This document shows, piece by piece, positions 1 through 32,000 of a DNA stretch of 32,000 nt; position 1 is the stretch's first letter, and the number at the start of each line of letters is the position of its first letter. The translations under genes and the position numbers were made by a program. The DNA is from Acaryochloris marina S15 (GTDB lineage: Bacteria > Cyanobacteriota > Cyanobacteriia > Thermosynechococcales > Thermosynechococcaceae). A model generated the notes under the pieces. That model saw nothing but the letters and a program-made list of their open reading frames with translations. It did not search any database and had not been told where the DNA came from. The stretch covers positions 2,610,001 to 2,642,000 of the forward strand of contig NZ_CP064923.1 of NCBI RefSeq assembly GCF_018336915.1, read 5' to 3'.

Positions 1-3000
1 ATTCTCTACGGTTCCAACAACCAGGCTATTACAAGTAGTTCCCTAGGGTCTGATTTCGTAGCAACCTTGCCCGCCGATGGTGATTACTTACTGGTACTGA
101 ACGGGTCTCAGTTCAACTCAGGCAATCCCATTGACTATAGCTTCCAAATAGTTTCTCCAGCATCATTCTCTACTGCCCTCACATTTGATCAGGCACTCAG
201 TGATACTCTTGGCCTCGGAGAGATTCAAGAGTTTACGTTTGATGGAACCTTTAACCAAAGACTATTTATTAATGATTTAGGGAGTTCATTCTCTAATGGT
301 ACTTGGAATTTATTGGGGCCAAATGGTCAAATAATTACGAGTAACTTTTTGAGTAGGGATTTTGAGGTGACTCTGCCTGAAAGTGGTATCTATACCCTAT
401 CTCTAACCAATAATAGTTCTGGGCCACTTACCTATAACTTCGAGGTTATCACACCTGAGACGCAAACCAGCTCTATAAGCCTGGGTGCAGCGGCTGGGGA
501 AGGTACACAATTCACCTATGATTCAACCTTCAATCAGATAACTAGCATCACCGATGAACTGGGCCGACTCACTTTATTTGATATTGATTCCAATAACGGG
601 AACGTCCTCTCTATTACCCAAGTTATCAGTGATATAGGCGGAGGTGACGATCTGATTTCGCAGTTCACCTATACGGCTGAAGGTTTAGTTGATCTACAGA
701 CTGATCCCCTGGGTCGAGTCACTGACTTTGACTATGATGCTTTTGGAAGAGTCACTTCAATCACTTTTGCCCAAGGGACTGCCGATCAGGGTATACAGCA
801 ATTTGAATATGACGCTGCAGGTAATGTCAGTGTAACGATTGATGAGAATGGAAATCGCACGGTCTTTGATTATGATGCCCTTAACCGTTTAGAACGTCTC
901 ATACAAGCTGATCCAGACGGAGCAGGACCTTTAACATCGCCAATAAATCTCTTTGAATATGATGATGCAGGTAACCTTGTTGCCACAACAGATGCCTTAG
1001 GGAATATAACCACTAATACCTACGATAATTTGGATCGGTTGATTAGTAGCCTAGATGAATTGGATAATCTGACTCAATTTGGCTATGACGCACTGGGTAA
1101 CTTAACTTCCATCATTGATCCTTTGGGGAATGAAACTGTTAATCAATATGACGCTCGTAATCGACTGATTGAGACCGTGGACCCTGGTGATGGAGTGACT
1201 ACTTTTGGTTATGACTTGGATAATAACCTCACTTCTGTCGTTGATTCAGTGGGGAATGAAACCATGTTTATCTATGATGCTCGTAATCGTCTAATTGAGG
1301 AAATCGATCCATTAGGAAACTCCATCGTCAATGAGTACGATGTGGTTGATAATCTGCTCGCTGTCACTGATCGCAATGGCCGTTCAACACAGTTTGTCTA
1401 TGATGATGTCGATCGGTTGGTTACCGAGACCTGGGTTGGAGATACACAAGTCATAAACTACGCCTATGATAAGGTGAGCAATCTGACTTCCGTATCAGAT
1501 TCCTTCAGTGCCCTGGCCTATACCTATGACAATAGAGACAGAATCTTGTCAGTGGATAATGCGGGTACACCAAATGTACCCAATGTTGTTCTCAACTATA
1601 CCTATGATGCGGTGGGTAATATCCTTACGATGAGTGATGTAATCGATGGGGTAGAGGAAGGAACGAATACCTATGTTTATGATGCACTCAATCGGCTTAC
1701 TGAACTCACTCAATTGGGTAATGGAGTTAGCGATAAGCGGGTTGACTTTGGCTATAATGCACTGAATCAATTTACCTCCATCGATCGGTATTCTGATCTT
1801 GGTGCCACTCAGCTTGTCACAGGTACAAGTTACTCCTATGACAACCTCAATCGGTTAACCAATCTCGCTCACAATAATGGCATTGCTGACATCGCATTTT
1901 ATAACTTCACCTATGATCAGGACAGTCGGATTACCCAGATTGTCGATGTTGATGGTACGACAAATTACACTTATGATGACCGGAACCAACTGACAGGTGC
2001 TGATCATAGTGATGTAAATAATCCCGATGAAACTTACACTTATGATGCCAATGGCAACCGAATTAGCTCCAGTTTGCATGGCAATGGCTATGTCACAGGA
2101 GATGGAAATAGACTTCTCTCAGATGGGACATACAACTATGATTATGACGATGAAGGAAACCTCATTCGTCAAACTGAAATTGCTTCAGGAGAAAGTCGAG
2201 AGTTTGAGTGGGATTACCGGAACCGACTTGTAGCTGTAATCGATAAGGATGATGCGGGTGTTGAAACCCAGCAAGTTGAATACACCTACGACGTGTTCGA
2301 TCGGCGTATTGCCAAAGACGTGGACAATAATCTGCTAGATGTTAATGAAGGAATCATTACTCATTTCGTCTATAACAGGTCTGAAGTGGTGTTTGACTTT
2401 GTTGATATAGATGGAAGCATTGGGGGTAGTGAGCCTGTCCTAGCGCAACGTTATCTTCATGGTCCAGGTGTTGATCAAGTAATTGCTCAAGAGAGCACTA
2501 CAGGGAATATCTTATGGCAATTAACTGATCATCTTGGAACAGTACGGGATTTGATAAATAGCAATGGCATAGTGGAAAATCACATTATCTATGACTCTTA
2601 TGGAAATGTATTGGTAGAGTCAGATACAACGTTTAATTCTCGTTATAAGTTCACAGGTCGAGAGTTAGATGTTGAAACTGGGTTATATTTCTATCGGTCA
2701 AGGTACTATAACTCATCTATTGGTAGCTTCATAAGTGAAGACCCAATTGGCTTCAATGCTACTGATTCAAACTTCTACCGTTATGTTTTTAATTCTCCTG
2801 TTAGATTTAGAGATCCTTCTGGGAACATTTTACCTTTCCTAGCCGCTGGAGTAGCGAGTGGTTTATTTGATGTAGCATTTGATGTTATTGATAAAAGCTT
2901 ATCCGGCAAAGAAATTAAGTCGATAGATTTAGCAAAAACCTTTATTGCTGGCACTACAACATCGTTTGCTACTGGAGGATTAGATAAGATTAAGAAAATT

Positions 3001-3351
3001 GGAAAATTAGGTAAATTCATAGGTGAAACCGTAGTAAATACGTCTGGCGATATCTTTAAAGATGGAGACAATTTTGATCTATGTAAGAGTATTTTCTCTC
3101 AAGGAGGTGGAAAGCTAGGTGGGGAACTAGGCAAAGCTTCATTTGTACGTAAGATACAAAATAGGAGGTTTAATAATTTATTAAAAGAAGTGCAAAATGC
3201 TCAACCCAAAGAGCTTTCTGATATTCTAGATGTTGATGATGTATTCAATACAGTACTTCCTGCCAATAAATTAACTGATGCAACAATTGGAGGTTTTTTT
3301 GGTAGTAAGATTGGAGGTATTGCTGCAGGAAAAACCGTTGACAATTTCTAA
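1..3351 (+). CDS. RHS/YD-repeat polymorphic toxin protein (5' end lies off-window)
   Basis: Frame 1 is open from base 1; the listed start at 67 is a TTG with no upstream stop. Many YD-repeat units are present (FEYDAAGNV, FDYDALNRL, YTYDANGNR, YDYDDEGNL and others). The RHS core-closing motif PVRFRDPSGN (D at nt 2812) is followed by a non-repeat tail. The N-terminal visible part holds two ~110-aa beta-sandwich-like repeats (GDYLLVLNGS..YSFQIV and GIYTLSLTNN..YNFEVI). Confidence 0.9.
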   Translation: MLYGSNNQAITSSSLGSDFVATLPADGDYLLVLNGSQFNSGNPIDYSFQIVSPASFSTALTFDQALSDTLGLGEIQEFTFDGTFNQRLFINDLGSSFSNGTWNLLGPNGQIITSNFLSRDFEVTLPESGIYTLSLTNNSSGPLTYNFEVITPETQTSSISLGAAAGEGTQFTYDSTFNQITSITDELGRLTLFDIDSNNGNVLSITQVISDIGGGDDLISQFTYTAEGLVDLQTDPLGRVTDFDYDAFGRVTSITFAQGTADQGIQQFEYDAAGNVSVTIDENGNRTVFDYDALNRLERLIQADPDGAGPLTSPINLFEYDDAGNLVATTDALGNITTNTYDNLDRLISSLDELDNLTQFGYDALGNLTSIIDPLGNETVNQYDARNRLIETVDPGDGVTTFGYDLDNNLTSVVDSVGNETMFIYDARNRLIEEIDPLGNSIVNEYDVVDNLLAVTDRNGRSTQFVYDDVDRLVTETWVGDTQVINYAYDKVSNLTSVSDSFSALAYTYDNRDRILSVDNAGTPNVPNVVLNYTYDAVGNILTMSDVIDGVEEGTNTYVYDALNRLTELTQLGNGVSDKRVDFGYNALNQFTSIDRYSDLGATQLVTGTSYSYDNLNRLTNLAHNNGIADIAFYNFTYDQDSRITQIVDVDGTTNYTYDDRNQLTGADHSDVNNPDETYTYDANGNRISSSLHGNGYVTGDGNRLLSDGTYNYDYDDEGNLIRQTEIASGESREFEWDYRNRLVAVIDKDDAGVETQQVEYTYDVFDRRIAKDVDNNLLDVNEGIITHFVYNRSEVVFDFVDIDGSIGGSEPVLAQRYLHGPGVDQVIAQESTTGNILWQLTDHLGTVRDLINSNGIVENHIIYDSYGNVLVESDTTFNSRYKFTGRELDVETGLYFYRSRYYNSSIGSFISEDPIGFNATDSNFYRYVFNSPVRFRDPSGNILPFLAAGVASGLFDVAFDVIDKSLSGKEIKSIDLAKTFIAGTTTSFATGGLDKIKKIGKLGKFIGETVVNTSGDIFKDGDNFDLCKSIFSQGGGKLGGELGKASFVRKIQNRRFNNLLKEVQNAQPKELSDILDVDDVFNTVLPANKLTDATIGGFFGSKIGGIAAGKTVDNF
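2827..3351 (+). other. Variable C-terminal tip (putative toxin domain) of the RHS protein, family not recognised
   Basis: 174 aa follow DPSGN. YD periodicity is lost and the sequence becomes visibly more AT-rich. GxxxG strings occur (AAGVASG, GGFFGSKIGGIAAG) around a K/G-rich middle. I could not see any known catalytic motif. Confidence 0.5.
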
Positions 3352-3433
3352 GGAAATTATCAACATAGCCGAAATTTTCAGGAGTGGTTGGCCAAATTGA
3401 GAGTGATCTGATTTTTGTGTAATCGTTTTGAGG

Positions 3434-3925
3434 TTAAAGGCAAAAGCGTTCTGGAAACAGAATAGCAAAATGCGACAGAGCTGCTCGCCAATTCTTGATG
3501 GGCCGATTCCACTTTTTAGCAATGTTGTTCATTGCCAAGTACATCAGCCTGAAAACGGTATCTTCATTAGAAAAAACAGCCTTGGTTTTGATCACCTTAC
3601 GCAATGAGCGGTTGACTGATTCAATCGGGAGCATGTCACCTTTGCAAGCTAGTATTTATACTCATTTCAGAAATCTTTGCTAGCCTTGCTTTTCAGATAT
3701 CAAACTTTTAATTCCAGATTTTATGCATCTGCAAAGGTGACATGCTCCCGATTCAATCGCATTGGTGGTGTAAATAACGCGGCGGATTTCCATCGGGTAG
3801 TCGAATATCGGAATGACGTTTTCCCAGTGTCGAATCCATATTTGGCTAACCGCTGGGTAAAGGGTGTCCCATGTTTGAGCAAAGGCATCAAGGGCGGCTT
3901 CTGACTCAGCCCAATCTTCGAAAAT
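3434..3925 (-). pseudogene. IS256-family (Mutator-type) transposase, C-terminal ~130 codons only, interrupted by a MITE
   Basis: The minus-strand translation is ..EDWAESEAALDAFAQTWDTLYPAVSQIWIRHWENVIPIFDYPMEIRRVIYTTNAIES | VNRSLRKVIKTKAVFSNEDTVFRLMYLAMNNIAKKWNRPIKNWRAALSHFAILFPERF*. This matches the conserved IS256 C-terminal block (YTTNxIESxNRxxRK..KKW..NW). An in-frame stop lies upstream near 3930, so the N-terminal two-thirds are missing. Confidence 0.8.
3627..3749. mobile_element. 123-bp MITE-like element with perfect 20-bp terminal inverted repeats and a 9-bp target-site duplication
   Basis: The TIRs are GGGAGCATGTCACCTTTGCA (3627-3646) and TGCAAAGGTGACATGCTCCC (3730-3749). They are flanked by GATTCAATC at 3618-3626 and 3750-3758. 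Deleting the element plus one duplicate restores the IS256 reading frame (..NAIESVNR..). Confidence 0.8.
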
Positions 3926-4672
3926 TATTAGCGTTGTTAGGGTGAGTCAGGGTTCTAATTTGTAGGGAAAGATGAAAGAGTTGTTCAACGAGCCTTAAAT
4001 CTAGACCGTAGTCAAAATGATTCCATGCCTTTCCTAGCTAGACTTTGGAGGATTGGCGACATCATAAAAGATTTTTATACTAAATTGCCCTATATCGCAA
4101 CCTCGGCCTTTCTATACCTTGATGATTTACTGGCCTGGATTATTCATGACTATTTGGGCAATTCCTCGAACACGTTTCTAATGGATTAAACGCAGCACCT
4201 GCCTGAAATACAGCTTGTTTCTAGAAGTGTCCCTGTAGTCAGTGTTTGAAGCCCGAATGATTTATGAGGGCTAGATACTGAGTTTATGAAAATACGCAAT
4301 ATAAAAATCAGATAAAACGTATCGATCACATAACTTTAAAAAAAATAATATTCTGTCAGTGAAAAATACTTACAAAAAATGACTTTAAAAATACTAATAA
4401 ATGACTTATTTTTATCTCAAAGCTAAATAAATATGTTATAACTTGAAAACAGAGTAAATAAATAATAGTTTCCCATCAAATATTTAGTCCAGTTTCTATC
4501 TCTGTTGAATCTGAAATGTATTGCCTTCTTCCTTAAATAGATTTAGCTCTTTATAAGGTTTAACTATATAAGAAGTATACAAATATCAATTTTATTGTGT
4601 AATCGTTCCCTTGATTTTTGAAGTAAATAAGTTAGGCACTGGAGTGCAGGTTTAGCAAGGGTTTTATCTATT

Positions 4673-5833
4673 GTGAAAGTAATCATTAATGCGTTGCACA
4701 GAGCAACTAGGCCCACAGGTGTGTGCAGATACGCTTTTAATCTAGCTATTGACTTATCAAGCTTGAGCAATATTGAAGAAGTTGTTCTACTTGTTGGTAA
4801 ATGGCAAGAATGTTACTTCTATTCCTCATTTGAAGTAAATAAAAGTAAAATTAAAATTGTGGCTATTGATATAAAAAATAATGCCCTTTCCAGAAATTTT
4901 TGGTTTTTACTTAGCCTCCCTAAGATAGTAAAGAAATTAAGAGGAGATCTTTTACATCTATCTTTCCCTATTCCAGTCGTAGGACACTGGATGAAAGTAC
5001 CTACTTATGTTACTGTTCATGACTTATATCCCTATGACATTCCAGAAAACTTTGGTTTTCCAAGAGTCTACTTCAATAGACTTTTTCTATTGATGAGTGT
5101 AAAGACTATTGAGAATATAGTTTGTGTTTCACATACAACAAAAAAACGATTAATACATTATTTCCCTCAAGAGTGTAAAGAAAAAAAAATATCAGTTGTT
5201 TATAATACAGTTAAGTTTTCGAGTGTCAAAGAGGTAGAGCCAAATTTTCTTTCTCACCTTCAATATTCTCCATTTTTTCTGTGCAATTCTCAACATAGAA
5301 AAAACAAAAATATTCCTCTTATACTTGAAGCTTTTTCAGACTTGCTTTTATCTAGAAAAATTAACTCTAAAACATTCTTATTGATTGTTGGCTCTAAAGG
5401 ACCTGAAACTGAAAAAATCTCCAAAATGTTATGGGATTTTCGAATTGATAAAAATACTATTTTCGTAGATTCTATTACTGACAATGAGCTGGCATGGTTA
5501 TATAAAAAATGTCAATTATTTATTGCGGCTTCTAGCTGTGAGGGTTTTTGCATTCCTTTGGCAGAAGCGTTGTTATTTTCAACAAATGTAGTATGTTCAA
5601 ATATATCGATATTCAAGGAAATTGGAGATAATAGCTTTACATACTTTGATCTGGATAAAAATGCATCTCATAATTTAGCAAAAGCGATAGAAAATTCATT
5701 GAATTACAAAGTTTTTAAGAACACAGTTGTTCAAGATAGTGTTAGTAAAAACAGAAATCTGTTTCTTAGTTCTGCAGATAAATATGGAGATTTATATAGC
5801 AGAAGTTTAGTGAATACTCCTACCTTTCAATAA
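4673..5833 (+). CDS. Glycosyltransferase, GT1/GT4-type (GT-B fold)
   Basis: 386-aa ORF with a GTG start. It carries the C-terminal GT1 signature EGFCIPLAEALLFSTNVVCSNISIFKEIGDNSFTYFD (the EX7E-type region). The gene is strikingly AT-rich compared with its neighbours. Confidence 0.8.
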   Translation: MKVIINALHRATRPTGVCRYAFNLAIDLSSLSNIEEVVLLVGKWQECYFYSSFEVNKSKIKIVAIDIKNNALSRNFWFLLSLPKIVKKLRGDLLHLSFPIPVVGHWMKVPTYVTVHDLYPYDIPENFGFPRVYFNRLFLLMSVKTIENIVCVSHTTKKRLIHYFPQECKEKKISVVYNTVKFSSVKEVEPNFLSHLQYSPFFLCNSQHRKNKNIPLILEAFSDLLLSRKINSKTFLLIVGSKGPETEKISKMLWDFRIDKNTIFVDSITDNELAWLYKKCQLFIAASSCEGFCIPLAEALLFSTNVVCSNISIFKEIGDNSFTYFDLDKNASHNLAKAIENSLNYKVFKNTVVQDSVSKNRNLFLSSADKYGDLYSRSLVNTPTFQ

Positions 5834-5864
5834 AAGCCTTTAGCAATTCTTATGGAATAAAGGG

Positions 5865-8800
5865 ATGAATATTTTAATTGAAGCAGAAAGTTATATCGGT
5901 GGCACTAATGGCGTTGAATATTTCGATACTTCGGCGGGTAACGGTGGCAACGCAAACCAATTTGCGGATGATGTAGATGTTCAGATTACTGATGACGTAG
6001 CAGGAGACTACCATCTCACAAAAATCAAGCCTGGAGAGTACTTAACCTACCAAATTGATATAGCCAATTCCGGTGAATATAACTTAGTCGCGCGTATTGC
6101 AAGTGGCCTAAATAATCGCAAGGTCGAAATCACGTTAGGTGGACAGACTTACAACTTAGATTTCGACAGTACTGGGGGAGCTTGGGCTGATGTTATCCTA
6201 CCGAGTATATTTTTGGATGCCGGTTCACAAGAGCTGCGGGTAGATGTGGTCAAAGGTGCCTTTGAACTCAACTATTTTGAACTGCAGCCAGTTGGAGGGA
6301 TAAGCCCAGACACAGACGCACCGACAGCAAGCTTGAATGCAAGTGACATCATGACTGCAGGTGGGACAGACTATAGCTTTACAGTGAGTTATAACGATGC
6401 TACTGGTCTTGATGAGGCAACAATTGATACAAATGACATCACAGTAATAGGGCCAAATGGTGCTTTACCTGTGACTTCAGTAGTAAATAATGCCGATGGC
6501 ACTGTTACCTACACAATAAGTGCCCCAGGGGGATCTTGGGATGAGGCTGATGATGGTTCTTATACCGTGACGCTTCAAGCCGGAGAAGTCGCCGATGTTC
6601 TCGGTAACATTGTGCCGGAGCTGTTATTGGGAACCTTTGCAGTGAATATTGCAAACCCTCCACCTCCTAGTCCTAACCTTCGTATTGAAGCAGAAAGTTA
6701 TATCGGTGGCACTAATGGCGTTGAATATTTCGATACTTCGGCGGGTAACGGTGGCAACGCAAACCAATTTGCGGATGATGTAGATGTTCAGATTACTGAT
6801 GACGTAGCAGGAGACTACCATCTCACAAAAATCAAGCCTGGAGAGTACTTAACCTACCAAATTGATATAGCCAATTCCGGTGAATATAACTTAGTCGCGC
6901 GTATTGCAAGTGGCCTAAATAATCGCAAGGTCGAAATCACGTTAGGTGGACAGACTTATAACTTAGATTTCGACAGTACTGGGGGAGCTTGGGCTGATGT
7001 TATCCTACCGAGTATATTTTTGGATGCCGGTTCACAAGAGCTGCGGGTAGATGTGGTCAAAGGTGCCTTTGAACTCAACTATTTTGAACTGCAGCCAGTT
7101 GGAGGGATAAGCCCAGACACAGACGCACCGACAGCAAGCTTGAATGCAAGTGACATCATGACTGCAGGTGGGACAGACTATAGCTTTACAGTGAGTTATA
7201 ACGATGCTACTGGTCTTGATGAGGCAACAATTGATACAAATGACATCACAGTAATAGGGCCAAATGGTGCTTTACCTGTGACTTCAGTAGTAAATAATGC
7301 CGATGGCACTGTTACCTACACAATAAGTGCCCCAGGGGGATCTTGGGATGAGGCTGATGATGGTTCTTATACCGTGACGCTTCAAGCCGGAGAAGTCGCC
7401 GATGTTCTCGGTAACATTGTGCCGGAGCTGTTATTGGGAACCTTTGCAGTGAATATTGCAAACCCTCCACCTCCTAGTCCTAACCTTCGTATTGAAGCAG
7501 AAAGTTATATCGGTGGCACTAATGGCGTTGAATATTTCGATACTTCGGCGGGTAACGGTGGCAACGCAAACCAATTTGCGGATGATGTAGATGTTCAGAT
7601 TACTGATGACGTAGCAGGAGACTACCATCTCACAAAAATCAAGCCTGGAGAGTACTTAACCTACCAAATTGATATAGCCAATTCCGGTGAATATAACTTA
7701 GTCGCGCGTATTGCAAGTGGCCTAAATAATCGCAAGGTCGAAATCACGTTAGGTGGACAGACTTACAACTTAGATTTCGACAGTACTGGGGGAGCTTGGG
7801 CTGATGTTATCCTACCGAGTATATTTTTGGATGCCGGTTCACAAGAGCTGCGGGTAGATGTGGTCAAAGGTGCCTTTGAACTCAACTATTTTGAACTGCA
7901 GCCAGTTATAATCGGCAGTTCACCGATTGCAGAAGAGATTCCTGACATAGTTGTGCTTGAAGACGCAAGCGATAGCAATATCGACTTATTTAACGTCTTT
8001 GATGACGCACAAGATAGTGACTCTGATCTAGCTTTCGTCGTCCTAGATAACTCTAACCCTAACTTAGTTTCCACAAGCCTCGCGGGTGGCACATTAACGC
8101 TAGATTACTCCGCCGTTGGCACTGGAGAAGCAAACATCACTATTAGGGCAACTGATACAGATAGTAATCCTACAGAAACGACTTTCACAACTACAGTTGT
8201 AACTCCACAGGCAAACGATGGGGTCATACGTATAAATGCTGGTGGCGATGCTGTCTATAACGATTTAGGACATCTCTTTCAAGCAGATACCTATAACGCT
8301 GGTGGTCAGGCTGTTAGTATTCTTAGCACTCAAGCAATCGCCAATACCAAATCCGACACCCTGTACCAGACTCAGCGACAGGGTGGCAATTTTACTTACA
8401 GTATTCCAGTAGCCAATGGCAACTATTTTGTCAACGCTCATTTGGTCGAGTGGGAAGCTACCGATTACAACCAGCGTTTGTTTGACATTACAGTCGAAGG
8501 GCAAACCTACTACGAGGACCTTGATGTCTACGGCGAAATCAAGAACGCCTTTTTGGCAGGTGAAAACACGGCTAAAGTCATTCAGGGGCCGGATAAAAAC
8601 ACGTCGATTATCGCCACAGTTGACGATGGTACTCTTGATATCAACTTCACGGCTAACCTAGGCGAAGCAACAATTGCGGCGCTGGAAATTGTCCCGGTTG
8701 GCCCCGGTTGGTTGGTACGAGAAACCAACGGAAATACCCAGGTGACTGAGGGCGCAACGGTAGATTCCTACACCATTGCATTGACGACTCAACCCACGAG

Positions 8801-10643
8801 CGATGTTGTGGTGACTCTACAGTTCGACAGTAGTCAGCTGAGCACCAACGTGACTAGTCTTACCTTTTCACCCAGCAACTGGAATCAAGCTCAGACCGTT
8901 ACAGTTACGCCGGTGGACGATGCATTGGCAGAGGGCCTACATACCTCTACAATTGCACACACCATTAGTTCTAGTGACCCTGACTACAGTAGCGGTCTGC
9001 CGGTGAACAATGTGACCGTTGCCATAACTGACAATGATGGTACGGGTGGTTCAATCAGCTTCACCCAGCAGCTGATTGCCGAGCCTATCAAGCCAACTTC
9101 AGCTGCATTTGGTCCTGACGGTCGACTATATGTTGCCTCGGTGACTGGCAACATCACCGTCTACACGCTCAATGACGACTATACTGTAGCAACCACCGAA
9201 GTAATCGATGTCATTAGTAACCTGTCGAACTCCAATATTACTGGTATTGCTTTCAACCCTTACGAAACGACTCCCAAGATTTATATCTCGCATAATGAAT
9301 TTTATGCTAACGGCGGGGATGCTTTTGCGGCCACTGAGTTTTCACCTTATAGTGGTCAAGTTTCCATATTGGAAGAAGTTAATGGTAATTGGGAGCTGAC
9401 ACCTCTGGTCACAGGCATTGGTGTTTCCAACCATGACCACGGAGTTAACGGCCTGGAGTTTGACAATAATGGCGACCTCTTTATAACCTCTGGTAGTAAC
9501 ACCAATGCTGGTGTTGCTGACCCTACTATCGGTGGTATCGACGAATCACCCTTCACTGCGGCTATCCTAAAGGCTGAGATTACTAAACCCGATTTCAACG
9601 GTAATATTGAGTACAGCCTGATCAGCGAGAATGACCTTATTCAGCCGGTTCCTCAGGCATTTCTAGACAGTTTGCCGCCCGAAATTTTTAACCCACCTAG
9701 TAATCTAGGTTTTGACCCAGCTGATAGCCAATTTTGGGGAGGGTACGTCGATGTCGTACCCGGTGTAGATGTCTCAGTCTATGCTAGTGGTCTGCGCAAC
9801 CCCTACGATTTAGTCTTCACAACTCAAGGTCTCCTCTATGCAACCGAAAACAATGCCAACGGCGGCTTCGGGGCGGAGTCAACAGGAGCTTATACCGATG
9901 TCCCCTTTGGCCAAGAACAGCCGGAAGAGCTGAATTTAATTCAAGAGGGCGCTTACTACGGTCATCCTAATCGTAACCGTGGTCGGGCCGATGCTCGTCA
10001 GAATGTCTACTACGACAGCCCAGTTGACCTACCTACTGAAGGCTACACAGCACCTATTGGAACCTTCCTAGGATCTACTAATGGTATCACCGAATACCGG
10101 GCGACAACCTTCGGTGGGCAGCTCCGTGGAAACTTGCTGGCCCAAAAATGGAAAAACAATCTCTACAATATAGAGCTATCCTCTGACGGGACTCAGGTTT
10201 TAGACAGCATCAACCTTAACGATGTAGCAACTGTGACTGGTGGCACCACCAATGGCCGGGTGGCCCAAGGTCTAGATATTATCACTGGACCTGGGGGGGC
10301 CATCGTCGGGGTCGACTATACTCGCGATGAGTTAACGATCGCCATTCCAGATGAGTTTGGCGTAACAGGTCCAACCGCTTACGATATCTACCCTTGGCGA
10401 GCGCCAGTTACTGGCGGCCAGGCGTTTATCATCGGTGGGGTCAACTTTGATACTGACCCAGGCGATACGAGAGTATTCGTGGGAGATCAGGAAATATTCA
10501 ATCTGGGTGTCTCTGAAGAGCGGATTACAGGTATTTTGCCTAATCTTTCAAATCAGGTCGGTGGCCTACTCGATGTAACTATTAGGGATGCTAACGATAA
10601 TATCGTGTCCGTTATTTCTGAGGCATTCCAACCGCTAGCCTAA
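5865..10643 (+). CDS. 1592-aa multi-domain carbohydrate-binding protein: 3x CBM6-like, 2x Ig-like, cadherin-like, malectin, Calx-beta-like, GSDH-like beta-propeller, IPT/TIG
   Basis: CBM6-like modules: IEAESYIGG..GEYNLVARIASG..FELNYFELQPV. Malectin-like: VIRINAGGDAVYNDLGHLFQADTY..LYQTQRQG..FTYSIPVANGNYFVNAHLVEWE..RLFDITVEG. Calx-beta-like: FSPSNWNQAQTVTVTPVDDALAEGLHTSTIAHTISSSD. Glucose/sorbosone-dehydrogenase-like propeller: FGPDGRLYVAS, HDHGVNGLEFDNNGDLFITSG, SGLRNPYDLVF, LNLIQEGAYYGHPN. The C-terminal TIG-like region reads VTGGQAFIIGGVNF. An in-frame TAG at 5841 rules out an N-terminal extension. Confidence 0.85.
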   Translation: MNILIEAESYIGGTNGVEYFDTSAGNGGNANQFADDVDVQITDDVAGDYHLTKIKPGEYLTYQIDIANSGEYNLVARIASGLNNRKVEITLGGQTYNLDFDSTGGAWADVILPSIFLDAGSQELRVDVVKGAFELNYFELQPVGGISPDTDAPTASLNASDIMTAGGTDYSFTVSYNDATGLDEATIDTNDITVIGPNGALPVTSVVNNADGTVTYTISAPGGSWDEADDGSYTVTLQAGEVADVLGNIVPELLLGTFAVNIANPPPPSPNLRIEAESYIGGTNGVEYFDTSAGNGGNANQFADDVDVQITDDVAGDYHLTKIKPGEYLTYQIDIANSGEYNLVARIASGLNNRKVEITLGGQTYNLDFDSTGGAWADVILPSIFLDAGSQELRVDVVKGAFELNYFELQPVGGISPDTDAPTASLNASDIMTAGGTDYSFTVSYNDATGLDEATIDTNDITVIGPNGALPVTSVVNNADGTVTYTISAPGGSWDEADDGSYTVTLQAGEVADVLGNIVPELLLGTFAVNIANPPPPSPNLRIEAESYIGGTNGVEYFDTSAGNGGNANQFADDVDVQITDDVAGDYHLTKIKPGEYLTYQIDIANSGEYNLVARIASGLNNRKVEITLGGQTYNLDFDSTGGAWADVILPSIFLDAGSQELRVDVVKGAFELNYFELQPVIIGSSPIAEEIPDIVVLEDASDSNIDLFNVFDDAQDSDSDLAFVVLDNSNPNLVSTSLAGGTLTLDYSAVGTGEANITIRATDTDSNPTETTFTTTVVTPQANDGVIRINAGGDAVYNDLGHLFQADTYNAGGQAVSILSTQAIANTKSDTLYQTQRQGGNFTYSIPVANGNYFVNAHLVEWEATDYNQRLFDITVEGQTYYEDLDVYGEIKNAFLAGENTAKVIQGPDKNTSIIATVDDGTLDINFTANLGEATIAALEIVPVGPGWLVRETNGNTQVTEGATVDSYTIALTTQPTSDVVVTLQFDSSQLSTNVTSLTFSPSNWNQAQTVTVTPVDDALAEGLHTSTIAHTISSSDPDYSSGLPVNNVTVAITDNDGTGGSISFTQQLIAEPIKPTSAAFGPDGRLYVASVTGNITVYTLNDDYTVATTEVIDVISNLSNSNITGIAFNPYETTPKIYISHNEFYANGGDAFAATEFSPYSGQVSILEEVNGNWELTPLVTGIGVSNHDHGVNGLEFDNNGDLFITSGSNTNAGVADPTIGGIDESPFTAAILKAEITKPDFNGNIEYSLISENDLIQPVPQAFLDSLPPEIFNPPSNLGFDPADSQFWGGYVDVVPGVDVSVYASGLRNPYDLVFTTQGLLYATENNANGGFGAESTGAYTDVPFGQEQPEELNLIQEGAYYGHPNRNRGRADARQNVYYDSPVDLPTEGYTAPIGTFLGSTNGITEYRATTFGGQLRGNLLAQKWKNNLYNIELSSDGTQVLDSINLNDVATVTGGTTNGRVAQGLDIITGPGGAIVGVDYTRDELTIAIPDEFGVTGPTAYDIYPWRAPVTGGQAFIIGGVNFDTDPGDTRVFVGDQEIFNLGVSEERITGILPNLSNQVGGLLDVTIRDANDNIVSVISEAFQPLA
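5877..7907 (+). repeat. Tandem repeat, period 807 bp (269 codons), about 2.5 copies, near 100% nucleotide identity
   Basis: Copies start at 5877, 6684 and 7491. The third copy ends at 7907, after the CBM6-like half. The only difference I found by eye is a synonymous C/T (C at 6152 and in copy 3, T at 6959). The identical minus-strand ORFs at 6624-6821 and 7431-7628 are a by-product of this repeat. Confidence 0.95.
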
Positions 10644-10975
10644 ACGGATTTCACAGTCATGGGTCAACATCGATTACCTAAATATACTCACATCGGTTGA
10701 GTGGTTATCAATGTGAACATTCTGGATTTACTCGATTCTGTAGTAGAAGGTATAAGGCTAAACAGCCATGTTAAATAAAATCGCCAAGAACTTGCCGAAA
10801 AGAGCATGCGAGGCTGAAGCCCTTATATCTTCTTTTAGAAACCAAAATCTTGGTTTCCAGACTGTATGTTCTACTCCGAGCATTTTCGGTTTGTATAGGG
10901 ATTTAAGTTATTGCGGATATATAACTTACACCTAAAAGTCTAGAAAAGTTTCAAAATCTTTTCAGTGCAATGGCC

Positions 10976-11005
10976 TTGACTAATTCGGAAAACTCTAAAT
11001 AGCAT
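10976..11005 (+). promoter_or_regulatory. Candidate sigma70-type promoter upstream of the ABC exporter operon
   Basis: TTGACT (10976-10981), an 18-nt spacer, then TAGCAT (11000-11005), about 85 nt upstream of the ATG at 11091. This is a pattern match only. Confidence 0.2.
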
Positions 11006-11090
11006 AGGTGATCGTTCTTTAAGGTTGCGGCTGAATCTGATAGCCAAAGCCCTGTCATGGGCACCATAAACTCATAAAAGTTAATCCGCT

Positions 11091-12905
11091 ATGTTGCGAA
11101 CTCTCAAAAAATTATTGTACATCCTGCCCGCGGGCAATATAAATCTCGCCTGGATGGTGCTCTTGTTTATCGCAGCTTCCTGCCTAGAAGTTGTTGGTAT
11201 TGGCGTTATTGGACCTTTCATTGCCCTGGCTAGCGATTCGCAGCTTCTGTACAATTATTCAGCTCTGATTTGGCTATTTGAACGGGTCGGAGCATTGAGC
11301 GAAGCTCAATTTATCGGAATCTTAGGTATTGTTGTCGTTACAGTCTTTATCCTCAAAACCTTATTTGGCTGGCTTACCCAAATACTAATCGTACGGTTCT
11401 GTGATCGACAGCAACGCAACCTAATATCAAGAATGGTCACGGGCTATCTAAGCGCACCCTATATATTTCATACAGAGAAAAATAGCTCCTCTATTATCGA
11501 TAACGTTCTCGAGATTGCTAATACTTTCACGATTACGATCTTGTCACCTCTCCTGACAACGGCTTCTAATATTTTTGTAGCGTCAGCGCTATTTATTCTC
11601 CTCTACAGAACCAGCAGTGTCACAATGATCGTTTTGCTGACGACGCTGCTACCAATTTTCATATTCCTCAATTCTTTCCGAGTCAAGATTCAGACTTGGG
11701 GTAAGCAGGCTCGTAAGAGCAAGGGGGACATGATTCAGACGCTCAACCACGCCTTTGGCGGGATCAAAGAGACTAAGGTAATCGGTTGTGAATCTTTCTT
11801 CGAGACCAAAATCTTGTCGCAGGCTAGAGGACTGGAGGAAGCGCATGTAAGCTTTATCACCTTTCGACTGCTACCGCGCTACATCATGGAAATGGTCATG
11901 GTAGTGTGCGTGGTTGGTTTGGTGTCGATTTCTTTGCTCAACAACCAGCAAGTTGAGAATCTTACCTCAGTACTTGGAATATTTGCGCTAGCCTCCATTC
12001 GTATGATTCCAGCTATAAGCAACTCTGTGATCGGGATTAACCAGCTCAGAAACTCTTCCTATACGATCAACCATCTGCACACTGAAGTTATAGAGTTAGA
12101 ACGGCTTGAGGAAATGACCAAGATCCGCCTGTCTAATCTAACTGGCCCGCAACTTGGAGCAAGAACTGGCCTAACCTTTCGCGACTGTTTGAAGCTAGAA
12201 ACGATTTCATACCAATATCCTGGAGCTAACCAACCGTCACTCGATCGGATTTCTCTGAGTGTTAACTGTGGAGAATCCATCGCCTTCATCGGTAAGTCAG
12301 GTGCGGGCAAAACGACGCTGGTCGATGTAATTCTAGGGTTATTAATTGCTCAGTCAGGCGATATCAGTATTGACGGCAAATCAATCTACAATGACCTTGC
12401 AGCTTGGCAGAGCTTGATTGGCTATATCCCACAGTCGATCTTCCTAACTGACGACACTATCGAAAGGAATATAGCCTTCGGTGTACCCGATGAGCAAATC
12501 GATTCGCAACGACTACATGACGCTATCCGCTCGGCCCAGTTGGAAGAGGTTATCCAGCAGCTACCAAACAATGTTAAGACCAAAGTAGGGGAGCGAGGCG
12601 TGCTGCTCTCGGGCGGTCAACGACAACGAATTGGCATTGCCAGGGCGCTATATCATGAACGTGAGATTCTGGTTCTAGACGAGGCGACCGCAGCACTTGA
12701 CAATGAAACGGAGCGTTTAGTCACTGAATCTATCAGGTCGCTAAGTGGCAAGAAAACAATAATCACTATTGCACACCGTCTTAGTACCATCAAGCATTGC
12801 GACTGCATCTACTTGCTCGAAAATGGTCGTATTGTCAGCTCAGGTAGCTACACAGACGTTGTTTTAAACCATAAAAATAGCATCGAAGCTAAAGAAAAAG
12901 TTTAG
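11091..12905 (+). CDS. ABC exporter, fused permease plus ATPase (MsbA/PglK/HepA-like type I exporter half-transporter)
   Basis: The N-terminal half is hydrophobic with multiple TM segments. Walker A GKSGAGKTT, ABC signature LSGGQRQRIGIARAL, Walker B ILVLDEAT and H-loop IAHRL are all present. Confidence 0.9.
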   Translation: MLRTLKKLLYILPAGNINLAWMVLLFIAASCLEVVGIGVIGPFIALASDSQLLYNYSALIWLFERVGALSEAQFIGILGIVVVTVFILKTLFGWLTQILIVRFCDRQQRNLISRMVTGYLSAPYIFHTEKNSSSIIDNVLEIANTFTITILSPLLTTASNIFVASALFILLYRTSSVTMIVLLTTLLPIFIFLNSFRVKIQTWGKQARKSKGDMIQTLNHAFGGIKETKVIGCESFFETKILSQARGLEEAHVSFITFRLLPRYIMEMVMVVCVVGLVSISLLNNQQVENLTSVLGIFALASIRMIPAISNSVIGINQLRNSSYTINHLHTEVIELERLEEMTKIRLSNLTGPQLGARTGLTFRDCLKLETISYQYPGANQPSLDRISLSVNCGESIAFIGKSGAGKTTLVDVILGLLIAQSGDISIDGKSIYNDLAAWQSLIGYIPQSIFLTDDTIERNIAFGVPDEQIDSQRLHDAIRSAQLEEVIQQLPNNVKTKVGERGVLLSGGQRQRIGIARALYHEREILVLDEATAALDNETERLVTESIRSLSGKKTIITIAHRLSTIKHCDCIYLLENGRIVSSGSYTDVVLNHKNSIEAKEKV

Positions 12906-12915
12906 GAGATTTGTG

Positions 12916-13809
12916 ATGACATTACCAAACTTTCTAATTATCGGTGCGGCCAAAGGCGGAACTACTTCTCTCTACTATTATTTGGACCAGCATCCGCAGG
13001 TATACATGAGTCCGGTGAAAGAACCTCGGTTCTTTGCTCTGGAGGATGAAGATCTCAACTTTTGCAGCCCTGACGAGCTGTTTGTTGAAAATTCTATCCT
13101 AGATTTTGGCGACTACTGCCAACTGTTCGAAGGGGCTACTAACGAAGTCGCTATTGGAGAAGCTTCACCTCTGTATTTATACAGCACCAAGGCTCCTAGC
13201 CGCATCAAGCATTACATTCCAGACATAAAGCTGATTGCGATTCTACGCGATCCAGTCGATCGAGCTTACTCGAGCTATATGCATTATGTTAGAGAGGGCT
13301 ATGAACAGTGTTCCTTTGCTAAAGCGTTAGCAGTTGAAGAACAGCGCATCCACGAAAACTGGGTCTATATGTGGTACTACAAGCGCTGCGGCTACTACCA
13401 TGAACAGATCAAACGCTACCTGGATACGTTCGATGCCTCCCAGATTAAAATTTGTCTCTATGACGATTTAAAGGCAAACACGCCCTTATTCCTACAAGAT
13501 ATTTTTAGCTTCTTAAACGTAGACAGCAGCTTTGTTCCGGATCTCTCCGTTCTGAATGCATCAGGAGTTCCCAAAAGTCGGTTGCTTTACAATTTCCTTG
13601 ATCGAGGTAATCCAGCTCGAACTATGCTCAAAGTGCTGCCCCACGACTTACGAAGAGCAATCGCAAAGCCTCTCAGAAAGTGGAATCTAGAAAAACCAAC
13701 CCTGCCTCCCGAAGTTGGAAATGACCTCAGGAGTGTCTATCGCGATGACATTCTGAAGCTGCAAGACCTGATTGATCGCGATCTTTCTTCCTGGCTACTA
13801 GTTAGCTAG
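12916..13809 (+). CDS. Sulfotransferase (Sulfotransfer_1-like, heparan-sulfate-type motifs)
   Basis: 5'-PSB loop IIGAAKGGTTSL and 3'-PB motif ILRDPVDRAYSSY. The AGGAG at 12904-12908 favours ATG 12916 over the GTG at 12913 given in the ORF track. The gene lies 7-10 nt after the ABC gene stop. Confidence 0.85.
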   Translation: MTLPNFLIIGAAKGGTTSLYYYLDQHPQVYMSPVKEPRFFALEDEDLNFCSPDELFVENSILDFGDYCQLFEGATNEVAIGEASPLYLYSTKAPSRIKHYIPDIKLIAILRDPVDRAYSSYMHYVREGYEQCSFAKALAVEEQRIHENWVYMWYYKRCGYYHEQIKRYLDTFDASQIKICLYDDLKANTPLFLQDIFSFLNVDSSFVPDLSVLNASGVPKSRLLYNFLDRGNPARTMLKVLPHDLRRAIAKPLRKWNLEKPTLPPEVGNDLRSVYRDDILKLQDLIDRDLSSWLLVS

Positions 13810-13881
13810 CTCAATAACTCTGATTCAAGTTCCCGCCATCCCCCTCTGTCTCGCGTTAGCTGAGTTACTCAATAATATCCT

Positions 13882-14973
13882 ATGAATAGCCGACCTCTTG
13901 TCAGCATTATCATCAATAATTTTAATTACGAACGATTTCTGGCGGAAGCTATCGATAGCGCTTGTGCTCAGACCTATGAAAACACAGAAGTTCTCGTTGT
14001 TGATGACGGTTCGACAGACGCCTCGCGAAAGATTATTAGCCGATACACAGACCGTATTCAGACTGTCTTAAAAGAGAACGGTGGTCAGGCCTCAGCCTTT
14101 AACGCTGGTTTTGACGCGAGCAAGGGTGAGATCATCCTTTTTCTAGACGCCGACGACCTGCTACTTCCTGAAGCCGTCGAAAGGATCGTGGCAGTCTGGC
14201 AACCTGAAACCGTTAAGGTCCACTATCTGCTCAACGGCATCGATGCTAATGGTCAATCGCTGGGTTATACCTATCCGTCTCGAGGTGAGTATTTAGGTCG
14301 AGGTGATGTCGTTACTAAACTACTAGAGCGGGGTGTCTACGGTGTGGCACCAACCAGTGCGAATGCCTTTAGCCGAATAGCACTTGACAAGATTTTCCCC
14401 ATTCCAGCCGACAAGTACCGAATTTCTGCAGACGGTTACATTGCAACCTGTATTGTCTTCTACGGTAAGGTCGTCGCAATTGAAACACCACTGGGCGCAT
14501 ACCGAGTTCACGGCAACAACAATTGGGGCAATGCGATAAACGCCAGCAAGTTTCGATCATTCATCGAGCACGATTTACGAAAACGAGACCTTATTCTTAA
14601 TAGGGCTCAAGCTTCAGGTTATGAAGTACCTGTTGACCTGCTCTTTCGTACTAATACTCACCTGTGGGCGCGACTGGCATCCTTTCGTCTCGACCGTAAA
14701 CAGCATCCGGTTAAATCTGATAGCCTTCTGAAGCTCATGTACCACGGTATCCGCTCGACCTGGCTCTACTCTGATCTCAATCGCCAGAAGCAGTTGGTGG
14801 TCACCCTCTGGTTTTTTGTCGTCGGCCTGCTACCCGTCCCTATTGCTAAACCGGCAATTAGCTGGCTGCTTGCTCAGGAAAGTCGACCTAAGTCTGTGGA
14901 ATGGATATTGAACCGAATCCGGCCGCTTTTGAACCGGACCAGTGTCAGCCTTCATCAAGAGAAAGCCTTATGA
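13882..14973 (+). CDS. Glycosyltransferase family 2 (paralogue A)
   Basis: GT-A signature VSIIINNFNYERFLAEAIDSACAQTY..EVLVVDDGSTD and FLDADD. The C-terminal third carries a hydrophobic segment (LVVTLWFFVVGLLPVPIA). Confidence 0.85.
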   Translation: MNSRPLVSIIINNFNYERFLAEAIDSACAQTYENTEVLVVDDGSTDASRKIISRYTDRIQTVLKENGGQASAFNAGFDASKGEIILFLDADDLLLPEAVERIVAVWQPETVKVHYLLNGIDANGQSLGYTYPSRGEYLGRGDVVTKLLERGVYGVAPTSANAFSRIALDKIFPIPADKYRISADGYIATCIVFYGKVVAIETPLGAYRVHGNNNWGNAINASKFRSFIEHDLRKRDLILNRAQASGYEVPVDLLFRTNTHLWARLASFRLDRKQHPVKSDSLLKLMYHGIRSTWLYSDLNRQKQLVVTLWFFVVGLLPVPIAKPAISWLLAQESRPKSVEWILNRIRPLLNRTSVSLHQEKAL

Positions 14974-16028
14974 GCGATTCACCTCTTGTCAGTATTGTCA
15001 TTAACAACTACAACTACGAACAATTTCTTGCTGAGGCTATCAATAGTGCATTGGAACAGACTTATCCGAATGTAGAGGTTTTAGTAGTTGACGATGGCTC
15101 CACAGACGGATCCCGCTTCTTAATTGAGGTCTACGGAGACCGCATTCGCGCGATCTTTCAGCCTAACTGTAAGCAGGCTGCAGCGCTGAACACGGGCTTT
15201 GAGGCTAGTCAAGGCGAAATAATTCTCTTCCTAGATGCCGATGACTATCTACGACCTGAGGCAGTTGAGCAGGTCGTCACAGCGTTTCAGGAGGGGATCG
15301 GTAAGGTGCATTTTCGGTTACAGGTGGTAGACAGCAGCAGCCGACCGCTCGGCTACTATATCCCTTCAGTGGGAATGGCGTTGGCCAAAGGTGAAGTCTG
15401 GAGAGACTTGATGAAAACCAGTAGCTACGTTAGTTCACCGATGAGTGGCAATGCCTACCGCCGAGAGACATTGCAACCTGTCTTTCCCATTCCAGATAAA
15501 TACAAAACGACCGCTGACGACTATCTAATGATTTCAACACCATTCTATGCTGGCAAGCTAGCTGGTATCAACGACCCTATAGGCGCTTATCGCGTACATG
15601 ACAGCAACCAGTGGGCACTAACAACTGTCACAGGTAGCCGGTTTCGGCGTTTTGTCAAGCACGATCTGCTGAATTTTGCTCTGCTGAAGCAGCGGGCTGC
15701 CGAAAAAAAACAATCGGTTTCTTTGGACTTGGAGCAGAGATCGTTGGGGCGCATCTGGTCGCGATTGGCGTCGCTACGGTTGGAACCTCAAGATCACCCA
15801 GTCTCTACAGATCAAGTTAGTCAGCTTGTCCACTGGGGTATTCGTGCCCTGTGGAAGTTCTCCAGCCACAATTTTCAGAAACGCGTCATCTATAGCGGCT
15901 TATTTTTCTGGGTGGGCTTTATGCCGCGACCGCTCGCCAAGTTAGGCATCACTTGGCTATACGCTCCGCACCTGCGACCCAAAGTTATTGACCAGACCAT
16001 CAACCGTATGCGATCGCTAGTTAGCTAG
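14970..16028 (+). CDS. Glycosyltransferase family 2 (paralogue B)
   Basis: MSDSPLVSIVINNYNYEQFLAEAINSALEQTY..EVLVVDDGSTDGS, FLDADD. It is colinear with paralogue A along its whole length. The ATG at 14970 overlaps the upstream TGA (ATGA), so I prefer it to the 14901 start in the ORF track. Confidence 0.85.
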   Translation: MSDSPLVSIVINNYNYEQFLAEAINSALEQTYPNVEVLVVDDGSTDGSRFLIEVYGDRIRAIFQPNCKQAAALNTGFEASQGEIILFLDADDYLRPEAVEQVVTAFQEGIGKVHFRLQVVDSSSRPLGYYIPSVGMALAKGEVWRDLMKTSSYVSSPMSGNAYRRETLQPVFPIPDKYKTTADDYLMISTPFYAGKLAGINDPIGAYRVHDSNQWALTTVTGSRFRRFVKHDLLNFALLKQRAAEKKQSVSLDLEQRSLGRIWSRLASLRLEPQDHPVSTDQVSQLVHWGIRALWKFSSHNFQKRVIYSGLFFWVGFMPRPLAKLGITWLYAPHLRPKVIDQTINRMRSLVS

Positions 16029-16065
16029 GTTGACATTCAGCTGAGCGTGCAATTGGGAACTATAA

Positions 16066-16749
16066 ATGATTATTTCACATAAGCATAAATTTATATTTAT
16101 TAAAACCGAGAAAACAGCTGGGACGAGCATAGAGATTGCGTTGTCTAAGTACTGTGGCGACGACGATATCATCACACCCCTAGTAATCGAAGATGAGCAA
16201 ACACGCCAAAAACATGCTGCCCGAGGCGCGCAGAACTACTACGTCGATTTCAAAAATTATACGGTTAAAGATTGGGGCAAGCTACTCGTCAAGGGTCATC
16301 GAAAAATGTTCTATCACCATATGAGTGCTGAGGAAATAAAGTGGTTGATTCCTGCTGAGATCTGGAACAACTACTACAAGTTTTCGTTTGAGCGGAATCC
16401 CTGGGATAAAGTGATTTCCTGGTACTACTGGACCTACAAGTCAGAACCACGGCCTTCACTGAAAGAGTTTATCCACTCTGGAGAAGCTAGCGAAGTTAAA
16501 GGCTGGAGCCTGTATACCATAGAAGACCAGATCATCGCTGACAGAATCGGACGTTTCGAGAATCTCAACGGAGACATCCTAGAAATTTCTAAAACGCTAG
16601 GTCTGCCAAAGCCACTCAGGCTATTGCGGAGCAAGAGCAATTTTCGCAAGGAGAAAAAGAGCTACCGCGACTTGCTAGATGTGGAAGACCGGGATGCAAT
16701 TGAGAAGATGTTTTCGAAAGAAATTGACTATTTCGGCTATTCATACTGA
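16066..16749 (+). CDS. Sulfotransferase family 2-like protein
   Basis: FIFIKTEKTAGTSIE resembles the F[IV]H[IV]PKTGGTS PAPS-binding loop. FERNPWDKVISWYYW resembles the RNPWDRxxS 3'-PB motif of the Sulfotransfer_2 family. Confidence 0.7.
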   Translation: MIISHKHKFIFIKTEKTAGTSIEIALSKYCGDDDIITPLVIEDEQTRQKHAARGAQNYYVDFKNYTVKDWGKLLVKGHRKMFYHHMSAEEIKWLIPAEIWNNYYKFSFERNPWDKVISWYYWTYKSEPRPSLKEFIHSGEASEVKGWSLYTIEDQIIADRIGRFENLNGDILEISKTLGLPKPLRLLRSKSNFRKEKKSYRDLLDVEDRDAIEKMFSKEIDYFGYSY

Positions 16750-17741
16750 TGTCTAAAATGAACACGATAACTGCAAAAAGGCTAGGCTATCTTACCCGGC
16801 GATCCAGAGAAAAGATTCAAGATGCCGTCGAGGATACGATCAGAGGTTGGCAGGCGGTTGGTCGGCAGCAGGCCGAAGTTGTCAATGAAAAAGAGATCCG
16901 AGTCCTGGGATTAAGGCGGTCTGGGAACCATGCGGTCATTAACTGGATTTGCAAGCAGCTGCCGGAGAACCATGTCTTCATCAACCATAGTCGGATCAAG
17001 GAGAACCCTTACCGAAATGTATACCGCGACCAGCTGTTTCTGGCACAACATGGTGACCTAAAAGGCTGGCGGTGTGAGAATATCGAATGGTGGGAGGAAG
17101 AAGCCAGAGGCCATTTTTCACACAAGGACTGCCTGGTTTACAGCTACGAAGACCAGGAAATCCAGCGAGTAGCTCACCCTGCCTTCGAGACAAGGCACAA
17201 TCTTTACTTAGGTAAGAGCCACGAACGAATCGACGTGATCATCATCCGAGATCCGTTCAACCTTTTGGCCAGTCGTCTCAAGGGTAACAAGCCTCGAGAA
17301 AAAGCTAGAAATTTTAACCTCATGCAGGTCTATTCGCATCGGCTGAACCTGCCGGAACTCTGGATTGAATATGCCAAAGAATGCTTAGGAGAGACCCAGC
17401 ATCTCCAAAACAATAAGATTGTAATTAAATATAACGACTGGTTTGCTAATGCAGCCTATCGCCAACAGATTGCTGGACAGCTGGGGCTTGAATTCTCTGA
17501 TGAGGGCTTCAACGAGGTGACGCGGGCGGGCGGCATTGGTAGCTCCTTCGACGGAACTGGATTCAACGGACAGGTGGCTAAAATGGATGTTCTGAGACGC
17601 TGGAAACAATTTGCTGATGACCCGCGCTTTCGAGCGTTGGCGTGCACGCCGACGCTGATTGACTATTCGAGAAAGCTATTTGGTCACTCTCCAGCGCTCG
17701 AACCACTAATTGAAGACCTCCAACGATCATGGGTAGGCTAA
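16749..17741 (+). CDS. Hypothetical protein, possible highly divergent sulfotransferase
   Basis: 330-aa ORF whose ATG overlaps the upstream TGA (TGATG at 16747-16751). P-loop-like VLGLRRSGNHAVINWI and IIIRDPFNLLASRLK resemble 5'-PSB and 3'-PB motifs. Confidence applies to the functional call; that it is coding is more certain. Confidence 0.45.
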   Translation: MSKMNTITAKRLGYLTRRSREKIQDAVEDTIRGWQAVGRQQAEVVNEKEIRVLGLRRSGNHAVINWICKQLPENHVFINHSRIKENPYRNVYRDQLFLAQHGDLKGWRCENIEWWEEEARGHFSHKDCLVYSYEDQEIQRVAHPAFETRHNLYLGKSHERIDVIIIRDPFNLLASRLKGNKPREKARNFNLMQVYSHRLNLPELWIEYAKECLGETQHLQNNKIVIKYNDWFANAAYRQQIAGQLGLEFSDEGFNEVTRAGGIGSSFDGTGFNGQVAKMDVLRRWKQFADDPRFRALACTPTLIDYSRKLFGHSPALEPLIEDLQRSWVG

Positions 17742-17754
17742 CAGGAGAATCAAT

Positions 17755-18891
17755 ATGCGCGTCGCAATTTTACGCAGAGCCCCCAAGGTCACCTTTAGCA
17801 TGGATGTTTATGCCAATAGCCTCATCAAAGGCTTACAGCAGGTTAGGCCTGACTGGGATATTATCGAGCGATCGCCCACCTCTTGTGTATCAAGCTTTAG
17901 GCAGCATAGTCTAATGGCAGGTTACCAAAAATACTACGAACGATTTTGGCAGTATCCTCGCTCTTTTAAGAATTTAGATGTAGATATATGCCATATCATC
18001 GACCAAAGTGATGGCTATTTAAGCCATTGGCTGAATCATTATCAAATCCCTAATGTCGTCACCTGCCATGATCTGATAAATCTTATTAAGCCAGAAACCT
18101 TTAAAGGTCGGTCTAGTTTCCCTCTTATTAGCATGACTGCCTGGAAATTTGCAGTTCAAGGAATGAGGGTTTCTAATCATGTCGTTGCGGTTTCATCTCA
18201 TACTAAACAAGATACGGTAGAGCATTTAGGGATTAACCCAAATCGTATTACAGTTGTTCCAAATGCAGTTGATTCAACATTTCAATTTCTTCCACAGGAG
18301 AAGATTGATTTATTTCGCCAACAACAGGGAGTCACGCCAAATACACTGTGTTTATTAAACGTTGGATCTAACAACTCACGCAAAAATATTCTGACGATCC
18401 TTAAAGTCATTGTCATTTTGCGGGCACAGGATATTCCCTTATTGTTTTGGAAAGTGGGGGCTGATTTTAATGCTGAACAAAAAAAATTTATTGATACACA
18501 TCATTTAAACAATTGTGTGGCTCATTTGGGACAACCAGATAAAGAAATGCTGGTTGAGCTATACAATTCAGCCGATATTTTGCTAGCTCCTTCTCTCTAT
18601 GAAGGGTTTGGCTTGACTGCTCTCGAAGCTATGGCCTGTGGAACAGCAGTAATCACTACAAATGTGACTTCTATTCCAGAAGTCGTTGGTAACGCTGCAA
18701 TTTTGACAGATCCTATGGATATTGATGCGATCTCAACCGAAATTCAGCGCTTGTACCATCATCCAAATGAACGTCAAGACCTTGTTCAACGGGGTTTAAA
18801 ACGCTCCAAGGAGTTCAATTGGGAGGATACAGCAGAGCAAGTCGCTAATATTTATGAGCAAGTTTTATACAAAGATGATGGGTTTGCCTGA
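17755..18891 (+). CDS. Glycosyltransferase, GT1/GT4-type
   Basis: AGGAG at 17743-17747 precedes the ATG. GT1 signature EGFGLTALEAMACGTAVITTNVTSIPEVVGNAAILTDP. Confidence 0.85.
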   Translation: MRVAILRRAPKVTFSMDVYANSLIKGLQQVRPDWDIIERSPTSCVSSFRQHSLMAGYQKYYERFWQYPRSFKNLDVDICHIIDQSDGYLSHWLNHYQIPNVVTCHDLINLIKPETFKGRSSFPLISMTAWKFAVQGMRVSNHVVAVSSHTKQDTVEHLGINPNRITVVPNAVDSTFQFLPQEKIDLFRQQQGVTPNTLCLLNVGSNNSRKNILTILKVIVILRAQDIPLLFWKVGADFNAEQKKFIDTHHLNNCVAHLGQPDKEMLVELYNSADILLAPSLYEGFGLTALEAMACGTAVITTNVTSIPEVVGNAAILTDPMDIDAISTEIQRLYHHPNERQDLVQRGLKRSKEFNWEDTAEQVANIYEQVLYKDDGFA

Positions 18892-18968
18892 TAACGAAGG
18901 AAGCAAATAAAGAAAATATCCTTGATCTTAAGGTATCAAGGCATTGATGTATTTAGAGAGATTAGTAC

Positions 18969-19859
18969 GTGAGTTACCAGCTAAAAGATGTCGTTCGCTT
19001 ACACGGCAGAGACTTGATTTTTGCAACCCGATACTGGCAGGACAAACTGGTCAACCAGCTACAGGGTAATCCTGACAAATCTCTGGTTCTCTGTAATTCC
19101 TATCCCAAAAGTGGAACACATTTACTCTATCAAATTCTTTACTCTATTCCAGGACTACATAAGTGGGATGATATCGTCTCAGTACAGGCCCTTTGCGGTG
19201 TAATGAATACAGTCGATCACATACGCTGGAAAGTGGGTTCAGCTCCCAATCACGCGATTGTAAGAAGCCACTTAATGTATTGTGATGAAATTTTCAAAAT
19301 ATTGAAAGATTTTAACTGCAAAACACTGTTTATCTATCGTGACCTACGAGATGTTGCTGTGTCTCATGCCCGTTGGGTGACGAATGAAGAGCGTATTTTT
19401 CTGCATAATTTCTATATTGCAGAAGATACCTTTGATCAACAATTAATGTACTCGATTAAGGGAGTTCCCATTGGTAGCCCCTTTAGCTCTAACGCTTCTC
19501 AGCCTGATATCGGTTCTGATTTCCGACGCTGGAGTGGTTGGATTACCGATCCTGGAACTCTATCCATTAAATTTGAAGACTTAGTCGGGGAGCGAGGCGG
19601 TGGTTCGGAAGATAAACGGCTTCTAAGAATTGAGCAGATCTTAGATCATCTTTCTATTTCAATCCCCACTCGGAAAGTCAAGGATCAGTTTGCATCTTAT
19701 GTGCTTAATCCAAATGACTCTCACACATTTCAAAAAGGTGGAAAAGGTAGTATTGGAGGGTGGAAAACTTACTTCACAGAAAACCATAAAACTGAGTTCA
19801 AGAAAGTTGCAGGCGAACTTTTAATTCATCTGGGCTATGAGCAAGATCATAACTGGTAA
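18969..19859 (+). CDS. Sulfotransferase (Sulfotransfer_1-like, cytosolic-type motifs)
   Basis: GTG start. 5'-PSB NSYPKSGTHLLYQIL and 3'-PB IYRDLRDVAVSHARW. Confidence 0.8.
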   Translation: MSYQLKDVVRLHGRDLIFATRYWQDKLVNQLQGNPDKSLVLCNSYPKSGTHLLYQILYSIPGLHKWDDIVSVQALCGVMNTVDHIRWKVGSAPNHAIVRSHLMYCDEIFKILKDFNCKTLFIYRDLRDVAVSHARWVTNEERIFLHNFYIAEDTFDQQLMYSIKGVPIGSPFSSNASQPDIGSDFRRWSGWITDPGTLSIKFEDLVGERGGGSEDKRLLRIEQILDHLSISIPTRKVKDQFASYVLNPNDSHTFQKGGKGSIGGWKTYFTENHKTEFKKVAGELLIHLGYEQDHNW

Positions 19860-20018
19860 GGCTGATGAAAAAAATTACGACAAGATAGCTTGTTGGCTTT
19901 GATCGATTTTGTGAGATACATAACATGACTATTGATATAAAAAATAGATTCTAAATAAACTGATTTTTCAGTTTTTCGAGTATATTTTTGAGTTTGATTT
20001 TATAATCAAATATTTTAT

Positions 20019-21218
20019 ATGACTAATCCTTTCCATCTGTGCATTGTTTTTACTCATCCTACTCAACATCATGGTCCTCTGTGGCGAAAGTTGAGTGAGC
20101 AACCTAATCTCGATCTAAAGGTTTTATACCTCTCTGATGAGAATCAGGGCAGTGGTGATGTCTTTTTAGGTGAGGCTGCTCAAGCCTGGGACGTTGATTT
20201 GCTAGGCGGTTACAACTATGAATACCTTAAAGATCTATCAGGTTCCGTTCCCACACAACGGAAGAAAACAGTACTCAGCCCAGCATTAATTCGTCAGATT
20301 AGTCCTAAATACTGCGATGCCGTTTTCATGCAGAGCTTTGTCAACTATTCTTATAGGCTAACTGCTTTTTTGTGCAAGATGCGTGGCATTCCGCTCATCA
20401 TGCAGAATGATGCGAGCATCATGTCTGACGCTCGCTACAGTCGGATGCGCCTCATTACAATGTCTTTCCTTTACCCTTGGATGAATAATCTGGCTGACTA
20501 TTGGCTCTCATGTGGTGATCATAACGAAGTTCATTTACGGCATTACGGCGTGAATGATACGAAGATTATTCGAGGCTGCCATCCCATTGATGGAGATCGT
20601 TTCCAGCAAACTATCTCGAACCAACCAGAAGAACTCCAGCGCATCCGTAAAGAGCTAATTTGGGATGAGAGTACCATCTTATATGGCTTTATGGGTAAAT
20701 ACATTGAGCGCAAAAATCCCTTCGAATTTATTGAAGCGATCTCACAGGCTCATCAGCATGATCCGCGTATTCGCGGCATTCTATTTGGGGGAGGCGATCT
20801 CGAATCGGCGATTAATCAGCGTATTGCAGAACTCAATGGCGAAGTGATTAACTACGGTTTCGTTAATCAATCCAAAATTCCGCTCTATTTTGCCGCCCTT
20901 GATGTCTTTATCACTACCTCCTGGATTGATCCGCATCCGCTGGTTATCTCTGAAGCAATGGCATCTGGCACACCTCCGATCCTAAGCGATCGTTGTGGCA
21001 ACTGGGGGTACAGTGATACCGTTCGTCATCGATATAATGGCCTAGTCTATCCCTGCGGCAACGTAAATGCCCTCACTGAGGCTATCTTGGGAATGACTGA
21101 GCCTGGCACCCGCCAGCAGTATCGAGAACGATCTTATGAGGTTTTTGGTGAACAAAACTTGTACTGTGAAGTCAATGCTTTTCTTGAAGCCATTGACCGT
21201 ATCAAAGCCAATACCTAA
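20019..21218 (+). CDS. Glycosyltransferase, GT1/GT4-type
   Basis: 399-aa ORF with a GT-B C-terminal region: YGFMGKYIERKNP..LFGGGDLE..PHPLVISEAMASGTPPILSDRCGN..NGLVYP. Confidence 0.75.
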   Translation: MTNPFHLCIVFTHPTQHHGPLWRKLSEQPNLDLKVLYLSDENQGSGDVFLGEAAQAWDVDLLGGYNYEYLKDLSGSVPTQRKKTVLSPALIRQISPKYCDAVFMQSFVNYSYRLTAFLCKMRGIPLIMQNDASIMSDARYSRMRLITMSFLYPWMNNLADYWLSCGDHNEVHLRHYGVNDTKIIRGCHPIDGDRFQQTISNQPEELQRIRKELIWDESTILYGFMGKYIERKNPFEFIEAISQAHQHDPRIRGILFGGGDLESAINQRIAELNGEVINYGFVNQSKIPLYFAALDVFITTSWIDPHPLVISEAMASGTPPILSDRCGNWGYSDTVRHRYNGLVYPCGNVNALTEAILGMTEPGTRQQYRERSYEVFGEQNLYCEVNAFLEAIDRIKANT

Positions 21219-21299
21219 ATAGAACACAAATAATCTCCACCACTCCAATCCCTTAGACTCATACATCTTATATCAACAGTTCTTGATATTTCTATAATA

Positions 21300-22529
21300 A
21301 TGAAAGTACTCCTATCAGCTTATTCATGCGAACCTGGCAGAGGCTCGGAACGGGGTGTAGGCTGGAATGTAGCATGCGAAGTTGCTAAACGCCATCAAGT
21401 CTGGGTTCTGACACGGCCCGATGAAAGCAAAGATGCGATTGAGGCCGAATTAGCAGCAAATCCTATCCCTAATCTACATTTCGTTTACTTCACCCTACCG
21501 TTTTGGCAAGATAGTATGCGTTTTGGCCACTCAGGAGCCATACAGATCCACTACTATCTATGGCAAATCCAAGCCTATTTCGTTGCACGGCAATTGCACC
21601 AAGAAATTGGATTTGATGTTACGCATCATGTCACCTTCGTAAAATACTCAGCACCCAGCCTGCTCTCTTTTTTGCCTGTCCCTTTCATATGGGGGCCTGT
21701 CGGAGGGGGAGAATCAGCACCTTTCCCTTTCTGGAAGGATTTTAGCCTGAATGCTCGTATATACGAGCTGACTCGAGATTTAGTTCGCAATATTGGCCAG
21801 CGAGATCCCCTTGTTGGTTTGACAATTCGGAATAGTTCAGTTGTTCGGGCTACCACTGATGACACCGCTAGACGACTTCATCGGATGGGCGCAACTGAGG
21901 TCCAAATCATTCCGGAAGTGGGACTATTAGATGCAGAAATTGCCGATCTTAATCAGAGTCCACTCTCTGTTTCACAACCGATTCGGTTTATTAGCATGGG
22001 CCGTCTACTGCACTGGAAAGGCTATCACTTAGGCATCCAGGCTTTCGCTAAGGCTGATTTGCCTGATGCTGAGTATTGGCTTGTGGGTGAAGGGCCAGAA
22101 CTAGATGCACTCCAGAATCTTGCCCAGTATTGTGGTGTAGCAAATCAAGTCAAATTCTGGGGGAGATTGCCTCGTGAAGAGACGCTCAAACGATTAGCCC
22201 AAAGCCATGTTCTGGTGCATCCGAGCTTGCATGATTCAGGCGGTTGGGTTTGTATCGAAGCGATGGCATCTGGGCGACCCGTGATTTGTCTCGATTTGGG
22301 TGGACCAGCAATTCAGGTGACTGAACACACTGGTTTTAAGATATCGGCTCAATCACCCGAGCAAGTGATTGGTGATCTTGCGGTCGCAATGCAAAAACTT
22401 ACACACGACCCAAATTTACGAATCAAGATGGGTAAGGCCGGTCGCCAACGAGTGGATAAAAACTTTAGCTGGAAGGTTGTTGGTGAATGTCTCGATAAGC
22501 TATACGAAGACACGGTCAAAGCGCAATAA
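21300..22529 (+). CDS. Glycosyltransferase, GT1/GT4-type
   Basis: MKVLLSAYSCEPGRGSERGVGWN N-terminus. C-terminal GRLLHWKGYHL..LVGEGPE..HPSLHDSGGWVCIEAMASGRPVICLDLGGPAIQV. Confidence 0.8.
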   Translation: MKVLLSAYSCEPGRGSERGVGWNVACEVAKRHQVWVLTRPDESKDAIEAELAANPIPNLHFVYFTLPFWQDSMRFGHSGAIQIHYYLWQIQAYFVARQLHQEIGFDVTHHVTFVKYSAPSLLSFLPVPFIWGPVGGGESAPFPFWKDFSLNARIYELTRDLVRNIGQRDPLVGLTIRNSSVVRATTDDTARRLHRMGATEVQIIPEVGLLDAEIADLNQSPLSVSQPIRFISMGRLLHWKGYHLGIQAFAKADLPDAEYWLVGEGPELDALQNLAQYCGVANQVKFWGRLPREETLKRLAQSHVLVHPSLHDSGGWVCIEAMASGRPVICLDLGGPAIQVTEHTGFKISAQSPEQVIGDLAVAMQKLTHDPNLRIKMGKAGRQRVDKNFSWKVVGECLDKLYEDTVKAQ

Positions 22530-22979
22530 TGTCCCTAAAAACTTATACAACAGTTTTTTATTACAAAATTAAATTGTATTAGTTATATCTAGATGTATTA
22601 TTAAAATCTTATTTACTAACTTGCACTCAATTTTTGAGATATAGAGATCAGAATTTCAAATTTATTACTCTAAATATTCTTGTAATTTACTAATATTAGT
22701 TTCTGGATAGCACAGATTAAATGCAAAAAAGCAGTCTCTATTCATCGTTTATTTTAATGAGGTATTAAGCATTGTTCAATCAATATAAATAGATATTTTG
22801 AATTCTATTTCTGATGGAATTCGAAATATCTCCTACTAAAAAATATTTAATGAGAATATATAGCAATCTGAAATCAATCGTGAGATGTAGAGAGGCTGAA
22901 ATCTTTACCAGTATCCATTTAGGTTGAATATAATTCTCACAACTCACGTCAGATCGCTATAGCAGAAGCTATTCAAAGA

Positions 22980-24362
22980 ATGAAGAATTATTTACGGGAA
23001 TATAAAATAGGGCTTATTAGTAGCTCAGTATTAATATTGATCGGATATGCGACAGCATTTTTCCCTCGTTTATTGTCTTTTTTTGGTGCTCCATCAGCTA
23101 TTAATTTCATTCACTTTGGAGTCATTCCAAGTATTTCAATACTTGTATTATTTAAGACTCGTGTCAAGATTCGAAAACAGATAAATCTTGTTTGGGATCT
23201 TATGATTGGGATGGCATTTCTGCTAACAATAACTCTTGTTAGTGCAATTTTAAATCATGCAGGAATTGTTAATATAGTTTTGCAATTCCTATTTCAGATA
23301 GAAGCATTTCTATTGCTCGCAGCCATAATATCAATACCTATGGCAGGAAAGTCTCTTCATCGATTTAGAAAGTATTTACTGGGTTTTGCTCTATTTAATC
23401 TATTACTTGCCTTAGCTCAATCTGTACTATTACCAATAGGTATCTATCCTAAACCTAAAGGTGGAACTTTCGCAGACAACATAACTGGCGTATTTGGTGG
23501 AGGTGGAGGCAGTGCAGCTAATTATGTTTCGTGTACAATCTCTTTTTATTTTGCTATTTATGTTTTTTTTTATTATAAGAAAGTGCCACTTTGGCTACGC
23601 ATGTTCCTACTACTCGCTGCTTGCTACCAAATTCAAGTATCAGATTCGAAGCAAGTTTTTATTGCTTTAGCATTTGGTTATGGAATCTTACTACTTACAA
23701 GGCTTAAAAATCTATTCGAACTAGTCTTTCATATTGTATTCATAATAGTTTTAACATTCATTGTAGCTTGGATATTATTAAATATTAATATAGAATTATT
23801 AGAGCCATATCAAAACTGGATAAATCGTGATATTTGGGGATTTGATGGGCTGGCTATATGGACAAAATTTTCAGCTTTTCGAATTATTCCCCGCTATTTC
23901 GTATCATCTCTAAATTGGTTATTTGGTCTTGGCCCAGGTCATACTGTTACGCGCTTGGGTGGATGGGTAATGCGAGATTATGCCACTTTACTTCTTCCAC
24001 TTGGTGCCACGACTCATGCTGCGACAAAAGATGTATGGGCAATTGTGGATATTTCATACTTGCCTCGAGAGTCTACCATTTACTTTCCATTATTTACGTG
24101 GGCAGGCATTTGGGGAGATATAGGTGTTGTTGGATTTTTCTCATATATCTACTTGTGCTCTATTGTCTGGCGCAAAATATGTGTAGATGAATTTGGTCGT
24201 TTTTTACTAATATCGTCTGCTATCTTGGGTTGCATCTTAACCCAAATTGAAGAGCCTGCGCATATGGTTACACTTGCTTGCTTGCTGGGAATGCGTTGGC
24301 ATGAAGAAAAAGAAAAAAAGAAAATAGTCTATGCATTATATGTTGAATACCCTGAACACTAA
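22980..24362 (+). CDS. Polytopic membrane protein, Wzy polymerase / O-antigen-ligase-like
   Basis: 460 aa, hydrophobic along almost its entire length (about 10 or more predicted TM segments by eye), AT-rich, and last gene of a glycan locus. The family call rests on context plus topology, not on a sequence motif. Confidence 0.6.
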   Translation: MKNYLREYKIGLISSSVLILIGYATAFFPRLLSFFGAPSAINFIHFGVIPSISILVLFKTRVKIRKQINLVWDLMIGMAFLLTITLVSAILNHAGIVNIVLQFLFQIEAFLLLAAIISIPMAGKSLHRFRKYLLGFALFNLLLALAQSVLLPIGIYPKPKGGTFADNITGVFGGGGGSAANYVSCTISFYFAIYVFFYYKKVPLWLRMFLLLAACYQIQVSDSKQVFIALAFGYGILLLTRLKNLFELVFHIVFIIVLTFIVAWILLNINIELLEPYQNWINRDIWGFDGLAIWTKFSAFRIIPRYFVSSLNWLFGLGPGHTVTRLGGWVMRDYATLLLPLGATTHAATKDVWAIVDISYLPRESTIYFPLFTWAGIWGDIGVVGFFSYIYLCSIVWRKICVDEFGRFLLISSAILGCILTQIEEPAHMVTLACLLGMRWHEEKEKKKIVYALYVEYPEH

Positions 24363-24499
24363 GTCGAATTTATTCATGCAGGACAAGCGGGAGCATTTGA
24401 ACAGAAAGTTACGGTTTCGCTCGGAACCATTGCTCTGTATTGCGTCCTAATCGCGTTATTAGGATCCGTAAAGAAAACCTTCGGATACTGTTGGCGAAC

Positions 24500-25276
24500 T
24501 CAAAAGTATCGGACAAGAGCCCGAAGTACATGCGATTTTGCCGCCGAGGTACATGCAACTCGCCGCCGAAGTACGCGCAATTTTGCAGTCATCCCTTGTT
24601 TAAGTGCCGCATGATGCAGATAGGTCTTGATGGTTTGCAACTCATCCTCTAAGGCGGAAACAACACAAGTCTTTTCCGTAATTTGGCGATGATGTTTATC
24701 AACTACTTCAATGGCACTAGGACGATAAACGATGCCAGATAAGGCTTCAAAACTGCGCTTGTCTTTATCTTTGGTAGGAATATGACCCCCATCGACTTGA
24801 GCAATGAGTTCTGCTGCCGGGGTGGGTAACTCTTCTTGATCTGGAGGGGTAGTGTTCGCTTGAGATAAACGCTCACCGACTTGATTGGTCACGTTTTTGA
24901 TTTGGACATGGTTATTCACACTCCGGCGCTGAGCATTCAGCCGCTCCATATTATCCTGGGCTTCTCGATAGCTATGCAGGGCACCATTCTCACATTGCAG
25001 TTTTACTAAGTCAGGATGAGTATCTGTGCCAAAAACACTGATCGTTGTTGGAGTACTTTGCCACCGACACTCTGGGTTCTTGCAACGATGCTTTTGAATG
25101 CGGAGCTTATGGTCGCTGAAGACGGCATGAAAGGTAGATGACATGAAACCAAGCTTTCCGAGTTTCTCGCCACATTTAGTACATTGCTTTAGACCGATGT
25201 CGATGAGGGTAGATTGTTCAGCTAACAGTGCGCTTTGGACTTTTGAAAGAAGCGAAATTTGCTCTTCATGGCGCAA
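24500..25276 (-). pseudogene. ISKra4/ISLre2-like DDE transposase, N-terminal half only (3'-truncated)
   Basis: TTG start. Cys clusters CTKCGEKL..CKNPEC and the block AELIAQVDGGHIPTKDKDKRSFEAL..YLHHAALKQGM resemble ISKra4-type transposases as I remember them. The last ~30 codons (TAKLRVLRRRVACTSAAKS..) run through three 22-bp DNA repeats and look non-native. Confidence 0.5.
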
Positions 25277-25446
25277 TCCAAGATCTAGAATGGACTTTGG
25301 TTGTTTAATGTCATAGATTTTTAGAGTGTCTCGTTTAACGACTTCCTAGCTGATGACAGAGACTTTCTCGACTATTACTCTAAATTCGTAATCCATCTAC
25401 CACCGCTGCTCTCTAACCTCTACAAGAATTAGAGTATAACGGAAAA

Positions 25447-25560
25447 CTATATTAATACGCGATATTTACGCTTATAAAATAAGGCGACAAAGCTCAATCG
25501 AGCACCATGCCATCGCAAGTGGGGCTGCAAGGTTTGACGAAGAAGAGTAACCTGATTCAT
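25447..25560 (-). pseudogene. Stub of an IS4-family-like transposase (first ~28 codons)
   Basis: The minus-strand MNQVTLLRQTLQPHLRWHGARLSFVALF resembles the conserved N-terminus of a transposase type common in cyanobacteria. Similarity stops there and a stop codon follows shortly after. Confidence 0.35.
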
Positions 25561-25608
25561 AGGGTTTCATTGTGAGGGGTAGTTATCTCCATGGAACCCT
25601 ATCTCTGT

Positions 25609-25689
25609 CTACGCTTTCAAGTTTTTGTCCTGTACTGAGAGCTCACTACGTTCTTCAGGGGTTAGCGACACAATATATTTGTCTGCCAT
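25609..25689 (-). pseudogene. Stub of an IS630-family-like transposase (first ~17 codons)
   Basis: The minus-strand MADKYIVSLTPEERSEL resembles the HTH N-terminus (KYIVxLTxEER) of IS630-type transposases. The ORF stops after 26 codons. This is a very short match. Confidence 0.3.
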
Positions 25690-26039
25690 GATGGGGAGGC
25701 TAAAAACAGCTAGATAGTTTTTAGCCTCCCCATCCAATTCAGTGTGGTCGAGCACTAGATACTAAGCTTTAAGTGCAAGAACTGTCCTAAGCAAGGTGCG
25801 TAGTGCAATAACGGCCTTTTTTTCTCTCTCATGGGAGCATCTTGGCTTATCACTCCCTTCAGTAGAACCTTTTCAAGCCTCACTTAACTAGAGGGGCTGA
25901 GATAATCTCACCTGACTACCCAAAATTGATCTCCAGGCACTGGTGTCTTAAGAGGATCTAGATTTCCGTAGCGCCTATGTAATACTCATTTGAGTACTCT
26001 ATGGTTATACTCAGAACGAGTTGAAAGTTTACTTTTTTC

Positions 26040-27590
26040 GTTACTGCCCAGGCTTAAATCATTGTGTTGAGAATGAAGTTATAACTCTCTCTGGATCTAT
26101 GTTTTAAGCACAACAGCAATCAATCCGTTATCTTCCGTTGAACAAGAAAGTCTCTGATCAGAAAATTAGTGAATCTGATATTCGAGCAATCTACCATCAA
26201 GGTGAGGATGCAGTTGTTGAGCTAGTCACCCGTCTTATCGAGCGGATAGAGCGACTAGAAGAACGTCTTGACAAGGATAGTCGTAACAGTAGTAAACCAC
26301 CCTCAGGCGATGGCTTTGGGAAGCGGACAAAAAGTCTACGGGGTAAGAGTAAACGCACAAGTGGCGGGCAAAAAGGTCATCCTGGTCGCACATTGGAATG
26401 GCGTGATACCGTCGATGCCGTCGTTTTACATCCGGTGACTCAGTGTCAAGAATGTGGTGCCTCTTTAACCGAAGTAGCAGCCCACAACTATGACCTTAGG
26501 CAGATTCATGAATTACCCCCTTTGTCATTACAGGTGATTGAGCATCAAGCAGAAGTCAAATATTGTGAGCACTGTCAAACCTTGAGTCGGGGTGTATTCC
26601 CTGCAGATGTCACCAATGTAGTTCAGTATGGCAGCAGCCTTAAAGGCTTGATGGTGTACTTGCTGGACGCTCAACTGTTGCCGTTTGAGCGAACGAGTGA
26701 CCTGTTGAAAGAAGTTTTTGGCTGCCAGGTTTCTGAAGGAACCCTCTGCAATGCCCGTACAACCTGTGCTCAGAAATTAGAACCGATTGAGGTACAGATC
26801 AAAGACGGTATTGAGCAAGCAGCAATAGGGCATTTTGACGAGACAGGCCTGCGGGTGAACAGCAAGCTATGGTGGCTACATGTCGCCTGTACGCGTGGGT
26901 TGACCTACTACTTTGTTCATGCCAAACGCGGAAAAGCAGCGATGGACGAAATGGATATTCTGCCGAACTTTACGGGCACTAGCATTCATGATGGTTGGCA
27001 GAGTTACGCCACCTATGATTGTGCTCATGGTCTCTGCAATGCTCATCATTTGCGGGAGTTACGCTTTGTCGTTGAGCACTATCAGCAACCTTGGGCTGAA
27101 GAGATGATGACATTGTTGGTGGACATCAAAACTCAGGTAGAGAGTGCTCATGCTGAAGGCTTAAAAGCTCTCAGCACAGAACAAATCGAGATGTTTGAGC
27201 AGCGTTACCGAAAAGTATTAGCCGATGGATTCAAGAGTAATCCAATCCTGCCAGTTGATGAAAACGCACCTAAGAAACGAGGCAAGAAAAAACAAAGTAC
27301 ACCGAAAAACCTTCTCGACCGATTTGAGAAGTACCAATCTGCTGTCCTGGCCTTTATGTATGATTTCCAGGTTCCCTTTGATAACAATCAGGCTGAACGG
27401 GATATTCGCATGATGAAATTGAAGCAGAAGATCTCAGGCTGCTTCCGCTCTTTGGCGGGTGCCCAGCAGTTCTGCCGTATTCGCGGTTATATTTCGACTT
27501 TGAGAAAGCAAGATATCCCTGTACTTGATTCACTTAGAAGTATTTTTGTTGGAACTCCTGTGCTACAAATGCTTCAGCCTGGGCAGTAAC
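26040..27590 (+). mobile_element. Intact single-ORF IS66-family insertion sequence (1551 bp)
   Basis: Perfect 15-bp terminal inverted repeats GTTACTGCCCAGGCT (26040-26054) and AGCCTGGGCAGTAAC (27576-27590). These are flanked by a perfect 8-bp direct repeat CTTTTTTC (26032-26039 and 27591-27598), which is the TSD length expected for IS66. Confidence 0.85.
26138..27589 (+). CDS. IS66-family transposase
   Basis: TTG start. N-terminal coiled coil (LIERIERLEERLDKDSRNSSKPPS), zinc-ribbon CQECG..CEHC, and the DDE core HFDETGLRV..WWLHVACT..IHDGWQSY..CNAHHLREL. Confidence 0.9.
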   Translation: MNKKVSDQKISESDIRAIYHQGEDAVVELVTRLIERIERLEERLDKDSRNSSKPPSGDGFGKRTKSLRGKSKRTSGGQKGHPGRTLEWRDTVDAVVLHPVTQCQECGASLTEVAAHNYDLRQIHELPPLSLQVIEHQAEVKYCEHCQTLSRGVFPADVTNVVQYGSSLKGLMVYLLDAQLLPFERTSDLLKEVFGCQVSEGTLCNARTTCAQKLEPIEVQIKDGIEQAAIGHFDETGLRVNSKLWWLHVACTRGLTYYFVHAKRGKAAMDEMDILPNFTGTSIHDGWQSYATYDCAHGLCNAHHLRELRFVVEHYQQPWAEEMMTLLVDIKTQVESAHAEGLKALSTEQIEMFEQRYRKVLADGFKSNPILPVDENAPKKRGKKKQSTPKNLLDRFEKYQSAVLAFMYDFQVPFDNNQAERDIRMMKLKQKISGCFRSLAGAQQFCRIRGYISTLRKQDIPVLDSLRSIFVGTPVLQMLQPGQ

Positions 27591-27619
27591 CTTTTTTCAT
27601 GAGCTTCAAATCCCTTGTT

Positions 27620-27671
27620 AGAGAGAGTTATAGCTCAATCTAAAATGTTAAGCCCTCAGCCGTTGGCAGTA
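27620..27671 (-). mobile_element. Decayed solo end of a second, related IS66-like element (inverted)
   Basis: The reverse complement (TACTGCCAACGGCTGAGGGCTTAACATTTTAGATTGAGCTATAACTCTCTCT) aligns with gaps to the left end plus subterminal region of the intact IS (26042-26092). The shared blocks are TACTGCC, GGC, TTAA, CATT, TTGAG and TATAACTCTCTCT. Confidence 0.4.
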
Positions 27672-27947
27672 TATTTACCTTGAAGCCCATAACCCAAAAG
27701 AGTTTTAAACTTATTGATCCTGCTAAGAGACCAGTGCTGTATTTACACCACAGCTTATTATGATTAATACACTTATCTGAATTACTTAGAGCTTTTAGAT
27801 TGTTCATGTAACCGAAAAAAATTCTCAAAAGTTTTAATGCTATGGATTTGTGTTCATTTAGTTTGGGCTGTAGGGCACGAAAAGATTTTGATATAAAGAA
27901 AAAAAGTTGGCAAGCCTAAAAAGGAATATAACTGTTAAAGCCTTATT

Positions 27948-28451
27948 ATGCAGATTTTTATCCGGGAGGGAACACTACAAGATTTACCTTTTCTAAGCCA
28001 AATGTCATTAGAGGCAGCTAACTGGCATCTGAGCGAGATCCGACCTTCTCTACAAAAAGGACTATCACAACCTGGAATCGCTAATTTGATTGAAGGTTGG
28101 GGCCGTGAGGGAGATATTTCTGTGATTGCTGAATCTCTTATTGGTGAACAGGTGGGCGCTGCGTGGTATCGTTATTGGAACAATAATCATCATTCTTCTG
28201 GCTATGTCAGTGATGTTATTCCAGAGTTAAAGATTGCGGTTTGCCTGGACTGGAGGAGACGAGGTGTCGGAAGCATCTTATTATCTACTCTGAAACAAAA
28301 AGCGTGTGAACAAGGGGTCAAATACATAAGCCTAAGCGTTGAAAAAGATAACCCGGCCCGAAACCTATATCTTCAGAATGGTTTCCGACCAGTAAGACAA
28401 GTTGGAAATGTATGGACAATGGTGACCCAGGTAGCTGACCGATTTTTATAG
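27948..28451 (+). CDS. GNAT-family N-acetyltransferase
   Basis: 167 aa with acetyl-CoA binding motif A CLDWRRRGVGSILLSTL and the downstream NPARNLYLQNGF motif. Confidence 0.85.
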   Translation: MQIFIREGTLQDLPFLSQMSLEAANWHLSEIRPSLQKGLSQPGIANLIEGWGREGDISVIAESLIGEQVGAAWYRYWNNNHHSSGYVSDVIPELKIAVCLDWRRRGVGSILLSTLKQKACEQGVKYISLSVEKDNPARNLYLQNGFRPVRQVGNVWTMVTQVADRFL

Positions 28452-28461
28452 CCTCGGGGTC

Positions 28462-29546
28462 CTACGGTGTACACACAAGTCTGAATTAGACTGTAGTGAA
28501 GTCGTATAGAGCATCCTCATAGATATGGAAAATCCTATTTTGGTGCACGAAGAACTGATTAATGGAACTACCTTTGGCGACCTTCGTTTGCTCAAAAGGG
28601 GGCTTCATTATTCGATGCCATTCATCACCATCAGAGCGTAAGCATCCGTCAAATCAGCCAAGGTCGCGCAGAGCAAGTGGGCTTCTATCGCTTCTTAGAG
28701 AATGAAAACGTGTCCATATCTGAGTTGGTCAAAAGCCTCTGTGACCACTGCCAGCAACAAGTCAAAGGACGACACGTTTTAGCCGTCAGTGATACAAGTG
28801 AGGTCAACTTACAATCTCATTCAGGACGCTTAAAGCTAGAAGAGTTGGGTGTTGTCGGCAATGATCGCGATGTGGGCTTTTTTATTCACCCGACCCTCGC
28901 CTTAGATGCAGGGACTGGTTTCCCGTTAGGATTGAGTGCACTTCAACTGTGGACTCGGGACCCGAATCGTCCAACCGTCAAAGATAGAGGAGGATATCAA
29001 AACCTGCCGATTGAGGAGAAAGAATCCTTCAAATGGTTAGCATCTGCTGAGCGAAGTCAACACTGTCTGAAGACAGGAGGGGCTAGCCTGGTCACTCATA
29101 TCGGTGACCGAGAATCGGACTTATATGAAGAGTGGGCAACGGTTCCCGATGCATTCAATCATCTCCTAGTCAGGGTTCGTCAAGACCGTCGTCTGCTAGG
29201 TCAATCCAAATCACTCTATGGATATCTCAAATCACGGTGGGGGATTGGATTTACCACGATTACGATTGAGTACGAATCCCGTACTCAGCGGATGGCTAGA
29301 GATGCAAAGCTACTGATCCGCTGTGCTCCAGTCAAAATTCAACGACCTGAACATTTGAAGGAATTGGACTATCCACCGAGTATTCAACTGTATGCCATCG
29401 AAGCGGTAGAACAGACAACGCCCAAAGGTCAGAACCCGATTCATTGGCGCTTATTGACCACTCACACGGTGGAATCCCTTGAGCAAGCGCTACAAATTCT
29501 GGAATGGTACAAATTCAGGTGGAGAATTGAGATGTGCCAGCCTTGA
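28462..29546 (+). pseudogene. Tn5/IS50-like IS4-family transposase, frameshifted and 3'-truncated, with its left end
   Basis: ATG at 28525 gives MENPILVHEELINGTTFGDLRLLKRG. The frame breaks at a G5 run (28598-28602) and continues in the -1 frame as ASLFDAIHHHQSVSIRQISQGRAEQVGFYRFLENENVS..LAVSDTSEVN..IEEKESFKWL..IGDRESD..YKFRWRIE. Similarity ends near 29531, whereas homologues continue for about 150 more aa. The sequence CTACGGTGTACACACAAGT (28462-28480) resembles the Tn5 outside end CTGACTCTTATACACAAGT. Confidence 0.75.
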
Positions 29547-29631
29547 TGCCCCTATAGACATCAGAGTTTTTCCGTTGAGGTCGCATAGACGAAGAATAAT
29601 TTTGTGACATAAGACCTTTACCTTAAGAATT

Positions 29632-31791
29632 TTACAGTTTGGGAATTTCGGTTCCATCAGGACAGATAGCTATATCGGGAACTTCGCCTTTCCATCGTTG
29701 CCTTAGAGTCTCACCTACAGGGGATTGTCGATAACGTTTCAATCGGTCTACTTCTGCCTGATCAGCCCAGACAATCCAACATCTAGAGTGTTCAGACTGC
29801 TGTCGTGCTTTGACCCATCCCCGTCTGAGCCAGTGGTAAAGTGTGACCCTTGGCATCTCTAAATGTTTTGCTAAATCAGGCAGCCACCACTCATTCTCTC
29901 CAAGAGCAGCTCGTTTATGCATAACAGGATGAGAACCTATGCTTAAGCGCCGCATCAACGTCTGGACAATTTGTCGGTTGAACGTTTGGCGACGTTTGGG
30001 GGGATGGAATCCAGCTTGGTGTAGGCAATCAATAATTTCATCTGTACTCAAGTTTTCTTCAGCACACTGTTCTAGTTTTTCACATAGTTGGGGATAGAAA
30101 CTTAGCTGAGTCCAATGGGCAACCGGACGGGTAATTTGATCATGGGTGGAGTCCCCTCCTACCCACTCAATCACCACTTGAGCGTGTTCACTTTTGCCAA
30201 TGATATTCACGCTGATGTTTTGAATCACTTGCCGAATAATTTCTTTGCGTTGAATTTGTGTAGTGGTTTCTGCTTTCCAAAGTGCAGGTAAATCTTCAGC
30301 CAGTTGCCGAATGGCCTGTTTCTCATCAGCGGATAGTGATTGAGATTGCTGGGAACAGAAGCGGTTATACTCTTGTTGAAGATCTTGATGTGCTTGTAAT
30401 TTGGCTTCCCAGTCTTGAGCTAATTGTCGAGCGACTAATCGATTTTCAGGTTCGACCAAACGATAATGTCGGCCTGCTCGTTCCGCTTCAAATGTAGCTC
30501 GCTCCAAGCGGTGTTGCCAAAGCTGATTAAGCTCTAAATGGTCCTGCTCTAAATGCATCGTCGCAGCAAGTGCTAATTCTAAGGCCGCAGGTTTTAATGC
30601 CTGCAACACTTGTTTGGAGACGTATATATCTAAACAAGGTCCTGACAAACTTTGACAGAGAACACCGCCATAATTGACAGCCTCTTGGCGGCAGACATAC
30701 TGATGATGCCCCTTTTGTGGATAGTGGATCATCATATAGCTACCACATTTGCCACATCTGAGGAGGCCAGATAGCAGCGCTGTTCCTGGGCGTGCTACCC
30801 CAACTTCCTTCGCACGGTTTCGATTAGATTGTAGTTGAGAGACATTCCGCTGGTATTGCTCCCAACCAATGTAAGCAGGATGATGGTCTTTAATTAATAC
30901 CAACCAATTCTCAGGGGGTTGAACGACTGATCCCGTACGGGGACGTCCTGCTTTCTTTTTTCGAGGATCAATTTGTTTGCGACCATAAGCGTATGCCCCA
31001 GCATAAGCAGGGTTTTTCAGTAAGCACTGTAATGTTGCTCGAGTGGGTCGTCGCCACTCTAGATCACCTTTATGTGCACCAGATAGTACCCGGACTCCAA
31101 TTTGAATTTGATGGGTTACTAAATAGCGAAGAACACCGTGGAGTGTACCGAGGTCTTCAAATTTTCGGAAGATGAGTTTTACAATTTGCTGAGCCTGTTC
31201 GTCTGGGTCAAATTGAACGACTCCAGAAGGATGACGGACATAACCAATAGGCACGCTAAAGCCTAATTCTCCCCGTTGAGCTTTTGCGTGTTTGCCTTGA
31301 ACCAATCGCTGTTTGAGAATGTGGAGCTCTGCTTCACTCATGGTTCCTTTTAACCCCAACAGGAGACGGTCATTATACTGACTGGGATCATAGATGCCAT
31401 CAAGGTCTGCAATCAGCGTTCCGAACAAGGCACAAATTTCTAATAGTTGATGCCAGTCCTTAGATGAGCGAGCAAGACGCGACATCTCTATACCTAAGAT
31501 TAAGCCAACATGATTGAGGCCAACTTCAGTAACCAAGCGTTGAAAACCGACACGACCTTCAGCACTACTACCAGATTTGCCTAAATCATCATCAATGGTC
31601 AGCACTCTCTTGCGGTTCCAGCCCAAAGTCTCAGCACGATGGACCAAACCATATTGAAGTCGAGTCGATTCTTGATGATTCACCACTTGCTGTAAGGTTG
31701 ATTGACGTACATACACGATGGCTAACCGTTCTAGATGATGGGGCTGAAGTTTTTCTGATGTCCATATTCCTAGCTCAATCTTGGAGTTCAT
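29632..31791 (-). CDS. Large serine recombinase (resolvase/invertase N-domain, recombinase domain, zinc ribbon, extra C-terminal HTH-like tail)
   Basis: Catalytic region AIVYVRQSTLQQ..SGSSAEGRVGFQRL..GLILGIEMSRLARS. Recombinase domain VPIGY..LRYLVTH. Zinc ribbon LLRCGKCGSYMMIHY..YVCRQ. Coiled-coil stretch, then C-terminal WWLPDLAKHLEMPRVTLYHWLRRGWVKARQ. Confidence 0.9.
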   Translation of the reverse strand: MNSKIELGIWTSEKLQPHHLERLAIVYVRQSTLQQVVNHQESTRLQYGLVHRAETLGWNRKRVLTIDDDLGKSGSSAEGRVGFQRLVTEVGLNHVGLILGIEMSRLARSSKDWHQLLEICALFGTLIADLDGIYDPSQYNDRLLLGLKGTMSEAELHILKQRLVQGKHAKAQRGELGFSVPIGYVRHPSGVVQFDPDEQAQQIVKLIFRKFEDLGTLHGVLRYLVTHQIQIGVRVLSGAHKGDLEWRRPTRATLQCLLKNPAYAGAYAYGRKQIDPRKKKAGRPRTGSVVQPPENWLVLIKDHHPAYIGWEQYQRNVSQLQSNRNRAKEVGVARPGTALLSGLLRCGKCGSYMMIHYPQKGHHQYVCRQEAVNYGGVLCQSLSGPCLDIYVSKQVLQALKPAALELALAATMHLEQDHLELNQLWQHRLERATFEAERAGRHYRLVEPENRLVARQLAQDWEAKLQAHQDLQQEYNRFCSQQSQSLSADEKQAIRQLAEDLPALWKAETTTQIQRKEIIRQVIQNISVNIIGKSEHAQVVIEWVGGDSTHDQITRPVAHWTQLSFYPQLCEKLEQCAEENLSTDEIIDCLHQAGFHPPKRRQTFNRQIVQTLMRRLSIGSHPVMHKRAALGENEWWLPDLAKHLEMPRVTLYHWLRRGWVKARQQSEHSRCWIVWADQAEVDRLKRYRQSPVGETLRQRWKGEVPDIAICPDGTEIPKL

Positions 31792-32000
31792 TGCTCACCT
31801 CCCTCTGTTTTTGGGCCACCATCTGGCTCTTTAACATCTGACTGAGGATACAGACTAATCGCTGGCGTTTGGGATGAGGCAAGCTTAGCCACAGATTCTC
31901 TGTTTTTAGAAAATTTGACGGGGGGACTCGTTTCGCTCTGACATTCGCAACCTTCTTGTTGAGCTGATAAGTGATTTGCTTTCATTCTGGCAACTAGCTT
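31788..32000 (-). CDS. Hypothetical ORF translationally coupled to the recombinase (5' end possibly off-window)
   Basis: Its TGA overlaps the recombinase ATG (ATGA at 31788-31791). The frame stays open upstream of the ATG at 31985 all the way to the window edge. I recognised no family. Confidence 0.35.
   Translation of the reverse strand, partial: KLVARMKANHLSAQQEGCECQSETSPPVKFSKNRESVAKLASSQTPAISLYPQSDVKEPDGGPKTEGGEQ

Follow-up and report, generated by a model that had tools for sequence, protein, structure and literature searches.

A sulfotransferase-rich gene cluster of Acaryochloris marina as a candidate pathway for a multiply sulfated sugar polymer

Cyanobacterial gene clusters rich in sulfotransferases have already been described as a class by genome mining (Maeda 2021, PMC8205485; 2026 follow-up, PMC13125312). 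In the synechan xss cluster, two sulfotransferase genes are accompanied by those for a Wzx protein (XssH), the PCP XssK, the priming XssP and the regulators XssQ/R/S, and this arrangement yields a sulfated polymer (PMC8205485). Secretion of a sulfated EPS has been reported for an Acaryochloris isolate (PMC11034128).

The cluster analysed here is found on one Acaryochloris marina chromosome and occupies positions 4673-24362 of a 32,000 nt stretch, hereafter the window. The most likely product of its 13 genes is a sugar polymer, surface-bound or secreted, that carries sulfate at several positions. As in xss of Synechocystis sp. PCC 6803, genes for PAPS-type sulfotransferases are interleaved with GT2/GT4 genes and some export components are encoded elsewhere, and the first sulfotransferase belongs to the same Pfam family as XssA, with 27% identity. 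The locus is nevertheless distinct from xss, as the sequence-only reading had supposed: identities did not exceed 27% over the full length or 34% over partial alignments, no DNA similarity was detected and the architecture differs. The A. marina locus is chromosomal whereas xss lies on plasmid pSYSM; it contains a PglK-type ABC protein, three plus one sulfotransferase-type genes and a lectin-type giant protein, and it lacks Wzx, PCP, primer and regulators. No characterised cluster is near-identical to it either.

Gene content and layout of the cluster

All 13 ORFs are located on the + strand and, with profile E-values of 1e-10 to 1e-31 across the locus, this arrangement is far beyond chance. 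They encode six glycosyltransferases and three sulfotransferases, all above Pfam cutoffs, a fused TMD-NBD ABC half-transporter, a 1592-aa CBM6/35-malectin-propeller protein and two proteins with no Pfam match; every Pfam assignment in the locus exceeded the gathering score. Intergenic gaps range from -4 to 159 nt, except for two of about 450 nt (10644-11090 and 22530-22979). The co-directional layout with short gaps and overlapping stop and start codons, proposed earlier, was reproduced with its coordinates, both overlaps being exact (ttATGA at 14970-14973, and cTGATG, in which base 16749 is common to stop and start). Every gene call was upheld. Two of them had no profile behind them, and for these AlphaFold2 models searched with Foldseek gave fold-level evidence. 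Promoter and terminator scans of the locus gave hits at chance level only. Profile searches of locus ORFs of at least 100 aa bore out the reported absence of priming phosphoglycosyltransferase, Wzx, Wza/Wzc and PAPS-synthesis families, and neither the window nor the 10 kb around the related loci described below contained a gene for a priming transferase, PCP, OPX or PAPS synthesis.

Two of the glycosyltransferases belong to GT2 and are paralogs with 48% identity: GT2a (13882-14973; Glycos_transf_2, E 1.3e-30), which had no NCBIfam equivalog, and GT2b (14970-16028; Pfam GT2), which starts at the ATGA overlap. An upstream GT2b start at 14901 was rejected because orthologs align only from query residues 14-24 onward. 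The remaining four are a GT4 enzyme at 4673-5833 (Glycos_transf_1/Glyco_transf_4; GC 0.31, GC3 0.24), a second GT4 enzyme at 17755-18891 (Pfam GT4/GT1), a GT1-family (GT-B) enzyme at 20019-21218 and a GT4/GT1-family enzyme at 21300-22529, the latter two assigned by Pfam and sharing 80% and 76-81% identity with their orthologs. The gene at 20019-21218 is thereby among the two most conserved of the cassette.

The three loops announced for the sulfotransferases (KGGTTS, KTAGTS and KSGTHL) were all found in the translations. Sulfotransferase 1 (12913-13809; Sulfotransfer_3/1, 54 bits) carries KGGTT at residue 14 and RDPVDRAYS at 112; sulfotransferase 2 (16066-16749; Sulfotransfer_2, 41.6 bits) carries the KTAGTS loop and RNPWDKVIS at residue 110; and sulfotransferase 3 (18969-19859; Sulfotransfer_1, 47.2 bits), which is 71-72% identical to its orthologs in the related loci L003 and L006, carries PKSGTH at residue 47 and RDLRDVAVS at 124. 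Translationally coupled to sulfotransferase 2 is an ORF at 16749-17741 that had been called a cryptic sulfotransferase. It matched nothing in Pfam or NCBIfam, and comparison with sulfotransferases by sequence profile, against the PDB and profile to profile gave nothing significant; the hhalign alignment, while not significant, was collinear with both motifs in register. Its AlphaFold2 model (pLDDT 91), in contrast, retrieved PAPS sulfotransferases as all of its top 13 Foldseek matches in the PDB (E 8.5e-6 to 5.5e-4), at TM scores of 0.34-0.48 and 9-13% identity. The motifs GLRRSGNH (residues 54-61) and RDPFNLLAS (residues 167-175) contain invariant residues. In all four sulfotransferase-type proteins a PSB-like loop precedes an R[DN]x6S motif by 77-110 residues, yet pairwise comparison showed no similarity between them (all E >0.9). 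A sulfotransferase fold is thus supported for the predicted structure of the cryptic protein, at the level of fold and not of profile. Its family comprises about 3,500 clusters and has no Pfam model; homologs occur fused to Stf0 sulfotransferases, GT8 and GT41, and in most cassette loci a sulfotransferase gene lies directly upstream. Many homologs stand alone amid housekeeping genes.

The half-transporter (11091-12905; Pfam ABC_tran and ABC_membrane) is of the PglK/MsbA/HepA type. Its best NCBIfam matches were PglK (311 bits), MsbA (279) and HepA (259), all under the cutoffs, and it aligned end to end with PglK in the PDB (5c73; E 2.5e-74; residues 5-581 to 2-560), its best full-length match among characterised half-transporters. 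In the otherwise orthologous loci L006 and L087, a Wzx (Polysacc_synt) gene takes the place of the ABC gene at the head, which suggests that the ABC protein may flip a lipid-linked oligosaccharide in a role equivalent to that of Wzx. The call of an ABC exporter therefore held for the ABC family and failed for the exporter type, as the protein resembles a PglK/MsbA-type flippase rather than a Wzm/Wzt- or KpsMT-type polymer exporter, and this changes the pathway to be proposed.

The cluster ends with a polytopic membrane protein of 460 aa (22980-24362; GC 0.36, GC3 0.25) with no Pfam or NCBIfam match. Its AlphaFold2 model (pLDDT 88) had a single significant Foldseek match in the PDB, WaaL (7tpg_B; E 1.1e-4, TM 0.51/0.57, 12% identity), supporting a predicted WaaL/Wzy fold and, at that level, the earlier Wzy-like call. 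Since fold alone cannot separate Wzy, WaaL and PglL, polymerase, ligase and transferase activities would all be compatible with the model. The family exceeds 716 proteins without a Pfam domain, and its mean column identity of 63% across genera is unusually high for Wzy. The cassette-terminal position of the gene is conserved among loci, and in Calothrix 336/3 a family member ends a multi-glycosyltransferase cluster that has a PCP gene of the Wzz/tyrosine-kinase kind at a distance of about 10 kb.

Near the other end, the giant protein (5865-10643) consists of three CBM6/35 plus Ig-like units, a malectin domain, a GSDH-type beta-propeller and a TIG domain (Pfam CBM_35_2/CBM_6 three times, Malectin, GSDH, TIG), in line with its description as lectin-type; a PDB search also gave malectin. 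A near-perfect 807 nt tandem repeat (5877-7907, about 2.5 copies, 2 mismatches) encodes the repeated CBM module, and the gene start falls directly in a repeat unit. No N-terminal signal peptide was evident by inspection. Over its C-terminal 710 aa the giant protein shares 77% identity with the product of the gene upstream of the Thainema cassette, and homologs of giant size are also present in L008, L009 and L012; it is a conserved upstream member of one cassette type (type A, below).

Sister cassettes and origin of the locus

Related cassettes occur in Thainema, Altericista and Synechococcus PCC 7335, and in at least 11 other genomes in all. They fall into type A with 56-81% identity (Thainema, Altericista, L006 and L008-L012) and type B with 36-54% (PCC 7335 and L013-L015). 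Four sulfotransferase-type genes, considered unusual in the sequence-only reading, are so in comparison with the two of xss, but within the cassette family three to six are normal: Thainema has five Pfam sulfotransferases plus the cryptic one, and PCC 7335 four plus one. Every variant intersperses its sulfotransferase genes among those for glycosyltransferases, with translational coupling between the two.

The A. marina copy departs from this scheme at its ends. The GT4 gene at 4673-5833 is the ortholog (44-46% identity to L003 16984-18015 and L006 16999-18024) of the sister-locus gene directly upstream of the terminal membrane gene, and is here displaced about 17 kb upstream, ahead of the giant gene. 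Its usual position is taken by an AT-rich spacer (22530-22979; GC 0.23-0.28), which holds no GT4 remnant and opens the low-GC block containing the membrane gene. The displaced GT4 and membrane genes are AT-rich imports of greater divergence (44-46% and 56-62%, respectively).

The locus looks horizontally acquired and strain-specific, in agreement with the acquired island proposed before: its proteins form singleton 90% clusters found on one A. marina chromosome only, no Acaryochloris representative genome was among the best 80 relatives, and the GC content is mosaic. Plasmids of Acaryochloris 'Moss Beach' carry a 108-130 nt relic of the GT4 gene 17755-18891. Upstream, on the - strand, lies a 66-aa C-terminal relic of an IS256/Mutator-family transposase (3434-3634; Transposase_mut, E 3e-4, 20.2 bits against a cutoff of 21). 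Downstream are fragments of an ISKra4-family transposase (24500-25276, - strand; profile positions 29-260 of 422) and an IS4-family transposase (28677-29546, + strand; positions 1-283 of 405), between them an apparently full-length IS66-family transposase matched by its profile (26138-27589, + strand), and finally a large XisF-like serine recombinase (29632-31791, - strand; Resolvase, Recombinase and Zn_ribbon_recom domains). As the flanking elements come from four IS families and no repeats common to both flanks were found, a composite transposon was ruled out; 'IS-bracketed' is apt as a description only.

Proposed pathway and alternative readings

The PglK/MsbA type of the ABC protein and the occurrence of Wzx in its place in sister loci point to an assembly line in which a lipid-linked unit would be built, sulfated, flipped and polymerised. 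We consider it slightly better than an even bet (probability about 0.55) that this acquired cassette copy assembles a sulfated hetero-oligosaccharide repeat on a lipid carrier, to be polymerised outside the cytoplasmic membrane. An unlinked priming transferase would start the chain on undecaprenyl phosphate, and the six glycosyltransferases (two GT2, four GT4/GT1) would extend it at the cytoplasmic face. Several distinct positions of the still-cytoplasmic unit would be sulfated by the three PAPS-dependent sulfotransferases, which are unrelated to one another, and probably also by the fourth from the uncatalogued sulfotransferase-fold family. The ABC half-transporter could then flip the lipid-linked sulfated unit, the terminal membrane protein polymerise it, and unlinked PCP/OPX proteins export a sulfated capsular or released polysaccharide, which the adjacent giant protein may bind or process. 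Counted against this pathway were the unlinked primer, PCP, OPX and PAPS genes, a conservation atypical of Wzy and the profile-less cryptic ORF. The earlier term exopolysaccharide agrees with a WaaL/Wzy-fold terminal enzyme, but names one of three fates: exopolysaccharide, O-antigen and protein-linked glycan are all compatible with the locus, which cannot decide between them.

Ligation of a sulfated oligosaccharide or short polymer to lipid A-core by the WaaL-fold protein, giving a sulfated lipopolysaccharide, is unlikely but deserves the most weight among the alternatives. Sulfated LPS is known in rhizobia (Sinorhizobium LpsS sulfotransferase). The sole significant structural match of the membrane protein is a WaaL ligase, its family is better conserved across genera than is typical for Wzy, its homolog P0208 is labelled an 'O-antigen ligase domain' protein in the UniRef source, and Wzz/Wzc and Wza are lacking from the locus. 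However, the membrane gene is embedded in the cluster and tracks its variants, has Wzx as its partner in L006 and L087 and a PCP gene close by in Calothrix, and none of 40 family members gave a Pfam Wzy_C/O-antigen-ligase match, although hits up to E 1 were admitted. Moreover, at least one MAG holds two paralogs (P0194 and P0199), which is more in keeping with a cluster-specific polymerase than with a ligase present in single copy.

The displaced GT4 gene and the AT-rich imports imply that the pathway in this strain may be altered or impaired. That the cassette was acquired, rearranged by IS elements and no longer makes its ancestral product is quite improbable: the two gaps of about 450 nt, the truncated IS elements on both sides, the unlinked priming enzyme and a giant gene that begins in a repeat unit and has no evident signal peptide are in its favour, yet each of the 13 ORFs is intact and spans the full length of its orthologs, without frameshifts or internal stops, the tight spacing and both translational overlaps are kept, and sister loci lack a linked primer as well.

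Only a slim chance is given to protein O-glycosylation, in which a PglK-like flippase and a PglL-like oligosaccharyltransferase would transfer the sulfated oligosaccharide in one piece to proteins that are secreted or displayed at the surface, such as pilins or the giant protein encoded next to the cassette. The WaaL/Wzy fold is also that of PglL-type enzymes, PglK is the best characterised match of the half-transporter, six glycosyltransferases would suit a short, defined glycan, and a conserved gene for a large extracellular-type protein adjoins the cassette. Against this, the PglK score is far under its equivalog cutoff and nearly equalled by MsbA and HepA, the acceptors lack support, a PCP gene lies near the Calothrix relative, and the domains of the giant protein are lectin-type and enzyme-like, with no obvious glycosylation repeats. 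Action of the sulfotransferases on a glycolipid or small metabolite, the polymer itself being unsulfated, is very improbable: these Pfam families also sulfate bacterial lipo-oligosaccharides and glycolipids (PMC8205485) and many cryptic-family homologs lie outside glycan clusters, but the interleaving and coupling in every cassette variant and the sulfated product of the analogous xss layout (PMC8205485) speak against it.

Comparison with known systems

For the polymer pathway we favour, the nearest relatives are the sister cassettes of Thainema sp. MCC5402, Altericista sp. CCNU0014, Synechococcus sp. PCC 7335 and several MAGs, which share its gene families in an almost unchanged order (giant protein, ABC, ST, GT2, GT2, ST, cryptic, GT4, ST, GT1, GT1, GT4, membrane protein); no experimental studies of them were found in the literature searched. 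The A. marina locus lacks one or two extra sulfotransferases of Thainema, and differs from all in its displaced GT4 gene and the AT-richness of its GT4 and membrane genes.

Campylobacter jejuni PglK and E. coli MsbA share the fused TMD-NBD architecture of the ABC protein; its PglK score is 311 bits against an equivalog cutoff of 1000, and unlike in C. jejuni PglB is absent from the locus, no pgl glycosyltransferase reaches its cutoff and the substrate would be sulfated. Anabaena HepA is likewise a cyanobacterial MsbA-like ABC exporter inside a glycosyltransferase-rich polysaccharide locus, HepA_fam_ABC being the third-best NCBIfam match (259 bits, cutoff 725). Sulfotransferases are not known from heterocyst envelope polysaccharide (HEP) loci, and Acaryochloris is not known to form heterocysts. 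The terminal protein shares its polytopic membrane fold with WaaL (7TPG) and the Wzy_C superfamily (WaaL, Wzy, PglL), at 12% identity and with Pfam Wzy_C in 0 of 40 family members.

TPST1/2, SULT7A1 and Stf0 are fold-level top matches of the cryptic protein, which has in common with known sulfotransferases an RSG-type PSB-like loop and an R-x7-S 3'-phosphate motif, in the order and spacing of the three Pfam sulfotransferases of the locus; it differs from TPST1/2, SULT7A1 and Stf0 in that N-H replaces the usual T-T of the loop and in its low TM scores and identity. The A. marina cluster is thus a good candidate within a recognised, conserved cyanobacterial class rather than a surprise, and its freshest element is the family of 330-aa proteins with a predicted sulfotransferase fold, which recurs in fusions with Stf0 sulfotransferases and glycosyltransferases.

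A conserved sulfotransferase-rich cassette

ORF listing of the window revealed 13 co-directional ORFs on the + strand between positions 4673 and 24362, with intergenic distances of −4 to 159 nt except for two gaps of about 450 nt (10644–11090 and 22530–22979). Two junctions overlap, namely a ttATGA at 14970–14973 and a cTGATG in which the stop and start codons share base 16749. The thirteen co-directional genes, short gaps and ATGA (14970) and TGATG overlaps of the sequence-only reading were thus exact in ORF coordinates, the two longer gaps coming in addition. Pfam analysis, in which every glycosyltransferase (GT) and sulfotransferase (ST) assignment scored above the gathering score, identified four GT4/GT1 glycosyltransferases (4673–5833, 17755–18891, 20019–21218 and 21300–22529), two GT2 glycosyltransferases (13882–14973 and 14970–16028) and three sulfotransferases, ST1 (Sulfotransfer_3/1, 12913–13809), ST2 (Sulfotransfer_2, 16066–16749) and ST3 (Sulfotransfer_1, 18969–19859), so that the six glycosyltransferases and three sulfotransferases proposed earlier were recovered in full; the loops KGGTTS (in ST1), KTAGTS and KSGTHL were seen in the translations. 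The ABC exporter and giant lectin-type protein proposed alongside them are likewise present, the former as a fused ABC_membrane and ABC_tran protein (11091–12905) and the latter as a 1592-aa product (5865–10643) carrying three CBM6/35 modules, malectin, a GSDH-type propeller and TIG. As orthologs align only from query residues 14–24 of the ORF called at 14901, the second GT2 gene likely begins at the ATGA-coupled codon at 14970 and not at 14901 as given by the ORF lister.

Among the window ORFs of at least 100 aa, no Pfam or NCBIfam match to a priming phosphoglycosyltransferase, Wzx, Wza/Wzc or a PAPS-synthesis enzyme was obtained, in agreement with the absences already remarked upon, and Polysacc_synt, Wzz/GNVR, Bac_transf and regulator domains were absent as well. 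None of the six cassette glycosyltransferases reached an NCBIfam equivalog cutoff, and promoter and terminator scans for the limits of the operon yielded results at chance level (46 versus 39.7 ± 7.4 and 12 versus 16.1 ± 3.8, respectively).

The giant gene contains an 807-nt unit present in about 2.5 copies with two mismatches (5877–7907), each copy encoding one CBM6/35 plus Ig-like module. A script was used to measure this repeat, which Tandem Repeats Finder had missed at a period limit of 500 and which represents either a very recent expansion or possibly an assembly collapse or expansion. The giant protein as predicted opens directly in the repeat unit, with no signal peptide evident.

A near gene-for-gene counterpart of the cassette (type A) was found in Thainema sp. 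(56–81% identity), in the metagenome contig L006, in five MAGs (L008–L012) and in Altericista sp. CCNU0014, and a divergent type B (36–54%) in Synechococcus sp. PCC 7335 and three further loci (L013–L015). One of the latter, L014 (JBCCWR010000067.1), is a 12-kb contig binned as Verrucomicrobiota with the type-B order cryptic ORF, GT2, GT4, GT2, ST2, GT4, GT4, membrane protein, and is either mis-binned cyanobacterial DNA or a transfer between phyla. Sister loci hold three to six sulfotransferases (five by Pfam plus the cryptic ORF in Thainema, four plus one in PCC 7335), so that four is typical of this cassette family. The interpretation of the locus as a candidate pathway for a sulfated polysaccharide was largely right, with an exopolysaccharide as one of several possible products, but four sulfotransferase-type genes are not unusual and the rarity of the locus had been overstated.

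A sulfotransferase-fold family outside Pfam

The cryptic ORF (16749–17741, 330 aa) matched no Pfam or NCBIfam model, and no Pfam match appeared when 42 of its homologs were scanned one by one at E-values up to 1. The family is large: a word-indexed search returned 214 matches, an exhaustive hmmsearch 3566 clusters at 50% identity (the best 150 of which, with E ≤ 1e-60, were listed), and species-representative genomes 334 loci. Alignment of 42 members revealed 34 invariant columns, including G54, R57, G59, N60, H61, R167, D168, P169 and S175.

The AlphaFold2 model of the cryptic ORF (pLDDT 91, pTM 0.90) had PAPS sulfotransferases as all 13 of its best Foldseek matches in the PDB (TPST2, SULT7A1, TPST1 and SULT2A8; E 8.5e-6 to 5.5e-4), with modest TM-scores of 0.34–0.48 and with P-loop nucleotide kinases next in the ranking. 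Sequence profiles gave no such result: an hmmsearch of the family profile against the PDB found nothing, and hhalign to a sulfotransferase remained below significance with both shallow and deeper profiles (probability 2–3%). A local hhalign with ST1 was collinear over the whole protein at a probability of only 2.4%, and this alignment, itself below significance, placed GLRRSGNH over GAAKGGTT and RDPFNLLAS over RDPVDRAYS of ST1. We take GLRRSGNH to be the 5′-phosphosulfate loop, with Arg in place of Lys as in TPST and Stf0, and R167 and S175, spaced i and i+8, to be the Arg/Ser pair by which sulfotransferases bind the 3′-phosphate; by motif resemblance both are putative PAPS-binding elements. 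ATP-binding P-loops carry a GK[ST] that is missing from this loop, a point against a kinase.

Domain fusions provided independent support: a Stf0 sulfotransferase domain lies N-terminal to the cryptic domain in three representatives, and other fusions join it to GT8, TPR-GT41 or a 2OG-Fe(II) oxygenase. A canonical sulfotransferase gene is located directly upstream of the cryptic ORF in the window and in most sister loci. We conclude that the cryptic ORF has a sulfotransferase fold and a functional tie to sulfation and glycosylation, and its earlier description as sulfotransferase-like thus holds at the level of fold (AlphaFold2, Foldseek) and not of sequence profiles; PAPS-dependent catalysis would be in keeping with these features.

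Many homologs are solitary among housekeeping genes, which makes genomic context only partly useful as evidence for the role of the family. In Lusitaniella coriacea (L034) a ferredoxin-sulfite/nitrite reductase gene (7942–9828) is followed directly by a solitary homolog (9965–10909), and in other genomes homologs are found beside LeuRS, LepA or STAND NTPases, indicating that many members reside outside glycan clusters. Tandem arrays of two to five family matches between GT4 and GT2 genes occur in Okeania, Dapis and other MAGs (L026, L029, L044, L047 and L071). Distant homologs of 26–34% identity, annotated as hypothetical, are carried by plasmids or megaplasmids of Gemmatirosa, Paracoccus, Ruegeria, Tritonibacter and Jannaschia (H3–H8), so that the family reaches beyond cyanobacteria.

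A proposed pathway of flipping and polymerization

The best NCBIfam matches of the ABC protein were PglK (311 bits), MsbA (279) and HepA (259), all below their cutoffs, and its best end-to-end PDB match among half-transporters was PglK, a lipid-linked-oligosaccharide flippase (E 2.5e-74). In L006 and in a further orthologous locus (L087), a Polysacc_synt (Wzx) gene heads an otherwise orthologous operon from which the ABC gene is missing; in L006, Wzx is followed by an ST1 ortholog with 65% identity to ST1 of the window. The window has no Wzx, and relative to these two loci the PglK/MsbA-type ABC gene holds its place. No other observation speaks as strongly for the ABC protein flipping a lipid-linked repeat unit as this exchange of position does, and on gene order and sequence similarity we regard the protein as a putative flippase. 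A pathway of the Wzm/Wzt or KpsMT type was rejected, as the cassette encodes a single fused ABC_membrane and ABC_tran protein of the ABCB/MsbA/PglK type and no separate ABC-2 permease and NBD.

The last gene (22980–24362) encodes a 460-aa membrane protein without a Pfam or NCBIfam match. Forty homologs scanned singly at E-values up to 1 matched neither PF04932 (Wzy_C) nor any other Pfam family, and a profile search against the PDB found nothing. Its predicted model (pLDDT 88) gave a sole significant structural match, WaaL (7tpg_B; E 1.1e-4, TM 0.51/0.57 over 464 columns), the next match having an E-value of 0.14 and a TM-score of 0.1. The model supports placement in the WaaL/Wzy superfamily at fold level, which applies equally to a polymerase, a ligase or an O-oligosaccharyltransferase, and the designation 'Wzy-like' given to this protein from its sequence is upheld at that level. 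The gene is always the last of its cluster, usually with a GT4 gene just before it, and one MAG carries two paralogs. In Calothrix sp. 336/3 (L089, CP011382.1) a homolog likewise ends a multi-GT cluster, and a Wzz/tyrosine-kinase PCP gene lies some 10 kb from it; PhyH and GT47-like genes belong to this cluster, and the region displayed contains no sulfotransferase.

The most likely scheme would be a Wzy-dependent-type pathway with an ABC flippase able to replace Wzx, in which sulfation would take place in the cytoplasm through three or four unrelated sulfotransferases. The four sulfotransferase-type proteins show no pairwise similarity (all E above 0.9), and all four have in common a loop and an R[DN]x6S motif 77–110 residues apart. 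Neither the window nor the flanking 10 kb of the sister loci contains a priming phosphoglycosyltransferase, PCP or OPX, which may be encoded elsewhere; the primer, PCP/OPX and PAPS supply would then be provided from other parts of the genome, as is partly so for the synechan (xss) cluster of Synechocystis PCC 6803 (PMC8205485).

Rivals to a polymerase concern the terminal membrane protein, which could instead act as a ligase, giving a sulfated O-antigen, or as a PglL-type transferase, giving sulfated protein O-glycans. Both are favored by the fold match being to WaaL itself, by the lack of linked PCP/OPX genes and by the unusually high conservation of the membrane family, whose mean column identity is 63%. 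The cassette could also be impaired in A. marina S15.

A more novel reading would have the cryptic ORF represent either an uncatalogued family of PAPS-dependent carbohydrate sulfotransferases (∼3500 clusters at 50% identity) or an obligate partner subunit of the canonical sulfotransferases. On either option, the ABC flippase and Wzx would be interchangeable in the cassette family, whose product would be a densely sulfated, glycosaminoglycan-like bacterial polymer, each repeat of about six to seven sugars bearing as many as four sulfates. We hold this tentatively, at roughly three chances in ten. The partner-subunit option would account both for the repeated fusions to Stf0 domains and for the stop/start coupling.

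Island status and relation to known systems

The cryptic ORF, the membrane protein and ST3 are 100% identical to QUY44827, QUY44832 and QUY44829, respectively, of one A. marina genome, and each is a singleton, alone in its 90%-identity cluster in a set of about 15 billion proteins. The best relative in representative genomes was Thainema (64%), with no Acaryochloris among the best 80 listed. These singletons, the lack of Acaryochloris relatives in that list, a downstream serine recombinase with several IS elements, and a mosaic composition support the view of the cassette as a horizontally acquired genomic island. Of the IS-flanked acquired island proposed earlier, the IS debris on both sides was thus confirmed and the acquisition supported. 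A composite transposon was rejected, as the flanks carry four IS families (IS256, ISKra4, IS66 and IS4) and no long flanking direct or inverted repeats.

The upstream flank includes an IS256/Mutator C-terminal relic on the − strand (3434–3634; E 3e-4, 20.2 bits, marginally under the cutoff of 21), in whose region lies a 29-nt inverted repeat (3618–3646 and 3730–3758) with 97% complementary arms 83 nt apart. Immediately upstream of the relic, a large RHS-repeat protein with nine RHS stretches and a non-repeat C-terminal tail (67–3351) has the appearance of a polymorphic toxin and bears no relation to the glycan cluster. The remaining flank genes comprise an ISKra4 fragment, an apparently intact IS66 transposase, a GNAT gene and an IS4 fragment; the IS66 element adjoining L006 is only 52% identical to that of the window. 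The 719-aa large serine recombinase (29632–31791, − strand), with Resolvase, Recombinase and Zn-ribbon domains and XisF as its best NCBIfam match (below cutoff), is situated about 5 kb beyond the cluster and could mark the true island boundary.

Composition within the cassette is uneven. The GT4 gene at 4673–5833 (GC 0.31, GC3 0.24) and the membrane gene (GC 0.36, GC3 0.25) fall in sharply bounded AT-rich blocks at about 4300–5860 and 22530–23900, the other cluster genes having a GC of 0.41–0.50. Sister loci have the two genes side by side and with ordinary GC; in the window they are separated, and they are its most divergent members relative to the sister loci (44–46% for GT4, 56–62% for the membrane gene). 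The 450-nt gap that precedes the membrane gene contained no relic of a displaced GT4 gene. It looks as if the GT4-polymerase module was replaced from an AT-rich donor and then rearranged, and variation of this sort is well known in O-antigen and capsule loci.

The three Pfam sulfotransferase genes, which are interspersed among genes for six glycosyltransferases and an ABC exporter, match the class criterion of PF00685/PF03567/PF13469 among EPS-type genes (Maeda 2021), and numerous clusters of this kind have been predicted, biosynthesis beyond xss being very little known (PMC13125312, a 2026 follow-up). A sulfated EPS has been reported from a different Acaryochloris isolate, with no genes assigned (PMC11034128), which is indirectly in line with a sulfated polysaccharide as the predicted product. 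As the class is already recognized and literature searches found no published characterization of the cassette, it is an uncharacterized representative of that class. What is added here is the conserved cassette with its two subtypes, the ABC/Wzx interchange, the folds of two uncatalogued families and the fusion evidence for the sulfotransferase fold. Both families, one of sulfotransferase and one of WaaL/Wzy fold, are sizeable, missed by Pfam and NCBIfam and annotated as 'hypothetical'. For specialists this amounts to a useful candidate pathway and a gain in annotation with no conceptual surprise; should the fourth sulfotransferase-type protein prove active, it would extend the set of enzymes with which defined sulfated glycans can be produced in microbes.

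Identity with the synechan xss cluster was rejected, as there is no orthology and no DNA match to pSYSM, and the gene orders differ; these DNA, protein and gene-order comparisons bear out the earlier view that the locus is a different one. In blastp comparisons with the 14 Xss proteins, identity was at most 27% (ST1 with XssA) and 34% over 123 aa (a partial GT4 match with XssG). When the 19.7-kb region was compared by megablast with all plasmids in PLSDB, pSYSM among them, the only match was a relic of 108–130 nt on plasmids of Acaryochloris sp. 'Moss Beach'. This apparent relic of the GT4 gene at 17755–18891 (window 18164–18290; 94–98% identity) is located on pMB07 (L088, 4001–4108) and on NZ_CP071718.1, on both plasmids in unannotated intergenic DNA beside RiPP genes. 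To our knowledge, synechan/xss is the only cyanobacterial sulfated-polysaccharide pathway tied to genes, sacran and spirulan having none assigned. Whereas xss has Wzx, a PCP (XssK), the priming XssP and the regulators XssQ/R/S, the locus in the window lacks all of these. The cassette is a second cyanobacterial one, architecturally distinct from xss and widely conserved. It occurs in strains that can be cultured (A. marina, Synechococcus PCC 7335 and Altericista) and offers a testable parts list, namely several sulfotransferases, either a PglK-type ABC protein or Wzx, and a terminal enzyme of predicted WaaL/Wzy fold.

What the first reader, a model, noticed from the sequence alone, without database searches (positions are those of the whole stretch)
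5865..10643. Leaderless 1592-aa multi-lectin protein embedded in the glycan locus
The domain order read from the sequence is CBM6-like, Ig-like, CBM6-like, Ig-like, CBM6-like, cadherin-like, malectin, Calx-beta-like, GSDH-type (PQQ sugar-dehydrogenase-like) beta-propeller, IPT/TIG. Every module is typical of extracellular glycan-binding proteins. Yet the protein starts MNILIEAESY.., directly inside the first CBM, with no hydrophobic signal peptide and an in-frame TAG at 5841. I saw no RTX repeats, PEP-CTERM or other C-terminal sorting motif. The codons ATG AAT ATT TTA align with CCT AAC CTT CGT, which precede repeat copies 2 and 3. The start codon therefore sits where an inter-repeat linker would be, as if the original 5' end had been lost or replaced next to the AT-rich GT gene. 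The combination of a malectin, three CBM6 modules and a GSDH propeller is one I do not recognise as a described protein. It could be an EPS-tethering, EPS-modifying or EPS-sensing component.
Basis: partly seen in the sequence, partly recalled or inferred. Interest (0 to 1): 0.7.

Follow-up and report, generated by a model that had tools for sequence, protein, structure and literature searches.

The report
Truncated leaderless EPS-locus lectin protein
This is a real but 5'-truncated copy of a large, uncharacterised cyanobacterial sugar-binding protein that sits in exopolysaccharide gene clusters; its relatives in cyanobacteria also lack a signal peptide, so that feature belongs to the family and points to export by a route other than Sec.

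Summary
The ORF at 5865-10643 (1592 aa) is real and matches NCBI protein WP_212665900.1 of Acaryochloris marina.

Two points change the interpretation.

(1) The gene is 5'-truncated. Its closest relatives (77% identity, 2069-2303 aa) carry about 500-700 extra N-terminal residues: DUF4347, an unnamed double beta-sandwich "N-domain", and an Ig-like domain. Homology starts at base 5877, where an AT-rich block abuts the gene. The ATG comes from that foreign block. The conserved upstream genes wzc and wecG are absent from the window.

(2) The lost part held no signal peptide. All 41 cyanobacterial loci checked are leaderless, including members that naturally start at a CBM6 or at the malectin domain. 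Homologues in Planctomycetota and other phyla have Sec signal peptides.

The cyanobacterial proteins are very acidic, nearly cysteine-free and end in a TIG domain with a conserved AFxPL tail. This fits C-terminal-signal (type I-like) export, which is inferred, not shown.

The gene lies in a conserved cassette: wzc | wecG - lectin - PglK-like ABC exporter - glycosyl- and sulfotransferases. The propeller has the soluble PQQ glucose dehydrogenase fold. The catalytic His and the Arg-Asn pair are conserved; the rest of the PQQ site could not be tested.

I propose an extracellular EPS-binding or EPS-modifying matrix protein. The family is uncharacterised. Interest is moderate.

The parts
5865..10643 (+). 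Whole ORF: 1592 aa, 5'-truncated member of the cyanobacterial CBM6-malectin-propeller-TIG family (WP_212665900.1). It has 0 Cys and a computed pI of about 4.05.
5865..5876 (+). Start codon plus three codons (ATG AAT ATT TTA). They come from the AT-rich upstream block and are not homologous to the linker that precedes repeat copies 2 and 3.
5877..7907 (+). Tandem DNA array with an 807-nt period and 2.52 copies, encoding CBM6-Ig-CBM6-Ig-CBM6. Copies 1 and 3 are identical; copy 2 has one synonymous difference at 6959.
   Evidence: Pfam; PDB CBM6 match
7908..8220 (+). Big_9 / 'tandem-95' cadherin-like beta-sandwich (approximately aa 682-785).
   Evidence: BLASTP to the repeats of P0071, E 9e-19; Pfam Big_9 only at E 0.16
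8223..8684 (+). Malectin domain (aa 787-940).
   Evidence: Pfam PF11721, E 3.7e-25; PDB malectin 2k46, E 6e-14
8700..9060 (+). Calx-beta-like beta-sandwich (approximately aa 946-1065).
   Evidence: BLASTP to the repeats of the Calx-beta protein P0062, E 6e-28; no Pfam hit
9099..10370 (+). Six-bladed beta-propeller with the soluble PQQ glucose dehydrogenase (GSDH) fold. It carries the conserved motifs SNHDHGVNG, GLRNPYD and YYGHPNRNRGR.
   Evidence: AF2 model, pLDDT 93; Foldseek hits to sGDH, 3a9g, 2ism, 3das, HHIP and AA12; profile alignment
10371..10640 (+). C-terminal IPT/TIG domain ending in the conserved tail ...SEAFQPLA. It is a candidate C-terminal export determinant; this is an inference.
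   Evidence: Pfam; tail conservation; association with leaderless N-termini
4250..5876 (+). AT-rich block (GC 20-35%) holding a GT4 glycosyltransferase gene (4673-5833). It replaces the native 5' end of the lectin gene, its upstream region and wecG/wzc.
11091..12905 (+). ABC exporter (TMD+NBD, 604 aa). It lies directly downstream of the lectin gene in about 20 cyanobacterial loci. Best matches are the PglK, MsbA and HepA families.
12913..22529 (+). The rest of the EPS cluster: three sulfotransferases, two GT2 and three GT4 genes, and one unknown gene. It is syntenic with the Thainema and TARA relatives.

Best explanation
The ORF is a genuine, strain-specific, 5'-truncated member of an uncharacterised cyanobacterial family of giant modular glycan-binding proteins. 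The conserved core of the family is malectin, a Calx-like beta-sandwich, an sGDH-fold propeller and a terminal TIG domain. This core is usually preceded by CBM6/Ig arrays, an unnamed double beta-sandwich 'N-domain' and sometimes DUF4347.

Shown:
- The family gene sits in a conserved EPS cassette: wzc | wecG - lectin - PglK-like ABC - GTs (plus sulfotransferases in this clade).
- In this Acaryochloris strain a rearrangement put an AT-rich GT4-bearing block against base 5877. It removed DUF4347, the N-domain, one Ig module, the native upstream region and wecG/wzc. An in-frame ATG 12 nt inside the foreign DNA now serves as the start.
- The missing signal peptide is not due to this truncation. Every cyanobacterial member is leaderless, whereas homologues in other phyla use Sec signal peptides.

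Inferred:
- The cyanobacterial proteins leave the cell by a C-terminal-signal, type I-like route. They are large, Cys-free, very acidic, built from Ca-binding fold types, always end in TIG plus an AFxPL tail, and DUF4347 co-occurs with RTX repeats elsewhere. Such export would tolerate an N-terminal truncation, so the shortened protein could still be secreted. It may have lost an N-terminal retention or anchoring function.
- Outside the cell, the CBM6 and malectin modules bind the cluster's (sulfated) polysaccharide. The propeller either oxidises or otherwise modifies sugar residues, or acts as a further binding module. The protein would therefore be an EPS-matrix organiser or modifier.
For: - Truncation. 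Relatives P0002 (77% identity, 2069 aa) and L003 (2303 aa) extend 500-700 aa further at the N-terminus. blastn homology to L001 begins at 5877. GC jumps from about 29% to about 44% there. No remnant of DUF4347, the N-domain, wecG or wzc is found in the 32 kb window.
- Family-wide leaderless state. The 41 cyanobacterial loci have a maximum KD12 of 0.37-1.88 in the first 60 aa, against >=2.18 in 7 of 9 non-cyanobacterial loci. TIG-terminal members with an SP-like N-terminus number 2 of 62, against 30 of 57 for TIG-internal members; Fisher p = 5e-10, not corrected for phylogeny. Natural CBM-first (L020) and malectin-first (Nostoc, Tolypothrix, Calothrix genomes) variants are also leaderless.
- Extracytoplasmic nature of the modules. 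Propeller-TIG and N-domain homologues in other phyla carry Sec signal peptides.
- T1SS-like traits. The protein has 0 Cys in 1592 aa, pI of about 4.05 and 10% Gly. A cyanobacterial exoproteome paper describes putative T1SS substrates as lacking signal peptides, having Ca2+-binding motifs, pI below 5, being glycine-rich and having few or no Cys (PMC11424642). DUF4347 occurs together with RTX repeats (PF00353) in P0085, P0094 and P0107.
- EPS link. The ABC gene follows the lectin gene in about 20 loci, wecG precedes it in about 19 and wzc in about 12.
- Propeller. AF2 pLDDT is 93. The closest folds are sGDH, other PQQ sugar dehydrogenases, heparin-binding HHIP and AA12. The equivalents of sGDH His144, Arg228 and Asn229 are conserved.
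Against: - There are no RTX repeats, and no HlyD/MFP gene appears in the four annotated contexts (the window, L001, L002, L083), so type I export is indirect inference only.
- The link between the terminal TIG tail and the leaderless state is confounded with phylogeny, because all such members are cyanobacterial.
- sGDH Gln231 and Gln246 are replaced (by Tyr and Asn). The Ca-loop Gly-Pro is Asn-Ala in this protein. The blades that hold Lys377, Arg406 and Arg408 could not be aligned. PQQ-dependent catalysis is therefore unproven.
- Most cyanobacteria are not known to make PQQ (my own knowledge, not tested here).
- The truncation removed the native upstream region and conserved neighbours, so this copy may be poorly expressed or inactive.
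- No expression or localisation data exist.
Confidence: 0.55

Rival explanations
1. Decaying remnant. The rearrangement removed the N-terminal modules, the native upstream region and wecG/wzc. The ORF would then be a recent pseudogene that has not yet acquired stop codons, and the ATG at 5865 would be fortuitous.
For: - Truncation junction at 5877.
- Only a 31-bp spacer after the GT4 stop, and no promoter-like site above chance.
- The island is flanked by IS fragments, an RHS gene and a recombinase.
- The gene occurs in a single sequenced strain.
Against: - A 4.8-kb ORF with no frameshift or stop.
- All downstream cluster genes are intact and of the expected length.
- Natural family members that start at a CBM6 or at malectin show that the N-terminal modules are dispensable.
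- An in-frame ATG lies within the 8 codons available.
Confidence: 0.2
2. The adjacent ABC transporter is the dedicated exporter of the lectin protein, so protein and polysaccharide export would be coupled. In this reading it is not a PglK-like flippase for lipid-linked sugars.
For: - Strict lectin-then-ABC adjacency in about 20 loci across several cyanobacterial orders.
- The ABC has the TMD-NBD exporter architecture also used by T1SS ABC proteins, and the T1SS families score 186-202 bits.
Against: - The best full-length matches are PglK (311 bits), MsbA and HepA, not HlyB or PrtD.
- No membrane-fusion protein gene is nearby.
- Lectin genes occur without an adjacent ABC in L002, L086 and L084.
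Confidence: 0.15
3. The family acts inside the cell or at the inner face of the membrane, for example on nascent polymer, so the lack of a leader would simply reflect a cytoplasmic location.
For: There is no signal peptide, TM segment or known sorting motif in any cyanobacterial member.
Against: - The propeller-TIG core and the N-domain carry Sec signal peptides in other phyla.
- CBM6, malectin, Calx-like and TIG are extracytoplasmic module types.
- The Cys-free, pI ~4 composition is typical of secreted type I substrates.
Confidence: 0.07
4. Assembly or annotation artefact. A collapsed or mis-joined repeat would have produced a false 5' end.
For: Near-identical 807-bp repeats are hard to assemble.
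Against: - The source contig is a 5.88-Mb chromosome.
- The junction is with unrelated AT-rich coding DNA, not with another repeat copy.
- Copy 2 carries its own synonymous difference.
- Long exact internal repeats recur in relatives, including the isolate genome PCC 7335.
Confidence: 0.04

Closest known systems
Soluble PQQ-dependent sugar dehydrogenases (A. calcoaceticus sGDH 1c9u/1qbi; Asd/Adh 2g8s, 3das, 3a9g, 2ism) and CAZy AA12 (CcPDH 6jt5)
   Same: Six-bladed propeller fold: Foldseek E 3e-13 to 2e-8, TM about 0.65 relative to the small targets. The catalytic His (sGDH His144) and Arg228/Asn229 are conserved. Like AA12, the propeller is fused to carbohydrate-binding modules.
   Different: Sequence identity is only 12-18%. 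Gln231 is replaced by Tyr and Gln246 by Asn. There is an insertion of about 18 aa after the Ca loop. The family has its own invariant motif, YYGHPNRNRGRxDxRQN. The last blades cannot be aligned, so the PQQ carboxylate ligands are unverified. The propeller is embedded in a 1600-2800 aa lectin array, and no activity is known.
Hedgehog-interacting protein (HHIP) propeller, including its heparin complex (3ho5, 7pgm)
   Same: The same propeller fold (Foldseek E about 1e-9). HHIP shows that this fold can act as a non-catalytic binder of sulfated glycans, which is relevant to a locus with three sulfotransferases.
   Different: HHIP is eukaryotic. No sequence relationship is detectable, and no binding data exist for this protein.
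CBM6 of Clostridium thermocellum CtXyl5A (2y8k/5la0) and malectin (2k46) / CBM57-type malectin-like modules
   Same: Clear sequence homology: E 5e-36 for CBM6 and E 6e-14 for malectin.
   Different: In those proteins the modules target a glycoside hydrolase or an ER quality-control function. Here no hydrolase domain is present, and the partner is an sGDH-like propeller.
Type I secretion substrates and adhesins (RTX proteins; LapA/MpIBP-type adhesins with N-terminal retention modules; cyanobacterial HlyA/Sll1951 and HesF)
   Same: Large, leaderless, acidic, Cys-free, built of tandem Ig-like or Ca-binding beta-sandwich modules. DUF4347, which heads some family members, co-occurs with RTX repeats in other proteins.
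   Different: There are no RTX nonapeptides. No HlyB/HlyD pair is adjacent. The secretion signal has not been demonstrated.
Vibrio cholerae biofilm matrix proteins RbmC/Bap1 (propeller plus lectin domains that bind VPS). This comparison is from my own knowledge.
   Same: The concept is the same: a secreted propeller-plus-lectin protein, encoded with EPS genes, that organises the matrix.
   Different: The propeller type differs (8-bladed FG-GAP/VCBS against 6-bladed sGDH-like). RbmC/Bap1 are Sec/T2SS-secreted. There is no homology.

Membership tests
Cyanobacterial CBM6-malectin-propeller-TIG family (unnamed; relatives P0002-P0034, loci L003-L065) | Collinear core of malectin, Calx-like sandwich, sGDH-like propeller and terminal TIG, with full-length similarity | tested here: met
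   45-77% identity over the core to more than 30 proteins; 81-50% identity in alignment A1, with many invariant columns
Cyanobacterial CBM6-malectin-propeller-TIG family (unnamed; relatives P0002-P0034, loci L003-L065) | N-terminal DUF4347 and/or double beta-sandwich N-domain | tested here: not met
   Absent from the ORF and from the whole window. It is also absent in the natural CBM-first (L020) and malectin-first (L025, L028, L034, L041, L064) members, so it does not define the core.
Cyanobacterial CBM6-malectin-propeller-TIG family (unnamed; relatives P0002-P0034, loci L003-L065) | Conserved C-terminal tail [D/E/N]AF[Q/L/K]PL at the very end | tested here: met
   The window protein ends ...SEAFQPLA; the tail is shared by nearly all 41 cyanobacterial loci.
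Cyanobacterial CBM6-malectin-propeller-TIG family (unnamed; relatives P0002-P0034, loci L003-L065) | Genomic cassette wzc | wecG - lectin - ABC exporter - GTs | tested here: inconclusive
   The downstream half (ABC, sulfotransferases, GT2, GT4) is present and syntenic. The upstream half (wzc, wecG) is missing from the window.
PQQ-dependent soluble sugar dehydrogenase (Pfam GSDH PF07995 / CAZy AA12) | Six-bladed propeller fold and a Pfam GSDH match above threshold | tested here: met
   PF07995: 45.2 bits against a cut-off of 25. AF2 model plus Foldseek top hits to sGDH and Asd.
PQQ-dependent soluble sugar dehydrogenase (Pfam GSDH PF07995 / CAZy AA12) | Catalytic base His (sGDH His144) and the Arg228/Asn229 pair | tested here: met
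   The profile-to-1c9u alignment places His144 on the H of SNHDHGVNG, and R228-N229 on the invariant RN of GLRNPYD.
PQQ-dependent soluble sugar dehydrogenase (Pfam GSDH PF07995 / CAZy AA12) | Remaining PQQ and Ca ligands (Gln231, Gln246, Gly247/Pro248, Lys377, Arg406, Arg408; residue numbers recalled from the sGDH literature and checked against the alignment numbering only for residues 144-250) | tested here: inconclusive
   Gln231 is replaced by Tyr and Gln246 by an invariant Asn. Gly-Pro is kept in the family consensus but is Asn-Ala here. The C-terminal blades could not be aligned by profile search.
PQQ-dependent soluble sugar dehydrogenase (Pfam GSDH PF07995 / CAZy AA12) | PQQ binding and sugar oxidation activity | not testable with these tools
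   Needs biochemistry.
Type I secretion system substrate | No N-terminal signal peptide; acidic; few or no Cys | tested here: met
   criteria as described in PMC11424642
Type I secretion system substrate | RTX (GGxGxD) Ca-binding repeats near the C-terminus | tested here: not met
   0 motifs; no PF00353 hit
Type I secretion system substrate | Dedicated ABC (HlyB/PrtD type) plus a membrane-fusion protein encoded nearby | tested here: not met
   The adjacent ABC is closest to PglK, MsbA and HepA. No HlyD-type gene is present in the window, L001, L002 or L083. T1SS genes can, however, be unlinked from their substrates.
Type I secretion system substrate | Functional uncleaved C-terminal secretion signal; TolC-dependent export | not testable with these tools
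   Only indirect evidence: the conserved terminal TIG tail is associated with leaderless N-termini.
CBM6 (Pfam PF03422 / PF18099) | Profile match above threshold and homology to a solved CBM6 | tested here: met
   103.6 and 119.8 bits, three copies; 2y8k CBM6, E 5e-36
Malectin (PF11721) | Full-length profile match above threshold | tested here: met
   89.2 bits, profile positions 2-163 of 163

The most novel reading that the evidence does not exclude
Cyanobacteria export a whole family of giant EPS-cluster lectin/propeller proteins without a signal peptide. The terminal TIG domain plus its AFxPL tail would be a previously unrecognised, non-RTX C-terminal secretion determinant. Export might be coupled to the conserved PglK-like ABC exporter next door, so that the matrix protein and the (sulfated) polysaccharide leave the cell together. 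The propeller would be a new EPS-modifying, PQQ-like or cofactor-independent enzyme.
Probability: 0.15. Interest if true: 0.75.

Novelty: new variant of a known kind. Interest (0 to 1): 0.5.

Why it matters
How cyanobacteria move large proteins across their envelope is an open question. The exoproteome literature says that the main routes are unknown and that recognised T1SS substrates are few (PMC11424642).

This family offers a clean comparison. The same modules carry Sec signal peptides in Planctomycetota, Chloroflexota and other phyla, but are always leaderless in cyanobacteria, where they end in a conserved TIG tail. That makes the export signal directly testable.

The family is also the only large non-enzymatic-looking protein conserved inside a widespread wzc/wecG/ABC EPS cassette, including sulfated-EPS clusters. 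It is therefore a prime candidate for the protein partner that organises or modifies cyanobacterial sulfated polysaccharide. That is relevant to biofilms, mats and biomaterial production.

The specific window gene is a naturally N-terminally deleted allele. It could serve as a ready-made test of whether the N-terminal modules are needed for export or for retention.

Tried and rejected
- Upstream extension of the ORF: excluded by the in-frame TAG at 5841. No DUF4347 or N-domain remnant was found by tblastn anywhere in the window.
- Homology between ATGAATATTTTA and the inter-repeat linker: only 4 of 12 bases match, so rejected.
- Literature: searches for DUF4347, for malectin + cyanobacteria + EPS + sulfotransferase, and for malectin + sorbosone dehydrogenase + CBM6 found no description of this architecture. 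The synechan (xss) paper mentions no such protein.
- N-domain identity: no Pfam hit and no PDB sequence hit. The AF2 model is good (pLDDT 88) but Foldseek returns only generic tandem beta-sandwich matches with TM <0.3. Its function remains unknown.
- Remaining PQQ ligands in blades 5-6: profile searches did not align that region to any solved sGDH or Asd, so this is unresolved.
- Plasmid origin: megablast of 4200-11000 against PLSDB found nothing.
- Other Acaryochloris genomes: none of the 80 loci from GTDB species representatives is Acaryochloris, and the 90% cluster has one member.
- Promoter and terminator scans around the junction: counts are at chance level and uninformative.
- C-terminal 100 aa against 1.84 billion representatives: 171 hits. 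Most of those examined have family-like features (propeller motifs or the conserved tail). I did not systematically test whether the TIG tail occurs outside the family.
Full report
**Observation check**

An in-frame TAG lies eight codons upstream, at 5841. The identical protein is in NCBI as 'carbohydrate-binding domain-containing protein [Acaryochloris marina]' (QUY44821.1 / WP_212665900.1). It comes from a 5.88-Mb contig and is the only member of its 90%-identity cluster.

Pfam confirms three CBM6/CBM35 modules, a malectin domain (aa 787-940), a GSDH propeller and a terminal IPT/TIG domain. The CBM is clearly homologous to the CBM6 of C. thermocellum CtXyl5A (2y8k, E 5e-36), and the malectin domain to vertebrate malectin (E 6e-14).

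The softer domain calls hold at a weaker level:
- The two Ig-like modules give only sub-threshold Filamin, Big_5 and SWM_repeat hits.
- The 'cadherin-like' module matches the repeats of a Big_9/Cadherin_5 'tandem-95' protein by BLASTP (E 9e-19).
- The 'Calx-beta-like' module matches the repeats of an annotated Calx-beta protein (E 6e-28). It has no Pfam hit.

The protein has no hydrophobic N-terminus, no TM span and no RTX motif.

**The repeat**

The CBM6-Ig units form a DNA tandem array at 5877-7907, with an 807-nt period and 2.52 copies. Copies 1 and 3 are identical. Copy 2 differs by one synonymous base. Long exact internal repeats recur in relatives: 380 aa in P0004/P0006, 252 aa in P0030, 156 aa in P0009, and 107 aa in the isolate genome PCC 7335. 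Recent intragenic duplication or conversion is therefore a family habit rather than an assembly artefact.

**The gene is 5'-truncated**

The closest relatives are a TARA metagenome protein (P0002, 77% identity, 2069 aa) and a Thainema sp. gene (L003, 2303 aa). Both have about 500-700 extra N-terminal residues, made up of DUF4347 (PF14252, E 6e-54), an unnamed domain of about 300 aa, and an Ig module placed before the first CBM6.

Several lines place the break precisely:
- At DNA level, homology to L001 starts at window base 5877.
- The same base is where identity between repeat copies begins.
- There, an AT-rich block (GC 20-35%, about 4250-5876, carrying a GT4 gene) meets 44-48% GC coding sequence.
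- The four codons ATG AAT ATT TTA therefore belong to the foreign block. Their 'alignment' to CCT AAC CTT CGT is positional only (4 of 12 matches).
- No remnant of DUF4347, the N-domain, wecG or wzc exists anywhere in the 32 kb.

Upstream of the block lie an IS256-type transposase fragment and an RHS toxin gene. Downstream of the cluster lie three IS elements and a serine recombinase. No Acaryochloris genome is among the 80 related loci from GTDB species representatives. The best matches belong to Leptolyngbyales, a different order. The locus thus looks like a horizontally acquired, rearranged island.

**The missing leader is a family trait**

I extracted the full ORFs from 41 cyanobacterial loci, and none has a signal-peptide-like N-terminus. 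The maximum 12-residue hydropathy in the first 60 aa is 0.37-1.88, and the window protein scores 0.71. By contrast, 7 of 9 homologues from Planctomycetota, Bdellovibrionales and other phyla score >=2.18 and show classical n-h-c leaders.

Cyanobacterial members begin in one of four ways:
- with DUF4347;
- with the N-domain (MNEALFIIDP...SSTF...ITNNS);
- directly with malectin (MATIRINAGG..., in the Nostoc, Tolypothrix and Calothrix genomes);
- or, in L020, directly with a CBM6 (MAKIISGTIRIEAEDY), at the normal position downstream of wecG.

An N-terminal CBM6 start with no leader is therefore not unique to the truncated gene. The N-domain itself, when it occurs as a stand-alone 340-450-aa protein in Chloroflexota, Verrucomicrobiota and others, does carry Sec signal peptides.

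Both halves of the family are thus extracytoplasmic elsewhere but leaderless in cyanobacteria. Across 119 family proteins, those ending in the TIG domain had an SP-like N-terminus in 2 of 62 cases. Those in which TIG is followed by further domains had one in 30 of 57 cases (Fisher p = 5e-10; this is not phylogeny-corrected and includes some fragments).

Nearly all cyanobacterial members end in [D/E/N]AF[Q/L/K]PL plus 0-2 residues, or in AFLPLFGSANFV in Nostocales. The window protein has no cysteine in 1592 residues, a computed pI of about 4.05 and 10% glycine. Cyanobacterial relatives have 0-4 Cys, whereas Sec-type homologues have 3-12. A cyanobacterial exoproteome study describes putative T1SS substrates in nearly the same terms: no signal peptide, Ca2+-binding motifs, pI below 5, glycine-rich, few or no Cys (PMC11424642). 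DUF4347 also co-occurs with RTX repeats in other proteins found here (P0085, P0094, P0107).

From this I infer a C-terminal-signal, type I-like export route. It has not been shown. There are no RTX repeats and no HlyD-type gene in the annotated contexts.

**Genomic context**

The family gene sits in a conserved cassette. A TMD-NBD ABC exporter (42-68% identical, full length) lies directly downstream in about 20 loci. A WecG-family glycosyltransferase lies upstream in about 19, and a Wzc-type tyrosine kinase in about 12. In the clade nearest the window these are followed by sulfotransferases and GT2/GT4 genes, in the same order as at 11091-22529. PCC 7335 shows the same association.

The ABC scores best against PglK (311 bits, end to end), then MsbA and HepA, and lower against the HlyB, PrtD and LssB T1SS families. 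All scores are below the curated cut-offs. I read it as a lipid-linked-sugar or polysaccharide exporter. The alternative, that it exports the protein, is kept as a rival.

A minimal 796-aa malectin-propeller-TIG member in Mojavia lies outside any EPS cluster.

**The propeller**

An AlphaFold2 model of aa 1079-1592, built with a 60-sequence alignment, has mean pLDDT 93.3 and pTM 0.94. Foldseek's best PDB matches are:
- soluble PQQ glucose dehydrogenase (5min, 1qbi, 1c9u; E 3e-13);
- other PQQ sugar dehydrogenases (3a9g, 2ism, 3das);
- hedgehog-interacting protein, including its heparin complex (3ho5, 7pgm);
- the AA12 pyranose dehydrogenase (6jt5).

All are at 12-18% identity.

A family profile aligns sGDH His144 to the conserved His of SNHDHGVNG, and Arg228-Asn229 to the invariant RN of GLRNPYD. 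Gln231 corresponds to Tyr and Gln246 to an invariant Asn. The Ca-loop Gly247-Pro248 is kept in the family consensus but is Asn-Ala in this protein, and it is followed by an insertion of about 18 aa. The last blades, which in sGDH hold Lys377, Arg406 and Arg408, could not be aligned. Cofactor binding is therefore unresolved. The family has its own invariant basic motif, YYGHPNRNRGRxDxRQN.

**The lost N-domain**

The N-domain has no Pfam or PDB sequence match. Its model (pLDDT 88) shows two tandem beta-sandwiches with no informative structural neighbour.

**Most likely explanation**

The window gene is a naturally N-terminally deleted allele of an uncharacterised cyanobacterial EPS-cluster protein. 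The family is probably exported C-terminus-first by a type I-like route, which would tolerate the truncation. Outside the cell it would bind the cluster's sulfated polysaccharide through CBM6 and malectin. The sGDH-like propeller would act either as a sugar-oxidising or sugar-modifying enzyme, or as another glycan-binding module.

The structural, comparative and contextual statements are shown by the results above. The export route and the function are inferences.

Rival readings and my estimates:
- recent pseudogene, 0.2;
- export by the adjacent ABC, 0.15;
- cytoplasmic role, 0.07;
- assembly artefact, 0.04.

**Novelty and interest**

The protein is already annotated, generically. Each module is known. 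The truncation is an ordinary island rearrangement. What is not described in the literature I could search is the family itself. It is conserved in wzc/wecG/ABC EPS cassettes, and it shows a clean contrast between Sec leaders in other phyla and the leaderless, Cys-free state with a TIG tail in cyanobacteria.

I rate it a new variant of a known kind, with moderate interest (0.5).

Noticed in passing
window 1-3351 (+): An RHS-repeat gene runs off the left end of the window. After the canonical RHS end motif (...RFRDPSGN) comes a variable C-terminal tip of about 170 aa with lower GC (34-36%). This is typical of a polymorphic toxin.
   Followed up: partly
window 3434-3634 (-): A short ORF encodes a transposase-like C-terminal fragment (…NRSLRKVIKTKAVFSNEDTV…) that I recognise as IS256/mutator-type from memory; this was not tested. 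It lies between the RHS gene and the AT-rich block, which fits an IS-mediated rearrangement at the left edge of the EPS cluster.
   Followed up: no
window 24500-31791: The right flank of the EPS cluster is a run of mobile-element genes: an ISKra4-like remnant (-), an IS66 transposase, a GNAT, a truncated IS4-family transposase and a 719-aa large serine recombinase (-). The cluster therefore looks like a genomic island.
   Followed up: partly
window 22980-24362 (+): An AT-rich (GC 34%) 460-aa ORF has no Pfam or NCBIfam hit but at least 7 hydrophobic spans. It is probably a Wzy-like polymerase. Homologues at 35-37% identity sit in the same cluster type in L007, L013, L014, L020 and L049.
   Followed up: partly
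window 12913-13809, 16066-16749, 18969-19859 (+): Three sulfotransferase genes of two Pfam types lie in one cluster. This implies a sulfated exopolysaccharide that is exported with a PglK-like ABC rather than the Wzx of the synechan (xss) system.
   Followed up: partly
relatives P0241-P0360; N-termini of P0005, P0009, P0011, P0017 and others: The N-domain lost from the window gene (about 300 aa, two beta-sandwiches) has no Pfam model. It nevertheless forms a large family of stand-alone, Sec-signal-bearing proteins of 340-450 aa in Chloroflexota, Verrucomicrobiota and other phyla, and some carry RTX repeats.
   Followed up: partly
P0376, P0380, P0384; L061: Some family members do not end in the TIG tail. 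They end in ...LVLELV-type sequences that resemble the last strand of the N-domain, which suggests the N-domain has been shuffled to the C-terminus.
   Followed up: no
window 13882-14973 and 14901-16028 (+): Two paralogous GT2 genes, each about 50% identical to the other's orthologue, overlap by 73 nt as called. The pair is conserved in tandem in most related loci.
   Followed up: no
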